From contig JAUPTZ010000006.1 of NCBI GenBank assembly GCA_030917815.1, forward strand, positions 20,403-84,402: a stretch of 64,000 nucleotides of DNA. The letters are read 5' to 3'. Made by a program: the position numbers and the translations under genes. Shown piece after piece: positions 1 to 64,000 of the stretch (its first letter is position 1; each line of letters opens with the position of its first letter). The notes beneath the pieces are model-generated. The model had not been told where the DNA came from, made no database searches, and saw only the letters and a list, made by a program, of their open reading frames with translations. Source of the DNA: Candidatus Babelota bacterium. GTDB taxonomy: Bacteria > Babelota > Babeliae > Babelales > JAUPTZ01.

Positions 1-1
1 A

Positions 2-1633
2 GCGGCCGGCGGTACACCGCACGCAACCTGGGCCGAGCTTGAAGGAACATTGAGAGACCCTAAGCCGGTCGCACAGGCTCATTATGCAAAAGCAATTAAA
101 ATAAAAATGACACTCGGCTCAAAAAGCTTATTCCAGGAAGATATCGATCGACTCACTTCCGAATACGGCAATGAGCGCAAGCTCGCCGTTGCGTATGACC
201 CATCACTGGCAGACAAGCTTCCGGCCGCTAAAGATCTCGCCATCAAAGCGCCTAAACCGGATGATGGTAGCCGCCAAAAACGCCAGCTTAAAACGCTGGT
301 CACCAAACTCAAAGCCATAAATAAAATGCTCAGCGGTGGCACGCTTGGATTGGGCGGGGTAACCCATGATGAAGCCGATCAACAAACAAAGCTCTTCAAA
401 GGAACCTATACAAAGGCAAAAGATCTTGAAGCACAAATCGGAAAAATTACTAAAACAGTTGGTGAAAAACTTACCGGCAGTCTCTCCATTCCTGAACTTA
501 CTACCTCAATTAAATATGTAAGCCCGGCAAAAGCAGCAGAAAAATATATAGACGCCATTAAAAAAATCGATGCAAAACTCACCGGTCAAACCACTCTTAC
601 GCGCCTTAAAAAAGTAACGGAGAAACAACGAATCACGCTCATCACGCAACGGGATGCGTTGGTCGCCAAAGTGGAAAAGTTGGGCCCCGAAGCGGCCGCG
701 TTGCTACCACCAAAACCACGCGAAGCAAATATAAACAATGTGGCATCGCCAACAACCGACGCCACCCCAGAAGCCACAGAAGCTGGTAGCAGTGCCAAAA
801 AAGGCGATGGCACAGCCGGCAGCAGTGCTGGAAACAACAGCAATAATACGAGTAACGGCGCCAACAATAACACCAATAACAACAACAGTAGCGATGGCGG
901 GCATAACCCATCAAATGGAGCCACAACGAAGAGTACCGGCTCTCATAATGATGACGATGGCCGATCGACAACTCATCCCAACGGCAGTGCACCAACCACC
1001 AGTACCGGAGGCAGCAGCTCAGCAGCGGCAAACTCAGGCAATATCATTATTAAAGTTGGCGATAGCCATGGTAAATCTGACCGTGACTCCACAACCTCAC
1101 CACAGCAACAACCTGGCTTTTTTGCGCGCGCACTCGCGCCATCACCTATGATGGGAATGCCAATGGGTGGCGGTATGGGTATGGGCATGGCTATGGGTGG
1201 CGGTATGGGTATGGGCATGGGTGGTGGCATGGGGATGCAAGGTGGCATGGGTGGCTATTCTCAAGCACCGGCACCAACAATAAACGTAGTAAACAGCATT
1301 GGTGGCGCTGCAAGCGCCGCGGGAGCCGGTGGCACAGCCATTGCCGGTGGCGGTGGCGGCAGTGGCGCTGGGGCCGGACAAGGAGCTAACGAGAACACCG
1401 GCGCTACCGAGAGAGGCTCTAACGCGGTACCAAGCAAGAGCGATTTTGTCGATCTCGTGAAACCAACACAAGCGCTAAGCGGAATCACTATTCCAACCAT
1501 CCAAAGCAATAGATTTGATGAGCTCTTAACGTTCTCCGGCTGCATCGTTATAGATCCAACAGCAACTATACCGCCAGCCTCAAATGATATCACTAGCAGT
1601 TGGCAAGCGGCAACAACGGCCATCACCGCCTGA
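2..1633 (+). CDS. 3' part of a large low-complexity protein (5' end probably outside the window). It has a Lys/Ala-rich helical region, an Asn/Ser/Thr-rich tract and a Gly/Met repeat.
   Basis: Frame 2 has no stop from the window edge to the TGA at 1631-1633. The ORF track starts it at an internal TTG (50). No family recognised. It ends ...AATTAITA. Confidence 0.75.
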   Translation, partial: AAGGTPHATWAELEGTLRDPKPVAQAHYAKAIKIKMTLGSKSLFQEDIDRLTSEYGNERKLAVAYDPSLADKLPAAKDLAIKAPKPDDGSRQKRQLKTLVTKLKAINKMLSGGTLGLGGVTHDEADQQTKLFKGTYTKAKDLEAQIGKITKTVGEKLTGSLSIPELTTSIKYVSPAKAAEKYIDAIKKIDAKLTGQTTLTRLKKVTEKQRITLITQRDALVAKVEKLGPEAAALLPPKPREANINNVASPTTDATPEATEAGSSAKKGDGTAGSSAGNNSNNTSNGANNNTNNNNSSDGGHNPSNGATTKSTGSHNDDDGRSTTHPNGSAPTTSTGGSSSAAANSGNIIIKVGDSHGKSDRDSTTSPQQQPGFFARALAPSPMMGMPMGGGMGMGMAMGGGMGMGMGGGMGMQGGMGGYSQAPAPTINVVNSIGGAASAAGAGGTAIAGGGGGSGAGAGQGANENTGATERGSNAVPSKSDFVDLVKPTQALSGITIPTIQSNRFDELLTFSGCIVIDPTATIPPASNDITSSWQAATTAITA

Positions 1634-1680
1634 AATTAAGAGACTGTGCGAGAAGAATTAGAAACCTAATCTTTCTTAAG

Positions 1681-1737
1681 CGCGGGCTAGCCCGCGTCAT
1701 CGCGACCGCGAACGCAGTGCAGCGGGTGGCGATCCAG
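1681..1737. repeat. REP-like double-hairpin repeat, subtype A, reverse orientation (16-bp perfect palindrome cgcgggctagcccgcg + tcatcgcgaccgcg...ggtggcgatccag)
   Basis: Its reverse complement matches the copies at 1889 and 2155 (CTGGATCGCCACCCGC-N-TCGCGGTCGCGAWGAC). It forms an inverted pair with the 1889-1944 copy. Confidence 0.8.
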
Positions 1738-1767
1738 CACTTGAAAGCTCTTCTTTTTTTTACAAAT

Positions 1768-1872
1768 CTTGTGTTCATACACTCGCTTGATCAAGTTCGA
1801 AGTAACACCGGTATAGAGAGTTCCATTTCGGCCACTTGCCATAACATAAACGGCCGGTTGCATCTTTTTCAT
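1768..1872 (-). pseudogene. Truncated GIY-YIG nuclease gene (N-terminal ~35 codons only)
   Basis: The translation MKKMQPAVYVMASGRNGTLYTGVTSNLIKRVYEHK is the canonical N-terminus of small stand-alone GIY-YIG proteins. After YEHK the frame runs into the repeat at 1681-1737 and loses all similarity. The intact paralog at 16696-16986 is 96 aa. Confidence 0.75.
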
Positions 1873-1888
1873 AGAGAAATCCTTTTAT

Positions 1889-1944
1889 CTGGATCGCCAC
1901 CCGCCACGCTACGCTCGCGGTCGCGAAGACGGGGAAACCCCGTC
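1889..1944. repeat. REP-like double-hairpin repeat, subtype A, forward orientation
   Basis: ctggatcgccacccgccacgctacgctcgcggtcgcgaagac followed by the hairpin gacgggg-aaa-ccccgtc. Confidence 0.8.
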
Positions 1945-2078
1945 CCATTCTCATAGATGCCTTATCAGAATAAAAATTAAAAGAAATCACCCGAAATAGC
2001 CATATATTTGTTTAAGAATCGACGAGCAGCGCTAGCCATCAGATTCAATTACTACCCTTACAGATCTTAATTCCATCA

Positions 2079-2130
2079 GGCGGCAACGCCGTCTTTGCGA
2101 GGCTTCCTTTATGAAGCCGTGGCAATCCAG
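2079..2130. repeat. REP-like double-hairpin repeat, subtype B, reverse orientation
   Basis: Its reverse complement reads ctggattgccacggcttcataaaggaagcctcgcaaagacggcgttgccgcc, near-identical in design to the copies at 18693 and 26521. Confidence 0.8.
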
Positions 2131-2154
2131 CAAGATTAAATCGTAAGCAAGCTT

Positions 2155-2196
2155 CTGAATCGCCACCCGCTACACTCCATTCGCGGTCGCGATGAC
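2155..2196. repeat. REP-like repeat, subtype A, forward orientation
   Basis: ctgaatcgccacccgctacactccattcgcggtcgcgatgac. Confidence 0.75.
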
Positions 2197-2313
2197 CTAA
2201 ACGCTGGCAATTAAAGCCCTTCAGCCTCAGTTTACCTAAACTATTGCCGGCCCCTTCAGTTCTTTTTTTATACTACCCAGAGAGTAAAAGATTAGTTTTA
2301 TCGGAGTTTACGT

Positions 2314-5300
2314 ATGAAAAAGCTTTATGCGATATCATTACCTGTCATCGTTCTGTGCTCCCTTTTCCTACCTTCGATCAATCGAGCCGGCGTACTTGGT
2401 ATGCTACGACCAATGGCTCTTGGCGGCACAAGCTCTGCTGAGCGAAACGCAAAAGAGGCCGGTAGCGATTTGGCAAAACTTAATCGTCGCGTCGTTGCAT
2501 TGGCTAAGACATTAAATGATGATGGCCTCTTAGCCGACGAAGAAATAAGAGGCAAGCTTGCCGGCATTAGAGATGCCGATGCTAAATATAAAAAACGCTC
2601 AGCGGCCGACCAGGGAAAAGATAAGTCTGGAAAAGTTGTGGACACAAAAGTTGATGCCGGTAGCACCTCATACTTTCTTGCTACCGCTCGGCGGCCAACA
2701 GAAATACAGAACGTCATTGATTTGCCAACGATACTGGACAAATATAAGAAACAAAGACAGGCGCTTGCAAAGCGTACCTGGTCGTTAAAATCAGGGAGAC
2801 TTGGCCGCCACTTCTTGGGGCGTGACGACAAGTTGGACGATATAGCGCAAGACATCGAAGATAAGGCGACAGACCTTCAAAAACACAACCTCCTCGATAT
2901 CACCTCGGAGATTACGAAAGACGATGATGCTGGGGTAAACATAAATGACATACGAACCGCGTGCACCAATCTTAAAAATCATCTCTCTGAAGTCAACAAG
3001 TATTACGGCAGCGTAATCGGCACGGTCTGCCAACTCAAAAGAAAGCTAGAAGTAGACTCGGATGATGATGATGCTGCTGACAACATACCAGAACCATCGG
3101 CTCCTCCTGCCGATGATAAAAATAGCGATCTTGCCAAAAAGAAAGCAAAAAAACAAAATGGATCGGCCGGACGGCGAACCAAGTCCTACTTAAAACAAAT
3201 GTACAAGGTCGTTAAAGAATTTGCTGCCGAGGAGAGCGAAAAAGATCGTGGAAAAAAAACCCGTCTCAACGATGCGATGCTTGCCACTGCATGCGCACAA
3301 TTTGATGGTTGGTATAAGAGCTTAAGTACACGATTTAGCGCCGAAAACAAAAGTAAAGCTAAAGACGACCTTAGCTTCATGCCATCGGACACCTCTGTAT
3401 CCTCACCGCTCGATCTTGCTATCGACAGCGACGATGCAGTCTTTCCGACAAGCGGCACACCACAAATGAAGGTTAAGGATATTCCAACCGCCTATGCACA
3501 ATTAAAACGGGACATTCACACACAGGACCAACTTATTAAGGCAATTGCAAATCAAGAGTATCTCTTCGATGACCTTGAACATGGCTGGGCAAACAATCTA
3601 CGATCCCACATCGCCGCCTACCTCGACAGAGCAATTCTTGGTGGCTTTTCCATCATAGCGGCTCGTATTGCAATGCGTAAAATGATGGGCGGCTCTAAAA
3701 CGCTCGTTTCAGGCACCGTTGGCGTCGGCACCAAAACCGTTGACGTCAGAGGCATCGCAGAATGCACCAAAGATCTCCTTAAGGCGTTAGGTTTTAGTGA
3801 TGGAGAGAGTGGCGCCAATACCAACGGCTCGTCGGAAGTCATACCGGATTGCAGCACTTTTTTCGCTACGGAGATGCCGAACCTGAATAATGGAAAAAAC
3901 ATTCCTAATGCTATCAATCGATGCATATTCTACCGAGGCAACAATGAAGCTGACGACAGCAGCCCCAATGCATCAACCTCCGATGATTCATGGGCAACAC
4001 CAGACTCTACTAGAATTCAAGCGGCTATCGTTACCGCACGCAATAACCTCTCGCAAGACAAGCGCGCAAAACTTACCGATATATGTATAAAAATACGAAC
4101 CTCATTAAGCACGCTCTACGGACGTTATTTCAAGCTCATTAACGAAAATCAAATTATTGGCCTTCATCTCGTCGATGGAAAAATACACGCGGCCGACACC
4201 CTTGCGCGCAAGGAACTTGGCCTCACTAAGATAGCGCTCTACAACCTGCTTGCGCTCATGGCACTGGCTCGTGGACACAATTCGTATGGCAAGGTACTGC
4301 ACGACAAAGTAACCGGTGTCCCAAGCACACTCCAGGGGCTTCTCCGCGCTATTGATCCTGAAGCCGGTTTTAATAAATATCAATCGACCTTTGTTGACGC
4401 CAATGGCGGTGCCAAAATGCATGCCGCAAACAAAACGGCCGCACAACGACTTGAGTATGTTACCTACACCGTAGGCGCAGCCGAAAACACGGCACACATT
4501 AAAGTTGAGAATTATAAGGTGTTAAAAAATAATAATACCGATGTTGACACGCTGCTCACGGCAGCGCAGGCGGCCGTCGCCGCATTGCTCAATGCGGTTA
4601 TCCTCTCCCTGGCCGACTCTAAACATGTATTGCCAGACCTTAAAGAAGCTTGCAGCGCTAAATCCTTAGACTTCTCAAAAATAGCGCCGACCCAGCCGCA
4701 AGTTGCCGTCATCTTTCACGGTGATACGACAACCGGAGATATTTTCACACAAAATTTAGAGATCTTGAAAACATCTCGGGACAGAGGCGAAATCGTGGCC
4801 GCAACCAGTGCGCTTATTGGAGCGCTCCAAACACGTATGAGGAAAAGAATCGGTTCTGGCTCAAAAGCACAACGATGTGAGCTCAAGCCGGCACTGAAAG
4901 GCCCTAGTGGTGATATCGACAATGTGACCGTTAAGAAGGCTGACGGCTCAACTATGCATTTCATCGTAACCAACATTTGGCGCCCAAGCACCGATGAGAC
5001 ATGCCTCAAGTATTGCGTCCGCTTTGCCGATGGCTCATGGTGTCTTGCCGCTGCTCCGTCAGCAAGACCGGATAGCGACAAAAATATTGATATCATCTTG
5101 CAAGACGAATCGTTAAATGACAAAGAAGCCTCGTACAATATGGTCATCTACGCAGACAGACCCGGCACCTACCCAATGATCAATCCATTCAAGATCACAA
5201 AAGGCACAATCACTACGGTCACGGTGAAAGATGATAAGGGCCCGGTGGAAGGCATCACCAGCATCGGTATGGCTAATGATGGCACCTTCAAAAATTACTG

Positions 5301-7548
5301 TGTCTGCCTCAACTCCGGTAAATTTAGCACAGCAACCTGGACCTCTGGCACTCTTTACGAAGAAGACATTATCATTAAGCTGCAAGGAGATCCTCTTGAT
5401 GATGCGCCGTATGGGTATCCTATTTTCTGTTACGGTGGCAGCGATAGCGAAAATCTTGATGAAAGTGCATGCCCGATTGAAACATTCGCCGGCACCGCAA
5501 CCGATAGCGACCAACAACGAACAATCAATCCCAAAGCAATCTTCACCTTTAAGCAATCGGTAAAGGCTGATCAAGCAACACCATGCACAACCCATGTCGG
5601 CTACTGGTACAAGCCAACATCCAGTGCTCAGCCGGAACAACGGTGCAGCCCAGTAACTACCATCGATGGCGGCGATGCGACAGCCGCCCTTACAAAGCAG
5701 TCAACGATTACTTTCCAGATCGGAAAAAAATCAGGTATATCTAATAATGATTTGAACAATGAGTCAAAATACTGCAGCGTTCTGGATGGCCCCGCTGATG
5801 AAGGCACACCACCGGAAGACGAATACCTAGTCATCACCTCTTCTACCGACGCAGCACCAGTAATAAATCCGATGATGCTAGCGGGTAGCCCGGTGCGAGT
5901 GATTGACGCGGCAAGAAGAACGTCTAACCCATTATTAGGAGCATTGCCTACTCCTCGCCCTTCACGATCCGCAAATAAAGTAGTGCTTGTGGCAAAAGTC
6001 AGAAATACCAGCACGATCCCAGCGACTACTACCGTGATCCAACCCAAAAATGTTAAAGAACTTTGGAGACTAGTAAGTCCCCAAGAGGGCCTTGAGAGAT
6101 ATGTCCTCGTATATCGCAACAATGGCACCTTACAGGCCGTTCCCGCAACACTTCAACCCCTAAAACAAGATGCGCCTAAAACAGCAATCATCACTCGAGG
6201 CAAAACAATATTACAAGATCAAGCCGCTTTTAAACTGTACGAAAATACCGACTTTAAGGCAGAAGATGGTGATACCGATCCGGAATTCGTCAATCAGCAA
6301 CGCGCGAGAGCGGCTACAAGCGATGATGCCAGTGTTACCGCTTCGATGCCTGAAAGTTCAGACTCTACGAGCGTCGGCAGTAATAATGGCGATGACGACG
6401 TGGTAGCTGATGATCCGGCAGTAGCAGAAACCGATGCCTTTACCCCGCCACCGTCGACCCCAGAAACCAACGCTGCTGCAAAAGTACTGCAAAAATACGC
6501 TAAGGGAGGCTTAGCAAGGAAATCATTTAAGCCATTTAAGCAGACAAAGCAAGTCCCAGGGCAACAAGGGACAAGTTATCAGGTTGATTCTGATACATGG
6601 AAAAAAGCCTACAACACTGGGCCAGAAGGAATTATCCAGTGGATCAATGATGGCATTACCGATATTTATAGCATAGGCGCCGACTACTATGTCACGTACC
6701 AGGGCAAGGTATGGGCTACGACAGTTAATGATACTACTCAAGGTAATATCTGGTTCGATCTAACAGGGGCGCCAGCAAGCACCGAGCCATATAAGTGGGA
6801 ACGAACTAACAGGGTAAAACCCGGCTTTAGGTATCGCTTTACCAGCGGCACAGCGCCGGTTCTGGCGACTGATGATGCACCAGCTCCTATCCCAGACGAT
6901 ACAGTTGCTCCTGCTGTGGTGGTGGCAGATAGAAATGTGCCAGGATTTCCTGATCGACAACTACATGAGGATGGCTACTATTATTACAATATTGGAGAGG
7001 GTTTCTACGTGATCCAAAACGTCTCCGATAGTAAGCCTGTCAACAATGCGAGCGATATCTATCAGGAAAATTCAAATGGATGGGTTGGATATGTGATAGT
7101 TAATGGCCTAATGTACGCAGGCACATTTGCGAATGACAATCAAACAATTAACATCGATCTAGGCCATGAAAGGCGCCCCGTAACAACGTGGATTAACGAT
7201 GAGCAAAACCCTCCTAAAGCCGGTTTTGAGCACGTTTTCCCTATAGGCTCACACGATATATTTCCTGGTAGAAAGCTCACCGCTTCTGGGGGCCACATGT
7301 GGTTTCATTATGTTGTTAACCAGAATCCGGAAGAATGGTACTTCCTAATTGACAGCAAAAAGCGTCTCCCTATCAATACTGCAACCAAGATTATGCACGA
7401 CAATGGAGACACTTATTACGCCCTCATAGATAAAAAGCTTTACCACAGTACCTCCTTTGATGCACAGGCTAAAATGATTACCATAGACCTTGACGCCGAA
7501 GATACAACCGATCAGCAGACACTCAGGAAAATCTTTCCCAGTAGTTAA
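2314..7548 (+). CDS. Giant secreted protein (1744 aa), family unknown. The N-terminal region is helical and charged. The C-terminus carries aromatic-rich modules of ~100 aa separated by Pro-rich linkers.
   Basis: ATG with GGAG 8 nt upstream. Signal-peptide-like N-terminus MKKLYAISLPVIVLCSLFLPSINRAG. Uninterrupted 5.2-kb ORF. Confidence 0.9.
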   Translation: MKKLYAISLPVIVLCSLFLPSINRAGVLGMLRPMALGGTSSAERNAKEAGSDLAKLNRRVVALAKTLNDDGLLADEEIRGKLAGIRDADAKYKKRSAADQGKDKSGKVVDTKVDAGSTSYFLATARRPTEIQNVIDLPTILDKYKKQRQALAKRTWSLKSGRLGRHFLGRDDKLDDIAQDIEDKATDLQKHNLLDITSEITKDDDAGVNINDIRTACTNLKNHLSEVNKYYGSVIGTVCQLKRKLEVDSDDDDAADNIPEPSAPPADDKNSDLAKKKAKKQNGSAGRRTKSYLKQMYKVVKEFAAEESEKDRGKKTRLNDAMLATACAQFDGWYKSLSTRFSAENKSKAKDDLSFMPSDTSVSSPLDLAIDSDDAVFPTSGTPQMKVKDIPTAYAQLKRDIHTQDQLIKAIANQEYLFDDLEHGWANNLRSHIAAYLDRAILGGFSIIAARIAMRKMMGGSKTLVSGTVGVGTKTVDVRGIAECTKDLLKALGFSDGESGANTNGSSEVIPDCSTFFATEMPNLNNGKNIPNAINRCIFYRGNNEADDSSPNASTSDDSWATPDSTRIQAAIVTARNNLSQDKRAKLTDICIKIRTSLSTLYGRYFKLINENQIIGLHLVDGKIHAADTLARKELGLTKIALYNLLALMALARGHNSYGKVLHDKVTGVPSTLQGLLRAIDPEAGFNKYQSTFVDANGGAKMHAANKTAAQRLEYVTYTVGAAENTAHIKVENYKVLKNNNTDVDTLLTAAQAAVAALLNAVILSLADSKHVLPDLKEACSAKSLDFSKIAPTQPQVAVIFHGDTTTGDIFTQNLEILKTSRDRGEIVAATSALIGALQTRMRKRIGSGSKAQRCELKPALKGPSGDIDNVTVKKADGSTMHFIVTNIWRPSTDETCLKYCVRFADGSWCLAAAPSARPDSDKNIDIILQDESLNDKEASYNMVIYADRPGTYPMINPFKITKGTITTVTVKDDKGPVEGITSIGMANDGTFKNYCVCLNSGKFSTATWTSGTLYEEDIIIKLQGDPLDDAPYGYPIFCYGGSDSENLDESACPIETFAGTATDSDQQRTINPKAIFTFKQSVKADQATPCTTHVGYWYKPTSSAQPEQRCSPVTTIDGGDATAALTKQSTITFQIGKKSGISNNDLNNESKYCSVLDGPADEGTPPEDEYLVITSSTDAAPVINPMMLAGSPVRVIDAARRTSNPLLGALPTPRPSRSANKVVLVAKVRNTSTIPATTTVIQPKNVKELWRLVSPQEGLERYVLVYRNNGTLQAVPATLQPLKQDAPKTAIITRGKTILQDQAAFKLYENTDFKAEDGDTDPEFVNQQRARAATSDDASVTASMPESSDSTSVGSNNGDDDVVADDPAVAETDAFTPPPSTPETNAAAKVLQKYAKGGLARKSFKPFKQTKQVPGQQGTSYQVDSDTWKKAYNTGPEGIIQWINDGITDIYSIGADYYVTYQGKVWATTVNDTTQGNIWFDLTGAPASTEPYKWERTNRVKPGFRYRFTSGTAPVLATDDAPAPIPDDTVAPAVVVADRNVPGFPDRQLHEDGYYYYNIGEGFYVIQNVSDSKPVNNASDIYQENSNGWVGYVIVNGLMYAGTFANDNQTINIDLGHERRPVTTWINDEQNPPKAGFEHVFPIGSHDIFPGRKLTASGGHMWFHYVVNQNPEEWYFLIDSKKRLPINTATKIMHDNGDTYYALIDKKLYHSTSFDAQAKMITIDLDAEDTTDQQTLRKIFPSS

Positions 7549-9316
7549 CGACGGCGTCGCTCACGCCCCACTCCACGATGCACCTGAACCTCTACCCCAC
7601 CCAGTTCCGGCAGAGGATACCCCGTTGCCGCCTGTCGTAGTCGACACTCCCGTAATCAACACACCGCCGGCACCACCGCGTACATTAAATGCGGACGGTT
7701 TTTTTGAGTACCCAATCCTGCCGGCCTACGATCTTACTATCGATACACTCACCATCAGAGACCCAAAAACCGTACCTTATGCACCGGTCAATGACGTAAG
7801 CGCTCTCTATCAAAAGGCTGGGAACATATTCTTCATGGTACGCGATGGAAAAGTGTATAAGATGGAAACGCCAACTAATTTCCCTAGCGTGCCATACCTC
7901 AATTCTAGTCCAAGTGCTTATCACGGACCAATAAGTTCGCTAGGCACCCTCTCCGCCTGGCGTCGCGATAATGGCGGCACGGCAGTCAAGATTTTTCCGG
8001 CCGATGAAGACCTCTACCCGATCCCCAAGATGGCTCACTGCTATTACCGGGTAACCGATCACCACCGTATACCACAAAAAGCCTGGTGTATTTATTACAC
8101 AACCGATCCAAGCTTTATTTTTGTGGGTCTCAAGGCCGATGGACCGCTGTATAAACTCCAACCTGCTGCAGCGATAGAACGAGCCGGAAAAACAATATAT
8201 TTCCTTAGTATTTCGAGCGCTAGGACACCAACAGTCAATGGCATCACTCCAGCCCAATGGGTACAAGCAAATGGTGGAAAAGATGGGTATCACTGCGTGT
8301 ATCAGGAACAGCTTCGCGACGATTTCTTTGTATATCAAACCGCAAAAGGCCCTCTTTCCATTGTTAAACAAACTATGGCTCCCGATATTGCACCTACGAA
8401 TGAAAAAATAACCGACGACACTGCCATTTTATATTGGGCCGGTCCTGATCAAGTTACCCTTCTCCCTCGCTATTTTGTTAAACACCGCGGTACAATTTTC
8501 GTCGGTGGTCAAGCGACCGATTTTGATACCACACACCGTATAATACTTCGCGGAAATGAAACACTAACCGCGGCCGCGCTCGATGAAGCACTGGTGCGGG
8601 CAACCGCTTATCAAATATATCCGAAACAACCAGATGATACGGCCACGCCGCACATCACCACTTCCGATCCAGATTTGGGGAAATTCACCTTCAGCAATGG
8701 GCATGCACTCAGGATTTTACGCGCAGACGACGGCCGCAAACCGATTAGCGAACCATGGGCCATCTATCTCCTCAATGATGATGCCGGCGTAGCCGATAGC
8801 AATCGCTTTTTGGTAGCCTTAAAAGAAGATGGGCCTGCCTACCTAACAGACTCACAGACAACGCGAGGTGATCCTATGAGTTTTGGCATACTGGTAAGCA
8901 CGACAGAAGCGGTACCAAACAATGATGCCTGGTGGATCAATACATCCAGGGCAGCTACATACTCGCCCCGAAACTACTCGCGCCTGTACCACCGTCGTAC
9001 CGAAGAGCTCTGGGCCAGCGCACATCTACCGCCAACCGCGGCGAGCATAAATCCCATGACAGCCCACTTTACCACGGTGGAAATCCCTTCATGGGGAACC
9101 GATGTGCCATTTAAAGTATGGAGAAAAAAGCAAGATATTCCACTTCTGTCAGCAGCTAATAGTCTTCCACCATTCCTGGCGAGCAAAGATCGCTCATACG
9201 TTGGAGCAACGGCGCTCTCTGCACGCGACACCACTTTGCAGCTGAAGATCCTGCCTGGCGCACCGTGGCTGGCCCCCGACCTGTCCAACTTTGAGCAAAT
9301 CTGGCCTCTTCTTTAG
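7490..9316 (+). CDS. Probable continuation of the 2314-7548 protein in the +1 frame (608 codons), made of the same repeat modules
   Basis: The frame has no ATG and no signal peptide. The only start is a TTG inside the preceding gene. The Pro-rich linker and module pattern continue seamlessly across the boundary. Confidence 0.7.
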   Translation: MTPKIQPISRHSGKSFPVVNDGVAHAPLHDAPEPLPHPVPAEDTPLPPVVVDTPVINTPPAPPRTLNADGFFEYPILPAYDLTIDTLTIRDPKTVPYAPVNDVSALYQKAGNIFFMVRDGKVYKMETPTNFPSVPYLNSSPSAYHGPISSLGTLSAWRRDNGGTAVKIFPADEDLYPIPKMAHCYYRVTDHHRIPQKAWCIYYTTDPSFIFVGLKADGPLYKLQPAAAIERAGKTIYFLSISSARTPTVNGITPAQWVQANGGKDGYHCVYQEQLRDDFFVYQTAKGPLSIVKQTMAPDIAPTNEKITDDTAILYWAGPDQVTLLPRYFVKHRGTIFVGGQATDFDTTHRIILRGNETLTAAALDEALVRATAYQIYPKQPDDTATPHITTSDPDLGKFTFSNGHALRILRADDGRKPISEPWAIYLLNDDAGVADSNRFLVALKEDGPAYLTDSQTTRGDPMSFGILVSTTEAVPNNDAWWINTSRAATYSPRNYSRLYHRRTEELWASAHLPPTAASINPMTAHFTTVEIPSWGTDVPFKVWRKKQDIPLLSAANSLPPFLASKDRSYVGATALSARDTTLQLKILPGAPWLAPDLSNFEQIWPLL

Positions 9317-9386
9317 CTAAATCATTGTATCTACCCATCGTGACCGGTACACTACCAGAAAACAGACATTTCTCGTGGGTTACCGC

Positions 9387-11210
9387 ATGAAAAAAAACCT
9401 TATTCTCGTCGGCATAATAGTTCTGCAATCACCGCTCTTCGCCGCGGAAGCGGTCAGCAATTTCAGCGCTGGTCGAATAGTCAGCAGCTTGAAAAAAAAA
9501 ATACAGAAAACGATGGGCGATGATGAAGATCCGGTCGCCACGTTTACCGATACCTATCTAAGCACCTATGGGCTTGATCCCGCAACCGACCTTGCCGCAG
9601 AGCTGCAAAGCCTTAATAAAGGAAACATCACTCGCGACAATGCCTACAAAGCACGTATCGACACAGGAAGCAGTCAACTGATACCTACTTTCAAATGGTT
9701 CAGGCTGCCCACTGAACGGTATCTCTATCCGGACATTCCAAGCCAAGTAAAATCACTCAAACAAACAGCGTTCCTCTTAAACGGAGATCGGAACACCGAA
9801 GGCACCTTGGCATGGTTGTATGCGCAGAATCCATCAACTAAAACTCCTGACCGGACTACCGACATAACGGCGCTCAAAACGACCGTAGAACAAGATCGTG
9901 ACGCAATCGTTACTTACTTCGCCACCACGCTGAAGGTTCAGCCTAGCGACGCGGTAGCAACGTATGCGGCCAACCTCACCCAAGCTCTTACCGCCTGTAC
10001 CACCAGCAACCCGTACTACACCGACATACTAAAACCGCTTTCGGAACAGGTGCTCAGTGGTACGTACAATCCACTCATCGAGCCGCTCGGTAGTATGTGC
10101 GAACACTATGGCGCATTCTTTAAGCTCAAGCGTACCGATCCATCTTCGGTACTCAAAAAGCTCACTGCTGCTAATGGCGGCATGCGCACCCAGCTTAAAA
10201 ATGCACTCGATATCGTTAACAATAAATTAGCACAAAGTGCCCTCCTGGGGAGTGAAGTGTATGATATATCGGAAACGTTCCTCAGCTCAGGGGCTACCAT
10301 CCTGCAAGCACGGCTCATCGCCCTTGATATCGCCGGACAATGTAGCAGCGCTTATGCAATCCTGCTTCAAATCCTCACCGCATGCAAAGAACGTATGCCG
10401 GCTATCGCCACCGGTGACGGCAGCCAAGAACAGCTCATAGCCGATCGTTTACACTTGATGACTATAAGTGATCCAAGCGTATTAACTCTCGCTGGCATGT
10501 GTCAGAGCCTACGGGAGATAACCATTAACAAAACAACCTCTACCCGATTTTATAGCGATACGTATGCGTTTAACGTAAAGACAACAACCCGTAATTCAGA
10601 CGCAACGATCGTTGAAGGTACCGTGCAAAAATTTATTGCCGACACGCAAGACTCACAAGGGCTCTTGGTCGCACTCATGCGGGAAATTCCGGAAATTACC
10701 GACACCGATGAGATCAAAAATTTAGCCCCCAAAATAGGCGTTTTTTATCTTCTGTATACCGCATTTAATAATCAAGATGACTTTAACTATAGCGACACAC
10801 TCACCAAGCAATTTCCTGGCACTAAGCTTGCATCATCAACCGCCGATTCAAGTGATACATCGGTAGTTGAGGTGGTTGATTCCATCAATGAGACCAATAC
10901 CGTAATCAAAGAACCGAAAAGCCAAACATTTTCTTGCAATGTGACTGAGCATACCGACAAAAAAGTGGCGATCACCGCAGCCGAAGATACCGATTTAGCA
11001 ACCGTAACCGCTATCGCGTGTAGTAAAACTGACTGGACTGATAGCGAAGAAGCATTCAATTTAAGAATAACTATTAACGGCACCGAAAAGTATTCCGCTG
11101 CGACTTCGGACGATGCTAAAACCTGCACCCTCAACCTTGATAAAGCCACCGATAGTCCCCCTGCCGATGTCTCAAGCTATACCGTCATCTATACGAAAGA
11201 AGCCGCATGA
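9387..11210 (+). CDS. Secreted hypothetical protein (607 aa)
   Basis: Signal peptide MKKNLILVGIIVLQSPLFAAEA. The stop overlaps the next start (ATGA at 11207-11210). The C-terminus is ...YTKEAA. Confidence 0.85.
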   Translation: MKKNLILVGIIVLQSPLFAAEAVSNFSAGRIVSSLKKKIQKTMGDDEDPVATFTDTYLSTYGLDPATDLAAELQSLNKGNITRDNAYKARIDTGSSQLIPTFKWFRLPTERYLYPDIPSQVKSLKQTAFLLNGDRNTEGTLAWLYAQNPSTKTPDRTTDITALKTTVEQDRDAIVTYFATTLKVQPSDAVATYAANLTQALTACTTSNPYYTDILKPLSEQVLSGTYNPLIEPLGSMCEHYGAFFKLKRTDPSSVLKKLTAANGGMRTQLKNALDIVNNKLAQSALLGSEVYDISETFLSSGATILQARLIALDIAGQCSSAYAILLQILTACKERMPAIATGDGSQEQLIADRLHLMTISDPSVLTLAGMCQSLREITINKTTSTRFYSDTYAFNVKTTTRNSDATIVEGTVQKFIADTQDSQGLLVALMREIPEITDTDEIKNLAPKIGVFYLLYTAFNNQDDFNYSDTLTKQFPGTKLASSTADSSDTSVVEVVDSINETNTVIKEPKSQTFSCNVTEHTDKKVAITAAEDTDLATVTAIACSKTDWTDSEEAFNLRITINGTEKYSAATSDDAKTCTLNLDKATDSPPADVSSYTVIYTKEAA

Positions 11211-12922
11211 ACACACACATAATCCTCCTGCTCGCCTCAATCTTCTGGTTACCTAGCACGTTCGCTATGATGCCCTATCAACAGCCCACCGGCGTTTTTG
11301 GCGCGCTTGCCGCACGCCATGACCTGGAGAATCGCAAAGATGCACGCCAAGGACAATCGGAAGGCATCGCCAACATTGAGAAAGAAGTACACCGCTTTAC
11401 CCTGTGGCTTGGCGAAGAAAAGATATTAGATTTATACAAAGATACCTGTGCACAATATAACGCAAATCTCGCGATCGAAAGCAACTACGTAAAGTATATT
11501 CAAACAGCCTCAACCAGTAGCCTTGTACGAGCCCCTGCCGGTTATCGCCTTGCCGAATATCGCCCTATTTTCCCCAAGCTCAGCGATATCATGGATAAAT
11601 ACGAAAAAATACAAAGCATTCTCGCAACGCACAAGGAACTCGGTGCCAGCACGCTCATGTACAAATTAACGTCGTGCAAGCGAATCGTAGAATTAGTCGA
11701 TTTGATCACCGACTATGAAGGAAAGTACATCGTACCGCGTGATCCGCGTGATATACCTGCCGGGCCTGACATAAAAGCACGCCTCGAGAAACAAAAAGCG
11801 CTCGTTGACAATGCCCAAGCAAAAATAAGCACCATACGCGATGGCCTATCGCTCTATCTCTCAGTAATGGGTATTGCGCAAGATGGCCTCGCAGACGACC
11901 TCCATGATCTCCGTGATATGGCCAAAGATGTTGAAGATATTTTGGATTCAGAAGAGGTCACCGGAAAAAAACTAGATGGCGGTAGATCTTTTGGAGAACA
12001 AATTGCCAACCTCATTTCTGACCGCTATGCAACCGGTCCCGACCCAAAATTAAACCCCTTTTTAATGCCTATAGCCGGCCCATCTGATAGATTCATTGGC
12101 GTTCCCTTGAGCGATCTAAAACAAGAGATAATCGTCTATCGCTCATCGCTCCTCACCGCAGCCGAAAAAATCCGAAAAAAAGCGGTCCCTAAGGAAAGTA
12201 TTCTTGATAAAACAACACCAACCAAACCAAATGAGTATTTTAATGAAGGAATGATTCCACCGGCCATGGATCGCCTAGAAAATGGCACCATGGTGCACCG
12301 TGCCATGGCACCGGGCTATCTTGGTTACTGGTTACAACGCATTGTAGACCGATTACACGAAATCACCCTCCTTGGTACCGATATCATTGATGGGCGCCTT
12401 CAGCTCTTGAATATTCAAAAAAAACTTAATGATGGCTGCCTCACTACATGCACCACACTCTTCAATACACTTACCAACGAAGCGATTATCAAAGATTGCA
12501 CCGCTACGAACATAAACATTGCCCATATTACCGCAGCACTCCAAGAAAATGAGGAGGGCATTGCCGACGTACAAAAAGCAACCGGTCAGACATGCCAAAG
12601 CATACTGGGCAGCGCTACAAAAACACTAACGACGCTTCAAAAAGATGTTCCGCTTCTTTTTTCGGTACGGATCGACAAAACGCCGGATGCGCGTCCGGTT
12701 ATTGAATTGTATAAACTACGCCGCACCCTTCTCATACTCTCACTACTCAATGCACTGGCAAATAAGAAGCCATTTAGCCCTTCAACCTACACCAGTGATG
12801 TGTTTGGCGCAGTGCCGGCATCGCTCTTCCCAGCCATTGAAGGCTTATCAGAGGCACCGGCCGGTAAAGCTCCAATAAGCGATGATACCCACGTAGGTGA
12901 GAGCGATGCTGAAGCGGTTTAA
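11207..12922 (+). CDS. Secreted hypothetical protein (571 aa)
   Basis: ATGA overlap with the upstream gene. Signal peptide MNTHIILLLASIFWLPSTFA. The C-terminus is ...DAEAV. Confidence 0.85.
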   Translation: MNTHIILLLASIFWLPSTFAMMPYQQPTGVFGALAARHDLENRKDARQGQSEGIANIEKEVHRFTLWLGEEKILDLYKDTCAQYNANLAIESNYVKYIQTASTSSLVRAPAGYRLAEYRPIFPKLSDIMDKYEKIQSILATHKELGASTLMYKLTSCKRIVELVDLITDYEGKYIVPRDPRDIPAGPDIKARLEKQKALVDNAQAKISTIRDGLSLYLSVMGIAQDGLADDLHDLRDMAKDVEDILDSEEVTGKKLDGGRSFGEQIANLISDRYATGPDPKLNPFLMPIAGPSDRFIGVPLSDLKQEIIVYRSSLLTAAEKIRKKAVPKESILDKTTPTKPNEYFNEGMIPPAMDRLENGTMVHRAMAPGYLGYWLQRIVDRLHEITLLGTDIIDGRLQLLNIQKKLNDGCLTTCTTLFNTLTNEAIIKDCTATNINIAHITAALQENEEGIADVQKATGQTCQSILGSATKTLTTLQKDVPLLFSVRIDKTPDARPVIELYKLRRTLLILSLLNALANKKPFSPSTYTSDVFGAVPASLFPAIEGLSEAPAGKAPISDDTHVGESDAEAV

Positions 12923-14339
12923 CTATCTTTTTCTCTTCTTCATACTCTTTCTGAATCCATGCAATACCCTTGCTGCCACAACCGCTCCACAGCACGGCAA
13001 TCTCTTTAGCCATTTTTGGGGTATTGCCGAAACTATTAATAAAATAGAAACGCGGGCGTTTCGTACCATTCCCTTAGCAACCATTGTCGAAGAAGGGCTC
13101 CGTGCAATGGTCAACAAAGTCGATGCACACTCGGCATTCTTTAGCCCTCGCAGCTATCAAACAACGGTTGAACTTGCCTCAGGCCATTTCCCCGGGATTG
13201 GTATCAGCGTTATTAGCAAAGAGACCGATGCCGACTCGCTGCTGGTGGTTGATACTATGCGTGGTGGACCGGCCGATCTGGGCGGCATAAAAAGTGGCGA
13301 TGCCATCATAAAAATTGATGGTCAGCGTCTCCGCGGGCTTACCTCAGATGAGGTCATTAACAAACTCAAGGGACCGATTGATACCATGGTGCGCGTCACC
13401 GTAATGCGAGAAAAAAAACCGCTCAAATTCAAACTCATCCGCAAGCTCATTCATGACCGAAGCGTGTATGCCTATCAGTTGCCACAACAGAATATTACCT
13501 ATATTGCTATCAAATCATTCTCCGACAAAACACCGGAGCACGTTGAATCTTTTTTGCGCACGGCGGAGAAGAAAAAAAGTAATGGCATCATCTTGGATAT
13601 GCGTAAAAATCCGGGTGGTGTCGTCGAAGCGGCCGTAAAAACAGCCGGCCTCTTTCTTCCCGATCAATCGGTAGTAGTGCGCACTAAAAATAATAAAAAA
13701 GAAACGGTTGGTACCTACACAACTAATGGTACACCGCTCTATACAGGCCAGGTACCGCTGTTTGTACTGATCGACAATTTTACCGCGTCGGCCGCCGAGA
13801 TTGTCACCGGCTGCTTACAACATCACGCCCGATTATTAAACCTCCCTATTTTTGTTATCGGTATGCCATCATATGGCAAAGGATCGGTTCAGGAAGTAAT
13901 TCCTCTCCATAACGGCTGCGCAATAAAGCTAACCGTTCTCCTCTATTACCTCCCTAACGAACAATGCATTCAGGCGCTGGGTATTACACCAGATATTATC
14001 GCCAAGCCAAAAGCGGTACCAGCTCAAGAACTTAAATGGGTAGAAGAATTGTATGGTAAAGAAACGGCGCTCACCAACCACATCACACGGGAAGAGGTTG
14101 AGGGCAAACCGGCACCGATAGCAACACCCCCGATCGAAGTATCTGACCGGCCACCGCTTGACGTAGAAGTAGAATTTATAAAAAAATTAACCAACGATTA
14201 CGTCATCCATGCCGGACTAACTATGGCTAACGTATGGACTCTTGGGCACCGTACATCACCTATGCCTACTCATGACGCGGCTTTAGCCTTTTTGAAGAAG
14301 ACGGTCGTTACCGAGCCATTTGAAGTAGAGAAGCTATAG
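12906..14339 (+). CDS. ctp: S41 family C-terminal processing (tail-specific) protease with a PDZ domain
   Basis: PDZ-like GGPADLGGIKSGDAIIKIDGQRL. S41 motifs DMRKNPGGVVEAA, LIDNFTASAAEIV (Ser) and SYGKGSVQ (Lys). Signal peptide MLKRFNYLFLFFILFLNPCNTLAA. It overlaps the upstream gene by 17 nt. GTG at 12897 is an alternative start. Confidence 0.9.
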   Translation: MLKRFNYLFLFFILFLNPCNTLAATTAPQHGNLFSHFWGIAETINKIETRAFRTIPLATIVEEGLRAMVNKVDAHSAFFSPRSYQTTVELASGHFPGIGISVISKETDADSLLVVDTMRGGPADLGGIKSGDAIIKIDGQRLRGLTSDEVINKLKGPIDTMVRVTVMREKKPLKFKLIRKLIHDRSVYAYQLPQQNITYIAIKSFSDKTPEHVESFLRTAEKKKSNGIILDMRKNPGGVVEAAVKTAGLFLPDQSVVVRTKNNKKETVGTYTTNGTPLYTGQVPLFVLIDNFTASAAEIVTGCLQHHARLLNLPIFVIGMPSYGKGSVQEVIPLHNGCAIKLTVLLYYLPNEQCIQALGITPDIIAKPKAVPAQELKWVEELYGKETALTNHITREEVEGKPAPIATPPIEVSDRPPLDVEVEFIKKLTNDYVIHAGLTMANVWTLGHRTSPMPTHDAALAFLKKTVVTEPFEVEKL

Positions 14340-14385
14340 TGATAAACTTGTCGCTCATTTCTCTGCATGAGCCAAGGATTTAAAC

Positions 14386-15186
14386 ATGTATAAAAAATTA
14401 GGCCTACTCGTTCTTGTCACTGCTGCCGTTGCTATTGGATACTTCAAGCTTCATCACGCATCGGCGCCCAACGCACCAATCGAAGAGGTACGTGACACCC
14501 TGGTCGTTGGTACCAATGTTGGCTACGCACCCTTTATCTTCACCGACGAAACCGGCGCCATTGTCGGTTTCGATGCCGACGTAGCGGCCGCACTTGCCAA
14601 AAAACTTCACAAAAAGTTAGTTATCAAAGACATGGCATTTGATGCACTGCTCTTAGCGCTCATGCACGGATCGATCGATGTGATTATTGGCGGAATTTCT
14701 CTGACTAAAACCAGACAAAAAACCGGGCTCATGACCAGTTATTACGGTGACAAGGTTGACCGGGTTGCCTGTTTCTACCGCGATGATCGACCATTGACCG
14801 GCCTCACGCTCACCGAGATGGGTGAACGTGGACTCCATGTATGCACACAAGCCGGCTCTATTTTTGAAGAAATTTTGGCTCAACATCCCGGCATCATCAT
14901 AAAAACATTGCCCGATATCAGTGACATCTGCATGGAAGTAGCCCATAACGGATCGGACATGGGCATGCTTGATGTCGACTCGGTTAATTCGATCGTCAAA
15001 ACACAAAAAACATTACGCATGCATGAGGTAGGGGTACCGGCCGACCAAATAATAGATGGCTTTGGCATTGGCATTACGCCAACCAAACCGGCATTACGCG
15101 AAGCAATTGTACAGGCAATCGATACGCTCAAAGCAGATGGCACCATTGCCAACCTAGCCACCCACTGGTTTACCAAAGGACACTAA
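14386..15186 (+). CDS. Polar amino-acid ABC transporter, periplasmic substrate-binding protein (SBP family 3)
   Basis: LVVGTNVGYAPFIF..GFDADVAAALAKKL...IIGGISLT is the typical GlnH/ArtJ-type pattern. AAGGA lies 8 nt upstream of the ATG. Confidence 0.85.
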   Translation: MYKKLGLLVLVTAAVAIGYFKLHHASAPNAPIEEVRDTLVVGTNVGYAPFIFTDETGAIVGFDADVAAALAKKLHKKLVIKDMAFDALLLALMHGSIDVIIGGISLTKTRQKTGLMTSYYGDKVDRVACFYRDDRPLTGLTLTEMGERGLHVCTQAGSIFEEILAQHPGIIIKTLPDISDICMEVAHNGSDMGMLDVDSVNSIVKTQKTLRMHEVGVPADQIIDGFGIGITPTKPALREAIVQAIDTLKADGTIANLATHWFTKGH

Positions 15187-15187
15187 G

Positions 15188-15835
15188 ATGAACCCTATGC
15201 TTTCATTATTTATCTCCGGCACCCTTACTACCCTCTGGGTTGCCTTTGTTGGTTTATGCATCGGCATGACGCTCGGATGCATTGCCGGTATTATGAGCTC
15301 ACGACGTATCACTTCACCGTTCATCGCCCGTGCGATACAGGCCTATGTCTTTGTTATGCAAGGCACACCGCTTTACGTCCAGCTACTTCTCATGTGTTTC
15401 GCCTTACCACAGATCCTTAATGCCCAAATTTCACCGCTTACGGCCGGTATCATTACGATCGGCATGAACTCGGTGGCCTATGTTGCCCAAATCGTGCGTG
15501 GCGGCATCAACAGCATCCCGGCCGGGCAATGGGAAGCGGCCTATGTCCTGGGCTACTCACAACGGGCAACGCTCTGGTATATCATTCTTCCCCAAATGGT
15601 ACGCACCGTGCTCCCTTCACTCATTAACGAAACAATTTCACTGGTCAAAGAAACCAGCATTATGGGCGCCGTAGGCATTGTAGAACTAACCAAGGTAGCT
15701 AAAGACACGGTAAGCCGTACGCTTGAACCACAATGGTTTCTCATTGCTGCCGGCATATATTTAGCGATCACCGGATTACTCGGGATTGCGGCACACGCAC
15801 TTGAACGAAAGTTTGACTATGATAAAGGGTTGTAA
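15188..15835 (+). CDS. Polar amino-acid ABC transporter permease
   Basis: Multi-TM protein with the EAA-type loop GQWEAAYVLGYSQRATLWYIILPQ. It starts 2 nt after the SBP gene stop. Confidence 0.9.
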   Translation: MNPMLSLFISGTLTTLWVAFVGLCIGMTLGCIAGIMSSRRITSPFIARAIQAYVFVMQGTPLYVQLLLMCFALPQILNAQISPLTAGIITIGMNSVAYVAQIVRGGINSIPAGQWEAAYVLGYSQRATLWYIILPQMVRTVLPSLINETISLVKETSIMGAVGIVELTKVAKDTVSRTLEPQWFLIAAGIYLAITGLLGIAAHALERKFDYDKGL

Positions 15836-16538
15836 TGTATCGCTCTCGTATACCCACGACGGCACGCCACGCATCGTCTTAAACAACGTCTCTTTTGAGA
15901 TTCCTAAAGGCCGAATAACCGCTTTTGTGGGCCGCAGTGGTGCCGGAAAAACCTCAATCCTCCGGTGCTGTGCCCACCTCACCACAAGTTACCGCGGCAC
16001 GATTACACTACAAGATCGCCCGGTCGCTTCGTACGACAATCAAGAACGGGTGCATACGGTCGGGTTTGTATTCCAACAATTCAATCTCTTTCCGCATATG
16101 ACCATTATGGAGAATTGCACCGCCGCATTACGCTATGAAGGACGACTTTCTGAGGCGGCCATTGTTGATCGCGCAACCGAATTGCTCACCCTCGTTGGCA
16201 TGCGGGAATATGCTTCTCGCCACCCTCACCAACTCTCCGGTGGCCAGCAGCAACGAGTAGCGATTGCGCGGGCCTTAATGCTCAAGCCATCGGTATTGTT
16301 ATTTGATGAACCAACCTCGGCACTTGACCAGGAAAGCACCACGATGCTGGCAACGGTACTCAAAAATTTGCTGCAAAACGGCATCACCGTAGCCTATGCA
16401 AGTCATGACATGCAGTTTATTGCGGCAACCCGTGACCGTGTCTATTTGATGGAGCACGGGACGATTATAGAAGCGTATAATAGCGCGACGCAGGAAATGA
16501 GTGACGCGCCGCGTATTGCGACTTTTTTACAACAATAG
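15819..16538 (+). CDS. Polar amino-acid ABC transporter ATP-binding protein
   Basis: Walker [10 protein letters not shown], signature [15 protein letters not shown] and Walker [12 protein letters not shown]. The ATG overlaps the permease stop. The ORF-track TTG start at 15786 is less likely. Confidence 0.9.
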
Positions 16539-16607
16539 TTAGCGTGCGGTAGCGAACCAGGGCTACGTAAGTCGGGGTACTCTGGCTTACGCCCTCCGAA
16601 GCAAGTT

Positions 16608-16645
16608 CTTGCGCGCCGCCCACCACATACGCTACGTTACATCGG
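16608..16645. repeat. Degenerate REP-like repeat copy (subtype A-like)
   Basis: cgcgccgcccaccacatacgctacgttacatcggc aligns imperfectly with cgccacccgccacgctacgctcgcggtcgc. It lies just upstream of the intact GIY-YIG gene. Confidence 0.4.
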
Positions 16646-16695
16646 CATTACCGGCATAGCGGATGCGGCACGGAGCTTTCATCGAAGGCTCCATT

Positions 16696-16986
16696 ATGAA
16701 AACAATTCCGGCCGTCTACATTATGGCGAGCGCTCGAGATGGCGCTATCCATGTGGGTGTTACCGCACATCTTATTGACCGCATAACGGCGCAACAAGGC
16801 AATGGATATATCCTCGTCTATGTTGAATTTCATCGACGCGTTGGCGACGCCCTTGCGCGCGAAAAACAGCTCAAAGGCGGCTCTCGAGACAAAAAAATAG
16901 CGCTCATTGAGCGCTTAAATCCTGCATGGAACGATTTGTATGATACGATGCTTTTTGCATTTCGCTTCTACGGAGCAGAGGAATAA
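16696..16986 (+). CDS. Small stand-alone GIY-YIG nuclease family protein (96 aa)
   Basis: MKTIPAVYIMASARDGAIHVGVTAHLIDRI...REKQLKGGSRDKKIALIERLNPAWNDLY is the GIY-YIG / UPF0213-like layout. GAAGG lies 8 nt upstream of the ATG. Confidence 0.85.
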   Translation: MKTIPAVYIMASARDGAIHVGVTAHLIDRITAQQGNGYILVYVEFHRRVGDALAREKQLKGGSRDKKIALIERLNPAWNDLYDTMLFAFRFYGAEE

Positions 16987-17017
16987 TGTTGGTATGATCA
17001 CTGCGAGCATCAAAAGA

Positions 17018-17094
<77 letters not shown>

Positions 17095-17127
17095 GGATAT
17101 TAATCAGATTATGATAGGTAAAAAAAA

Positions 17128-17203
17128 TGGTCGGGGTGGTCAGACTCGAACCGACGACCCCTCGCTCCCAAAGCGAGTGCGCTACCAACTGCGCCACACC
17201 CCG
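17128..17203 (-). tRNA. tRNA-Pro (anticodon TGG), CCA encoded
   Basis: Reverse complement: cggggtgtggcgcagttggtagcgcactcgctttgggagcgaggggtcgtcggttcgagtctgaccaccccgacca. Acceptor cggggtg/caccccg, anticodon loop tt-TGG-ga. Confidence 0.93.
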
Positions 17204-17235
17204 ACAAATTTTTACTCATAAAGATTTAAGAACAA

Positions 17236-17312
17236 TGGGGTGAATGACGGGGCTCGAACCCGCGACACCCAGAACCACAATCTGGTGCTCTACCAGCTGA
17301 GCTACATCCACC
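17236..17312 (-). tRNA. tRNA-His (anticodon GTG) with G-1:C73, CCA encoded
   Basis: Reverse complement: ggtggatgtagctcagctggtagagcaccagattgtggttctgggtgtcgcgggttcgagccccgtcattcacccca. The extra 5' G pairs with discriminator C, which is the His identity element. Confidence 0.93.
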
Positions 17313-17350
17313 GCGATCTTTTTAAAAGAACTTTCCCAAAGGGAGAGAGT

Positions 17351-17356
17351 ATTATA
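17351..17356 (-). promoter_or_regulatory. Possible -10 box (TATAAT) for the tRNA-His/Pro/Arg operon
   Basis: A perfect TATAAT on the minus strand lies ~40 nt upstream of tRNA-His. I found no good -35 at 17 +/- 1 nt. Confidence 0.3.
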
Positions 17357-17401
17357 CGGAAATTTCCTTAAAAAGAAAGAGCTGACAAGAAAAAAAATGA
17401 T

Positions 17402-18460
17402 TTATCTGGCAGTAGTATGCGAAAACCGGCGAAGTAACCAATCTCTAATCCTAATCGCGGCCACTTTTCCCTGCGCCAGTGCTTTTCGCCATGCCGATTT
17501 AGGCCCGCGCGCATACTCATCGGCTATAAGCACTGCCACAATAACCGTACTGAGGATAGCGGTCGCCTTTAATGCGGTAAGCCCACCCTCATTTTCTTCT
17601 GCTTGAGCCTCATCCTTTAACGTGGCAACGGTAGCCGGAGTCACCGCAACCGTAACCGGTGTTTGTGTTGGGACCACAGTCGGCGCCAATGGCCGCTGAG
17701 GTTTTGGTTGCACTAGAGGTGCCACGGCCGGCATAAGCTCCTCTGGCACCGGTATATGATCAGCACCAGGCTTTTTAAGCATTAAAACAGTCTCTGCCCC
17801 ATGCCGAACTTCAAGAATGTCGGCCATCGAAACAACCGGATCTTGATGCTGCAACACCGGCGGCGTTGCTACGGGTAACGTTACTACGGGTAGCGTTACT
17901 GCCGGTTGCACTGGTACTGGTGGCAACGGTGCCGGTACTAACTCATTGGCCTTTGCGCGAAGCAGTTGAAGCCATGATGTCCGTGTTGCGGCATCATCAG
18001 CGGCCGTAATAGCCATGCCGGTACGAGCCACAAAGCCACTAGCCGGCGTTGAGGCTAACGTAGCAACCTGCTGCATAACCTCGATCAACGGTTGAAACTC
18101 ATCGCCTAACTTTGGCTGCTTTGTTTTAGCATCAATGGCCGTTCTTTTTTGCGCAAGCGCCTTAATAACCGCCTGATACACCTCACCATGGGTCGGCTGA
18201 TTTTTTTTCCCCTGCTGCCATGGTTGCCCCCAACAGGCCGGTTCGTTGAGAACTTTTGTGGTCAACTGGATAGCAATATCAACGAGTTTCTCTCGTTCAT
18301 AATGATGCTTTTTTCCCATAGTTGAATCCATAAGAAGTTCATCTTTAATAATAACCGAACGCGGTAGCGCAGCTTGAACCGGATCGCCAGCCCACTCAGA
18401 TGCTGCGTGAATCGTCCCTAACAACCCACAGAGAATGCCCAATACTATCATCTTATTCAT
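17402..18460 (-). CDS. Exported hypothetical protein (352 aa) with a Pro/Val/Thr-rich linker and a C-terminal TM anchor
   Basis: Signal peptide MNKMIVLGILCGLLGTIHAAS, SD-like GAGGGGG upstream, and a C-terminal hydrophobic segment ILSTVIVAVLIA. Confidence 0.85.
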   Translation of the reverse strand: MNKMIVLGILCGLLGTIHAASEWAGDPVQAALPRSVIIKDELLMDSTMGKKHHYEREKLVDIAIQLTTKVLNEPACWGQPWQQGKKNQPTHGEVYQAVIKALAQKRTAIDAKTKQPKLGDEFQPLIEVMQQVATLASTPASGFVARTGMAITAADDAATRTSWLQLLRAKANELVPAPLPPVPVQPAVTLPVVTLPVATPPVLQHQDPVVSMADILEVRHGAETVLMLKKPGADHIPVPEELMPAVAPLVQPKPQRPLAPTVVPTQTPVTVAVTPATVATLKDEAQAEENEGGLTALKATAILSTVIVAVLIADEYARGPKSAWRKALAQGKVAAIRIRDWLLRRFSHTTAR

Positions 18461-18692
18461 AAGTTCCCCCTCTTAGCCCCAGTAGTTTTCTTCGACACAC
18501 TAGACAGTGTATTATCTCTAGTCTACCGAACTCACCGTGGTAAAAAGAACGCTTTGACACCGGGAGGCAAAAAAGGCCGGTGAGATAGGGCCGTTGTGCC
18601 GAAGCCCTCTTGATCTACGATTAACTCCCTAGAGCAGTATGTCGTCATCACGAGGAGTGAAGCGACTCAGACTATTCGCTATGCATTACTCA

Positions 18693-18741
18693 CTGGATTG
18701 CCACGAGCCATAGTCTGGCTCTCGCAATGACGGCTTTCGCC
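18693..18741. repeat. REP-like double-hairpin repeat, subtype B, forward orientation
   Basis: ctggattgccacgagccatagtctggctctcgcaatgac + cggc-tttc-gccg. A degenerate inverted partner (gtcatcacgaggagtgaagcgactc) sits at ~18643-18670. Confidence 0.8.
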
Positions 18742-18774
18742 GATCAATGGACTTAAATCATAAGGCATTACAAA

Positions 18775-18808
18775 GAAGAAGGCCTCGGTTTTCACCGAGG
18801 CCTTCTTC
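18775..18808 (-). terminator. Rho-independent terminator hairpin downstream of the 18837-19895 gene
   Basis: Perfect 14-bp stem gaagaaggcctcgg / ccgaggccttcttc with a 6-nt loop. It is followed on the minus strand by a T-rich stretch. Confidence 0.75.
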
Positions 18809-18836
18809 AACAGAGTAGGAATAATTTGAGTAGTAA

Positions 18837-19895
18837 TTACGCAGCTTCTGCAGCAACAGGCGTTGTAGCAGTCTTATTGCGATTCTTAGCCATACGGATA
18901 AGACCGGTGATTGGACCACGAGGACCTTTGTTACCAGTCATAAGACCGGTAGATTCCATAATCGCAATCATCAAGCCAACCGACATACCTTCAACAAAGC
19001 CAGGAGTCAACAACAACTTGCCAAGACGGCTTGTTGGGTTTACCAAACCGCGAGTGAACAAGGCATTAACCATGCTCTTCTTCCACACGATAGTAGCACC
19101 AAGACCAAGACCAGCAACCGTATCAATACCGGTAGCCACCGCATGACGCTTGTTGAACGAACCATCTTCAGAGGTATTCCAGTGTCCTTTAATACGTTGA
19201 CCATAGGTTGGTTTCGCAACCGCAGGAGCAGCAACAGCAACAGCAACAGGCAACGATTTCAAGGCAGCCTTACCTGCAACAAGCTCTTCAGTTGTCGGCA
19301 TTGTACGTACTTTTGATCGATCAGTAGCCTTAGTGAGCTTACCAACATTTCCTTTATACGTCCCGGCAGTTTTCTTATCGCCAGCTTCAAATGATTCGTC
19401 AACAGTAGTGTCTGCTACCGTAAAGCCACGAGCTGCATCTTGTGCTGCAACTTCTTCAGGCGTTAGGTACGTAGGCAAAGCATTGAGAACAATGTCTTTA
19501 CCATCTTTACCTTTACCACGCTTATACTTTAATGCTTGCGAAGTTGTAGCTGTTACGCCTTCCTTAGCAGACCACTCACCAGCAGTATGTACCGATGGGC
19601 TAGCCACTTTATGCTTGCTCATGGCAAGCTTCCTTGTCTTATAAGCATTATGAGCGCTGCGTCCACGGAACCATCGAGCAATCCTCCCGTGAGCGGTGCC
19701 CTGCTCTTCTTCACTATAAACCTTCGGTGTCGCAACCGGTGGCCTTACAGCATCGCCTTCGCCTTCAACAACTGTCTCAACAGGTTTTGACGTGTCTTCA
19801 ACAAGTGTCTCAACAGGTTTTGAGTCAGCAGACGATGCATTAACGCCAGCAAACGATGCCGACAATGCAAGAAGTAATAACATCATACGATTCAT
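18837..19895 (-). CDS. Exported hypothetical protein (352 aa) carrying a conserved ~110-aa C-terminal hydrophobic domain shared with the next gene
   Basis: Signal peptide MNRMMLLLLALSASFAGVNA, AAGGAG SD, a tandem KPVET repeat near the N-terminus, and C-terminus ...PVAAEAA. Confidence 0.88.
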   Translation of the reverse strand: MNRMMLLLLALSASFAGVNASSADSKPVETLVEDTSKPVETVVEGEGDAVRPPVATPKVYSEEEQGTAHGRIARWFRGRSAHNAYKTRKLAMSKHKVASPSVHTAGEWSAKEGVTATTSQALKYKRGKGKDGKDIVLNALPTYLTPEEVAAQDAARGFTVADTTVDESFEAGDKKTAGTYKGNVGKLTKATDRSKVRTMPTTEELVAGKAALKSLPVAVAVAAPAVAKPTYGQRIKGHWNTSEDGSFNKRHAVATGIDTVAGLGLGATIVWKKSMVNALFTRGLVNPTSRLGKLLLTPGFVEGMSVGLMIAIMESTGLMTGNKGPRGPITGLIRMAKNRNKTATTPVAAEAA

Positions 19896-20008
19896 ACGTA
19901 TCTCCTTCGTTTATATTCATATACTCTGAATCTTCACATCATTCATAGAGTCATCAAGGCCGGCGGCACAGAGTATTGCAAACGCGCCGATCTCGATTCG
20001 ATATCATT

Positions 20009-20037
20009 ATTATAATTACTATGTGAAACTTAGTCAA
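20009..20037 (-). promoter_or_regulatory. Sigma70-type promoter of the 18837-19895 gene
   Basis: Minus strand reads TTGACT - 17 nt - TATAAT, ~105 nt upstream of the ATG. Confidence 0.65.
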
Positions 20038-20050
20038 GGATATATACAAA

Positions 20051-20078
20051 GAAAACCCCGAGTTTAAACGGGGTTTTC
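20051..20078 (-). terminator. Rho-independent terminator downstream of the 20103-21509 gene
   Basis: gaaaaccccg-agtttaaa-cggggttttc. On the minus strand the stem is followed by tttctttgtatat. Confidence 0.75.
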
Positions 20079-20102
20079 TAAAAGTATGAAGAAAATAGAG
20101 TG

Positions 20103-21509
20103 TTACGCAGCAATAGCAGGCGCATTTCGGTTCTGATGCCAGTCTCTCAGCATACGTACCGATCCGGTGACCGGACCATAATGTCCACCCTTACCGGTCA
20201 CTAAACCGGTCATTTCCATAAAGAAGGCAAGCAAGCTCAACGTGATACCACCACGCACAAAGCGGTTGCGTAAGATTTTGCCAAGCGTGCTGGTTGGGCT
20301 CACGATCCCCTTCTCAAAGAGAATATCGATCGGAATAAGCTTGTTCGTTGCAATGCCATAGCCGGCCAAGGTGACCGCCAGGGCATCGGCCGTTGCGGCG
20401 CCTACACGACGACCACGGGCCCAGTTCTTGTCGCTGCCTTCATAGGCTTTACCATCGGCATCGGTCGGGTTCAAGTAATAATCGCCGGTACGCTCAAGGA
20501 ACGATTGTTCTTCTGCTTCTTCAGCTTTTGCCGAGGCTCGCTTGCCAGATGAATTTCTAAAGAAATCACCTTTTAATTTTTTGCCGGTAGCTTTTTGACG
20601 TTCTGCAGCGGCCGCATCCCACTCGTTCATCACGCGCGTGCCTTCTTCTGGCGTCACGCGCTTAGCAAGAAGTGCAGTCGCTTCGGGAGAGCCGGCTTTA
20701 TGCCGCTTCTGGTCTGCTTTGTAACCCCAGCCACGTTTCTTGCTCGGTGTCGGCACGGCAACCGGTTCAACCTTTGGTGCCGTATCGACCACGGTCGCTG
20801 TTGGCTTTGGCTCTTCAACAACCGGTTCACCGGGCACAATAGCCGGATCAACGGCTTGCTTTACATCGGTCGCTGTTGGCTTTGGCTCTTCAACAGCCGG
20901 CTCACTAGACTGTTCAGCTTTACCTTTGGCAAGACGAGCTGCGGTTTGCTCGGAAACTAAGCGCCTGAACTCATCGGTATCTTTAAATCCAGCGAATTTG
21001 GCCGCCATGTCCTTAGCCTTTCTCGCCAGTCTTCCTTTCACCCCACCCTCATTAGCGGCGCGACGGGCGTTTTGCCGTACGGCACGTCCCGCTTCATCAC
21101 CAAAGAACTCGGTCCAGCGCTTGCCAGCGACCACTCGTTTTTCTTGCATGGCTCTGGTCATTTGTGCAATTTTTGCACCGGCTGCGGTCAAGACACTGGC
21201 AGGATCACCTAAACGCTCATTCAACTCGCTCTTGGTAAAACGCTCAACCTGCTTACCAAGGATTGTGGCATAGCGATCACTACTTAAATCGGTGCGACCA
21301 CTAGCATCAACACCATCGGTATATCCGAGGTTAACACGATCTTCTCTGGAAATAACATCACGAACATGTCTATCATAACGTGGACTTTGTTGGCTCCAAG
21401 TCCCGTCGCCATAAAACTGGCCACGGTCTTCATACCGCTCCTCTGCCGCAGCAAGACCACCAGCAAAAGCCGGTAATACTAAAAATAAAAGTAGTGTGGA
21501 TTTTCGCAT
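20103..21509 (-). CDS. Exported hypothetical protein (468 aa), a paralog of 18837-19895 in its C-terminal domain
   Basis: Signal peptide MRKSTLLLFLVLPAFAGGLAAA (ATG at 21509). An internal VEEPKPTAT repeat. The C-terminal domain GIVSPTSTLGKIL...MEMTGLVTGKGGHYGPVTGSVRM aligns with the preceding gene. It ends ...APAIAA. Confidence 0.88.
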   Translation of the reverse strand: MRKSTLLLFLVLPAFAGGLAAAEERYEDRGQFYGDGTWSQQSPRYDRHVRDVISREDRVNLGYTDGVDASGRTDLSSDRYATILGKQVERFTKSELNERLGDPASVLTAAGAKIAQMTRAMQEKRVVAGKRWTEFFGDEAGRAVRQNARRAANEGGVKGRLARKAKDMAAKFAGFKDTDEFRRLVSEQTAARLAKGKAEQSSEPAVEEPKPTATDVKQAVDPAIVPGEPVVEEPKPTATVVDTAPKVEPVAVPTPSKKRGWGYKADQKRHKAGSPEATALLAKRVTPEEGTRVMNEWDAAAAERQKATGKKLKGDFFRNSSGKRASAKAEEAEEQSFLERTGDYYLNPTDADGKAYEGSDKNWARGRRVGAATADALAVTLAGYGIATNKLIPIDILFEKGIVSPTSTLGKILRNRFVRGGITLSLLAFFMEMTGLVTGKGGHYGPVTGSVRMLRDWHQNRNAPAIAA

Positions 21510-21552
21510 AATGTCCCCCAAATCAGTTAAATAACAGTAATGCACACATACA

Positions 21553-21582
21553 AGTATAAATACTTTACGCCCAGAGCGTCAA
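21553..21582 (-). promoter_or_regulatory. Sigma70-type promoter of the 20103-21509 gene
   Basis: Minus strand reads TTGACG - 18 nt - TATACT. Confidence 0.5.
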
Positions 21583-21599
21583 CGATCATACGCAAACAA

Positions 21600-21632
21600 A
21601 GAGAAGCCTCGGCATACAACCAAGGCTTCTCT
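21600..21632 (-). terminator. Terminator hairpin downstream of the 21671-23428 gene
   Basis: agagaagcct / aggcttctct stem (10 bp) with a 13-nt loop. It is followed on the minus strand by tttgtttg. Confidence 0.6.
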
Positions 21633-21670
21633 CGTATAAAATAATGTCTTGAATAGAGTAGGTGGCAGTA

Positions 21671-23428
21671 TTATGCCGCAACTTCTACCGCAGGCGCATC
21701 TGGCCCAGCGATCAACATCGGCGTCTCTGCTTCGTCGGCTTCGCCGCGACATCGAGACATAACACCATCTACCGCACAACGTGCAATACAACGACGTCCC
21801 TCTTTGCCACGTGCAATGAGTGCAGAACCACCATCAATCAGGAAGAATTTCGCAACCGAAACCAACCGATTGAACCATGGCGCATCACCAAACTTCTTAG
21901 TAAACGCGCTGTTCGGGCTCAGATGCTTAATAAAGAGAATCAAGGTATCTTTACCGGTTATGAAGTCATGACCAAGTAATGCAACGTTACCGGTTTCAAT
22001 AATAGCATCAACCATACGACCAACCGCACACAAAGTTTGATGCTCAGAAACACCTTCAGCACCAAAATAAGACTTAAGATTGCCACCAATAGTTTTTGGC
22101 TCTACAACTTTCTCAGGAGTAGGCTCTACAACTACTTCAACTTTGTCGACAATCACCGGTTTTTCAGTAGGCTTGTCGATTGAACCGGAAGGAGCACCTG
22201 GTAACGGCTTAGCCGTAGCATCTATCGCCGGAGTTGTTGCGACAGGAGCTACCGGCTCTTTACCTTTTTTCGTTTCTGCTTCATCGGCAATACGCTTGGC
22301 GTCCGCTTCGTCAGCAAGGCGCTTTTCTTCGGCCACACGTTTCTCTTCAGCCGCTTTTTCCTCAGCAAGACGCGCCTCATCAGCAACACGCTTAGCTTCC
22401 GCTGCAGCCACACGTGCATCTTCAGCTATTTTTGCCGTGTACGCACCATTAAGTACTTCACCGGCTTCTTCAAGCAGAGCAGCTTCATCTTTAGTCAAAT
22501 CGATTGCCCCAGCGCTGTTTCTTTCCTTTGCCGCCGCAAGTGCCGCTACCTTAGCCTGCGCCTTGGCCTCTTCGGCCGCAATGAGATCTGCTTCAACTTT
22601 AGCAACATATTTTCTGTTCAATGTCTTACCAGCTTTTCCTAATAACGCGACTTGCTCGAGGGTAAGTTCAGCATCATCAGAGTCATTCGCCCTTACCGCT
22701 TCTTCAAGAAGCGCCGCTAATCGTTCTTCTTCGAGTTTCTTCGCTGCAAGAGCCTCTTGAGCAAGACGTTCCTCTGCAGCCGCTTTCAACGCCGCCGCGA
22801 CTTTACGAGCCTCGCTCGCTGCAATTGCCTTTTCAAAAGTTTCTTGCGCTTCACGTTTTTTTGCAAGGGCCTCACCCAGGCCGACAAGCTCGCTTACGGT
22901 TTTTTTGGAACCGTCTAAAAGCACTCTAACTTCTTCTTCTTTAAGAGCAATCTCATTCGTAAGATCGTTGACCACTTTATCTGCTGCTTCCTGCTCCGCA
23001 AGAGCTTTAGCAAGAGCCTCGCCTACACCTTCTACTACTACCGGCTCAGCTAAAAGTGCTTCTCCATCACCGCCTTCCTCTTCGGCCTTAACCGGTGGTT
23101 TCAGCTTGAGCACTTCACCATCTACCCGATTTTTCTCTCTGGACGCTTCGGCCAGCGCCGCTTTACACAAATCCAACGCCGTGGCACGCTCCTCTAATAC
23201 TTTGAGTTGCTCCTCAGACGCAGCATTCAGCGCTACATACTCAGCACGCACAGCATCTACTTCGGCGTCCAGTGTAGTTTTTTCGGCTACCAATGCATCG
23301 TAGGCCACCCCAATCTGTGCCAGACTCTCAGTTGCTTCGACAACAAGATCAACGTCGGCCGCCATCATGACGCCGGCTGACGCATTAAGAGCCAGCACCA
23401 AGAGTAATATTTGTTTCATGCTTGTCAT
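21671..23428 (-). CDS. Exported Ala/Glu/Lys-rich coiled-coil protein (585 aa) with a C-terminal globular region
   Basis: GGAGA SD 7 nt upstream of the ATG at 23428. Signal peptide MTSMKQILLLVLALNASAGVMMA. A long heptad-like AEEKRVAEEKRLADEA region. It ends ...APAVEVAA. Confidence 0.88.
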   Translation of the reverse strand: MTSMKQILLLVLALNASAGVMMAADVDLVVEATESLAQIGVAYDALVAEKTTLDAEVDAVRAEYVALNAASEEQLKVLEERATALDLCKAALAEASREKNRVDGEVLKLKPPVKAEEEGGDGEALLAEPVVVEGVGEALAKALAEQEAADKVVNDLTNEIALKEEEVRVLLDGSKKTVSELVGLGEALAKKREAQETFEKAIAASEARKVAAALKAAAEERLAQEALAAKKLEEERLAALLEEAVRANDSDDAELTLEQVALLGKAGKTLNRKYVAKVEADLIAAEEAKAQAKVAALAAAKERNSAGAIDLTKDEAALLEEAGEVLNGAYTAKIAEDARVAAAEAKRVADEARLAEEKAAEEKRVAEEKRLADEADAKRIADEAETKKGKEPVAPVATTPAIDATAKPLPGAPSGSIDKPTEKPVIVDKVEVVVEPTPEKVVEPKTIGGNLKSYFGAEGVSEHQTLCAVGRMVDAIIETGNVALLGHDFITGKDTLILFIKHLSPNSAFTKKFGDAPWFNRLVSVAKFFLIDGGSALIARGKEGRRCIARCAVDGVMSRCRGEADEAETPMLIAGPDAPAVEVAA

Positions 23429-23524
23429 ACGTAGTCTCCATTCTTTAGACGTTTCATATTCTGATCTTTTGTGGCTCAGCATCAAAGGCTCAGAAAGGAA
23501 AAAATCTTTGCCAAACCAGACATT

Positions 23525-23553
23525 ATTGTAATGACAGTATCAAGAAAGGTCAA
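23525..23553 (-). promoter_or_regulatory. Sigma70-type promoter of the 21671-23428 gene
   Basis: Minus strand reads TTGACC - 17 nt - TACAAT. Confidence 0.6.
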
Positions 23554-23588
23554 TGACCGTGCCAGGAAGAGAACGAGCAACAAAGCAT

Positions 23589-23616
23589 AAAGGCCCCGGT
23601 CGATGCCGAGGCCTTT
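23589..23616 (-). terminator. Hairpin downstream of the 23645-24496 gene
   Basis: aaaggcc...ggccttt outer stem with an inner cgg/ccg pairing. Confidence 0.45.
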
Positions 23617-23644
23617 GCTAATAATAGGCTAATACGAGAGTATC

Positions 23645-24496
23645 TTAGGCCGTTACTGGGGGTGCCGACGGCTCTAGAAGGGGCGTATCTTTTGTAGCTG
23701 CCGCTTTTGCTGGCTTAGTCATATACATATAGATATAACCGCTTGCCGCACCGGCTGCAATGATAATCGCGGCCATTGCAATGGTATTATTAAGTACCGC
23801 GTCAAACTTGGTACCAATACCACGGAATGCGTTTTCAATCGCGGCAATAATGCGATCTACATAACCGGCATCACCAAACGTAGCCTTAAAGAATCGGTGC
23901 GCAACACCAGAAATAAATTTAACCAGGCTCGCCAAGTTGCCGGCAATAATCGCTTTGCGGCCACGAAGTGAAAACTCAAGAAGCATTGCCACTACAAAAC
24001 CAACCCAAATGCCACGCCAAGCCTTCGCAGTCATGGTGCCTTCATGCGCACCACCAACATACATACCGGTTGTAATACCGGCACCGGCTGCCAACAATGA
24101 ACGCCAATTAAGCACACCGTCATTATAAAGTAAGTGGTTTAAGTCTTTTTCAACCGCAATCAGCTTTTTTTGGATATATTGAGCCGAAGGACTATCAATA
24201 GTGATGCCAGGGATAGCAAGCATTGCTTGTAATTGTTGATTCAATTCATCGGCCTGTGCTTGTAATTCCAGCAGTTTTTGGTGCACGGCTGGATCAAGTT
24301 TTTTATCAATAAACTCAATCGCATCTTCAAATGTTCTTTGAGAAACCATCGTGCACGGCAATGCACTTGACAGGCTTCTTACCGCATCGGTACGAATCTC
24401 CATTACTTCACGAGCAACCCGTTCACCCGGCTCACCGGCTTGGCAACTAACCGCGACCAACGCAACAAGCGCCGTTAACATAAAACATTTTTTCAT
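23645..24496 (-). CDS. Exported/membrane hypothetical protein (283 aa) with paired hydrophobic segments
   Basis: Signal peptide MKKCFMLTALVALVAVSCQA, GGAGAG SD, hydrophobic pair LLAAGAGITTGMYVGG...WRGIWVGFVVAMLLEF and a third TM near the C-terminus. It ends ...APPVTA. Confidence 0.85.
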   Translation of the reverse strand: MKKCFMLTALVALVAVSCQAGEPGERVAREVMEIRTDAVRSLSSALPCTMVSQRTFEDAIEFIDKKLDPAVHQKLLELQAQADELNQQLQAMLAIPGITIDSPSAQYIQKKLIAVEKDLNHLLYNDGVLNWRSLLAAGAGITTGMYVGGAHEGTMTAKAWRGIWVGFVVAMLLEFSLRGRKAIIAGNLASLVKFISGVAHRFFKATFGDAGYVDRIIAAIENAFRGIGTKFDAVLNNTIAMAAIIIAAGAASGYIYMYMTKPAKAAATKDTPLLEPSAPPVTA

Positions 24497-24645
24497 ACTA
24501 CTCTCCTACCTAACTATACGTATCTCACTACCTTGTCCAGCGCCATACAATGCCCCACTATTGCGTAGCAGACAATTCATTTTTAGCAGCGCCATTTCGG
24601 TAATGTCAATTTTTTGCCATTTCCTTGCAGAAAAAAAGATTTTTC

Positions 24646-26442
24646 ATGCAGACTTTGTGCATGAAATTTTTCTTTCTGCTCATCACATTCCTCCTCCCCA
24701 CGCCAAGCCTGCATGGCTGGTTTCTCGATCCTGACCTTGTTCGCATCGCCAACAAATCGCCAATCGAACTGTTTGTTGCGATTTACTACGTACGAAATGG
24801 TACTGGTTACCGCACCGCAGGCCCGTTCTACCTCCCCCTCGACAACGCGGTCCACATTGAACTTCCTTCACCAAAATTTCTCCACACGCGCCGCCTCATC
24901 GCAACAAGTACCCCGGAAGAATTGTCGGAAGAAAAAGATCTTTCGACCATGCAGGAAATAACCTTAGGACTATTCAACCAGGCCGACTACACCGTCACGC
25001 TCAACCCGATGAATGCAGCCCCCCACATCTGTGACACCGCAACCTGGCGTACCTATGCGCCAATACCAACGTTTACGCCGATTCTATTGGCGCATGAACC
25101 ATTAGCAGCCGAAAAAGAGTTTATGATTAAGCGCATGCTCACCACACAACGGGCACAAGAACGTTACTGCAGCCAACCACTCACGCGACCGCTTCACATA
25201 GGTTTCTGCGCGAGCGGTGGCGGCTTTCGCGCCATGCTGGCCACCGCCGGCGTCGTATCAGGTCTTGAACAACTCGGTATTCTCCCCATGATAGACACCT
25301 GCCTTGGCCTCTCAGGATCTACCTGGTTTCTGTTTCCATGGGTACTCAGTCGACTTGACCCAACCGCATACACGGCGCAACTAGTACACTGGCTCGGCCA
25401 AGGCATCATTCATCATATTGCCCAGCAATACCATGACTTTGCTACCATCATCGCCACTAAAAAGGCCCACCAACTCTATATTAGCGGCATCGACATGTAC
25501 GGCATTAGCCTCGCCTACACACTCCTTAAACCGCTCCATGCCACTCCACTCGCCCTTACCACAAACGACATTGCCGAGGTATTAAAACCAGAGGACTATC
25601 CTCTTATCATCGGCAGTGCAGTCACCAGACCGCAACCATCAGACCCCTATGAATGGGTAACCTGTTCACCCTTTGCCATGACGTTGCTCAACGACCACTT
25701 GACCGTGCCCTCGGCCCTCGTCGGCGCGCAATTCCATAACCATCAACAACTCACCGCACCACCGGCACCGCTCCTATGCTATCTACTGGGCATCTTTGGC
25801 TCCTCTTTTTCTATCAGCATCAGAGATGCCCTAGAACGGGTACCGGAGGCACTGCAACCACTTCTCCACAGAATCTTACCTGAAAGTTGGCACACTAAAT
25901 CGTGGATCAATGCAAAAATAACGGCCGCTAAAATTGCCAACCCCCGCTACAAGACCGATCATTCCTCTCATGCCGCTATTAAGAGCATGGCGCTGGTTGA
26001 TGGTGGCTACCTCAACAATTTACCGCTGGAACCCTGTGTAAGAGCAAGCGCTACTCCCTACGACCTCCTCATTGTGCTTGATTGCAAACAAGAACGGCCT
26101 AACCGCATAAAAGCATTGCGCCACGCCGTTGCGGCACTTAAAGCCGATGCTCCGTGGCTTCCAGAAATCGACGAGACCGCCATCACACTCCTCCCCTTTT
26201 CGGTGCATGGCAATCCGGCCTCCGGACCGGTAGTTATCTATTGTACGGTAGAAGGAGATGAGGCCTACGACGCCACCTTTAATCCGGCGGCCGATCCGGC
26301 CTATGCTACCCCGCGCCTTATTTATCCTTTTGAACGGGCCGAGCGATTAAGTCGCTACATGACGCAGGTAATCACAAGCCATAAAGAGGTTTTTGAGAGC
26401 ATCATTAAAACGCTGGGGGAACGTGTCAAGCCACAGCTCTGA
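24646..26442 (+). CDS. Cytosolic-phospholipase-A2-like (cPLA2 / PLA2_B lysophospholipase-type) serine lipase with an N-terminal signal-like segment
   Basis: GGGFR oxyanion motif (25216-25230), GLSGS nucleophile motif (25306-25320) and VDGGYLNNLP Asp motif (Asp codon 25999-26001). The start is ambiguous: TTG 24625, ATG 24646 or ATG 24661. Confidence 0.8.
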   Translation: MQTLCMKFFFLLITFLLPTPSLHGWFLDPDLVRIANKSPIELFVAIYYVRNGTGYRTAGPFYLPLDNAVHIELPSPKFLHTRRLIATSTPEELSEEKDLSTMQEITLGLFNQADYTVTLNPMNAAPHICDTATWRTYAPIPTFTPILLAHEPLAAEKEFMIKRMLTTQRAQERYCSQPLTRPLHIGFCASGGGFRAMLATAGVVSGLEQLGILPMIDTCLGLSGSTWFLFPWVLSRLDPTAYTAQLVHWLGQGIIHHIAQQYHDFATIIATKKAHQLYISGIDMYGISLAYTLLKPLHATPLALTTNDIAEVLKPEDYPLIIGSAVTRPQPSDPYEWVTCSPFAMTLLNDHLTVPSALVGAQFHNHQQLTAPPAPLLCYLLGIFGSSFSISIRDALERVPEALQPLLHRILPESWHTKSWINAKITAAKIANPRYKTDHSSHAAIKSMALVDGGYLNNLPLEPCVRASATPYDLLIVLDCKQERPNRIKALRHAVAALKADAPWLPEIDETAITLLPFSVHGNPASGPVVIYCTVEGDEAYDATFNPAADPAYATPRLIYPFERAERLSRYMTQVITSHKEVFESIIKTLGERVKPQL

Positions 26443-26444
26443 AA

Positions 26445-26488
26445 CGTGGGCTAGCCCACGTCATCGCGAGCGTAGCGTGGCGATCCAG
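26445..26488. repeat. REP-like repeat, short subtype, reverse orientation
   Basis: Palindrome cgtgggctagcccacg + tcatcgcgagcgtagcgtggcgatccag. It starts 3 nt after the lipase stop codon. Confidence 0.8.
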
Positions 26489-26520
26489 TATTTGCTTGTT
26501 ATTGTTTACTACCAATTCTG

Positions 26521-26570
26521 CTGGATTGCCACGGCTTCACAATGGAAGCCTCGCAATGACGGCGACGCCG
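26521..26570. repeat. REP-like double-hairpin repeat, subtype B, forward orientation
   Basis: ctggattgccacggcttcacaatggaagcctcgcaatgac + cggcg-a-cgccg. It forms an inverted pair with 26445-26488 across a 32-bp AT-rich spacer. Confidence 0.8.
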
Positions 26571-26855
26571 CTTATTAAATTCTCGGACAGCCTCTTATAT
26601 AGATAGACGGCGCACAAGCACTGGATGCACAGTCGAGTGAGTATGGTTCGCCACTTTTAGCACTCGTCAAAAGCGAGTGGTGGCGAGAATTCGAAACGAG
26701 ATCGTTCGCATTCAGTACACTACACGCCATCACAAAGAAAGAGGCGGCTCTCCACAAAAACCCCAGCGGCTAATTGACAGACGCTAGTTTTCCACATACT
26801 GTTGCCAACCATGAGACACTGTACCCCGTACAACCGCTATACTAAAGGCAGTACT

Positions 26856-28307
26856 ATGAAAAAAACGCTACTCTTACTAATTTCCCTGTTCACCATAGCC
26901 ACTCCAACCCTGCATGGCAGCTCTCCTTCGTGGCCCCTCGCACTCAGTGCACCACTCTTAATTCCACTGCTTACCGGCAACGCCGAACTCACCGAAGCAA
27001 TCAGCGATGGCCTCGATTTTGACCATGCGCGCGAAATCGCCTTCTCTCTTGCGCTGCCAACCTCCTCAAAAAAAACGCTTGCTGCCGATGACGGCGCCAG
27101 CCCTCCGGTCGAGATGAGCTACCAGCTCCGTTGGGGCTACAAAGGAGCCGGTGATGCAACCAAGCCTTTTGACGGCATTAATGGGCAATTCAACATTCAA
27201 TTCAGTTACGACGGCCTAACGTTCCAGCTCTGTAAATCCCGCTCACTGCGTCAAACTATTCGCCATCTCATTGCACCGGTCGTTACCGTTACCGCCTGCC
27301 AGGAATTTTATTTTAAGCTCGCGCAGCTTGCCTGGAGCGTCAGCCAACAGAAGAACCCTGACATCGCCTCGGTACGCACCGCACTAGAAACGTTAATTGC
27401 CCGGCTCAAGCTTACGCCAGGTGGCAACGAATGCTCGTTATACAGCATGCCGATTCTCAATGCACCACAACGTCTTGGACTCGAATCGTATCTGATTCAG
27501 GCACCGGAGCAATGTACGGCCCAGTTTATTATCCTGAGTCAAAAAGGTGGGGCACTTGCCTCCCTTATAACCAATACTACCGGTGCACAACGAACCGCCT
27601 ACCTTAACGCCCTCCTGGCGCAAATCGATTATTACCAAGGGACGCCAACCGTTCTTCATCTGCCCCATGGCGGATCGGTCTACATTCCATTCTGGGAAAA
27701 AGGATCGGGCGACCCTGCCGAACCGTTTACCCCAATGACCATTACTCTTATGATACCGGCCACGGCGCACCTGCCCCATGCAACCGAGTGGACCGTCACC
27801 CTGGATGCGGAGCAAGCCTTCTTGGTGCGTGGCATCATGCTCATACTCCATAACCGCAAGCAACCGCTGCCTCGCTACCAATTCACCGAAGAATTAAGCA
27901 CACTTTGCGCTCGCCTCAGCATTACCCCAACCGCCGACGGCAAAGACCCGAGCTATGTCCGCTCTCTATTAGGGTTGATCTGTTACTATCATCAAACGGT
28001 TGTGCGCTATTCGTTTGAAAAACCACTCAACAAAGTCTTGGATAACCAAGAACTCCTTATGCAGCTCTGCCGTGTTGGCTACCATGCCTACACAATGGAT
28101 GCGGCACATCCGCAAGATCGTGCCGACTTCGTCACCCGCCATTCGGCCGATGCACTCCGCTGCTATCAAGGCACCTTAGCGCTGCGCTCAGGCTGCGCTG
28201 CAAAGACCCGTATCGGCTATCTTCACCACAATGGAGTCGAGATTAAATGGGATCTTTTCATTAAAACATTGCTTGGACCAATCCCGGGCGCCGACGTTGA
28301 AAATTGA
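26856..28307 (+). CDS. Secreted hypothetical protein (483 aa)
   Basis: The ATG at 26856 gives the signal peptide MKKTLLLLISLFTIATPTLHG. No family recognised. Confidence 0.8.
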   Translation: MKKTLLLLISLFTIATPTLHGSSPSWPLALSAPLLIPLLTGNAELTEAISDGLDFDHAREIAFSLALPTSSKKTLAADDGASPPVEMSYQLRWGYKGAGDATKPFDGINGQFNIQFSYDGLTFQLCKSRSLRQTIRHLIAPVVTVTACQEFYFKLAQLAWSVSQQKNPDIASVRTALETLIARLKLTPGGNECSLYSMPILNAPQRLGLESYLIQAPEQCTAQFIILSQKGGALASLITNTTGAQRTAYLNALLAQIDYYQGTPTVLHLPHGGSVYIPFWEKGSGDPAEPFTPMTITLMIPATAHLPHATEWTVTLDAEQAFLVRGIMLILHNRKQPLPRYQFTEELSTLCARLSITPTADGKDPSYVRSLLGLICYYHQTVVRYSFEKPLNKVLDNQELLMQLCRVGYHAYTMDAAHPQDRADFVTRHSADALRCYQGTLALRSGCAAKTRIGYLHHNGVEIKWDLFIKTLLGPIPGADVEN

Positions 28308-28379
28308 CTTAAAGAACAGGATTGTGCGATACTAAAGTTGTACTAATTGAATCTTTGGGTGCCTTGCCGGGGGAAACTT

Positions 28380-30245
28380 ATGAAAAAAATATACCGCTTA
28401 CTCTTACTACCAATCGCACTAATCGGCTTTTCAAATAGCCTGATGCTTGCCGATCCGGTAGTTACCACCGATGATATTAAAGTCCCAACAAGCACTCAGT
28501 TTCAAATTAATAGCTTTAGGCCGCAAGCAGGCAAAAAGAAAGAAACACCCTGGTTCAAAAGAAAAGCGGCCCTCCTCGCCGCGCTCGGTATCAGCGCTGT
28601 CTGCATTGGAGGAGTCTATTATTTTTACCGCACTCAAGATGGCGCCTTAATACCATCATCAGAAGTAACCACGCCACATCTTACCGGCAAATCAGGCTCA
28701 AAAGTTGATGTACCTGCCGGTGTGCCTACACCGAACAAACCGCTTACGGTCCCGACCAAAAAACCAACAGGTACACTACCGGTCGTTGATCCCAAAGCGG
28801 CAGCGGCTGAAGAGACTAAGAGAGAAGAAGCAGCACGACTAACCGCCAAGAAAGAAGCAGATCGTCTTGCCGCAGTAGCAGCAAAAAAAGCAAAGGACAC
28901 GGCCGATGCTGAGGAAGCTGCTCGCGCTGCAGAAGAGCTTCGTAAAGCACAAGCGGCTAAAGATGCGCAACAAGCAAAAGAGGCCAAAGATAAAGAGCGC
29001 AAAGTCGCATTCGAAGCATTCATGGAAGATCCTGAAAGCGTTCCCCCTATGACCAGACTTCAGTTCAAGTTTCGGCGTAAAAAAATGCTTAAAACCCCAG
29101 AATATACTCGCTACGGCAAGCGATCGGCAGAACAACACAATAGTATGGCTAAAATTGATGAGCAACTAAGATCATTTACGGATAGACTTGCCGATGAAAA
29201 TCCGCACGCCGTCACCAGAGCGTCTCTCTATAGTAAACCCACAAGCTATAACCGCACTGGTTTGGGAAGCTTTATTGATCACGAACGACTCCTAAAGGGT
29301 GCCAAGGCACGTGAGGCTGCGGCTCGTGCCGTAATAGACACCGCAAGCAGCGATGAGTCAATTGAGCATGCGCACGCAAAGCTCCAAGAAGCATTAGAGA
29401 TGCAAGCAAAACTCCAGGATGTCATTGACAGGAAAAAGTATGTCAATGATGCGAAAGTCGCCAGAGAAAAAGCGGTCGAAAAACGCAAATCTGCTGATCG
29501 CGCACGAGACACCGCTACGAGGCAAACCAAAGAGTGGGAAATTAAAGAACTTGAACGAGCGCTTAGCGAAGTAAGAGCCGGTGGCTATCGCTTTGGCTCT
29601 GGCTACCCAACTAAAGAGGGTTGGGATGCTCTCTGGGAAAAACAGGAAACTCTAATTCGTACTCAGATCGCAGCACTTAAAGCCGAAGGATCAGTCTCAA
29701 AAGCTGAGCTCGCCGCACAGGCGGCCGAAAAAAGCGCCCAAAAAGCCGAGGCTCACGCTGAGCGGCTTGAAGCTATCACAAAACTTGCTTCGACCGCAGA
29801 GATGTCTCTTGAGAAAAGAAAAGTGCGTCTTGAAGAGATAGCGGAAGACATAGGCGAGTACAAAACCAGATTAGAAGGCCTGCTTCAAGCGGCTCGAGAT
29901 ATGGTCGCAGCAAAAACCACTGAGTGGAATGAAGCAGGACTCCGCTCTAAAATACTGTTCTATGAACACGGCAACGGAAAAAGCCAGCGTTTTGGAGCAG
30001 CCGCTGCGCAGCAGTATCGCGTGTGGCTCGATCAAACACAACACGATTCTGCTTTCAAAACACCTGAGGTAGAAGAGGCTGAAAAAGAGGCCTCAAAATT
30101 TGAAGCAAATATCGCGCAAGCACAGAAAAATTTAACCGATACGATGGCCCTCATTGAAGAAGCTAAATCAATCGATACCGTAGGCCGCCTGGATGAAATC
30201 GAGACAGAGATCTCCAGCATTCAGAACCGAGGATACACTTACTAA
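28380..30245 (+). CDS. Membrane-anchored coiled-coil protein (621 aa), copy 1 of a tandem pair
   Basis: Signal peptide MKKIYRLLLLPIALIGFSNSLMLA, TM AALLAALGISAVCIGGVYYFY, then a Pro/Thr linker and a long Ala/Glu/Lys-rich helical region. Confidence 0.88.
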   Translation: MKKIYRLLLLPIALIGFSNSLMLADPVVTTDDIKVPTSTQFQINSFRPQAGKKKETPWFKRKAALLAALGISAVCIGGVYYFYRTQDGALIPSSEVTTPHLTGKSGSKVDVPAGVPTPNKPLTVPTKKPTGTLPVVDPKAAAAEETKREEAARLTAKKEADRLAAVAAKKAKDTADAEEAARAAEELRKAQAAKDAQQAKEAKDKERKVAFEAFMEDPESVPPMTRLQFKFRRKKMLKTPEYTRYGKRSAEQHNSMAKIDEQLRSFTDRLADENPHAVTRASLYSKPTSYNRTGLGSFIDHERLLKGAKAREAAARAVIDTASSDESIEHAHAKLQEALEMQAKLQDVIDRKKYVNDAKVAREKAVEKRKSADRARDTATRQTKEWEIKELERALSEVRAGGYRFGSGYPTKEGWDALWEKQETLIRTQIAALKAEGSVSKAELAAQAAEKSAQKAEAHAERLEAITKLASTAEMSLEKRKVRLEEIAEDIGEYKTRLEGLLQAARDMVAAKTTEWNEAGLRSKILFYEHGNGKSQRFGAAAAQQYRVWLDQTQHDSAFKTPEVEEAEKEASKFEANIAQAQKNLTDTMALIEEAKSIDTVGRLDEIETEISSIQNRGYTY

Positions 30246-30256
30246 AAGAGAAACTT

Positions 30257-31889
30257 ATGAAAAAAATATACCGCTTACTCTTCCTACCAATTGCACTGAT
30301 CGGCTTTTCAAATAGCCTGATGGTCGCCGATCCGGTAGTTACCACCGATGATATTAAAGTTCCAACAAGCACTCAGTTTCAAATTAATAGCTTTAGGCCG
30401 CAAGCAGGCAAAAAAAGAGACACCTTGGTTCAAGAGAAAAGCGGCCCTCCTCGGCGCGCTCGGCATCAGCGCTGTCTGCATTGGAGGAGTCTATTATTTT
30501 TACCGCACTCAAGATGGCGCCTTAATACCATCATCAGAAGTAACCACGCCACAGCTTACCGACAAATCAGGCTCAAAAGTTGATGTACCTGCCGGTGTGC
30601 CTACACCGAACAAACCGCTTACGGTACCAACCAAAAAACCAAAAGGTACACTACCAGTCGTTGATCCCAAAGCGACAGCGGCTGAAGAAACGAAGAGAAA
30701 AGAAGCGGCGGCACAACTAGCAGCCCAAAAAGAAGCAGATCGCCTTGCCGCAATAGCAGCACAAAAAGCAAAAGACTCGGCCGATGCTGAGGAAGCTGCA
30801 CGTAAAGCAGAAGAAGATCGCAAAGCACAAGAGGCTAAAGATGCGCAAGCTGCGAAAGCGGCACACGAAGAAGCGGTCAAGCGAGCTGAGCAAAAAGTAG
30901 AAAAAGCTGTCGCAGCGCGTAACCGAAAATGGGGAAGACCGGCGCTAGAAGGAGAGGAAAAACAGAAACTCTTTGACGCCATACTCCGAGAAGAAAGTGA
31001 AACGCCAACAGAAAGATCGGCCCGCCTCGCCGATACATTAGCGCGCGCTCAAAGTAGTATCCCCGGCCTCAAGGAAAGACTTGAACGAAGGCGCTTAAAA
31101 ACACAAATGAAAGCGGCCGAAAAAACGGGGAAAAAAACACCCCGAGATTTGCATAAACCTTATGGCAAAACTAGATATACAAGCCGGGCCGTGGAAAGCC
31201 AATGGAAGAAGTTTTCAGATGAATTTGAAAGCGCTGATGCAACATTTTCATCGTATACGCCTCGCATAGTACTCACCACATCGGGAAGCAGCATCCAATC
31301 GACTCAACGCCCTTCACGACAACTTGAACGCGCAAACATACGCTTAGCTCGCGTAACAGCGGCCGCAAGCGCAAACCCAGAAGATGTAACATTGCAAGAA
31401 GAATTAGCCCAAGCAGTCACAAATAAAGCAACAAAAGAAGAGGCTTTTCTACGAGCTTCCATCACAAAGCTTGCGCAAGAAGCTCGTCAGAATGCCACTC
31501 GCAAGGCTGAGCTTGCTACGCAACGAAGAGAGCAAGCAGAGGCGGCAAGAATTCGGCATACACCAAAAATAGAACTATACGCTGCAGAGCATGCCCGCTG
31601 TGTCCCGCTACAAATGCGCGGACAAATAACTGCTCCAGCTCTTGGCAATCTTGCCAGGGCCTTGCGTGAAGAACGAGAGTGCGTTAACAAACCAGAAAAA
31701 GATGCGGCCGAAGCCCTGGAGATGGCCACGCTCGCAGAGGAAGGTGCCTCAGCGGCTGAGACGGCACTGCGCGCCCTAGAGGGGCCACTGTCGCTTGAAG
31801 AGCTCCATGCACAGTTCGCTACCGCAAAAGAAGGCCTAGCCAAAACTGAACGCATGCATCATGCTGCTTGGGATAGAACTTATCTTTGA
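30257..31889 (+). pseudogene. Copy 2 of the tandem coiled-coil gene, interrupted by a +1 frameshift in an A7 tract (30410-30416)
   Basis: ORFs 30257-30583 and 30348-31889 together reproduce the copy-1 architecture. The first ~440 nt are near-identical to copy 1. Removing one A restores ...GKKETPWFKRKAALL... Confidence 0.75.
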
Positions 31890-31901
31890 TAGAGCTTATC
31901 G

Positions 31902-33044
31902 TTAATCTCCATGTACCGCTTTACTCATCCTGCCGTACACATAATCCAAAACGTGAGTAAACCCTTCTTTACGAAAGAGTGGATTGCGCTCAACGTAGAA
32001 GCGGAGTGTTTGAAAAACCTCCAATGGGCGAAGCTCCATATCAAAAAGAAGAGCACGGCAAATTATCGTCATTAATTCGGCAATAAGAGCCTGTGTATGC
32101 TCATTATCTCGTGCCCGCTCTGCGCCGCGCTCAGGAGCATGATAATATACCGAGGTGTCGGTGCACACATTGGCTATCTGCCGACCAACCGTATATTTCG
32201 ATGTGTAGGGCGCAGGACGAAAAAACCATCGCTGCTTTTCAATACCATCGCGGATGAATCTCTCTAGCCCATCGGTGCATCCTTTAGACTCTAAGGTTGC
32301 GTGACATTTTTCTATAATTTCTAATAAAGATACGTTAACCCCATGCTTTTGCAGAAGCTCTTTTCTGCGCACATAACATTTTTTGATAACCACATCCAAT
32401 GAGGTTTGCTCTGCACAGTCGTACAGTGCTTTCATTGGGTACCGATCCTTCAAATCATAGATCCACAGATAGGCCACCTCGTGGCCATAGCATTTTTTAT
32501 GCATCAATAATATATCAACGAGATGACAGCGCTTTTCACATGCAAAATTGACATCACCAACAACTTTACTCGCCCACATAAGACCATGCATTTGAAGGAG
32601 CACCGCATCGGGCTTGTGGTACCAAAAAAGCAAGTTGTCCCTATCTGGAACGCTGAGATGGAGATCTAGTTTTTCGGTAGCCCAACAGATAACATCGAGC
32701 GGCTCCCTAGTATGAAGAATACAATCGGTTGGTGAATTAAATGCACACAATTCTTCAGAAACCGAGCTTACCGCACTGATACTTCTTTCTAATTCAGGAA
32801 ACGGTGTGCCAAGATCATCGGCCGACTCTGCATCCTCACCGAGCTCATCAACGGTTGGCAGTGATTCGCCTACCGTTACCGATGAACAAAAACTATCAAG
32901 GGATGTATCACTAGAACGACGACTTTTGCATGGTGGCGTTGGAGGCATTGTCAGCACGACACCAACAGGCAGCTCACTTTCCATGCCAAAAAGAGTACCG
33001 TACCCCACGAGTACAACAAGCAGACCTATCATCTCATTACGCAT
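31902..33044 (-). CDS. Hypothetical membrane-anchored Cys/His-rich protein (~380 aa)
   Basis: AGGAGG upstream. N-terminal TM MIGLLVVLVGYGTLFG, an acidic Ser-rich linker, then a globular region. No family recognised. GTG at 33050 is an alternative start. Confidence 0.8.
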   Translation of the reverse strand: MRNEMIGLLVVLVGYGTLFGMESELPVGVVLTMPPTPPCKSRRSSDTSLDSFCSSVTVGESLPTVDELGEDAESADDLGTPFPELERSISAVSSVSEELCAFNSPTDCILHTREPLDVICWATEKLDLHLSVPDRDNLLFWYHKPDAVLLQMHGLMWASKVVGDVNFACEKRCHLVDILLMHKKCYGHEVAYLWIYDLKDRYPMKALYDCAEQTSLDVVIKKCYVRRKELLQKHGVNVSLLEIIEKCHATLESKGCTDGLERFIRDGIEKQRWFFRPAPYTSKYTVGRQIANVCTDTSVYYHAPERGAERARDNEHTQALIAELMTIICRALLFDMELRPLEVFQTLRFYVERNPLFRKEGFTHVLDYVYGRMSKAVHGD

Positions 33045-33068
33045 ATGCACACCCCCTCCTGGTACTTA

Positions 33069-35534
33069 CTACGCTTCGGTATCTTCCTTCAACTGGCTTT
33101 TCAATCGGTATATCAACTCAAATGCTGCTCTCGGCGACAACGCATCGATATCGAGCGCGCGCAGTTCAGCACAGACCGGATGCTCCGGTAAAACTTTTTG
33201 TAAAATAGGTAACTCGGCTATCCGTGCCGGCATATACACCGACTGCCCTGCCAGCAACTGACGGGCCCGTGCAATAATGGAGGGTGGTAACTGGGCCAAA
33301 TGAGCCACATCAACCCCAAAGCTGGCCGTTGCAATCCCCGGCTCTATACGATGCAAAAAATGCAGCGTATCACCCTGCTTGTAACACACCATGTGGTAGT
33401 TTGCGATGGAGGGTTGCTCCTCTGCCAATGCAGTCAGTTCATGATAATGCGTCGCAAAAAGAGTTAGGCATCCTATCTGACTAACCAGATGCTCAATAAT
33501 TGCTTGTGCCAAGGCACGTCCATCTTCGGTACTAGTACCTCGCCCTACCTCATCAAGAATTACCAAACTAGCACTCGTCGCCTGCATGCAAATCGTAGCG
33601 GCCTCTTCCATTTCTACTAAGAAAGTACTCTTTCCTTGGGCCACATTATCACCGGCACCAATACGGGTAAAAATACGATCAACCAGCATCAATTCGGCTC
33701 GTCTAGCCGGCACAAAACTCCCACACTGCGCAAGGAGAACAATCAACGCCACTTGGCGCAAATAGGTCGATTTACCACCCATGTTCGGCCCGGTAACCAG
33801 CCACACCCGCTGTGTCACATCAAGCATCGTATCATTGGCCACAAAGTGGCCGGCTTCAAGCGCTTGCTCGACAACCGGATGCCTCCCTGCTGCAATAGAA
33901 ATCACACGATCTGCGGTGAAGGTTGGTCGTGCATACCGATGAGTGGCCGCTATCTGGGCAAAGCCACACAGCACATCAAGAGTCGCCAATGCTGCAGCCG
34001 TACGACGAAGTGATCCGGCAAAACTACGCACATAGGTTTCAACAGCACTGTATAATTCTTTATCCAGTACGACTGCATCTTCATGAGCACTCTGCAATGC
34101 CTGCTCGAGCGCCGAAAGTTCGGCCGTTACATACCGCTCCCGCCCCGCCAATGTTTGAATGTGGCGATACGACTCAGGAACTTTGTGCGTATGCGTTTTC
34201 GTAACCTCAATGAAATACCCTGATACCGAGGTATAGAGAATTTTTAACGAAGAGATGTCGCAAGACGATGCCTGCTCGGCAGCATACCGTTGAATATGCG
34301 CATGACCATCATGAGACAACGCCCGAGCGCTATCAAGTTTTTCACTATAGCCCGGCTTAATAAACCATTCTTGCTCACCATCATAAATACTGCTCACGAG
34401 AACGCCCTGAAGGTCCTCATATGAGCCACAGCGGCTCAATAATTGTCCGAGCAACTCGGTCTGCGGCATCGTTGAGAGCAACGCATGCAACTGCGCAATT
34501 GAAGCAAGTGAATCACGCAAGGCGCGATAATCGGCAATCGTCGCACGCATGAGCACCATGCGCCCAACGATACGTTCGACATCGGCAATTGCGGTAAAAA
34601 TCTGTTGAACCTGAGAGCGTACCGTAACATCACCGGCAAACAACGCCACCACATCGTGCCGCTGCTCGATGAGTCGCTGATCTCTCAGCGGCCTGACCAA
34701 CCATTTTTTTAAAAGTCGTGCCCCCATAGCGGTCACCGTACCATCAATCGCATGGCACACCGTATGCAGGTCACCACCATTATCATGATTGTGAATCAAG
34801 GCGATATTTCGCTGCGTCGCCGCATCAAGCATTACATATTGGGTCGGCTCATACACGACCGGCGCAGAAAGTTGTTCGATAATAGCCGGCTGGACACGAG
34901 CAAGGTACTGGTGCATTAACTGCAATGCATCCGATGATTCTCCATGCACCATGGTCACCACATAGCCCCATTTTTTTATGGTACTTGCCAAGGGACTTGC
35001 ATTACACAGCAATACCTCATCCGGCATATACCGGGCAAGTTCGGCTTCAAGACTACGCATATCATATTCTGGCACACTGGTACGTACTTGATGAGCGGTT
35101 AATAACTCCACCGCGACAATATCACACTGGCCCTTCACCGCCACCACACTGCAGACATAGGACGCAACTTTTTCATTGAGCATCGCGTCGTCGGTCAACG
35201 TGCCCGGTGTGTATACTTTAGTCACCGCTCGCTCTACGACCGTACCAGGTTGTGGCTTTGAGCGCTGATCACAGAGCGCCACAGAGAAGCCGCCCTTAAC
35301 TAGTTTAGTAAGATAAAAATGCAACGCATGTACCGGTACCCCGCATAACGGAATATCCATACCGTTTGCTTTACCCCGCTTCGTAAGCGTAATCGCTAAA
35401 TAACGAGAAGCCCTGACCGCGTCATCAAAAAAGAGTTCGTAGAAATCGCCGACTTGGAAGAAAAGAAGTGCATCGGGATAGTGTGCCTTGATGCCGTGAT
35501 ATTGGGCCATTAACGGAGTTTGTTGTGCGCTCAT
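33069..35534 (-). CDS. mutS: DNA mismatch repair protein MutS (821 aa)
   Basis: N-terminal TPLMAQYHGIKAHYPDALLFFQVGDFYELFFDDA, Walker A TGPNMGGKSTYLRQ, and ILDEVGRGTSTEDG / ATHYHEL motifs. Confidence 0.97.
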   Translation of the reverse strand: MSAQQTPLMAQYHGIKAHYPDALLFFQVGDFYELFFDDAVRASRYLAITLTKRGKANGMDIPLCGVPVHALHFYLTKLVKGGFSVALCDQRSKPQPGTVVERAVTKVYTPGTLTDDAMLNEKVASYVCSVVAVKGQCDIVAVELLTAHQVRTSVPEYDMRSLEAELARYMPDEVLLCNASPLASTIKKWGYVVTMVHGESSDALQLMHQYLARVQPAIIEQLSAPVVYEPTQYVMLDAATQRNIALIHNHDNGGDLHTVCHAIDGTVTAMGARLLKKWLVRPLRDQRLIEQRHDVVALFAGDVTVRSQVQQIFTAIADVERIVGRMVLMRATIADYRALRDSLASIAQLHALLSTMPQTELLGQLLSRCGSYEDLQGVLVSSIYDGEQEWFIKPGYSEKLDSARALSHDGHAHIQRYAAEQASSCDISSLKILYTSVSGYFIEVTKTHTHKVPESYRHIQTLAGRERYVTAELSALEQALQSAHEDAVVLDKELYSAVETYVRSFAGSLRRTAAALATLDVLCGFAQIAATHRYARPTFTADRVISIAAGRHPVVEQALEAGHFVANDTMLDVTQRVWLVTGPNMGGKSTYLRQVALIVLLAQCGSFVPARRAELMLVDRIFTRIGAGDNVAQGKSTFLVEMEEAATICMQATSASLVILDEVGRGTSTEDGRALAQAIIEHLVSQIGCLTLFATHYHELTALAEEQPSIANYHMVCYKQGDTLHFLHRIEPGIATASFGVDVAHLAQLPPSIIARARQLLAGQSVYMPARIAELPILQKVLPEHPVCAELRALDIDALSPRAAFELIYRLKSQLKEDTEA

Positions 35535-35608
35535 GTGAATCTACATACCGAGTGAAAAAAGAGAGCGGTAGTGTCGCATGAAATAGGGTAAGGTGCAACT
35601 TTAATACT

Positions 35609-38600
35609 TTAAGGAACAGTACACACCGGCTGAACCTCTTCATACGCACTAAATAACGGCTCATAGGAAAACAACCCAAACAGCCACGGCAACGTAATAC
35701 ATTCGGTGAGGCGCATATGCTCAATAAAGTCCTCTTTATTATTCCGCCGCGATGCAAAATCGGCATCTAAATCCTTAACAAGCATATCCATCGTCGCAAT
35801 GAGACGGAGATAGAGCTGAATCGCACGCCGTTGCTCATCACCAATCATATACATTTTTGTTTTAATGATGCCTTCGCCCTCTTTGTTTTTTAATGACGGC
35901 GCTGGCGCATCTTCCGGCATACTGCCGTGCTTTTCGGCCTCTTTACCCCATTCATCATAATTTGCCTTCAAGCGGTGATCAATTTTTTCTTTGTCTTGTA
36001 ACATATCGCGCAATTGCGTTGGCACCAACACTTTATCGGCACCATGCGCACGCGCAAACTTAGTATAGAGATTAGATACGATAGCGCGACGATGACCAAC
36101 CTGGTCAATTGGCTGCGTAGTCAATTCGTGCCCATACGCATAAATACCACCGTGTGAACAGGCCACCTGCGACCAATCATGCAAATAGAGCCGATTGTCA
36201 TAGAGTCGCCATTGCTCCGGCTTTTTATCGGAATAGGTAACTTCAAACAATGAGTAATCGGGTGCTTTCAACCCTTCTCCCTCTATCTTATCCAATACCG
36301 GCTGGACAAAGCACAACTGACCATGCGTGTCCGGAAGCACAACCAGCGGAATAGCCGGAAATTTTTCTTTATTAATTATCAACGCATCCTCATCCCCTTG
36401 CCGCGCGTACAGGACATTGGCACAGGTTACATACCAACGTACTCGTGCAAGCCGAAGCAGTGATCCCAGCCGAGAGCGATCATGACAATCAGGCGAAATG
36501 CGTCCCAGAATTTCAACCGACACCCCATTATCCAAGATACCGGATTGCAAACCGGTTACCTCATCACGGGTAATAGAACCACCATTTACCACAGATGCGG
36601 TCGCAAATCGTTGCCAGAGACGGCTCGTATGGGAAAGCACCATATTACCTCCAAAGATGTCTACTAATGCCTTACTCCAAGCCAGCAAGTCGGGCGCATT
36701 AAATTGCTGCACCGTCACATATTCACGGGTATTACCGTACGCATGAAAGAGGCCGGCATGCTCCTGCCGTATTTTTTGCTCTACTTTCGTTTTCATATAA
36801 GCAGTTACCGATACATCAAAGCCGGCAATGCGCTCTCGCAAAAGCGTCGTTAATGATTGCATATCAATACCATCAATGTTGGTAGTCGCGTGATCAACCA
36901 ACATATCAAACAGCGCAAGCCGCACCGTTGATTCATAGATAAGCGCATTAGTGAATTTTTGCACCATGCCGGGCGCATCAAGCGTCGCCAGCAATTGAGC
37001 ATTGTGTACAAAATCTTGATAAAAACTAGCACCAACAGAAAAATCTTTGTGCAGCAAAGCAAGTTGTTGAATAACATAATTAACCCGAATATTTTCACGA
37101 CTAGAACGGGAGTACATACTCGCAAAATCAACCATGACCACCTGCTCTACCTGCTTATCTTTAAGCTGCGTAATAAGATCATTCAAGAAATAATCATAGG
37201 CCATAGGAAAACGAATGCCGATGCTAAAAATCATCTGTTCTGGACAGCAGTTTTTCAAACCATGCGATGGTGCCGTCGCAAGCGGCATTCGCCGGCGAAT
37301 ATGATTCGGCCGTGTACGATCAAAAAGATAATAATTCCCTTCATGGGCAAAACTAACCCACTGATTTATTTCGGCTTTTCCTAAAAGATACAAATTAAGC
37401 GCATAAGACCATTCAGGATTGTGCGCCTCAGCAGCCATTAGGTCATAGCTCGCCGCGAGCGGTTGCGCCTGCTGCATCATCTGCGCAAATTCCTGTTCAA
37501 GCCGCTCTTTATGTTTAAGTACATACGCGGTCAGTGCCATCATTTCTTGTGCATCGCACAGCGCCCCACAATCAACATATACATAGCCATCAGGCTTGTA
37601 CGTGAAGTGAGAAACTTGTGCCGGCAAGTCGGCAATAACCACGTCGTCGGCATAAGAGAAAACAGTCGCTAATTGTGATGACGAGTTGTCAACATGCTCG
37701 TATTCATCAATATTTTCACCATGCTTCATCATGTTTTGTACGTTGCCAAGCATAGTACTTTTGCCTACACCATCGACAAAGCTACAAAATACATAGGCGG
37801 TTTTTTTATTGTTCAATGGTTTTAACTGCGGCACAAAAGTTTTTACAAACGTCTGTGCATGACGTGTCGCATCCTTATGATGCACTAATGAAGTTTCAAT
37901 TGGATAAGTAATGTCAGGACCAATATAAAAATGCAGCACCGGTACTGCCGATTGACGAAGATAGCGCATATACGCAATTGAAAACAAAATATCTTGGGTG
38001 CCGACTACATGCTGCTTACCGGTTACTTTTAATTCACGCGAATAAAGCGTATGCCAAAAACGCATACACTCACCAAAGAAATGAGAAAAACTATTTCCGC
38101 GCAACAGCTTTTGTGCCTTAACATAGGTTTGCATAGTAGGCACATACGCTTCACCAAAAGCATGCTCCTGAAACAACGTTCCGATACCATCAAACGTTTC
38201 CACTTGATCAGGATTAATATGCGTCACCGGCAACACCCCTTCTTTGCCGGCAAGCTTATTAGCATCTTTACAGAGAAAGCCGGTCAACAATCCGAAACGA
38301 TTAAACATCTTAAGCGACCACCCGGCATTGGTTTGCTTACCCATTTCATCGGAGAAGTAAGCATCGGTATATTTTGTTTTGTAGCGGGTGATGCCCTGCT
38401 CTTCATATCCCATTAACGTCAGACGACCTACAATTGGAAGCCCATTACCCTGCAACTGCTCCTCTAACGTCGCAAAACTACGAGCGGTTTCTTCAAGCAA
38501 GGCCGGATGATATTCGTGGGTAAATTTACCGGTGATATTCACCTCATAGTGTCCAATAAAACTATCAAGAAATTTTTGTGCCGACGTTACGCCAACTAGT

Positions 38601-39517
38601 GGCGCATTGAGCGACATACCGGCAATCGATCCGCCAAGCATTGCAGCCGCCTCAACACCATCATCACTTCTATCATCATGCTCCTGCCACAACCGCTGTT
38701 GTAACATTTTAAGCAAATCGGCAAAGAGCCGAGCGGTCAAGGTGTATTGTTCTTCGTACCGGCTGCCCTTGAGCAACTCAACCATTTTCTGTACATCTTG
38801 CTGCAGCGTGTACGCCTCAATATAGTTTTCACGCTTGATATGACCATACAACCGATGGACCATCGTATCGGCACACAGCGCAGTCATAGTAGCAAGTTCT
38901 TCGCCGGCATTATTTTTTTTCCAAAGCTGGATCAACGAAATTTGCTTAGCCATGAGTAGTGAACCAAAAAGCCGGCCACCCATACCATCAGTAGATAATG
39001 CAGGATATTTTAAAAGTCCGGTACCGGCATCAAGACGAAGCTTTTTTACCGCTTCAATAATTCTTTTTAATTGCTCCTCAATAATCAGGACATGCACCGA
39101 TTCGAAAGCGATTTCTGAAGGGTCATTTACAAAATAACGCCATGGCACATTCGTAAGCAAAAAAGTAATGCTGTGCAATGCGCGCGCAACCGCAACAGGA
39201 CACATGGTCGGAAAAATAAGCTGGGTTATAACATCGGCCTTTGGGAAATACCACAGCAAATAATCGGTATAAAAACGGTCATTAGCCGGTGGTGTTTGAT
39301 CGGTTAATGCCTGATTCAAACATAACGGTAATGGCTCGGGAGATGATGATTTAGAACACCCTACCAACAGCGCCGATCGATTCAGCTCATAGCGTGCATC
39401 TTCATGCAATAATTCAAGAACCGGAATGGCTCCGCTAGGATCACACCACACACACGGCGAGACGGTCGAACCCACAAAGAAAGAAAGAATCATCACTCTC
39501 AAAAATGCATGTATCAC
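35609..39517 (-). CDS. Very large hypothetical protein (1302 aa) with a signal-like N-terminus and a central Walker-A (P-loop kinase/NTPase-like) motif
   Basis: GTG start with AAGGAG 5 nt upstream. N-terminus MIHAFLRVMILSFFVGSTVSPCVWC. Walker A FVDGVGKSTMLGN (GVGKST at 37754-37771). The rest is unrecognised. Confidence 0.85.
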   Translation of the reverse strand: MIHAFLRVMILSFFVGSTVSPCVWCDPSGAIPVLELLHEDARYELNRSALLVGCSKSSSPEPLPLCLNQALTDQTPPANDRFYTDYLLWYFPKADVITQLIFPTMCPVAVARALHSITFLLTNVPWRYFVNDPSEIAFESVHVLIIEEQLKRIIEAVKKLRLDAGTGLLKYPALSTDGMGGRLFGSLLMAKQISLIQLWKKNNAGEELATMTALCADTMVHRLYGHIKRENYIEAYTLQQDVQKMVELLKGSRYEEQYTLTARLFADLLKMLQQRLWQEHDDRSDDGVEAAAMLGGSIAGMSLNAPLVGVTSAQKFLDSFIGHYEVNITGKFTHEYHPALLEETARSFATLEEQLQGNGLPIVGRLTLMGYEEQGITRYKTKYTDAYFSDEMGKQTNAGWSLKMFNRFGLLTGFLCKDANKLAGKEGVLPVTHINPDQVETFDGIGTLFQEHAFGEAYVPTMQTYVKAQKLLRGNSFSHFFGECMRFWHTLYSRELKVTGKQHVVGTQDILFSIAYMRYLRQSAVPVLHFYIGPDITYPIETSLVHHKDATRHAQTFVKTFVPQLKPLNNKKTAYVFCSFVDGVGKSTMLGNVQNMMKHGENIDEYEHVDNSSSQLATVFSYADDVVIADLPAQVSHFTYKPDGYVYVDCGALCDAQEMMALTAYVLKHKERLEQEFAQMMQQAQPLAASYDLMAAEAHNPEWSYALNLYLLGKAEINQWVSFAHEGNYYLFDRTRPNHIRRRMPLATAPSHGLKNCCPEQMIFSIGIRFPMAYDYFLNDLITQLKDKQVEQVVMVDFASMYSRSSRENIRVNYVIQQLALLHKDFSVGASFYQDFVHNAQLLATLDAPGMVQKFTNALIYESTVRLALFDMLVDHATTNIDGIDMQSLTTLLRERIAGFDVSVTAYMKTKVEQKIRQEHAGLFHAYGNTREYVTVQQFNAPDLLAWSKALVDIFGGNMVLSHTSRLWQRFATASVVNGGSITRDEVTGLQSGILDNGVSVEILGRISPDCHDRSRLGSLLRLARVRWYVTCANVLYARQGDEDALIINKEKFPAIPLVVLPDTHGQLCFVQPVLDKIEGEGLKAPDYSLFEVTYSDKKPEQWRLYDNRLYLHDWSQVACSHGGIYAYGHELTTQPIDQVGHRRAIVSNLYTKFARAHGADKVLVPTQLRDMLQDKEKIDHRLKANYDEWGKEAEKHGSMPEDAPAPSLKNKEGEGIIKTKMYMIGDEQRRAIQLYLRLIATMDMLVKDLDADFASRRNNKEDFIEHMRLTECITLPWLFGLFSYEPLFSAYEEVQPVCTVP

Positions 39518-39618
39518 TTTTGCTCCTTGCCGTGGTTATGCACCACTTTGTTATGAGCATTGCGACCTATGCCGCTCCGCTCCGTCCCTCGTCGCTTAGC
39601 ACCGGGTGCTAGCACACA

Positions 39619-40644
39619 TTACTTCCGCAGATAGGTTCTATACGTAGTTAAGAAAATACTAATCGCTTCAACGCTCTCATGGTAGCCATCAAGAGTGCTA
39701 TTACTATAATGCGTTAACATACCATGCGTATTCTCGTTCAAATCACATTCAAGTGAATAGGCTACTCTATCAAGCTTGTTAGCAATAGCACCAATGTGCT
39801 GCTGCATAACCGAATGATGCTCCGATGGTGACATCAAAAACATAAGCGCGGTTAATCGCTCAAATCCGCCAATCAATTGCTGATACATCGTTACGATGTC
39901 CAGACGATAGTGAGAGCTTATTTCGTAAGTCAAAGGCACACGACGTTGCTGCCGCGTCGGAATAAGCGACTGCTGATCGGTGGTACTTTGTTGCGCAACT
40001 TTGCGTGCTTGATAAAAAGAGTCACGCAATTGATTCATAACGGCACGCACTTGGTCTTCCAACGGTGAATACCAATATTCATATCCATTCCACCACAGAT
40101 AGAGCATCTCTTCAAAGGTACCGGAACATACACGAAATACCTGCTGACCTGACGTAACAATAAATCCAATGGCCCCCAGAGTAAGACCAAAACGTAACGT
40201 TTCGGTTATCTTACTTTCCGGCTTTTGTGGAAGCTCGGTAACCGCAGATCCTGGCATACCCTGACCACTCAAACGCAACTCGGTTGCCAGTGCTGTTTTT
40301 GCCTGAATTTCAACGGCCGTTGCTTTGCTGTCTTTAGACAATTCAACTAATCTTTCACGCGCAAATTCATACTCTTTTCGTCGCTTATCATCGACTTCAC
40401 TAAGCGCCCTAGACCGCCAATGAGATATCACATACTTACCCACAACACCTAACACAACCGCACCAGAGGCGCCCATTGTAATAGTCTTCAAACGACGCAT
40501 GCGACGCTCAAAGTAACGACGAGCAGCATCAACACGGTCCAGATTGAAGCGACTTAACGAAATAATAAAAGTTTGATCAGGCGTCTCAGCAGAAAGATTC
40601 TGCACCATACATACACAACTCAGGACCAGTATAAAAAATTTCAT
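39619..40644 (-). CDS. Exported/membrane hypothetical protein (341 aa)
   Basis: The ATG at 40644 has AGGAG ~9 nt upstream and gives the signal peptide MKFFILVLSCVCMVQNLSA. The longer ORF-track start (40845) would overlap the upstream gene by 164 nt. Confidence 0.8.
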   Translation of the reverse strand: MKFFILVLSCVCMVQNLSAETPDQTFIISLSRFNLDRVDAARRYFERRMRRLKTITMGASGAVVLGVVGKYVISHWRSRALSEVDDKRRKEYEFARERLVELSKDSKATAVEIQAKTALATELRLSGQGMPGSAVTELPQKPESKITETLRFGLTLGAIGFIVTSGQQVFRVCSGTFEEMLYLWWNGYEYWYSPLEDQVRAVMNQLRDSFYQARKVAQQSTTDQQSLIPTRQQRRVPLTYEISSHYRLDIVTMYQQLIGGFERLTALMFLMSPSEHHSVMQQHIGAIANKLDRVAYSLECDLNENTHGMLTHYSNSTLDGYHESVEAISIFLTTYRTYLRK

Positions 40645-40681
40645 CACGCAGATACTCCTTCTGTATTCAAACGCTACTCGG

Positions 40682-42082
40682 TTATATACGACCCAACGGC
40701 GAATCATAATCACTACCATACCCACCAAGGCCACTACCGACCCGCTGCGACGACTTGCTTGAGGTATCAACTGCCGCAGATCCGGTACGCGCTTGTGTAC
40801 CATGATAATTACGAACCATCGACTCAAACAACGCAAAACGCTCACTCAATTCATCGATAAGACGAGGAAATATAAACTTTAAATCGCCGGCTGCCAAATC
40901 TTTCAACGTACGCGTAGGTAACAGAATGTGCTGCTTAATAAGCTGCAACATCTCTTGAATCCGGGTAGCCATATCAAGAATATCGGCCCGACCATCAACA
41001 AACATTTTCTTCTCATCAGCTTCATCGCCCGGGCTATAGTGTAATTTAGGAAGTTCGATGCGATAGGTCAGCCGGTCAAGGTCACTTGCAAATCCGGCAA
41101 CCATTTTTAGCCAGGTGGCATCGGAAACCAGATCATCTTCCTCGTTTTCTTCATCAGACATCATAGTCAAGGCATCAAATTTATTTTGGCGAGGACGGGC
41201 TCCAAACCCATCGGCTTGGCCACTTTGGGCTTTTTTAGCGGCCGTTTCAAGGCCACCAAGAATTACCTTGAGCGCTTCTTGCTTCCAATAACCAATCTGA
41301 TCAATAGTGTACGGATGAATTCCGCCATTAAATAACCAGTAACGAAACCCAAAAATACCATCACGAATCGTACGGAATAAACCGCCAACTATCTGACCAC
41401 CTTCATTTGAAATCGCATCTTCATATTTTTGCCCAAGAACAAACATGGTACGATACGTAAGGCCGGCGAGGATACCTTCACCCAAGCTCGTTGCCTGCAT
41501 GTTTTGAAACAAATAATTGTTCCTTACCCCAGCAAAGCCGGTAACCGCTGCTTGCGCGGTAAGCCCACTATCAGAAGAGCTGGTCGTCGCGCCTTGAAGC
41601 GCAAGCGTCGCTTCATCCTCATTAATTTTATCTATTTTTGCCTGATTTTCTGCATGTTTTTTCACAATCCAGGCACTAAACAAAGTACTCTGAAAAACCG
41701 GGTCCACTGAGGCATATTGCGTAAAAAATTTCTCAAACGCCAATGGCTGAACCGTGTTTTTTGCCCGTATCTTCTCTCGAATAAGATCAGCACTCGCCAA
41801 AGGTCCTGCTTCAGACGTAGCCGCATGCAAATAGCTTAACAAACTGTTTTCATGCTCCAGCCCTTGCGCCACAATGCTCATTTCTTTTACCGATGTCTTT
41901 TGCGCTCTTCGCCGCGTCTCCTGCTCTTGTTGCATAGATAACATTTCGCGACGAATCATTAGATCTTGCCATTCACTATTACCACCAGCGGCCGGCTTAT
42001 CAGTAGAACAATCAATACTCATAGAAAAAATTGCGGAGGCAACAACAATCACCAATAAGCGCTTTGTGTCAAAATAACTCAT
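40682..42082 (-). CDS. Exported hypothetical protein (466 aa)
   Basis: Hydrophobic N-terminus MSYFDTKRLLVIVVASAIFSMSIDC. It may be distantly related to the downstream 341-aa protein (by eye, weak). Confidence 0.8.
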   Translation of the reverse strand: MSYFDTKRLLVIVVASAIFSMSIDCSTDKPAAGGNSEWQDLMIRREMLSMQQEQETRRRAQKTSVKEMSIVAQGLEHENSLLSYLHAATSEAGPLASADLIREKIRAKNTVQPLAFEKFFTQYASVDPVFQSTLFSAWIVKKHAENQAKIDKINEDEATLALQGATTSSSDSGLTAQAAVTGFAGVRNNYLFQNMQATSLGEGILAGLTYRTMFVLGQKYEDAISNEGGQIVGGLFRTIRDGIFGFRYWLFNGGIHPYTIDQIGYWKQEALKVILGGLETAAKKAQSGQADGFGARPRQNKFDALTMMSDEENEEDDLVSDATWLKMVAGFASDLDRLTYRIELPKLHYSPGDEADEKKMFVDGRADILDMATRIQEMLQLIKQHILLPTRTLKDLAAGDLKFIFPRLIDELSERFALFESMVRNYHGTQARTGSAAVDTSSKSSQRVGSGLGGYGSDYDSPLGRI

Positions 42083-42158
42083 ATAAAAAACCTCATTCTC
42101 CTAAAGCTTGACCCCCAAGGAATGGAAGCCATGCTAACAATACTAACAGAAATGAAAA

Positions 42159-44711
42159 TTACATCAAGAGCTTCTTGAGGTACCGACCGGTTATGCTTTC
42201 TGGCGCCTGCGCAACCAACTCAGGTGTGCCGGCCGCTACAATGCGCCCTCCGGCCTCGCCACCATCTGGTCCGATATCGATCAAATGGTCCACAACCTTG
42301 AGTACATCGAGGTTGTGCTCGATAACGAGCACCGAGTTGCCCTGATTCACCAACCGCTGCAAAACCTCAAGAAGCTTTGCTACGTCGTTGGTATGAAGCC
42401 CAGTTGTCGGTTCATCTAAGATATAAAAGGTGTTATGCCCCCGCTTTGCAAGTTCGTTGACCAGCTTAATCCGCTGAGCCTCCCCACCGGACAGGGTGGT
42501 TGAGGACTGCCCTAGGGTTAGATACCCCAGACCCACGTCACACATAAGCTTTAAGCGCTTACTAATCGCGGTAAAATCGGTAAAAAACTCGGTCGCCTCA
42601 ACGGCCGACATCGCCAAAATATCGGCAATATTCTTCCCGTTAAAGAGAATTTGAAGGGTTTGGTCACTATACCGCAAGCCACGGCACACCTTACACTCGA
42701 CCTCGACGTCTTCCAGAAAGTGCATCTGGATGGTGAGGGTACCATCGCCAGAACAGTTCTCACAGCGCCCCTGCTTCACGTTAAAGCTGAATTGCCCCGG
42801 CGCATAGCCACGAGCCTTACTTTCATTGGTTGCGGCAAAGAGATTACGAATTTCGTTAAATATGCCCAAGTAGGTGGCCGGATTAGAGCGAGGCGTACGG
42901 CCAATAGGGCTCTGATCAACCAAAACACAGTTTTCCAGCGACTCGAGACCAACAATCTCTTCAAATCCGTGCCCATTGCGATAGAAACCAGATCTAAAGT
43001 ACTCGAGAAGTGCTGGGGCCAAGGTTTGCATAATCAAGCTACTCTTGCCCGATCCGGAGACTCCAGACATGCCAACGAGCATGCCAAGCGGAATGGCACA
43101 GTCTATTTTTTTAAGATTATTCGTTGATACAGCGGTAATAGTGAGTACTTGATCGGCTTTTCTTCGCTTCTTTGGCACCTCAATCATATCAACTCCGGAC
43201 ATATACCGACCGGTCAATGAATTGGGGTTGGCAGCTACTTCGGCCGGTGTCCCACAAGCAACAACTTCACCACCCATGAGCCCTGCTCCTGGCCCCATAT
43301 CAATGACATAGTCTGAGGCCGCTATGGTATCCATGTCATGCTCAACAACCAACACCGTATTGCCATGGTCTCGTAATTTTTTCAGCGTATCAATCAGTCG
43401 ATCGTTATCCCGCTGATGGAGGCCAATACTTGGTTCATCGAGCACATAAAGAACACCGCTCAGCGCCGAGCCAATCTGCGTCGCTAAACGAATCCGTTGC
43501 CCTTCTCCACCAGAAAGAGTTCGAGCCGAACGGGCTAGGGTCAAATAAGAAAGCCCCACATCGGAAAGGAACGTAAGCCGGCTCACAATTTCACGAATCA
43601 AGCCGTCAGCTATCTGGTGATGCTCGGACGACAAGTGCAGCTTGGTAATACGGTCGCGCAGCTCACTTACCGCAAAGCTGCTCATCGTATCAATTGAAAG
43701 GCCATCGACTGTTACCGCACGAGCCTCCGGACGTAGCCGAGTCCCTTCACATGCGTTACACACCATTTCGCGTGATTGGCGAGCCAACCAGTAGCTAGGC
43801 ACCTCATCTTCCCCCTGGGCTGCAAACGCGGCATACATGGTCCCCAACCCGTTACACCCTTTACACGCACCCAACGGTGAGTTAAACGAGAACAGACGGG
43901 GCTCCATCTCAGGAAAAGAAATCTTACATCGTACACACATGTGATCGGCCGAAAACAACTGTGGCGCAACCTTCTCATCAATCGGAATTACCCGACAAAA
44001 GCCATTGGCAAGCGGAAAAGCTTTTTCTATGGCCTCTTGAATTCTCACCGCCTCCACGCCACTGAGCGTCAGACGATCAATACAAATTTCAATGGTATGG
44101 CGCTGCGTTTTAGCAAGCTTGAGGGTTAAGATATCCTCACGATTGGCAAAACGATACATTTTGCCATCAATAATAAAGCGGTAATAGCCCTTATCAAAGT
44201 AGGTCTGGAGATCGTGAACGAACTCACCTTTGCGCTCAATGGCAATCGGTGCCGTAATGGTTACCTCAGTACCGGACATTGCTTCAAGAATCAAGCGGGC
44301 CACCGTTTGCGGCGATTCGGCACGAATAACTTGGCCACACTGATAGCAATGGGGAATACCGGCTCGAGCGAACAAGACACGGAGATAGTCGTAAATTTCA
44401 GTAATAGTCCCCACGGTCGAACGCGGGTTATAGCCAACCGTCTTCTGATCGATTGCTATGGCCGGACAAAGACCTTCAATTTTATCAACCTCAGGCTTTT
44501 TAGAAACACCAAGGAACTGGCGGGCATAGGAGGAAAGCGATTCGACGTAACGGCGACGCCCTTCTGCGTACAAGGTATCCAGCGCTAAGGAGCTTTTGCC
44601 CGACCCTGAGGGCCCAGTTACAATAACTAACTTATTCTTAGGAATCTCAACGTTAACCGAACGAAGATTATGCTCACGCGCCCCACGGACTATTATTTTT
44701 TCTACGTTCAT
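42159..44711 (-). CDS. uvrA: Excinuclease ABC subunit A (UvrA)
   Basis: MNVEKIIVRGAREHNLRSVNVEIPKNKLVIVTGPSGSGKSSLALDTLYAEG, two ABC modules, LSGGEGQRIRLA / LSGGEAQRIKL signatures and zinc-finger Cys pairs. Confidence 0.97.
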   Translation of the reverse strand: MNVEKIIVRGAREHNLRSVNVEIPKNKLVIVTGPSGSGKSSLALDTLYAEGRRRYVESLSSYARQFLGVSKKPEVDKIEGLCPAIAIDQKTVGYNPRSTVGTITEIYDYLRVLFARAGIPHCYQCGQVIRAESPQTVARLILEAMSGTEVTITAPIAIERKGEFVHDLQTYFDKGYYRFIIDGKMYRFANREDILTLKLAKTQRHTIEICIDRLTLSGVEAVRIQEAIEKAFPLANGFCRVIPIDEKVAPQLFSADHMCVRCKISFPEMEPRLFSFNSPLGACKGCNGLGTMYAAFAAQGEDEVPSYWLARQSREMVCNACEGTRLRPEARAVTVDGLSIDTMSSFAVSELRDRITKLHLSSEHHQIADGLIREIVSRLTFLSDVGLSYLTLARSARTLSGGEGQRIRLATQIGSALSGVLYVLDEPSIGLHQRDNDRLIDTLKKLRDHGNTVLVVEHDMDTIAASDYVIDMGPGAGLMGGEVVACGTPAEVAANPNSLTGRYMSGVDMIEVPKKRRKADQVLTITAVSTNNLKKIDCAIPLGMLVGMSGVSGSGKSSLIMQTLAPALLEYFRSGFYRNGHGFEEIVGLESLENCVLVDQSPIGRTPRSNPATYLGIFNEIRNLFAATNESKARGYAPGQFSFNVKQGRCENCSGDGTLTIQMHFLEDVEVECKVCRGLRYSDQTLQILFNGKNIADILAMSAVEATEFFTDFTAISKRLKLMCDVGLGYLTLGQSSTTLSGGEAQRIKLVNELAKRGHNTFYILDEPTTGLHTNDVAKLLEVLQRLVNQGNSVLVIEHNLDVLKVVDHLIDIGPDGGEAGGRIVAAGTPELVAQAPESITGRYLKKLLM

Positions 44712-44876
44712 CCCAACCACTCCCTGCTCTGAAAAAACCGTTTTATCAAGAGGAAAAGGGTATCTTATTTTGGCTGTAGAAGCAAATTCCAGGGGTCACA
44801 CTCTCTCCTGCATCCTCGGCATTGGCTACCAGGAGTTCATAGGAAAACACACAACTATCAATAAAAATGGCAGGGT

Positions 44877-44910
44877 AAAATGATTTAGTACACGAACGCT
44901 AAATCATTTT
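44877..44910. terminator. Perfect 12-bp hairpin with A-run/T-run flanks (bidirectional-terminator-like)
   Basis: aaaatgatttag-tacacgaacg-ctaaatcatttt. Confidence 0.5.
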
Positions 44911-45011
44911 GTGTTGATAAGTTGCCTTAGCGATGCCACACTAAACCAACTGAGACAGGACCGCATCTATGTATACAAGAATTATTTAGCGTTGCTCGAG
45001 GACTAATCAAT

Positions 45012-45052
45012 GAAGGCTCTTAGAAGAGCTAAAATCTCGCCTAAGAGCCTTC
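45012..45052 (-). terminator. Hairpin immediately downstream of the 45076-46599 OMP gene
   Basis: Perfect 12-bp stem gaaggctcttag / ctaagagccttc with a 17-nt loop, 24 nt after the stop codon. Confidence 0.55.
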
Positions 45053-45075
45053 GATCATTCTCAGATATTTCTTAC

Positions 45076-46599
45076 TTAAAACCGTAATACTACGCCACCA
45101 GAAATACGCGTATCTTTTAACGTGTTTTTACCAGAAAACACATGATCAATCGCTCCTTCAACACTGCACAATGCACTCAAGCAATAGCCAACCGAGGTAT
45201 GCACGCTGTGTGTACGAGAACCGGTATGTTTGGTTGCTATATCAAGTGCATAATGATGACTGTCTTCGAGACCGGAAATACGCTCTTGCTGATGTCCTAC
45301 AAAACGATACGCGAAGGTAACATGCATTGGCTTACCAAAACATTGTTCGATCGTATTCCCTAACTGGAATAGGCAAGAAAGCCCTTTGTGCACCGTCACT
45401 TTGTGCAACGTCGAAGCAAAGCCAGGAATCATTGTTTCGGCATAGTTGCTGAACGAGCTACCACCAAGCATTACAACATCGCTAAATGGAATAGTGTGCG
45501 GTGATACTTCGGCAAGACGACTACCCATATTGCTTACTCCGTCATGACTTAACGAGTAGGGAAGACGCATACCAACTTGTGACGGTATGCTGTAACCCAA
45601 GCCAACAATTACACAAGGATTTGCATACGAACTACGATGCCACTCAAATCGAGCATGAGTTTTAATTTGATGAGCGCCATGTCCTAATGTTGGTTCTGCA
45701 AGTGCAACATTATGCGGCCCTTTACTAGTATTCAATACAAGCTCAGCACCAACTTGACAATGATCAACATAAGGCATCGCATAATCATACATACACTTAA
45801 TGCTGAAATCACCCAAGCCTACCGTTTCCTGTTTTTCAGCAAACGTAATGCCAGAATTCTCTAACGTTTGATGTAAAAAACCATCTAAATCACTGTGCAA
45901 CTCATAAAATCCAGGAACTTCAGGCGTACGCATATCGGCCATAGCACCTCTGCGCATTACATTGAGAGAGGCCGCATCAACCAACGCCGCGCGATTAGCG
46001 GGGCTCATTTTTTCAACCGACAAATGCGTTTCTTTGCGCACCAATGGGAGATCGATCGACATTTGCAACCGCTTATCCAGGAATGTACGAGAATAAGATC
46101 CCAAAAATTCTTGGCGTGATTCATGCCCCTTGAAGGCAATTTTTTGATCGGCAAGCAAACAAAGGTAATGATTATTATTATTCGGCAATGGTTGTTGATC
46201 AGCAATCTTGCTTACTATTTTTGCCTCATCACGCGCAAGAAGCTTACTTGCTACAAAAGCATCCTGCACGGTGAAAACACCCGATCCAAAGGCAACGGCC
46301 GAGGGATCCGATTTTCGACCACGCGTATCAAATCCATGTGATGCCCATGCATGGCTGAACCGTAACGACACTTCTTCTGCTGCCTTCGGACGCGCAACAG
46401 ACTCCGCCGGCTTCTCTGCCAAAATGCGCCGAAAATCGGTAAGCTTACTATGAAGCCATGGCAGGCGCTTCTCAATAAAACTAGCCGATACTTCAAATGG
46501 CCCCGCCGACTCAGTAGGCACTATGAAATTTTCCGAAGCCTGCGCCATCGGCATTACTACTACACTTAGAGCCAAAAGATGGCGCATTAAACGGTTCAT
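45076..46599 (-). CDS. Outer-membrane beta-barrel protein (507 aa), a paralog of 60090-61643
   Basis: AGGAGA SD, signal peptide MNRLMRHLLALSVVVMPMAQA, alternating-hydrophobic strands, and C-terminal ...GGVVLRF (terminal Phe, the OMP signature). Confidence 0.8.
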   Translation of the reverse strand: MNRLMRHLLALSVVVMPMAQASENFIVPTESAGPFEVSASFIEKRLPWLHSKLTDFRRILAEKPAESVARPKAAEEVSLRFSHAWASHGFDTRGRKSDPSAVAFGSGVFTVQDAFVASKLLARDEAKIVSKIADQQPLPNNNNHYLCLLADQKIAFKGHESRQEFLGSYSRTFLDKRLQMSIDLPLVRKETHLSVEKMSPANRAALVDAASLNVMRRGAMADMRTPEVPGFYELHSDLDGFLHQTLENSGITFAEKQETVGLGDFSIKCMYDYAMPYVDHCQVGAELVLNTSKGPHNVALAEPTLGHGAHQIKTHARFEWHRSSYANPCVIVGLGYSIPSQVGMRLPYSLSHDGVSNMGSRLAEVSPHTIPFSDVVMLGGSSFSNYAETMIPGFASTLHKVTVHKGLSCLFQLGNTIEQCFGKPMHVTFAYRFVGHQQERISGLEDSHHYALDIATKHTGSRTHSVHTSVGYCLSALCSVEGAIDHVFSGKNTLKDTRISGGVVLRF

Positions 46600-46662
46600 A
46601 CTCTTACTCTCCTGTTTATCTTTATTATTAGATAGTTCATTTTCTTAAAAGAAGACCGCGCA

Positions 46663-47847
46663 TCACACCCCTGACGCATCCTGCACATTACACACGATGT
46701 CGTACATTTCCAATATGCCATCCTCAATGAGCAACTTACTATTTCTTCCATAAGTATAGCCATCACCAAAATTTATCTCTGAAGCACCACTACCGGTCCC
46801 ATAGAGCTTAGAGCTACCTTTTGATATCAAGGTCACTCCAATAAGTGATAACGAAGGAACCTGGACGTAAAATTGAGCATCATCAAGAATGATTTGCGAG
46901 GCCTCACCAATACCATCACCAATCAACTCATTCGCATCATCATCACCAGATCCGTAGATAAAGGCAACCTGATTAAAGACCATCGATGAATTAGCACTCA
47001 ATCGTATGCTAGACGGCGAAGAATAGATAAGCGAACCGACTCCGGTAAATGTTGCCGTATCACCAATGAGCAAATGTCCTTGCGAAATGGTCATATCGCC
47101 ATCCAATTTAAACAGACAATTATTGAAACAAACCGCGCCGTCGTCATCCATTTGCACCGGCTCGCCATTAATCCTCCAAAAGGTAATATCCTCTATTTGA
47201 AGAACCGATTCATTGGCAATGACAAAGGCACCCTCATCATAAAAATCAATAAGTTTTGAATTTCCACGAACATAAGATGGGTTCTCAAGACTTCCCACAA
47301 AGGTGATTGGGTAAGAAAAACTCCATACATCTTGATTAAGCGAGAGGACACCGCTAGAAATCGTAAGCGACGCTCCATCCCCTAAAGAAATTGCTCCCGG
47401 CTGAAACCCGGCAAGCTCAAGGTTTGACAGTACCACCGCAGTATTATCTCCAATAACCAGTTGAACACCACCGCCGTCGGAGAACGTAATTTTTTGCCCT
47501 GAGCCAGTTAACGTAATCGTGCCGCCACCATCTCCAAGCGCGGCAATCGTCATAAGACTCACCGGAGAAAGATTTATGTCTTTATAAATGGTAGTATTGT
47601 GATTGAACGTTCGAATATGTCCGCCATGATCAATAAACGTACCACACGAGTAATCAAACGAAGCTCCACTATCAACGGTTAGCGTACCTTCATTGACAAT
47701 GGTACCGGTTACCGTCAAGTCACTGGCTATTACAAAGGTCGATCCTTCTTCGACGATGATGCTTGAATTTTTATCACCAAACAAAATGCCAGCTTCTGCA
47801 CCAAAACCAGTTAATAAACAGAAAACACCCAAAATCGGATAACGCAT
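46663..47847 (-). CDS. Secreted passenger-like repeat protein, subfamily 2 (394 aa), no barrel domain
   Basis: The ATG at 47847 gives the signal peptide MRYPILGVFCLLTGFGAEA. Gly/Thr/Ser/Asn-rich repeats with alternating hydrophobics. ITFSDGGGVQLVIGDNTAVVLSNLELAGF resembles a segment of the 61643-64000 protein. Confidence 0.8.
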   Translation of the reverse strand: MRYPILGVFCLLTGFGAEAGILFGDKNSSIIVEEGSTFVIASDLTVTGTIVNEGTLTVDSGASFDYSCGTFIDHGGHIRTFNHNTTIYKDINLSPVSLMTIAALGDGGGTITLTGSGQKITFSDGGGVQLVIGDNTAVVLSNLELAGFQPGAISLGDGASLTISSGVLSLNQDVWSFSYPITFVGSLENPSYVRGNSKLIDFYDEGAFVIANESVLQIEDITFWRINGEPVQMDDDGAVCFNNCLFKLDGDMTISQGHLLIGDTATFTGVGSLIYSSPSSIRLSANSSMVFNQVAFIYGSGDDDANELIGDGIGEASQIILDDAQFYVQVPSLSLIGVTLISKGSSKLYGTGSGASEINFGDGYTYGRNSKLLIEDGILEMYDIVCNVQDASGV

Positions 47848-47935
47848 AGCTAGCCCTTTACACAACAGACACTCTTCACAGATGTTTGTTGTGTAGAACA
47901 ATATACCTTAGCCGGTCAATAGATAAGTATCGATA

Positions 47936-50506
47936 TTATCCAAGCGCAATATATGCAAGGCTCCCTGGACCAGCAGCATCATCGGTATCAATCACCAGTT
48001 GTGCCGACGGCCTCAAAACAATAGTAAGCATTCCGCTTGAATCAGGAGTATTGTTAAAGCAAATACCAGCACTGCCAGGGCGAATAAAAGAACGATGATC
48101 GATGCGTAGAATGCCGGTTGAAAGCAGTAATGGATCATCTTCTCTATCTGACCGCCTAAACACTGCACCAATAAGCTCCAAGATTGCTGTTGCATCGTTC
48201 AATATAAAGTCGCTCGTACCAGCATGATTGTGATCGTAAATAATTCCATCGCGCAGCTGCAAACTCGACAAGCCCATAATAGACAGACCTTCGACCGAAG
48301 TATTATTAAATACTGCATCGGCAACACCGGAAATTATACAATTACCTTCAAACCTAAGTTGCCCACTCGCCCAATTAAAATCATTGCTCAATACAAGCTC
48401 TACATTATGCAAAACCAAGACATTCCCCGTGGATGCCGAAAGCTTACTTCCCGATAAATTAAGCAAGCGCCCATCGGAAATATGTAATTCGCTACCACTA
48501 CCAGAATCAAGTACAATAGCGGCATTCACATGACTAAAATCAATATCGTGTCCTTGTAAGTTTATATACATTCTTTCATTGCTAGCACCCGAACCGAATG
48601 TCATCTCTTTTCCTAGCTTTTGCGAAACTTCATCGGTCCAATTTTTGCGAAGCACTACCGTGGTATTGTCACCAAAATGGAGCCAATCTTCACCCCCCTC
48701 AAAACCCCACCATGGATCAAGCAGGCCATCAAGAATGATATTTTTCAGCGTTACTTGGGTAGCATCATATACGTACAGAAGCGGATCACCGAAGAGACTA
48801 TAGCCACGATCACCAAAAATAATCGACCTACCACAACCATCCAAAGTATAAGCAGCAGCCCCTCCAAACGTTATGCGAGATCCATTCGTTACTTCGGGAA
48901 CTTCCGGATATAAATAGATGTTTTTAGAGAGTCCAGCACCTTCAAGATACGTATAGTCGCTCACATACTTAAGCGCATCAATATCATCGCTCAACGTATC
49001 AATATCGTTAAAAATGGTTGTAATATCACTATCCATAGCATTGATAGCCCCTTGCATCACCGCAAGCTGTGCACCAGAAGTAAGTTGCGCCACACGACCA
49101 TCGGAGTGGGCAAGATCAAAGCCAGTTATATTGGTATCATCGCTGGACCCCAACGTATCGTACCAAACCGTTGCCGCGCTAGAAATAATACTTGAGCTTT
49201 TCATAATAAGATGGTGTGAACCGGTTATTACCGTCAATGGCCCCGTAACATTTATCCCGCCACCCGCGACACTCCAGTCAACGGTTTCACTCAATGTCAC
49301 GTTCATATTCGACCAGGTCATACTCCCACCAGAAAAGTCAAACATGTCAGCAGATAAAGAGGTAAGGAATAGATTAGACAACGCTAATACACCAGTAGCG
49401 ATGTCAAAAACACCTGTGCTTAAATTAAGTCTATAACCATTACCGTTCACGATGCTATCCCCGTTAAACGTCCATGTCCCTGCAATAGTCAAATTATTTT
49501 TCAGCTCAATAGTAGTATTGGAGAAAATTGCATTACCTCCAAAAACATCAATCACATAGCCGCTGTCTTCACGTGCGGTCATTGAGCCATTAATAAAAAT
49601 GCTGTTGTACCCATCCTCAGATACCAGATAGCAATTAACAAAACGCCACATACCTTGCCCAACAAAAGTTCCTGATGAAATATTAGTTAAGACACAATTT
49701 ATAAAAGTCACCGTGCACTCACCACCATCAATAGAAGACCCGCCCCCAAAGGTAAATTGATTGCCATTACCATTCACATACCCATCATCGCCAAAAGTAA
49801 TACAAGCATCGCTTGAAAGCGTTACCGGACCGGTAAGAAAAAGATTTGGCTCATACCATATAAGATTGTTGTCAAAATACACATTGTTCCACTGATTACC
49901 ACCTATGTAGAGCGAATACCCAGCGAAGTCAACGATATCAGCACCACCATTACCATGGCTTGTTACAAAATATTCCGGCGCGAGATGAAGATCGGCACCT
50001 AAAACAAGCTTTGCTGCATAACCGTCGCCAGAGGCCAGAGCAATAGATGCTGCGAGGTCACCAGAAATATTAACGAGCACCGCCTTATCATTACCTATCT
50101 GAATTGAGTTATTAAAAGTAGACCCAAGGCCCTGCAATACACTTGGATGGTCAAGCGTGCCATTAACAATAATTTGCTCTGCAACCGGCAACCCACTGAG
50201 CTCCATCATTTGATCATCACCGAGCGTAATAGAACTCCCTATGGTCACCGATCCGGTAACAACCATAGATTCTTGCTCATCAGCAGTATCAACGACAATT
50301 CGTGTTTCACTACAAACCGGCGTCCCACTTAATGTGCCGCCAGTTTTTTTAATAAGGCCACCAGTAAGCTGGGCCGAGTTGAGATTCAGTATGCCATCCA
50401 ATAGCACTACGCCCGACTCATTCCCTAGCTCAATGTCGGCCTGCAACGCATGCGACATACACATAAGAGCAAAAATTGATATCATCAGCATTGCATGCTT
50501 TTTCAT
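47936..50506 (-). CDS. Secreted Pmp/autotransporter-passenger-like repeat protein, subfamily 1 (856 aa), no barrel domain
   Basis: Signal peptide MKKHAMLMISIFALMCMSHALQA. Repeats such as VFGGNAIFSNTTIELKNNLTIAG (GGxI/FxxN-like). It carries the shared C-terminal module. Confidence 0.85.
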   Translation of the reverse strand: MKKHAMLMISIFALMCMSHALQADIELGNESGVVLLDGILNLNSAQLTGGLIKKTGGTLSGTPVCSETRIVVDTADEQESMVVTGSVTIGSSITLGDDQMMELSGLPVAEQIIVNGTLDHPSVLQGLGSTFNNSIQIGNDKAVLVNISGDLAASIALASGDGYAAKLVLGADLHLAPEYFVTSHGNGGADIVDFAGYSLYIGGNQWNNVYFDNNLIWYEPNLFLTGPVTLSSDACITFGDDGYVNGNGNQFTFGGGSSIDGGECTVTFINCVLTNISSGTFVGQGMWRFVNCYLVSEDGYNSIFINGSMTAREDSGYVIDVFGGNAIFSNTTIELKNNLTIAGTWTFNGDSIVNGNGYRLNLSTGVFDIATGVLALSNLFLTSLSADMFDFSGGSMTWSNMNVTLSETVDWSVAGGGINVTGPLTVITGSHHLIMKSSSIISSAATVWYDTLGSSDDTNITGFDLAHSDGRVAQLTSGAQLAVMQGAINAMDSDITTIFNDIDTLSDDIDALKYVSDYTYLEGAGLSKNIYLYPEVPEVTNGSRITFGGAAAYTLDGCGRSIIFGDRGYSLFGDPLLYVYDATQVTLKNIILDGLLDPWWGFEGGEDWLHFGDNTTVVLRKNWTDEVSQKLGKEMTFGSGASNERMYINLQGHDIDFSHVNAAIVLDSGSGSELHISDGRLLNLSGSKLSASTGNVLVLHNVELVLSNDFNWASGQLRFEGNCIISGVADAVFNNTSVEGLSIMGLSSLQLRDGIIYDHNHAGTSDFILNDATAILELIGAVFRRSDREDDPLLLSTGILRIDHRSFIRPGSAGICFNNTPDSSGMLTIVLRPSAQLVIDTDDAAGPGSLAYIALG

Positions 50507-50602
50507 AAAACTTCCCCTTGGCCTAAACTGCTTGAGTTCTGTGTATAGCCAATCAGAAAAAACAAATACAACGCTTACCAAAAAAGCTTAGAAAATCTTT
50601 TT

Positions 50603-53245
50603 CTAGGCAGGATTTTGATACGTGACCGTACCAGCACTTGCTACACCATCGCTACCAACAAAAAGAAGGCCGCCAGGCCGCACAATTAAATCAAGAGTCG
50701 TTGATGTTTCAGGAAACCCAGTAGCATAGCCGATTATCATTCCATGATCGCCAGGAACTAAGTATGATTTTTGATCCACAATAACCGTACCATTCGTAAG
50801 AATTAAGGATGGCGCATCAATGGCACTTTGATTAGATCTCCTAAATTTGGCTCCCATAAGTTCCAAAATCGAAGTCTTGTCTGTCATAGCAAAATTATCA
50901 ATACCGTCATTATCATGGCTATACACGATACCATCATGAAGTGTTAACGTCGCCATTGAAGCTATGGTAAACGTATTGGTCGAACAATTTGAAAACACTG
51001 TTCCTGCTGGTCCAGAAATTGAACATGTTCCTTCTATGACTAAACCGCTGAAGTATGCCGAATCTTCTGAGTCAACTGAAGACCACGTAAAATCATCAGA
51101 CAATTCAAGATCAACCGAGTCCAAAATAATAGTACAGTTATAACCGGCCTTAAGCTTTCTGCCCGATAGATTAATGAGGCGACCATTCTTAATACGCAGC
51201 TCGCTACTCAAGCTGTTATCAAGCACAATAAGTGCATTTTCATGAGCCATATCAATAGTGCATCCATTAAGATCTAAAGTCGCTTTGCAGCCACCAGCTC
51301 CTACCGCGCTACCGAAATGAAGCGTCTTGTTCAATGCATCAATACCAATCCAATCATTATGCAAGCGCACCAGAGTATCTGAACCAAAATAGAGCTGACC
51401 TGCCACCGTATAGAAATTATTTTTTATTCCATCAAGGACAATGCGCCGTAACTCAACAGTTGTATCTAAAGCTATCGTCATCAAATTAGGATAGATGCCG
51501 GCCTGTCCACCCCCTGAAAAAAATATGGTACGTCCATACCCATCAAAGCTAAAGCTATCACCACCATTAAACGTAAGCGAAGCGCCAGCAATTCCATCAT
51601 CTACTATTTCAGGATAAAGATAGATGTTCCGCTCTAAACCACACGGTGTCGAGGCAGAAGTAATGGTATAATTACTTACGCTAACCACATCTTCAAGATT
51701 GGAAATACTCGTATTCATAGAAGAAAGAGTGCTGTCTATCACAGAAAGTTCGCCACTAATCCCCCCCAGATCTCCAAAAATCGTACCTATGTAACCATTT
51801 ATCACTGCAACATCTTCACCAGACGCAACTCGCGTAACGCGTCCCAAACCGCCAAAGCCGGCTACGTTAGTAGCATCATTCGTACCCAGCGTGTCATACC
51901 ACAACGTAATATTGGAAAGAATCTCCGACCCAGCATTAACCGTAAAAGAATAGTCACCGGTTATAATAGTTGTTGAGCCAGCAATTTGCACCACCTGCCC
52001 ACTCAAAGACCAATTAATACTTTCAACAAGCACCATCGTAACACCGGAAAGAACAAGTACGCTCGCAACATCGGCCACCGAGCTAGAGCTAACATGATCC
52101 CATAGCAAATCACAGAGCGCTAACGTACCGGTCGCGGCAATGGTAAAACTCCCAGCGAGCATATCGAGACGAAACGTTTGACCATTAATCGTTATAACAT
52201 CATCGCCATCGGTCGTGCCCAGAGACCACTCACCCTCAAGACCCAAATTCTCATTAAGCGTCATCGTACCGCGACGAAAAACAACATCACCACCAAAGAG
52301 ATCGAACGACCCAGCAAGAGTACCGGTAATGGTAACCGAACCGCCAGCTACACCATTGAGTATACAGTTATCAAATATCCAATTCCCCACCCCTGCAAAA
52401 CTTACACCTGAAACATTCTCAAAAATCAAATCGGTCATGTGCACGTCATAGCCTCCATTATCTATGATCGCACCCTCTCCAAAATAAAATCGATTACCTT
52501 GCCCAGAGAACTTGGCATTGCCGCTCAAGGTAATAACATCATCAGCGGCTAGCATTACCGGACCAGTGATCTGTACATTTGCATCGGTAAACGTCATAGG
52601 CCCATATATATAAAGCAATGAGTCCTCCGTCCCACCAATAGCCATGCAATGCCCATTAAACGCCACGGTATTTATAGCGTTAGCTGGAGTATCGGCCTGA
52701 ACGCAACACCCGGTGTTAAAAATCAAGTCTGAATCAAGAAGCAGAGAGGCCGACTCGGCAGATAAGGTTTCAAACCAAATCTCTGAATTCAACGTACCGG
52801 AAAGATTAACTCTCAATGCACACAGGGAATCAATATTAATCTCAGCAATAGTTCCACCAGAACCATATAATATGCTCGGTGTACCAGTATTAGCACCAGA
52901 AACCTTGAGACTTTCATTAATAGTATCGCCATTTATACAAAGTTTTTGATTGTCCCCGAGCTGAATATGGGAGCTAAAATCTACTATGCCGTCGGTAACC
53001 ATCGATGTACGACTTATTAGAGCCGTTTGAATGCACATATTGGTACAGTGAGGAGTGCCTGCCAATACCCCTCCAGCATTGATAAGGACGCCGTCGGCCA
53101 AAACCGCAGACCCAAGATCGAGTCTGGCCGCATTACCCACGGTAAATCCGCCACCACCGCCACCAAAGTTGATACGGCTCTGAACCGTAGCAACACTCAC
53201 TACACTTACTAGCAAAGACAAAATCAACACTATAGAGCTTTTCAT
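50603..53245 (-). CDS. Secreted Pmp/passenger-like repeat protein, subfamily 1 (880 aa)
   Basis: Signal peptide MKSSIVLILSLLVSVVSVATVQS. It has the same architecture and C-terminal module as its neighbours. Confidence 0.85.
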   Translation of the reverse strand: MKSSIVLILSLLVSVVSVATVQSRINFGGGGGGFTVGNAARLDLGSAVLADGVLINAGGVLAGTPHCTNMCIQTALISRTSMVTDGIVDFSSHIQLGDNQKLCINGDTINESLKVSGANTGTPSILYGSGGTIAEINIDSLCALRVNLSGTLNSEIWFETLSAESASLLLDSDLIFNTGCCVQADTPANAINTVAFNGHCMAIGGTEDSLLYIYGPMTFTDANVQITGPVMLAADDVITLSGNAKFSGQGNRFYFGEGAIIDNGGYDVHMTDLIFENVSGVSFAGVGNWIFDNCILNGVAGGSVTITGTLAGSFDLFGGDVVFRRGTMTLNENLGLEGEWSLGTTDGDDVITINGQTFRLDMLAGSFTIAATGTLALCDLLWDHVSSSSVADVASVLVLSGVTMVLVESINWSLSGQVVQIAGSTTIITGDYSFTVNAGSEILSNITLWYDTLGTNDATNVAGFGGLGRVTRVASGEDVAVINGYIGTIFGDLGGISGELSVIDSTLSSMNTSISNLEDVVSVSNYTITSASTPCGLERNIYLYPEIVDDGIAGASLTFNGGDSFSFDGYGRTIFFSGGGQAGIYPNLMTIALDTTVELRRIVLDGIKNNFYTVAGQLYFGSDTLVRLHNDWIGIDALNKTLHFGSAVGAGGCKATLDLNGCTIDMAHENALIVLDNSLSSELRIKNGRLINLSGRKLKAGYNCTIILDSVDLELSDDFTWSSVDSEDSAYFSGLVIEGTCSISGPAGTVFSNCSTNTFTIASMATLTLHDGIVYSHDNDGIDNFAMTDKTSILELMGAKFRRSNQSAIDAPSLILTNGTVIVDQKSYLVPGDHGMIIGYATGFPETSTTLDLIVRPGGLLFVGSDGVASAGTVTYQNPA

Positions 53246-53396
53246 GGACCCCCCCAGCACTATTAAACTTCAATACTGAGTATATACCGTACCACCAAAA
53301 GCCAACTCAACGCTTAGGAAAAACGAGCGAACAAACCTTTCACTAGCGGTTTTTTCCACTCCAAGCTTGCTAATGCCTCGCTGATAGCGCCATTAC

Positions 53397-55874
53397 TTAT
53401 GCGATATCCAACGTACCGGCGCTAGCTCCGGTACCAGTTCCAACATGTATGGTAGCTGCCGGCCTTATCTCAACCGTGAGACCGTCAAAATCAATGCCTT
53501 GGGCACCTGGTTGAAAATATGATTTATGATCAATAATAAGCGTCCCATCGGCAAGCACTAGTGGACCACCTGAACCAACATCAGGGCGCCTAAAGGTTGC
53601 ACCAATTAATTCAAGACAAGAACTACCATCGGACATGCTAAAATTAGCAGTGCCGGCATTATTATGACTGTATACAAGACCATCCATCAGCATAAGCCGA
53701 GCAGCACTCGCTATAGAGAGAGACGCGGTCGACGTATTATTAAGCACCGCGCCAGGAACCCCTGAAATTATACAATTACCCTGAATTTCAAGCGCTGCAT
53801 TGGCAAAGGTAAAATTGCCGTTAAGGCTCAATTCAACATTTGAAAGACAGAGGGTGCAGCCCGCCGGAACAATAAGTTTAGGACCGGTACCTGGATCATC
53901 CGCAAGATTTATCAGGCGACCATTCTTAATAGAAAGCCGAGACCCGGTACTACCAATTAACTTGATCAGTGCAGCCTCATCACTCATATCAATAGTTCTG
54001 CCGTTAAGATCAAGCTCCACACTCTCATTAGTGGCGCCCGTTGCTTGACCAAAGGTCAATGCTGTGGTCAGATTATCAACGCCAATCCAATCTTCATGCA
54101 GCCTAACGGTAGTTTGATCGCTAAAACGGAGAGCATCTACAGCCGGAAGACTCAAATGCGCCGGCTTTAATCCTTCAAAAACTATATTAAACGTTTTAAC
54201 AACGGTTCCGCTCACAATCGTAAACACCGTTTGCCCATCCATGCTCGACGAAGTATGAGGAAAGAATAACGTGTGACCATGCCCATCATACTCCACAGTA
54301 CCACTCGCATCAAAAGTAATAGTATGCCCTGAAATCCCATCATCATCAGGGCACAAATATTCATCACTTCCCAAATCAACGTTCGCAGCAATAGTCACAT
54401 TACCAAAGACCGATGATTCAACAAAAAGCACCCGCCCCGTGCCAGTGAAACCGACAAGATTTCCGGCATTAGCGGTACTAAGTGTATCATAATAAGCGGT
54501 CACGCCATTCAGCACACTCGTCCCTGCAGAATAGGGTACCGTTAGCGTATGCGAGCCAGTCACCACGTACAATGGACCATCAACGGTCAGGCACGTGTCG
54601 TACGCACCCCACTCAACATCGGCCGCGTAAAGGAACATGGTTACCCCTGCAAGAGACACGGTACCGGTCGTGGTATCGCCAAGAGAGGCGGTTTTAACAT
54701 TTTTAAGAATCACATTATGCAATCGCAACGTCTTAGTATTTGCAACACTTAATGTTCCGGCCGAAAGATCGAGATGATGTCCGTTGCCTTCGATTACTGC
54801 ATTGTCGGTAAATGACCAGGTTCCTTGGAGAGCAACATCACCATTGAGCGCAATGGTTGATGCACCAAAAGTCACCCCACCACTCCCAAAAACATCAATC
54901 GCAGCTCCGGTCATAGACCCGTCAAGAGTGATACTATTGTTACTGTTCTGTAATGTAGTATTGGTACAGAACCAAACACCATCAGCAGCTACATAGGTAT
55001 TCGCAAGGCTTGTAGAGGTTAAGCCAGTCAAAATAATATCGACCAGGCAGATAGTGCTATCGTCATCAATAGCAAGCACCGAAGTCTCATCAGTAAAATT
55101 CAACGTATAGCCATAGCCATTGATATGTCCTCCACTACTCAGCGCAACCGTAGTCGCTTCATCGATACTCAGCGGACCGGTTAATATAACGCTTGGCATA
55201 ACCCACTGCATATTACCGGCAACCGAAGCGTAAGAAGTACTTTCACCGCCGATAAAAAGACTCCCTCTATCAAAAGAAAGTATACCGATTACATTGGTCA
55301 ATCCCCCCGTAGCGTAGGTCGCATAAAATCCCGACCCAAAAGCCAGATAGAAGTCCTGCTCGAGAGCGACGCTCGAGCTCTGATCATTTGAGGTAAAATG
55401 AAAATTAATATTTACACCCAAGGGGCTCGACCATCGCAGATTTAATTGAGACGCCGGATTAATCTTAATATCTGAAGCGAGCCACCCAAACCCTTCAAGA
55501 ATGCTCGGGGTACTTGAGCCACCCGTAATGTTTAAGGCTTCATGTACACTGCCACCTGCTACCGTGAGCTTTTGATTGTTACCTAGTTGGAGGTTAGAAG
55601 TCGGTGTAAGCGTGCCATCGGTAGTAATTTTTTTTATATCGGTACCATCCTTTACCTCAATAGTAACCGATGTGCACGTTAACGCGGAAGCACTAATATC
55701 ACCACTCTGCCGTATCATACCATCAATGAGCGTTGCGGTCCCTAGATTCAGGGTTGCTCCACTACTCACAATAAATCCTGACTCACGACTACCAAATTGA
55801 AGATTGGCCCACGTAGTCCCAAAAACTCCCCATGTAACCATCATAATAACCGAAAGACTAGAATAAAATTTCAT
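53397..55874 (-). CDS. Secreted Pmp/passenger-like repeat protein, subfamily 1 (825 aa)
   Basis: AGGAG SD, signal peptide MKFYSSLSVIMMVTWGVFGTTWA. By eye it is the paralog most similar to the 56022-58862 protein across most of its length. Confidence 0.85.
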   Translation of the reverse strand: MKFYSSLSVIMMVTWGVFGTTWANLQFGSRESGFIVSSGATLNLGTATLIDGMIRQSGDISASALTCTSVTIEVKDGTDIKKITTDGTLTPTSNLQLGNNQKLTVAGGSVHEALNITGGSSTPSILEGFGWLASDIKINPASQLNLRWSSPLGVNINFHFTSNDQSSSVALEQDFYLAFGSGFYATYATGGLTNVIGILSFDRGSLFIGGESTSYASVAGNMQWVMPSVILTGPLSIDEATTVALSSGGHINGYGYTLNFTDETSVLAIDDDSTICLVDIILTGLTSTSLANTYVAADGVWFCTNTTLQNSNNSITLDGSMTGAAIDVFGSGGVTFGASTIALNGDVALQGTWSFTDNAVIEGNGHHLDLSAGTLSVANTKTLRLHNVILKNVKTASLGDTTTGTVSLAGVTMFLYAADVEWGAYDTCLTVDGPLYVVTGSHTLTVPYSAGTSVLNGVTAYYDTLSTANAGNLVGFTGTGRVLFVESSVFGNVTIAANVDLGSDEYLCPDDDGISGHTITFDASGTVEYDGHGHTLFFPHTSSSMDGQTVFTIVSGTVVKTFNIVFEGLKPAHLSLPAVDALRFSDQTTVRLHEDWIGVDNLTTALTFGQATGATNESVELDLNGRTIDMSDEAALIKLIGSTGSRLSIKNGRLINLADDPGTGPKLIVPAGCTLCLSNVELSLNGNFTFANAALEIQGNCIISGVPGAVLNNTSTASLSIASAARLMLMDGLVYSHNNAGTANFSMSDGSSCLELIGATFRRPDVGSGGPLVLADGTLIIDHKSYFQPGAQGIDFDGLTVEIRPAATIHVGTGTGASAGTLDIA

Positions 55875-55968
55875 AGTACGCTCCTTGCACACATTGCCAA
55901 ACAGTTTCAATTGAGGCGCTAGTGATAGACAAACATAAGCCGCAAAGGCAACATTCTATAAAATATTA

Positions 55969-55994
55969 GTGGCCACCGATTTCTCGATGGCCAC
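55969..55994 (-). terminator. Hairpin downstream of the 56022-58862 gene
   Basis: gtggccaccga-tttc-tcgatggccac (one mismatch). It is followed on the minus strand by taatatttta. Confidence 0.45.
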
Positions 55995-56021
55995 CGCAAA
56001 AACGAAAGAGTGGTGCTGTTA

Positions 56022-58862
56022 TTAAGCAAGATCCACGTGAGTCAATGAACCAGCAGTCGCACCGGTACCGGTACCAACGTTAATGGTAGCACCAGGACGA
56101 ATCTCAATATTGAACGCAGCCGAATCTGTACCAAAGTCTATGCCCTTAGAACCAGGTTGAATGTATGATTTATGGTCAACAATCATAGTGCCATTCGTAA
56201 GCGCCAATGGATCGCCAGAGCCTAAATCGTGCCGCCTGAACGTTGCACCAATAAGCTCAATAACCGATGTTGCATCGGTCGTGACAAAATTGATAGTGCC
56301 CGCATTATTATGGTCATAAACAACACCATCCATTAAAGTGAGACGCGCATTACTTTGGATTACAAAATCATCGGCCGATGTATTATCAAACACCTTGCCT
56401 GATACTCCTGAGATTACACAGTGCCCTTGAATAACTAACGACGCATCAGCAAAAGTAAAATCATCATTCAAACCAAGCTGAACATTCTCAAGATATAACG
56501 TAGAACCGGCAGGAATAATTATTTTAGGACCAGTGGTGCCATCATCCGCAATATTAATAAGCCGACCATTCTTGATGTACAACGAAGAATCACCACCAAG
56601 ATCAGCGAGCAATTGGATAAGCGCCGACGAGCTAGACATATCAATAGTCTTTCCATTCAGATCTAGAACCATCACTTCACCAGTAGCTGACGCAGAACTA
56701 CCAAAGATCATTTCAGTCGCTAATGCATCTGACCCGGTCCAATCTTCATGCAAACGTACCGTTGTGTTATTACCAAAACACAAGCCATTCGCATCAACAA
56801 CGTTTAGATGAGCTGGCTTCACTCCTTCAAACACAATATTTGAGGTATTTACACCAGTGTCTGCCGTAACGGTGAATACAACCTGCGTGTCCAAATCAGC
56901 AGTAGTATACGGAAACATCAACGAACGCCCATGCCCATTATAGGCAATAGTGCTACCGTCAAATGTTATGGTACGACCAGCAACACCATCATCGGCAGGG
57001 AACAGATATTCGGTACGATCTAAATCGGCGTCGTCTGTAAGCGTAATGTTGCCAGTATTTGGTGAGTCAACAAACATCACACGACCGGTACCGGTGAAAC
57101 CAACAAGATTTGCACTATAAGGAGCGCTCAATGTATCGTAATAAGCCGTTACCCCATTCAACACACTCGTACCGGCCGAATTTGGCACGGTTAACGTATA
57201 TGATCCAGTAACTACATACAATGAACCATCAACTACCAGACAGGTATTGTAAGCACCCCATGCAACATTTGCTGAGCCAAGAATAATCGTCACATTTGAA
57301 AGATTTACCGTACCGGTAGTAACATCGGCAAGAGAAGCAGTTACAACGTTATCAAGGACTACATTACGCAGTGTCAACGTCTTACCGTTAGCAACGCTCA
57401 ACGTACCAGCCGCAAGATCTAAATGATGTCCGTTACCATCAATAACCGAGTTGTCGGAGAACGACCAAGTCGATGATCCACTAATAGTTACATCGCTTAA
57501 TAATTCAAGATTTACCCCATTAGACCAGGTCACACTTTCTGCGAAAATGTTTCCGGCCGATACGGTATTAGCAGGCAATGTTAAGGTTGCAGCACCTTCA
57601 CTAGTTCCTTGACTGGTACCACGAACATAAATCGCACCAACGTGAGTACTTGAATACCATTGTACGTCAGACAAAGAAATTGCGCGACCAGTTGCTGTCG
57701 TTGCAATTGACCCTGATGCCATTGCAGCAACAGTCATATTTTCAAGACTCAATGTTGACGAACTACCAATTGAAAGTACTCCGCTAAACACATTTCCACG
57801 ACCATTAATCGTTACGCCGCTTGAGTCTGCAATTGTCCACGTGCCACCAAGAGTAACATCTTTGTTCAATGCAAGACGTGAAGTACCAAATGTAGCTGCA
57901 CCACCAAAAATATCAACGGCCGAGCTTACCGGTACAATAGAACCATCAACGGTAATCGAATAAGCACTGGTTTCAAATGTCGCACCAACACAGGTCCACG
58001 TACCAGAACCGGCAAAACTTGCCGATGTAATAGTACCTAAAACAACATTATTCAGCGTAACACCATAGGTAGCATTATTAAGAATAGAACCGCTATTAAA
58101 ACTCAAGCGGTTTCCGTTACCTTCGATCATTGCAGCAGAACCCAACGTAACAGTCTTGCTACTTGCAATGCTTACCGGACCGGTCAATAAGACATCGGCA
58201 GCGGTCCAGGTTTGATTCGTTGAGATGCTTGTGGCACCAGATGCCGCATCACCACCCATTGCAACACGACGTCCATTAAAATTCAAGGTGTCGGTCCCTG
58301 TTTCTGCCGAAATCATACGAATGCCAGCGGCAAAAGTCAGATCTTGCTCAAGCTTAACCGTTGCCGTACTTGCAGCACCCGCATTCAAGCTCAAATTTTT
58401 ATTAAGTGGACCGGTCCAACGCAAATTAAGTTGTTTTGCATCGCTTACCGAAATATCGGCTGCAAACGATCCAAATCCTTCTATAATGCTTGGTGTCGCC
58501 GTAGCACCAGCAACCGTTATTGTTTCGGCTACAGTACCACCAGCTACGAGCAACTTATCGTTATTACCCAACGATATCGCTGAACCAATCGTCACCGTAC
58601 CATCGGCAGTCATCCTTTTGAGTGCGGTACCATCCTTAGCTTCAAACGTAATACCGGTACAATCCATTGATGTCCCCGTAATTGAACCACCAACATCACG
58701 GAGCGATCCGTCAACTAATGTCGCGCCACCAAGGGCCAACGTTCCAGCGCTTACTACAAAACCAGATTCTCGGCTGCCAAAATTAACATTCGTCCATGCA
58801 GTACTCGCTATACTGCACGACAAAATTAATATTGCAGCGATATTTATCGCTATTTTTCTCAT
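56022..58862 (-). CDS. Secreted Pmp/passenger-like repeat protein, subfamily 1 (946 aa)
   Basis: AGGAG SD, signal peptide MRKIAINIAAILILSCSIASTAWT. It contains one extra internal repeat module relative to the 825-aa paralog. Confidence 0.88.
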   Translation of the reverse strand: MRKIAINIAAILILSCSIASTAWTNVNFGSRESGFVVSAGTLALGGATLVDGSLRDVGGSITGTSMDCTGITFEAKDGTALKRMTADGTVTIGSAISLGNNDKLLVAGGTVAETITVAGATATPSIIEGFGSFAADISVSDAKQLNLRWTGPLNKNLSLNAGAASTATVKLEQDLTFAAGIRMISAETGTDTLNFNGRRVAMGGDAASGATSISTNQTWTAADVLLTGPVSIASSKTVTLGSAAMIEGNGNRLSFNSGSILNNATYGVTLNNVVLGTITSASFAGSGTWTCVGATFETSAYSITVDGSIVPVSSAVDIFGGAATFGTSRLALNKDVTLGGTWTIADSSGVTINGRGNVFSGVLSIGSSSTLSLENMTVAAMASGSIATTATGRAISLSDVQWYSSTHVGAIYVRGTSQGTSEGAATLTLPANTVSAGNIFAESVTWSNGVNLELLSDVTISGSSTWSFSDNSVIDGNGHHLDLAAGTLSVANGKTLTLRNVVLDNVVTASLADVTTGTVNLSNVTIILGSANVAWGAYNTCLVVDGSLYVVTGSYTLTVPNSAGTSVLNGVTAYYDTLSAPYSANLVGFTGTGRVMFVDSPNTGNITLTDDADLDRTEYLFPADDGVAGRTITFDGSTIAYNGHGRSLMFPYTTADLDTQVVFTVTADTGVNTSNIVFEGVKPAHLNVVDANGLCFGNNTTVRLHEDWTGSDALATEMIFGSSASATGEVMVLDLNGKTIDMSSSSALIQLLADLGGDSSLYIKNGRLINIADDGTTGPKIIIPAGSTLYLENVQLGLNDDFTFADASLVIQGHCVISGVSGKVFDNTSADDFVIQSNARLTLMDGVVYDHNNAGTINFVTTDATSVIELIGATFRRHDLGSGDPLALTNGTMIVDHKSYIQPGSKGIDFGTDSAAFNIEIRPGATINVGTGTGATAGSLTHVDLA

Positions 58863-58982
58863 ATCACTCTCTCCTTGTTTGAAGATATTCAGGGGACCCT
58901 AAAGGGGGTAGCCAGTGATAAAAGAGGATCGACTAACAATGCAACAGTTTATAAAACAAAATAAAAAAGATTGGTGCACTAC

Positions 58983-60002
58983 TCAATTCGCATTAGCATA
59001 TGCAACACTGCCACCATTTACATCAAACGTCGCACCCGGAAGAAATATAATATACAGTCGATCAGTATCATCGCCCAACGTAATACCCCCACTCTCACCA
59101 GATCCTTTGAGATAGCTGTGATGATCGGTAATGAGCGTACCAGTCTGCAAAACCAACGTACGTGCCGCCGATTCGAGCGTGCTACCGGTCATGCGCAGCC
59201 GAGAGCTTCGATTGGTAAACACAATATTGTCGGTCGATGCATAATTGTGCTTTAACGTAAAGCCATGATCAAGGTGCAGACAACTGTTTCCATTAATGGT
59301 AAGTGATCCGGCCGAGGTATAGGTTAACACACGACCTGGTGTACCAGTAAATGAGCAATTACCTGAAATGGTCAATGCCCCAGCGCTAAAAGTAGTATCA
59401 GATCCCCATATAACACGAACATTTTCAAGCACCAATGTGCTGTCGCTGCTCAATGAAAATGGCGCTACACTCGTAGTTAAAGAGAGTGTCATGTTCTTGA
59501 GTGTTAAGGTTTTTTCTGACGCAATCACAACGCTATTACTTCCACCAATAATGAGCGAATGTTGTTCCCCATTAATCATCAAATCATCCGCTATCGTTAA
59601 GGTTTTACTCGTCCCAGAGTAGGTAAGATCATTGGATAGAAAGATTGCTTTTCCAGCACCATAAATTGAACCGGTATTGCTTAATGTTGCATCGCTTCCC
59701 AACAACAAATCATGTACCAATACTATTGAACCACTGTTCATATCAATGGGACCGTTAATGGGTGGCACAAGATCAACGGTAAAGGTATGCCCTGCCGTAT
59801 CAATACCGGCCTGATACCAACCATATCCTTCAGAGGTAGTATCATCGGTTAATGTATACAGGCTATTCGTAACATATACCGATGAACGATAATCATTAAC
59901 CGTTGCAAAAACTGCTGGGCATCCCAAAAGAAAAACAATAATGCTTACACACAATTTACGAGAAAAAACTTCACACATACTCACCACGTTTCTACACTCC
60001 AT
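58983..60002 (-). CDS. Short subfamily-1 passenger-like protein (339 aa; the start may be the ATG at 59978)
   Basis: Hydrophobic N-terminus ...KLCVSIIVFLLGCPAVFA. It retains the shared C-terminal module (TDHHSYLKGSGESGGITLG...PGATFDVNGG). Confidence 0.8.
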   Translation of the reverse strand: MECRNVVSMCEVFSRKLCVSIIVFLLGCPAVFATVNDYRSSVYVTNSLYTLTDDTTSEGYGWYQAGIDTAGHTFTVDLVPPINGPIDMNSGSIVLVHDLLLGSDATLSNTGSIYGAGKAIFLSNDLTYSGTSKTLTIADDLMINGEQHSLIIGGSNSVVIASEKTLTLKNMTLSLTTSVAPFSLSSDSTLVLENVRVIWGSDTTFSAGALTISGNCSFTGTPGRVLTYTSAGSLTINGNSCLHLDHGFTLKHNYASTDNIVFTNRSSRLRMTGSTLESAARTLVLQTGTLITDHHSYLKGSGESGGITLGDDTDRLYIIFLPGATFDVNGGSVAYANAN

Positions 60003-60089
60003 GCATTACGCTGAATGAAACTAAGATCTTCAACAATCGGGCAGTTTATCCCACCAAATCACTGCACAAGTCAAGAAAGTAATCAGATT

Positions 60090-61643
60090 CTACCAAGAGC
60101 CGCCAATGGCAAATCTTGCAACAATTTCAATCGGCATTGATCGACCAGTAATAACCGTTTCAATTCCAGTACGAACAAGCACATGGGGGTTCGGCTCGTA
60201 GACAAAAGAAAATCCAACATTGTGCTGCACACGATACGGATCAGATACCAACGCATTGGTATACCATGATGACGGAGAGAGCCCTTGTCGTAACTCATCT
60301 GAGCCACGCATATGAAAATGATAAAATAAATCAAGCTGCATCAACGGCGATATAAATGGAGTCACCACACTGCCAACACGAAGATCAAGAGCAAACCCGG
60401 GGCGAATCCAAGCCTCTGTCGTTTGCGCTGCAAAATCGGCTATCGTTGTTTCCGGTGTAAATACATTAATCGGCGAAGCAAAGGTAACCTCTTGTCCAAA
60501 CACTTCGGTTGATGGAAGCGAAGTTACCGATGTAGCAGTCACCATACGAGGTACACGACAATTAATCGATGTAGGGAAATATGTTTGACATGATACCATC
60601 ATGTGTGGCACCCCAAGCACTGTCTTCTTACCAACAAATCCGGTACTTAATCGTCCACTCAAACACCCATTACTCGACGGAAGCAGCGGATAGAAATAGT
60701 TGTTATCAATTGTTTTTTGTCCCGGAACAATAATTTCTGCGCTTATCGTCCAGCGGTCTAAGCGCCATGGATATAAATTAAGTGTAGTGAAAAACGAGAC
60801 ATCACCCATTGAGGCATGTGATAATTTTTCGCGGTACGCCATATTTTTTTGCTCAATAATATCAACCATCATTGCAACAACTGAAATGCCATATAAATCA
60901 CGAAATAGATTATTACGAGTCGTTCCATCATCGAGCGTTTCACGAATAGAATCTCGCTCGGCTTTACTTAATTCAGGTACAATATGCAAAGAACGAAATT
61001 GCTGACGAAGCGGCACACGCACACCAAATTGAAAAGTATTTTTTGCAATACCTAAAGTGTACGCGAAAGCACATTCATGAGTTTCAATCGATGCCTGAAC
61101 AGGAATACGTGTCTTTGAAAGGTCTTGTAAGAATTCATACCCAACACCGGTTGTTGTCGTGTCAGCGGCAATCGCCAACTTGCTCGCCACGATAATATCT
61201 TGTAGTAACGGTTCTTTACCAAACCGCACTACCGAGCTATCGACTATGGCGCCGGTACTATCAAAGCCGCTCGTCACATACGAAAATGCATAATCAACAC
61301 TTGCACTATGCGCACCATAAAATCTATCGGTCGCTGTTGACCATGTTGGTACTACATATGTATGTGCGTACCGACCACGAATGGTATCACGTGCCAGACG
61401 ATCTTTTTCACGCTGCGCCCATGCACTTGCGAGCGCGTCACGAGTCAAAACACGGCTTTCCTGTTGCGCCGATGCAATTGCATCAAGAGTACGTGCTTTT
61501 TCAAACTTCTTTTCAAGATCGGCTCGAATTGAAGTACGTGTTGCACTCCGCTCTTTCACTCGTTCTGCGCGATCTTTTCCCGCAAATACCAATCCCGATG
61601 CTACCGTAAGTAAGCCAATAGCAAAAATAATTTTTTTCATCAT
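60090..61643 (-). CDS. Outer-membrane beta-barrel protein (517 aa) with an N-terminal charged helical extension, a paralog of 45076-46599
   Basis: Signal peptide MMKKIIFAIGLLTVASGLVFA and C-terminal ...FAIGGSW (terminal aromatic). The segments SGFDSTG..VRFGKEPLLQDIIVASKLA and GDVSF align with the 507-aa protein. Its start overlaps the upstream stop (TAATG). Confidence 0.8.
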   Translation of the reverse strand: MMKKIIFAIGLLTVASGLVFAGKDRAERVKERSATRTSIRADLEKKFEKARTLDAIASAQQESRVLTRDALASAWAQREKDRLARDTIRGRYAHTYVVPTWSTATDRFYGAHSASVDYAFSYVTSGFDSTGAIVDSSVVRFGKEPLLQDIIVASKLAIAADTTTTGVGYEFLQDLSKTRIPVQASIETHECAFAYTLGIAKNTFQFGVRVPLRQQFRSLHIVPELSKAERDSIRETLDDGTTRNNLFRDLYGISVVAMMVDIIEQKNMAYREKLSHASMGDVSFFTTLNLYPWRLDRWTISAEIIVPGQKTIDNNYFYPLLPSSNGCLSGRLSTGFVGKKTVLGVPHMMVSCQTYFPTSINCRVPRMVTATSVTSLPSTEVFGQEVTFASPINVFTPETTIADFAAQTTEAWIRPGFALDLRVGSVVTPFISPLMQLDLFYHFHMRGSDELRQGLSPSSWYTNALVSDPYRVQHNVGFSFVYEPNPHVLVRTGIETVITGRSMPIEIVARFAIGGSW

Positions 61644-64000
61644 TATTGTAACACTCCATCTGCGTTATACGAGAACCGACGGCCAGTTAGGGCATTATAC
61701 CCTGTTACAACACCTGCCTCAGTGTCTCCGGTTATGATTTGATTTGCATTTAACGTCACCAACACACCATTTTTAGTGCGTAACACCTTTTGATCATTCG
61801 CGTCAAAGAACACGGTCGATGCAATCAGGTTTTCATTGGCTTGCAATAACAATCGCACCAGCTCAATTGAAGTTAATCCGGCCTCAGAAAATAAATTTTC
61901 TTGCAGCTTTCCACAAAAGCTAGAGCCAACAACACCGACTAAACCGTTGCCACTCAACCGTGCACCATCAAGCAGCAAAGTAATACCATCACCATACGTA
62001 TTATCTGCCACGTTAAATAAGCCGTCTCCGGCAACATACAACTCACCGCCATTGCTAAAATCTATGGTATCTATCATCAATTGATCGGCTACGCCATGAT
62101 AAGCATTACACTCACAAACACCAGCCTGCGTAATTATAAGCCGGCCACCCTGTGAAAAATCGAGTGAGGCCGTGCACCCGGCAAATGAGAGATACGATGT
62201 CTCATCACCAATATCAAGTACTTCACCAACCCGTACCATTCCACCATTTTTTGCTCGGAGCACTACGGTATCGGACGAGGTGGCACCGTAACGAATTTCA
62301 CTGCCACGCTCAACGATCACCTGGCCACCATCTTGGCATTGCATCACGCCGTTGCCGCAGAACTCAATCGCCTGCCCTTCATTCAACAATAATTGCATCC
62401 CCTCGCTAATAAGAAAAGTACTTGTGTTGCCGACGATACGATATCCGTCAGGCAAAATAATTGAGCCAAATCCTTGGAACAGGAGGACCGAGTTAAGCCC
62501 AAATGAAATAATACTATCGGCTCCAAACGTAATAGTAACCGGTGTTGGAGAGTTACTCTGAATACAGAGCACCGCATTATCCCCAAACATAAGATTACCA
62601 TTAATAGTAAAGTCGCTCGTAATGGCGATTTTATTAGGCTTTTGCAGTGTACCGCCAACGATGTTAATAAAATCGGTATCTTTAAGCGTCGTTGGTGTTT
62701 CAAGTGCCTGCTCAACCGTCACCCCATCATAGAGCGTAAGATTCAGACTACGACTGTCCGATATCGCTAAATTGTTATACACCTTTTGGTAGATATCTTG
62801 GAGAGTGATATTACCGGCAAGCAAGGGCAGCGAAATAGCTGTTGCATAATGCACAACCGGTCGTGCCGCCTCATTGGGTAAATAAAGCCCTCTGGTAAGC
62901 AAGGGCCGTGAGTGCATTTTATACGCCGGTGTTGGATAGCGGCGCCCAAAGCGACTGCGCAACATTGCATCAAGCAACTCGTCAGATAAGATGATTGCGC
63001 CGGTATTCAACTCACTAAATAACTGTATGCCCGGATTTAACATGGCTCGCGCGCTGGTTTGTAGAATCGAATTTTGCACAATCGTGACCAAATTCCCGGC
63101 AAGAATACCATTATTCCCGATAACGAACGAATCAACACAATGATTGGTAACGCAAACCGACGGAAAATCAAACGAACAGTAGGCTGTACCAGTCGTCGAT
63201 GAAAGATCAAGTGTGCCATCCCAAAAATGAATATAGGGCGCGCCGTAGAGCGTTGTTGGCAACACAAAAGAGAAAGATAAGCCGCTAGCCATGGTATCAT
63301 CAAAGCTGATTAACCCGTCAAAGGTGTTTTGGTAAGCCCACAACAGTATACGATTATTCAACCCCTGAATCACAATATTGTGACTCACTATCGACTCGGT
63401 CGTCACGTTCAACGTGCCATCCCCACCAAGAGCAATATCACCCACAATGGTAGTACCATCAACATCGGCCGAACCCCACACAATATGGCGCAATCCACCC
63501 AGTGCAACACCACGTAGTACAAGCGTATTACTTTGTAAATCGAGATGGGTCAGATACGTATATGGTGCATGATCATTTGTTGGCGCAGAGGAGAATGTCC
63601 ACGTACGCTTTGGTCCACTACTTTTCATCTCAAACGTTTGACCGGTTCCGACTAAAACAATCTTCCCTACGCTCCATAGAACGTCTTCCGCTAGGGTGAA
63701 AATGACGTTTTCACCAATTTCAAGAACCGAATTGGTTCCCAGGGAAAAAGTAGAACTAGTCACTCCATCAAGCTCTATATTGCTGATGCGGACTGTTTTT
63801 CCATCAGCAATGGTAAATTGCGGCGTTCCCGGGTTGGCAAACTGAATCTTCGATCCGGTTCCATCTACAACGGTATGATCAGTAAAATCAATGCTATCGC
63901 TGGGCGACAACACGGCACTTTCATCCAACGTTGAAGCCGAGCCACTATAGCCGCCGGCTACCAGCACTTGACTCACCTCAGCAACCACGCCACCATTCAC
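61643..64000 (-). CDS. Large passenger-like repeat protein, subfamily 2, 5' end outside the window (>785 aa), no barrel domain
   Basis: The frame is open to the window edge. Gly/Thr/Ser/Asn/Val-rich repeats. The TAA stop shares its last A with the ATG of the barrel gene. Confidence 0.85.
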   Translation of the reverse strand: MNGGVVAEVSQVLVAGGYSGSASTLDESAVLSPSDSIDFTDHTVVDGTGSKIQFANPGTPQFTIADGKTVRISNIELDGVTSSTFSLGTNSVLEIGENVIFTLAEDVLWSVGKIVLVGTGQTFEMKSSGPKRTWTFSSAPTNDHAPYTYLTHLDLQSNTLVLRGVALGGLRHIVWGSADVDGTTIVGDIALGGDGTLNVTTESIVSHNIVIQGLNNRILLWAYQNTFDGLISFDDTMASGLSFSFVLPTTLYGAPYIHFWDGTLDLSSTTGTAYCSFDFPSVCVTNHCVDSFVIGNNGILAGNLVTIVQNSILQTSARAMLNPGIQLFSELNTGAIILSDELLDAMLRSRFGRRYPTPAYKMHSRPLLTRGLYLPNEAARPVVHYATAISLPLLAGNITLQDIYQKVYNNLAISDSRSLNLTLYDGVTVEQALETPTTLKDTDFINIVGGTLQKPNKIAITSDFTINGNLMFGDNAVLCIQSNSPTPVTITFGADSIISFGLNSVLLFQGFGSIILPDGYRIVGNTSTFLISEGMQLLLNEGQAIEFCGNGVMQCQDGGQVIVERGSEIRYGATSSDTVVLRAKNGGMVRVGEVLDIGDETSYLSFAGCTASLDFSQGGRLIITQAGVCECNAYHGVADQLMIDTIDFSNGGELYVAGDGLFNVADNTYGDGITLLLDGARLSGNGLVGVVGSSFCGKLQENLFSEAGLTSIELVRLLLQANENLIASTVFFDANDQKVLRTKNGVLVTLNANQIITGDTEAGVVTGYNALTGRRFSYNADGVLQ

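Follow-up and report, generated by a model that had tools for sequence, protein, structure and literature searches.

The stretch of DNA analysed here (the window, 64,000 nt) belongs to a 1.2-Mb, 98% complete genome of an uncultured intracellular bacterium of the Dependentiae/Babeliales. The features considered below, counted from the first letter of the window, are as follows.

2–1633, plus strand: 3′ portion of gene A, whose full-length product (708 aa) begins 494 nt upstream of the window
1634–2313, no strand: spacer between A and B, 680 bp, with short GC-rich repeats and a remnant GIY-YIG frame
2314–7548, plus strand: gene B, zero frame, 1744 aa, with a signal peptide, a helical N-terminal domain and a beta-rich C-terminal region
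6574–7867, plus strand: aromatic module array, four clear copies of ~75 aa, spanning the B/B′ frame change
7537–7548, plus strand: candidate programmed +1 site CCC_AGT_AGT, then the zero-frame stop TAA
7490–9316, plus strand: B′, the +1-frame continuation of B, 608 codons
9387–11210, plus strand: gene D, 607 aa from ATG 9387 (alternative GTG 9375)
11207–12922, plus strand: gene E, 571 aa
12906–14339, plus strand: ctp, from ATG 12906 (alternative GTG 12897), with a signal peptide and PDZ and S41 domains
14386–16538, plus strand: polar amino-acid ABC importer directly after ctp (substrate-binding protein 14386–15186, permease 15188–15835, ATPase 15786–16538)

The five packed open reading frames (ORFs) that the initial annotation placed at 2314–14339 check out in their coordinates and junctions: the frames of B and B′ overlap by 59 nt, 70 nt separate B′ from D, and the two junctions that follow are overlaps, of ATGA and of 17 nt. 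B, D and E begin with hydrophobic N termini of the Sec type, as had been claimed, and so does Ctp; Pfam and NCBIfam are empty for A, B, B′, D and E, which agrees with the absence of recognizable domains from the non-protease products. The term 'giant' fits B only; A, D and E have 571–708 aa. Gene A encodes an exported protein with N/S/T-rich and Gly-Met low-complexity regions and has orthologues at the same position in the related loci G001, G002, G004, L073 and L100. The GIY-YIG frame in the spacer has a tblastn match at C8:22182-22277. Gene spacing suggests that the array is co-transcribed, and B probably has a promoter of its own in the 680-bp spacer; scans of the locus for promoters and terminators gave chance-level results only.

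Within the clade the gene order is cmk<recJ<lysS / A>B>D>E>ctp>ABC (seen in G000–G004, L073 and L100). An opposite-strand GIY-YIG gene lies between D and E in G002 and L073. In L074 the locus is rearranged, with B-family genes on the strand opposite to ctp and the ABC transporter upstream on the opposite strand, and yet the D>E>ctp unit is kept; its neighbour genes have nothing meaningful in Pfam or NCBIfam.

Relationship and fold of B, D and E

On the basis of a loose N-terminal motif, the initial annotation had suggested that A, B, D and E form one paralogue family. This idea stands for B, D and E, in which the motif falls within the hhalign alignment, but not for A, which could not be linked to them. 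With signal peptides removed, hhalign matched the N terminus of B to E (83.8%, E value 7.9e-6, 324 columns) and D to E (89.7%, E value 1.8e-6, 387 columns), whereas reversed-sequence controls gave 17–21 bits and E values of at least 0.2. Direct comparison of the B and D profiles was weak (about 2%, E value 0.025), so that E is the link joining the two. Motifs common to the aligned proteins are PAGYRL..R...P.LS..MDKY and G..II.AR. A compared with B, D and E gave noise (0.1–0.2% for B and D; for E at best 10%, E value 0.003, near the level of the control scores), and by this measure A is unrelated to the other three.

These scores are profile–profile scores from alignments of 5–10 sequences. HMM-to-sequence searches barely detect the paralogy. 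The best non-E matches of the E-family HMM are D proteins, and BLASTP found no paralogy among the cluster proteins. When the E profile was aligned by hhalign to 512 single ORFs of the genome even D and B were missed, which makes the method useless for finding further paralogues; the negative hhalign search among ctp neighbours in other families is subject to the same limit. Together, these comparisons indicate that B, D and E are probably remote paralogues with a common N-terminal helical domain of ~450–500 aa, located at about residues 31–460 of B (nt 2404–3693). They probably derive from one ancestral gene and differ in what follows this domain: E has no C-terminal addition, the exported protein D has one of about 100 aa, and B carries beta-rich modules that amount to more than 1,200 aa.

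Homologues of E are few. A search with the single E sequence returned only E itself, the E-family profile found 8 clusters among 1.84 billion representative proteins, and a metagenome scan yielded 0 loci at first and 4 loci with a broader alignment. Against PDB sequences the best match of the profile was noise (E value 0.034). An AlphaFold model of E built from 8 sequences consists entirely of helices (pLDDT 76, pTM 0.70), whereas an earlier model from 4 sequences was poor (pLDDT 53) and Foldseek on it meaningless. Foldseek with the better model found no match in PDB (best E value 1.2) or BFVD (0.32). As modelled, the E domain therefore appears to be an all-alpha fold with no counterpart among solved or viral structures. 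Residues 548–571 form a disordered tail in the model and end in Ala-Val. Of the 7 clusters into which E falls at 50% identity, 6 terminate in Ala or Val and one in Ser, compared with a genome background of 20% for Ala and Val together, a pattern drawn from 7 related lineages. Among the other cluster proteins, A ends mostly in small residues, and the ends of B and D are mixed. Flexible tails ending in Ala or Val are of the kind bound by PDZ domains of C-terminal processing proteases.

The frame change in gene B

The aromatic modules of B (nt 6574–6762, 6946–7161 and 7261–7491) continue in B′ (7670–7867), with domain E values of 2e-17 to 2e-28 in an iterated HMM search; three further copies are found in a 444-aa ORF on contig C2. 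The zero-frame ORF of B ends inside the +1 ORF, with an overlap of 62 nt from stop to stop or 59 nt from the first TTG, and B′ has neither an ATG start nor a signal peptide and begins with a Pro-rich linker. At the junction, the sequence CCCAGTAGT is invariant in G000, G001, G004 and L074 (the L074 ORF being a B-family member), whereas the flanks of the four junctions are unalignable by MAFFT and unrelated. The same 9-mer with the same +1 geometry recurs in four assemblies made independently, and the three lineages to which these belong span the deepest split of the clade. The zero frame reads CCC_AGT_AGT and the +1 frame CCA_GTA_GTT (Pro-Val-Val), and the +1 ORFs stay open for 205–592 codons past the motif. 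None of the 26 other occurrences of the nine-base motif has the B/B′ layout, and the motif is not enriched genome-wide. Between G001 and G004 the B′ counterparts (open for 209–343 codons) are 39.5% identical with a dN/dS of 0.37, a rough value as dS is 1.41 and near saturation; this comparison indicates purifying selection on B′.

These sequence features make it likely that B contains a programmed +1 frameshift that gives a longer second form. The junction might instead mark a pseudogene, with a frameshift mutation in decay, or reflect misassembly, with no programmed recoding, as the frame changes by one base beside short C and T runs and as B has no +1 continuation in three lineages (G002, G003/L073 and L100). 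We regard this as unlikely given the recurrence of 9-mer and geometry across assemblies and lineages, the length and constraint of the +1 ORFs, and the presence in the G000 continuation of the same module as at the end of B.

The codon context would suit slippage. The genome has a single tRNA-Pro gene, with anticodon UGG, for which a slip from CCC to CCA exchanges wobble for cognate pairing. Of the Pro codons, CCC is used least (11.5%, versus 33.6% for CCA). A point against the frameshift is that AGT is not rare here (18% of Ser codons). Both trmD and efp are present, so frame maintenance has not been lost in general. Re-pairing of the P-site tRNA in the +1 frame has mechanistic precedent (PMC4519876). 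Most ribosomes on B would terminate at TAA 7546, and a fraction would slip by +1 at CCC_AGU_AGU, where tRNA-Pro(UGG) would exchange its weak pairing with CCC for the cognate CCA before the AGU in the A site is decoded; the slipped ribosomes would add 592 codons of C-terminal modules to B.

Known +1 sites include CCC_UGA in Listeria phage tsh, ACA_CCC in PSA cps, GCG_AGU_U in yeast Ty3, CUU_AGU_U in EST3 and CUU_UGA in E. coli prfB (PMC5009743). The candidate site in B is similar in placing a Pro CCC in the P site before a slow-to-fill codon, with a slip to a better-matched Pro codon, and, as in phage capsid and tail extensions, a structural protein would be lengthened at its C terminus at a set ratio. 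It differs in that its A-site codon is a tandem sense AGU and not a stop, the zero-frame stop following 2–6 codons later, that no stimulatory Shine–Dalgarno sequence or pseudoknot was identified, and that the gene is chromosomal and encodes a ~2,300-aa protein of an uncultured intracellular bacterium. To our knowledge, utilized +1 frameshifts are few in bacterial chromosomal genes, prfB being the classic case. If real, the B site would be a new natural example, pairing CCC (read by a lone tRNA-Pro(UGG)) with AGU, conserved in the clade and lengthening a giant exported protein.

Ctp and the genes upstream of it

The last ORF is a PDZ-containing S41 protease, as first annotated: it matches PF03572 (E value 6.9e-42, residues 199–367), PF00595 (4e-11, residues 95–169) and TIGR00225 (264.4 bits, cut-off 218.6). 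Among solved structures, bacterial CtpA proteins match it best (9jr1, E value 4e-61; 7rpq, 3e-53). The alignment with 9jr1 places 'TASAAEIV' on 'SASASEIV' and 'YGKGSVQ' on 'FGKGSVQ'; we take 'TASAAEIV' and 'YGKGSVQ' to be the motifs of the Ser/Lys catalytic dyad of Ctp.

This ctp is the only S41 gene of the 98%-complete genome and a single-copy orthologue in 27 of 35 well-assembled Babeliales genomes. The initial annotation had named, as the sign of a housekeeping enzyme, a ctp conserved beside the ABC transporter without the giant genes. In 20 loci from 15 other families ctp does occur without A–E, but the ABC transporter, which adjoins ctp in this clade only, is missing there too; the neighbours are recJ-lysS-ftsB-like-rapZ, divergent from ctp. 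In this clade A–E sit between lysS and ctp. The Ctp proteins of the clade are monophyletic (100/100) on a long stem (1.29). Faster Ctp evolution was considered as a sign of a new function and rejected, the identity to other Babeliales Ctp being only slightly low (41.8% versus the usual 45.6%) and recJ showing the same pattern. The genome holds no second S41 gene confined to the family-bearing genomes, as would be expected of a dedicated, co-acquired protease. By these comparisons Ctp is a vertically inherited housekeeping enzyme, neither co-acquired with the cluster nor dedicated to it.

The proposal of a dedicated maturation protease for ~3,500 codons of secreted protein is not supported, the sole S41 gene being an orthologue of the order-wide ctp. 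That Ctp trims C-terminal extensions of A, B, D and E would suit the co-directional, tightly spaced array with its overlaps at D/E and E/ctp, the synteny of cluster and ctp in all clade members and the small residues in which A and E mostly end. We nevertheless judge it improbable: orthologues of this ctp serve cluster-free lineages, the B-family genes of L074 run opposite to ctp, the opposite-strand GIY-YIG gene splits D from E in two loci, the C termini of B and D have no conserved type, and A is unrelated to the family and 680 bp from B.

E is a different matter. It directly precedes ctp in 9/9 informative loci, the rearranged L074 among them, and the two genes overlap by 4 nt in three of the nine. 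As E alone is consistently coupled to ctp and has a flexible Ala/Val tail, we infer that Ctp may trim or bind it. This client role is tentative, at somewhat less than even odds, and adjacency itself is weak functional evidence because gene order is sticky across the Babeliales (recJ-lysS-ftsB-rapZ/ctp, with no functional link). A nearly comparable case can be made, again short of even odds, that the position is an accident, the cluster having inserted in a permissive divergent intergenic region so that Ctp is merely read through and functionally unrelated. Before the insertion, a divergent promoter region lay at exactly this point, synteny is inert across the order, and the identity of Ctp to other Babeliales Ctp proteins is only slightly reduced, as it is for recJ; set against this, D>E>ctp stayed together through the rearrangement in L074, the 4-nt overlaps recur, and E tails end in Ala or Val above the genome background.

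CtpA-type enzymes process D1 of photosystem II and P13 and its paralogues in Borrelia burgdorferi, and the D1 protease, 1fc6, is one of the PDB matches of Ctp. As in those systems, in which a short C-terminal extension is cut from one or a few defined proteins, exported or in the membrane, and once from a paralogue family, a single Ctp is present here; unlike those substrates, to which A–E have no sequence relation, E is a putative client. Ctp substrates are described as having non-polar and/or unconstrained C termini (PMC8764530, PMC11021448; bioRxiv 10.1101/2020.03.31.019315), a rule that the tail of E fits.

E might also assist Ctp as an activating or targeting partner, in the way that the lipoprotein LbcA serves CtpA in Pseudomonas aeruginosa and NlpI serves Prc in E. 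coli, which we consider improbable. Like those pairs, the locus combines a bona fide PDZ and S41 protease with a helical, exported protein made alongside it, here of ~550 aa and invariably translationally coupled to ctp, an arrangement that favours fixed stoichiometry; we know of no report of such coupling for the known adaptor genes. Unlike LbcA and NlpI, E has no TPR match at an E value of 0.1 or below and no other repeat in Pfam, no lipobox cysteine in its signal peptide and no Foldseek match to solved structures, among which LbcA and NlpI entries would be expected. The cluster also differs from CtpA and Prc systems in containing no peptidoglycan hydrolase, their usual substrate. The adaptor dependence of CtpA is documented (PMC8764530, PMC11021448), and the LbcA-dependent P. 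aeruginosa CtpA (7rpq) is among the closest solved relatives of Ctp, but other Babeliales have ctp without E, so the enzyme has no general need of it, and the paralogues B and D resemble cargo rather than adaptors.

A further reading, for which we see long odds, joins recoding and proteolysis on one new surface-protein family. The CCC_AGU_AGU shift would determine in what proportions B is made as two isoforms that differ at the C terminus, the short one ending in Pro-Ser-Ser (small residues of a type acceptable to Ctp) and the long one in Trp-Pro-Leu-Leu. Ctp would trim E and short B, and frameshift efficiency would decide which forms are matured or degraded.

Evolution and meaning of the cluster

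Between G001 and G004, lysS and recJ have a dN/dS of 0.03–0.05, whereas the cluster genes reach 0.20 (A), 0.31 (D) and 0.41 (B); non-synonymous evolution of the cluster is 4–10 times that of the neighbouring housekeeping genes. Fast non-synonymous change of this kind is the signature expected of host-interface proteins. Together with the comparisons above, which show the insertion history, the B/D/E relationship and the housekeeping status of Ctp, this suggests, with a probability of about 0.6, a clade-specific, fast-evolving cluster of Sec-exported envelope or secreted proteins that was inserted between lysS and the housekeeping ctp. Co-expression of Ctp with the cluster would then follow from this insertion into the region upstream of ctp.

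Lineage-specific, fast-evolving families of exported paralogues are known from other obligate intracellular bacteria, such as Pmp in Chlamydia and Sca in Rickettsia. The cluster resembles them in its signal peptides, a shared domain with variable passenger or extension regions, a dN/dS above that of housekeeping genes and a distribution confined to one clade, and differs in that its proteins have no autotransporter beta-barrel or known domain and share an all-alpha fold without counterpart.

The Dependentiae are widespread obligate parasites of protists, with almost no exported protein of known role. The cluster would define an orphan family among them, with a confidently modelled, unmatched helical fold. 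It also advises caution, as tight operon linkage in reduced genomes can come from insertion beside a housekeeping gene; one concrete candidate client of Ctp remains, namely E.

Gene array and genome setting

The window is positions 20403–84402 of contig C8 in a genome (G000) of 1.2 Mb in 17 contigs, 98% complete. The cluster is laid out as follows, coordinates being positions within the window.

2–1633, + strand, A (3′ part; ORF call; the complete gene begins 494 nt upstream of the window and encodes 708 aa)
2314–7548, + strand, B (ORF call, 1744 aa)
7490–9316, + strand, B′ (+1 frame relative to B, 608 aa)
9387–11210, + strand, D (ORF call)
11207–12922, + strand, E (ORF call)
12906–14339, + strand, ctp (PDZ and Peptidase_S41 domains)
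14386–16538, + strand, polar amino-acid ABC importer (Pfam/NCBIfam)

ORF calls in the window matched exactly the plus-strand layout listed in the initial annotation, and the observation behind it is real. Pfam and NCBIfam recognized only Ctp and the ABC transporter, in agreement with the reported lack of recognizable domains in the non-protease products. The description of the exported proteins as giant holds for B, the sole giant, and not for the others.

Several observations concern the surroundings of these genes. A short, GC-rich and hairpin-like repeat (ATCGCCACCCG...CGCGGTCGCGA) recurs several times in the 680-bp A–B spacer (1634–2313), which also holds a 32-codon remnant with 53% identity to the GIY-YIG ORF at 16663–16986. 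Small GIY-YIG ORFs (~105–121 aa) that are 40–42% identical to the latter occupy different positions in the cluster from genome to genome, and in G002 (contig C31, locus L068) and at L073:7770–8135 one sits between D and E, on the strand opposite to theirs; this variation suggests a mobile homing-endonuclease-like gene that has landed repeatedly in the region. A PLA2_B (cPLA2-like) lipase gene is found at 24625–26442 and also at L074:1104–2927 and L100:20596–21656, so that two more lineages, including a rearranged one, have it within ~10 kb of the D–E–ctp unit. As this gene stays near D–E–ctp, the surrounding region as a whole may form a conserved block of genes for exported host-interaction proteins. 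Last, the public record of G001, the closest complete relative of G000, is titled 'uncultured Pseudomonadota bacterium' (L069, CAYSBJ010000002.1); the label is probably wrong, because G001 shares its genus and gene order with G000, a member of the Babeliales, and their housekeeping proteins are 72–89% identical.

Relationships among the exported proteins

BLASTP did not link A, B, D and E to one another. Orthologs from metagenome loci and from five genomes of the genus were aligned to build profiles, and signal peptides were removed before comparison. Profile–profile alignment matched the B N-terminus to E (83.8% probability, E = 7.9e-6, 324 columns) and D to E (89.7%, E = 1.8e-6, 387 columns); reversed-sequence controls with the same profiles gave 17–21 bits and E values of at least 0.2. 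The B, D and E alignments are collinear and contain both the motif noticed initially (PAGYRL..R...P.LS..MDKY.KI) and a second one (G..II.AR). Direct comparison of B with D was weak (~2%, E = 0.025), so that E forms the link between them. The best non-E matches of an E-family HMM were D proteins, yet only at E values of 0.004–1, and profile comparison found no link between A and B, D or E. Together, the profile matches, controls and collinear motifs indicate that B, D and E are probably remote paralogs with a common N-terminal domain of ~450–500 aa and that A is something else; the proposed paralog family thus stands for three of the proteins, with A left outside it. In protein A, a stretch of ~130 residues rich in Asn, Ser and Thr precedes a Gly-Met repeat tract (MGMGMGGG..., encoded at positions 1141–1260), and the parts conserved among A orthologs are the last ~100 residues and, close to the C-terminus, a W..A motif.

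The E family is rare: its profile retrieved eight clusters from 1.84 billion representative proteins, all of 527–571 aa except for one 64-aa fragment. An AlphaFold model of E built from eight sequences (pLDDT 76, pTM 0.70) predicts helices throughout and a disordered tail at residues 548–571. Foldseek searches with this model returned no match in the PDB (best E = 1.2, TM ≤ 0.22 on the query) or in BFVD.

The protease and its neighbour E

Ctp carries PDZ and Peptidase_S41 domains and scores above the TIGR00225 cut-off. Among solved structures it is closest to bacterial CtpA enzymes, to which its Ser and Lys motifs align. It is encoded by the only S41 gene in G000, and a single-copy ortholog is present in 27 of 35 well-assembled Babeliales genomes. 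In ~20 kb around ctp in 20 genomes from 15 other families, neither A–E nor the ABC transporter was found beside ctp in any case. Genes that recur next to ctp there, in divergent orientation, are cmk, recJ, lysS, rapZ and a small ftsB-like gene, whereas the order in G000–G004, L073 and L100 is cmk<recJ<lysS followed by A>B>D>E>ctp>ABC. By this comparison, the cluster occupies the formerly divergent region upstream of ctp. The rapZ and ftsB-like genes, which flank ctp in most other Babeliales, gave no tblastn match (E < 1e-3) anywhere in G000; they either may have disappeared at the origin of the cluster or may have diverged too far to be detected. Ctp is therefore not dedicated to the cluster, and the dedicated maturation step envisaged in the initial annotation, mostly not supported, shrinks to a hypothesis on E and Ctp. 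On the Ctp tree, the proteins of the clade are monophyletic (100/100) with a long stem; faster Ctp evolution in the clade was considered as a sign of a new function and rejected, as pairwise identities drop only slightly and recJ drops alike.

E lies immediately 5′ of ctp wherever the junction is visible (G000, G001, G003, L072, L073, L074, L075, L100 and L103). At one extreme the two genes overlap by up to 58 nt, an upper bound because the true ctp start is uncertain for some loci, and at the other they are 20 nt apart; the overlap is 4 nt in three loci. Locus L074 is rearranged (its ABC genes are upstream, in the opposite orientation, and two B-family genes downstream of ctp are also on the opposite strand), and its D>E>ctp unit is intact; in G002 and L073, D and E are separated by the opposite-strand GIY-YIG gene. 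The E C-terminus consists of a conserved LFP motif and an unalignable tail, whose last residue is Ala or Val in six of seven clusters (at 50% identity) and Ser in one; genome-wide, Ala and Val together account for 20% of last residues. Such a tail fits the preference for non-polar, unconstrained C-termini that one preprint attributes to C-terminal processing proteases (bioRxiv 10.1101/2020.03.31.019315). We put the probability that E is a Ctp client, either a substrate or a PDZ ligand, at roughly 35–40%. Since gene order is inert throughout the Babeliales, adjacency within one clade proves little, and a chance pairing of E and ctp with no functional link is a serious possibility, short of even odds, to be set against the fit of the tail. 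E could also be an adaptor of the LbcA/NlpI kind, known from CtpA/Prc proteases; this is unlikely, as a TPR or other repeat was looked for in E and none was detected.

Candidate recoding and selection in the cluster

B ends in ...ATC TTT CCC AGT AGT TAA, and the +1 frame is uninterrupted over the 17 codons that precede the CCC and the 592 that follow it. B′ lacks both an ATG and a signal peptide, and its first part is a Pro-rich linker. An aromatic module of ~75 aa is present in three copies in the last part of B and in one copy early in B′, which indicates that the two frames encode one repeat array. B is likewise overlapped by a +1 ORF in G001 and G004 (209 and 343 aa), and in L074 a 1653-aa ORF of the B family (hmmsearch E = 1.4e-7; hhalign 96%) precedes a +1 frame with 428 open codons. 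All four genomes have the nine bases CCCAGTAGT inside the overlap, with CCC in the zero frame, and the zero-frame stop follows directly in G000 and L074 and four codons later in G001 and G004; the flanks of the 9-mer cannot be aligned among the four. On the Ctp tree, L074 branches outside all other members of the clade, which makes the arrangement old. The B genes of G002, G003/L073 and L100 are without the extension. The 9-mer is about as frequent in these genomes as a reversed control, and none of its 26 other occurrences shows the B/B′-type ORF geometry. The continuation of B in a shifted frame, as first described, is supported, and conserved recoding, not damage, is the probable explanation of the junction.

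G000 has one tRNA-Pro gene (anticodon UGG), and among its Pro codons CCC is the rarest (11.5%) and CCA the most frequent (33.6%); the genome also has trmD and efp. The UGG isoacceptor pairs weakly with CCC and frameshifts there (PMC4519876). In long ORFs of G000, CCC-AGT (7 versus 18 expected) and CCC-AGC (7 versus 21) are ~3-fold under-represented and CCC before other codons that begin with A is about as frequent as expected, a pattern that would fit avoidance of a pair prone to shifting. Utilized +1 sites include GCG_AGU_U and CUU_AGU_U in yeast and CCC_UGA in Listeria phages, where structural proteins are extended C-terminally (PMC5009743); the phage site resembles the B–B′ site in its CCC codon and in the extended product proposed for B. 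In the simplest reading, peptidyl-tRNA-Pro would slip +1 from CCC to CCA in a programmed manner and yield two forms of B, of 1744 aa and ~2,340 aa. Outside the window, a 444-codon open frame (contig C2:66586–67917 of G000) encodes three more aromatic modules (domain E = 9e-16 to 2e-20).

Rates of evolution were compared between G001 and G004.

Protein identity and dN/dS, G001 versus G004
lysS: 95%, 0.05
recJ: 96%, 0.03
A: 74%, 0.20
D (N-terminal 204 codons): 69%, 0.31
B: 60%, 0.41
B′: 40%, 0.37

These values point to weak purifying or partly diversifying selection on the cluster proteins, as expected of host-exposed proteins in an intracellular parasite.

Follow-up and report, generated by a model that had tools for sequence, protein, structure and literature searches.

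Positions 45076-64000 of the 64,000-nucleotide stretch of DNA that we analysed (the window) are filled by an array of nine minus-strand ORFs, all pointing in the same direction (Table 1); this is the co-directional gene set that the original prediction had placed there. The array encodes seven signal-peptide proteins that lack a barrel and two homologous outer-membrane barrels of ~510 aa, and none of the nine products (0/9) reached a Pfam or NCBIfam threshold. All nine proteins carry plausible N-terminal signal peptides, as had been proposed (called by eye on the translations, which for the 46663, 47936, 50603, 53397 and 58983 ORFs requires an internal Met as start). Terminator-like sites showed no enrichment across the array region. 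Signal peptides are also present in the majority of proteins across the whole window.

Table 1. Features of the array, with positions in the window.
Feature	Position	Strand	Basis
B1, 507-aa outer-membrane beta-barrel	45076..46599	-	ORF, AF2 model, Foldseek, homologues
S2a, 394 aa, beta-helix-type with signal peptide, next gene upstream of B1	46663..47847	-	ORF and orthologue context
S1a, subfamily-1 beta-helix protein, ~856 aa from likely start	47936..50506	-	ORF and identity to S1 paralogues
S1b, subfamily-1 beta-helix protein, ~880 aa	50603..53245	-	ORF and sequence relation
S1c, subfamily-1 beta-helix protein, 825 aa, modelled	53397..55874	-	AF2 and Foldseek
Terminator-like hairpin between S1d and S1c, 12-pair stem and T-run	55968..55995	-	Pattern match only
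S1d, subfamily-1 beta-helix protein, 946 aa, extra internal repeat block	56022..58862	-	ORF and alignment
S1e, 339 aa, S1 C-terminal module, directly downstream of B2	58983..60002	-	ORF and context
B2, 517-aa barrel, paralogue of B1	60090..61643	-	ORF, homology, orthologue context
S2b, C-terminal 785 aa in the window, rest beyond the window end	61643..64000	-	ORF; full length from L007

The five subfamily-1 proteins are clearly related, in agreement with the original grouping, at 30-56% identity (31-35% between S1a and S1b, S1c or S1d), the similarity of S1e to the others being confined to its last ~150-170 aa. One database entry (P0011), a "hypothetical protein" from a Candidatus Dependentiae MAG, matches S1d in length (946 aa) and in identity to S1c. 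The proposed second subfamily is looser: the alignment of S2a to S2b is good for the N-terminal half of the latter (hhalign 95.7%, E 9e-9) but weak for the C-terminal half (58%). S2b, predicted as a signal-bearing and barrel-less protein of >785 aa, is both, but its length must be corrected to 1161 aa, including its own signal peptide, from a 99.9% identical contig (L007); a basic linker separates its two beta-helix-type halves. S2a, whose ORF is open back to 47901 with a likely start at the Met at 47847, gives a weak Pfam Beta_helix match under the cut-off (E 2e-4). As predicted, none of the seven repeat proteins (0/7) ends in an aromatic residue or contains an autotransporter barrel. Their orthologues in other genomes have equal lengths and likewise carry no C-terminal barrel, showing that the barrel-less state is not an assembly or frameshift artefact.

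S1c, the sole repeat protein modelled, gave an all-beta AF2 model of short strands (mean pLDDT 83.8) that confidently predicts a right-handed beta-helix, the fold marked for checking at the outset; the other six proteins are tied to S1c by sequence. All top 50 Foldseek matches of this model in the PDB were right-handed beta-helix proteins, led by PL6 alginate lyases and PL3 pectate lyases, and none was significant (best E 0.013, TM <0.2). The suggested likeness to chlamydial Pmp repeats proved to be compositional only: the seven proteins together have 0 occurrences of GGA[ILV], and their FxxN content does not clearly exceed that of shuffles. Among the repeat proteins, no lyase or hydrolase family reached the Pfam threshold, no TPS domain was matched by Pfam or NCBIfam, and no lipobox Cys was seen in the translations at the signal-peptide cleavage sites. 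Each contains 6 to 18 cysteines.

Both ~510-aa proteins are outer-membrane barrels. As anticipated they are homologous (20% identity over 435 aa, E 5e-11) and end in Phe (...VLRF, B1) or Trp (...GGSW, B2), one of which is the last residue in 152 of 158 representatives of their family. B1 consists of a signal peptide, short N-terminal helices and the barrel, and the N-terminal segment of B2 is a charged helical stretch of ~70 aa. These segments are short in the window (about 40-70 aa), and the family usually carries a charged (K/E/R-rich) helical extension with a median of about 105 aa, reaching at least 436 aa. The family comprises about 350 clusters, including ten close homologues of B1, and appears restricted to the phylum Dependentiae, the few named relatives all coming from Dependentiae or Babeliales MAGs. 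Neither Omp85/POTRA nor Autotransporter nor Chlam_PMP was matched by the barrels in Pfam, no peptidoglycan-binding domain (SLH, OmpA_C, LysM) was found in any member scanned, and no beta-helix N-terminal domain was found in the long relatives read or Pfam-scanned. The original prediction had likewise seen no Omp85/POTRA, TPS or fused autotransporter architecture; since Pmp motifs and type V family signatures are both missing, its label "type-V-like" holds by analogy only. The only recurring Pfam family among the relatives was Phenol_MetA_deg, which we take to be the family of COG4313: its matches were weak (5/43 members, best E 8.8e-4, all under the gathering threshold) and included neither B1 nor B2. 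The matched region of one relative (P0017) aligns with the fourth and fifth modelled strands of B1 and its PT-motif loop, and the P-T-x motif is conserved in the B1 loop numbered beta5-beta6.

The AF2 model of B1, moderate in quality and built on an alignment 11 sequences deep, predicts a closed barrel after the N-terminal helices (strand pLDDT about 75-90, overall mean 60, pTM 0.57). Foldseek ranked FapF first (E 3e-12 to 1e-8, target TM 0.63-0.70) and the COG4313 channel 4rl8 second, the latter with the highest target TM (0.72-0.73). The weak Phenol_MetA_deg matches of relatives, an independent sequence signal, are in line with this placement. The autotransporter barrels EstA and EspP and the FadL channel came behind (E 1e-7 to 1e-5), the autotransporter barrels as a set (EstA, EspP, NalP, AIDA-I, BrkA, Hbp) spanning E 1e-7 to 1e-4, and NanC was also among the matches (E 8e-5). 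The model does not appear to resemble a classical porin, a likeness that would have spoken against the original prediction. FapF, a 12-stranded autotransporter-like barrel with a coiled coil in the periplasm, acts in trans, exporting unfolded proteins that are separate from it (PMC5557850). COG4313, however, is a small-molecule uptake channel (PMC6173800), and this second match counts against reading the modelled fold as protein export, which it does not imply.

The whole array is syntenic in other Dependentiae/Babeliales genomes, with identities of about 50%. A motif-based survey of metagenomes that took barrels as its starting point gave 15 informative loci (those with upstream DNA), and in 15/15 a beta-helix gene lay no more than two genes from the barrel. 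All other loci examined showed this as well, and a barrel without beta-helix neighbours was never found; the pairing of passenger and barrel suggested originally is thus conserved far beyond the source genome. The usual direct upstream neighbour is a relative of the 1161-aa S2b. An S2b-like gene lies immediately upstream of the barrel in 7 of the 15 survey loci, and S2b homologues directly precede family barrels in L012, L014, L016, L017, L018, L019, L020, L023, L032, L033 and L034 (L012, L016 and L017 being distant loci). S2a orthologues directly precede B1 orthologues (L004, L005, L010, L011), S1e-like genes directly follow B2-type barrels (L004, L014, L033; close downstream in L030), and the B2 orthologue P0021 has the same gene context. 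The stop codon of S2b overlaps the start ATG of B2 (TAATG), a tight junction also seen in L007, L014 and L017. Adjacency of S2b-type gene and barrel persists down to about 24-30% identity and despite altered neighbouring genes, and S2a-B1 and S2b-B2 appear, from their sequences, to be a pair duplicated as one unit. In several lineages a gene of its own, placed between barrel and S2b-like gene, encodes the coiled coil as a protein with an N-terminal transmembrane helix, and in L012 the clients include WD40 propeller fusions. Pfam/NCBIfam scans of the submitted window ORFs of at least 150 aa (ORFs 17402, 18837 and 21671 by Pfam only; 20103-21545 and 23645-24496 left out) detected neither a FapD-like C39 peptidase nor any other part of the Fap system.

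From this linkage we infer barrel-mediated export or anchoring, and we tentatively propose (probability roughly 0.45) that the array is a Dependentiae-specific outer-membrane export or display module in which a FapF-like trans barrel exports or anchors beta-helix proteins. Such a module is not type Va, type Vb or a Pmp family; the "different arrangement" envisaged originally therefore stands in that respect, but it has a precedent in FapF, the best structural match. B1 and B2 would be narrow barrels with about 12 to 14 strands that belong to the FapF/COG4313 structural class and rely on their C-terminal Phe/Trp signal for insertion by BAM, and the charged helical N-terminal segment of each would lie in the periplasm. 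FapF moves separate unfolded substrates through a comparable barrel (PMC5557850). The seven beta-helix proteins would cross the inner membrane by Sec and be threaded unfolded through the barrels, their stepwise folding outside the cell driving export. Export driven by folding outside the cell is also the current model for autotransporter passengers and TpsA proteins. S2b would be the cognate partner of B2 and S2a that of B1, with the tandem S1 paralogues as probable additional clients. The end state would be beta-helix proteins on the cell surface, possibly variable proteins of adhesin or invasin type that belong to the infectious stage and have a role in host contact. The cargo is suitable for this route, S1c being confidently predicted as a beta-helix and all seven proteins having a signal peptide and no barrel of their own. 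There are also points against barrel export: the B1 model is of moderate quality, 6 to 18 cysteines per protein would be unusual for unfolded passage through a narrow pore if periplasmic disulfides form, a type II system in Dependentiae could export beta-helix proteins in the folded state, and the scanned window ORFs lack FapD-like and other Fap components. Altogether, the array is a conserved, unannotated cluster of giant beta-helix proteins, with a barrel paired to either end, in an uncultured intracellular parasite of the phylum Dependentiae and may represent an undescribed outer-membrane protein transport route.

A rather unlikely alternative is that the barrels organise the envelope, a charged coiled-coil stalk linking the outer membrane to peptidoglycan or the inner membrane. 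Bound to the barrels as surface or periplasmic partners, S2a and S2b would form a coat-like layer, and the beta-helix proteins would cross the outer membrane folded, via a type II secretin. Homologues of Lpp, Pal, OmpA and OmpM were not found in ten Dependentiae genomes (10.1101/2021.05.31.446380), so an unknown tether is to be expected. The long K/E/R-rich helical extensions of the family (up to >400 aa) would fit this role, and the separate coiled-coil protein with its transmembrane helix suggests an inner-to-outer-membrane bridge. The phylum does have type II secretion (PMC4776705; PMC4378268), and cysteine-rich cargo is consistent with folded-state export. Yet no SLH, OmpA_C or LysM domain occurs in any member scanned, the N-terminal segments of B1 and B2 are short (about 40-70 aa), and a tether alone does not account for a barrel so strictly paired and translationally coupled with a single beta-helix gene. 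Tethering and export are also compatible, as FapF itself has a periplasmic coiled coil.

It is distinctly improbable that the barrels serve as channels for small molecules or oligosaccharides, in the manner of COG4313 or of the 12-stranded porins KdgM and NanC, and are co-located with secreted glycan-degrading enzymes or binders acting on host surface polymers because of one uptake or degradation pathway and not because of export. In Dickeya, KdgM porins share their regulation with pectate lyases of beta-helix fold, which speaks for this reading, as do the target TM of 4rl8, the NanC match, the weak Phenol_MetA_deg matches in relatives and the lyases heading the S1c matches. These lyase matches are not significant, however, and reflect a generic fold; Pfam gives no lyase or hydrolase family at its threshold, such porins have neither a long periplasmic coiled coil nor translational coupling to a 1161-aa protein, and the L012 clients include WD40 propeller fusions in place of enzymes. 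The corresponding metabolism is also missing in Dependentiae, C. destructans encoding no complete metabolic pathway (PMC6561590). Least probable of all, the barrels could be general porins or major outer-membrane proteins of the phylum that merely share an island and regulation with abundant surface proteins, in keeping with a large, apparently phylum-confined family, two copies within 64 kb and signal peptides in most window proteins, but at odds with the overlap of the S2b and B2 coding regions, the apparent duplication of the pairs as a unit and an S2b-type adjacency that survives sequence divergence and neighbour changes.

The proposed export or display module recalls several known systems. 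Slam (type XI) also places a dedicated barrel gene beside the surface proteins that it serves, but DUF560 and TPR have no match here and the clients are not lipoproteins. OmpM/SlpA-type tethers (SLH domain, coiled coil and barrel; Negativicutes, Deinococcus-Thermus) likewise run from a signal peptide through a long helical stalk to a C-terminal barrel, and the phylum of the barrel family is reported to have none of the four known tethering systems (10.1101/2021.05.31.446380); the family differs by a smaller barrel, no detected SLH or other peptidoglycan-binding domain, no sequence similarity and strict pairing with a beta-helix gene. Type Vb follows the same two-gene logic of a beta-helix exoprotein and an adjacent dedicated outer-membrane barrel, presumably with folding-driven secretion, whereas the array barrel is no POTRA-bearing Omp85 protein and is much smaller than the 16-stranded TpsB, the exoprotein has no TPS domain (Pfam/NCBIfam), and the order is exoprotein gene, then barrel gene. 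Type Va autotransporters and chlamydial Pmps share the beta-helix passenger fold predicted for S1c, a barrel of near size class and, in Pmps, tandem paralogue expansion; here, in contrast, passenger and barrel are separate genes, as in all orthologues, GGA[ILV] is wholly absent, Autotransporter and Chlam_PMP are not matched, and the long barrel relatives read or scanned have no beta-helix N-terminal domain. COG4313 proteins (Pput2725, PDB 4rl8), closest to the B1 model by target TM, are about 270-300 aa long, without a coiled coil, take up hydrophobic small molecules and, unlike the B barrels, are unlinked to beta-helix genes; the P-T-x loop motif of B1 recalls the PTG motifs of both COG4313 and FapF. 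With FapF, which serves the Pseudomonas functional amyloid (Fap) system as outer-membrane transporter, sequence similarity is not detectable, the B barrels are ~100 aa longer with large loop insertions, FapA-E homologues and the C39 peptidase FapD were not detected in the window ORFs scanned, and the clients are right-handed beta-helix proteins of 340-1160 aa instead of amyloid repeat subunits. Nevertheless, FapF matches the role proposed for the B barrels, as a stand-alone barrel that works in trans on beta-rich proteins which have their own genes and are exported by Sec, with a helical or coiled-coil N-terminal domain before the barrel (periplasmic in FapF and probably so in B) and a gene at the end of the client operon (PMC5557850).

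Inspection of the ORFs at 45076-64000 bore out the predicted array of nine co-directional minus-strand genes, with corrections, and showed short gaps between them. They encode two homologous outer-membrane beta-barrel proteins of ~510 aa (B1 and B2), five subfamily-1 repeat proteins (S1a-S1e) and two further repeat proteins, S2a and S2b, directly upstream of B1 and B2, respectively. Judged by eye and assuming the likely Met start, all nine products carry a plausible signal peptide; none gave a match above threshold in Pfam and NCBIfam scans. S2b and B2 are translationally coupled, their stop and start codons overlapping (TAATG), whereas the B1 gene comes after a 63-nt spacer and its ATG is preceded, at 8-9 nt, by an AGGAG box. 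Between S1d and S1c there is a hairpin (12-pair stem, then a T-rich stretch), a possible internal terminator that would divide the array into separate transcripts; a promoter and terminator scan found no excess over shuffles and says little on operon structure.

UvrA and MutS genes follow downstream of the array. The gene beside MutS encodes a protein of 1302 aa that has a signal peptide and matches no family; it has the same neighbours in two other loci, L005 (54% identity) and L016 (35%). Elsewhere in the window, two adjacent proteins are 89% identical over 140 aa with no Pfam or NCBIfam match, suggesting, from sequence, a recent partial duplication. A further signal-peptide protein carries a PLA2_B lysophospholipase catalytic domain (E 1e-14), a domain we regard as mainly eukaryotic, and is a candidate secreted effector.

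Coordinates of the array genes and of other features in the window and in related loci
Feature	Locus	Position	Strand	Remark
S2b	window	61643-64000	-	first in transcription direction; cut by window end
B2	window	60090-61643	-	barrel, second
S1e	window	58983-60002	-	third
S1d	window	56022-58862	-	fourth
S1c	window	53397-55874	-	fifth
S1b	window	50603-53245	-	sixth
S1a	window	47936-50506	-	seventh
S2a	window	46663-47847	-	eighth
B1	window	45076-46599	-	barrel, last
Hairpin	window	55968-55995	-	
S2b segment used as query	window	61646-63103	-	residues 300-785
1302-aa protein	window	35609-39517	-	
Adjacent similar proteins	window	28347-30245; 30348-31889	+	
PLA2_B protein	window	24625-26442	+	
tRNA cluster	window	17018-17311	-	Arg(tct), Pro(tgg), His(gtg)
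Amino-acid ABC transporter operon	window	14386-16538		after the S41 protease
S41 tail-specific PDZ periplasmic protease	window	12897-14339	+	only peptidase match in window; not adjacent to array
Intervening coiled-coil gene	L022	5169-5759		
Intervening coiled-coil gene	L026	2346-5759		
Intervening coiled-coil gene	L027	3722-4990		
Intervening coiled-coil gene	L028	4322-5704		
Intervening coiled-coil gene	L024	2-445		
Intervening coiled-coil gene	L025	3-794		
Tandem S1-like/WD40 paralogues	L012	1-8130		upstream of S2b-like/barrel pair

B1 and B2 share 20% identity over 435 aa (E 5e-11) and end in the predicted Phe and Trp (...VLRF and ...GGSW). With this C-terminal aromatic beta-signal, a signal peptide and amphipathic strands, both have the features of BAM-dependent outer-membrane beta-barrels. 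An exhaustive profile search places them in a family of ~350 clusters at 50% identity, in which the C-terminal residue is F in 144 and W in 8 of 158 representatives. The AF2 model of B1, built from 11 sequences, was of moderate confidence (mean pLDDT 60, pTM 0.57; strands ~75-90, loops <50), and DSSP suggests 12 to 14 strands with helices before them, including predicted helices at residues 41-61. A D-x-x-V-A-S-K-L segment, invariant at D113, V116, A117 and S118, is a candidate for a helix in the lumen. When this moderate model was compared with the PDB by Foldseek, FapF ranked first (E 3e-12 to 1e-8, target TM 0.63-0.70; best match E 3e-12, target TM 0.67), the COG4313 channel 4rl8 came second (target TM 0.72-0.73), FadL and two autotransporter barrels, EstA and EspP, followed further down (E 1e-7 to 1e-5), and BamA barrels appeared far down the list (E ~1e-5 to 1e-4). 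PDB sequences searched with the barrel profiles (alignments A1, A2 and A4) returned just noise or charged-coil low-complexity matches and no FapF chain.

The Pfam family Phenol_MetA_deg (PF13557), which we take to be the COG4313 family, gave weak sub-threshold matches in 5 of 43 barrel family members (best E 8.8e-4) and none to B1 or B2 at E<=1. In one database relative, P0017, the match (16 bits, cut-off 22) covers residues 245-293 and aligns around the fourth and fifth modelled strands of B1. The loop after that strand pair, beta5-beta6 by our numbering, holds the strongest motif of the family (P-T-A-K...K-L-W-D-P-E-L-G-N-G-G-F). FapF and COG4313 proteins have conserved PTG motifs in their beta5-beta6 loop (PMC5557850; PMC6173800), which the position of the P-T motif in B1 recalls; the likeness is only suggestive, because the strand numbering depends on the moderate model.

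Family members typically have a charged, helical N-terminal extension, K/E/R-rich in relatives, with a median of ~105 aa before the first strand and reaching 436 aa, and 1078 aa in one member; in B2 the charged N-terminal segment measures ~70 aa. Neither a beta-helix N-terminal domain nor any Pfam domain was found in the long barrel relatives read or scanned, which makes a recently split autotransporter an unlikely origin of the locus. Among these long relatives, P0159 (1504 aa) had looked promising as a passenger-barrel fusion, but the N-terminal parts proved to be helical or charged repeats and not a beta-helix.

We then turned to the repeat proteins. At 30-56% identity the five S1 proteins are clearly paralogous, S1e having only its last ~150-170 aa in common with the others. 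A 946-aa database protein that corresponds to S1d in length and identity level is annotated as hypothetical in a MAG of Candidatus Dependentiae, and the window itself most probably derives from a genome of this group (TM6). On a 99.9% identical metagenome contig, full-length S2b is 1161 aa long with its own signal peptide; S2a resembles its N-terminal half (hhalign 95.7%, E 9e-9) and matches its C-terminal half weakly. A homologue search with residues 300-785 of S2b found no match despite an identical protein on the Logan contig L007; for a low-complexity beta-helix sequence of this kind such a blank is uninformative, and it seems to reflect how the word index works. The AF2 model of S1c (nine sequences) reached a mean pLDDT of 83.8, a confident prediction, and shows short, regularly spaced strands throughout. 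All of its top 50 Foldseek matches in the PDB are right-handed beta-helix proteins, including PL6 and PL3 lyases, Ag43, TibA, Hbp and phage tailspikes (best E 0.013), as are most matches in the viral library BFVD (best E 0.002). We therefore regard the modelled fold class of S1c as settled, a right-handed parallel beta-helix of the pectin-lyase-like type, with no specific relative identified because none of these matches is significant. Sub-threshold Pfam matches of the repeat proteins to Beta_helix and Pectate_lyase_5 agree with this fold. A PDB sequence search with the S1 profile (A3) gave just noise or charged-coil low-complexity matches. As anticipated from sequence, the repeat proteins have no Pfam match to an autotransporter or TPS domain and end without a barrel of their own, here and in orthologues.

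Linkage of the two protein types is conserved. The whole array recurs elsewhere at ~50% identity, and close B1 orthologues were found in three loci by an A1-based search, in MAGs labelled Candidatus Dependentiae or Candidatus Babeliales and in one labelled 'uncultured Pseudomonadota'. Locus L004 contains B2-like, S1e-like, two S1, S2a-like and B1-like genes in the order seen in the window; in L005 and L006 three S1 genes are followed by an S2a-like gene, B1 and UvrA; L014 has S2b (1173 aa), B2, S1e and three S1; in L010 and L011 an S2a-like gene lies directly upstream of B1. The same pairing is seen with distant barrels that have coiled-coil extensions and ~20-30% identity to B1, where an S2b homologue is again directly upstream: in L012 it is a 572-aa protein corresponding to the C-terminal half of S2b (E 1.5e-13), in L016 it has 1237 aa, and in L017 at least 908 aa (contig end), with its stop 2 nt before the barrel start. 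L004 and L009 both lie on CAYSBJ010000001.1 (GCA_964429275.1), titled 'uncultured Pseudomonadota bacterium'; this label is probably wrong, as the array on the contig (B2, S1e, two S1, S2a, B1) is also that of MAGs filed under Dependentiae or Babeliales. L012 also encodes four tandem paralogues of ~650 aa, each an N-terminal S1-like beta-helix module followed by a WD40 beta-propeller, so that the S1-like module is joined to other domains in other lineages.

To extend this comparison to metagenomes, we used a barrel motif derived from the LGNGG subgroup alone (alignment A4), which gave 19 loci, 15 of them with upstream DNA. The S2b-like gene was directly upstream of the barrel in 7 of the 15 and separated from it by one intervening gene in three (four with a weak case); in two the contig ends just upstream of an intervening gene of the same type, and in two housekeeping genes lie upstream and S1-type genes directly downstream of the barrel. 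A beta-helix family gene was present no more than two genes from the barrel in 15/15, a count that is per barrel and not per beta-helix gene, as the survey was seeded from barrels; the BLAST E-values hold for the small reference set against which they were computed. Altogether, the anatomy and linkage proposed in the original prediction proved right, and stronger than was visible from sequence alone.

The product of the intervening gene starts with a transmembrane helix and continues with charged coiled-coil repeats over 150-1100 aa. Because the barrels of these loci have their own signal peptides, it is a separate protein and not a frameshifted barrel N-terminus. The coiled coil is therefore either fused to the barrel or a separate protein, in the latter case probably anchored in the inner membrane, which suggests that the system includes an element spanning the periplasm.

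The most economical reading, to which we give a probability of roughly 45%, is that B1 and B2 are FapF-like barrels that export the neighbouring beta-helix proteins. They would act in trans on these Sec-exported proteins, with their N-terminal segments in the periplasm; S2a and S2b would be the cognate partners and the tandem S1 paralogues variable clients, which would pass through the barrel, be driven outward by beta-helix folding outside the cell and, at the surface, may contact the host. Of this reading, the data show the fold classes, the conserved pairing and the translational coupling; the rest is inferred. Against export stand the moderate confidence of the B1 model and the 6 to 18 cysteines in each S1 or S2 client. 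A type II system is also present in the phylum, and was the sole secretion system detected in Babela (PMC4378268). It could export the beta-helix proteins while the barrels serve as a structural anchor or outer-membrane tether, a reading we find unlikely but attractive because all four known tethers are absent from ten Dependentiae genomes (10.1101/2021.05.31.446380). The other top structural match, COG4313, is an uptake channel, which also weighs against export; a channel for small molecules or oligosaccharides paired with secreted enzymes seems improbable to us. Mere co-location in an envelope gene island is the explanation we rate lowest.

Dependentiae, obligate parasites that are widespread in protists, have hardly been studied. 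The conserved, unannotated module is an obvious candidate for the display of host-contact proteins and for outer-membrane organisation. Should the barrels export beta-helix proteins, the principle known from FapF would apply to adhesin-type beta-helices as well as amyloid subunits and be tied mechanistically to type V secretion, and the barrel and the S2b-type partner would give annotation two new protein families at least. More tentatively, the array may represent a phylum-wide, unrecognised export system of Dependentiae, in which giant beta-helix adhesins leave through a narrow, FapF-like barrel encoded beside them, with a periplasmic coiled coil that is fused or separate and inner-membrane-anchored. 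Such a system would parallel type V secretion with a barrel acting in trans and would be the first non-type II secretion route in a phylum with up to 44% signal-peptide proteins, the proportion (~44%) reported for its cultured member C. destructans (PMC6561590).

Of the known systems, the FapF arm of the Fap system is the one whose working the array would most resemble; type V secretion is a further analogy. In the trimeric FapF each barrel has 12 strands and a plug, and the N-terminal coiled coil lies in the periplasm; the substrates are unfolded proteins encoded by separate genes, and the barrel has been termed autotransporter-like by the authors (PMC5557850). The idea of a split type-V-like system is partly supported, as to separate passengers and barrels and their linkage; FapF is a precedent for it. 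The coiled coil that drives FapF trimerisation has a possible counterpart in the predicted helical, charged N-terminal segments of the B family. The partners FapA-E (amyloid subunits FapB and FapC, C39 peptidase FapD) had no match in the nine proteins or the neighbours scanned. Type Va and Pmp proteins unite passenger and C-terminal 12-stranded barrel (PF03797) in one polypeptide, which no array protein matched. The suggested resemblance to chlamydial Pmp proteins, with their repeated GGA[ILV] and FxxN motifs, did not hold, and motif counts led us to reject membership: GGA[ILV] is absent from all seven repeat proteins, and FxxN occurs 1-7 times per protein against 0.7-3.6 expected from shuffles, without clear enrichment. 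Type Vb pairs a TpsA bearing a TPS domain (Haemagg_act) with an Omp85-type TpsB bearing POTRA domains; as foreseen, neither had a Pfam or NCBIfam match in the array even at E<=1. OmpM has an SLH or other peptidoglycan-binding domain before its coiled coil and barrel, whereas scans of B1, B2, ten long relatives and the 43 members aligned gave no match to SLH, OmpA_C or LysM. Slam (type XI) proteins are DUF560 barrels with a periplasmic TPR domain, neither of which was matched here, and their clients are lipoproteins, whereas the array clients have ordinary signal peptides and no lipobox cysteine. As these defining features are missing, the array belongs to none of these families (Fap, type Va/Pmp, type Vb, Slam, OmpM). 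Our search of the Dependentiae literature found no description of the barrel or beta-helix families, which at the sequence level are new. We regard the array as a putative narrow barrel acting in trans, with its coiled coil in the periplasm and beta-helix proteins as clients.
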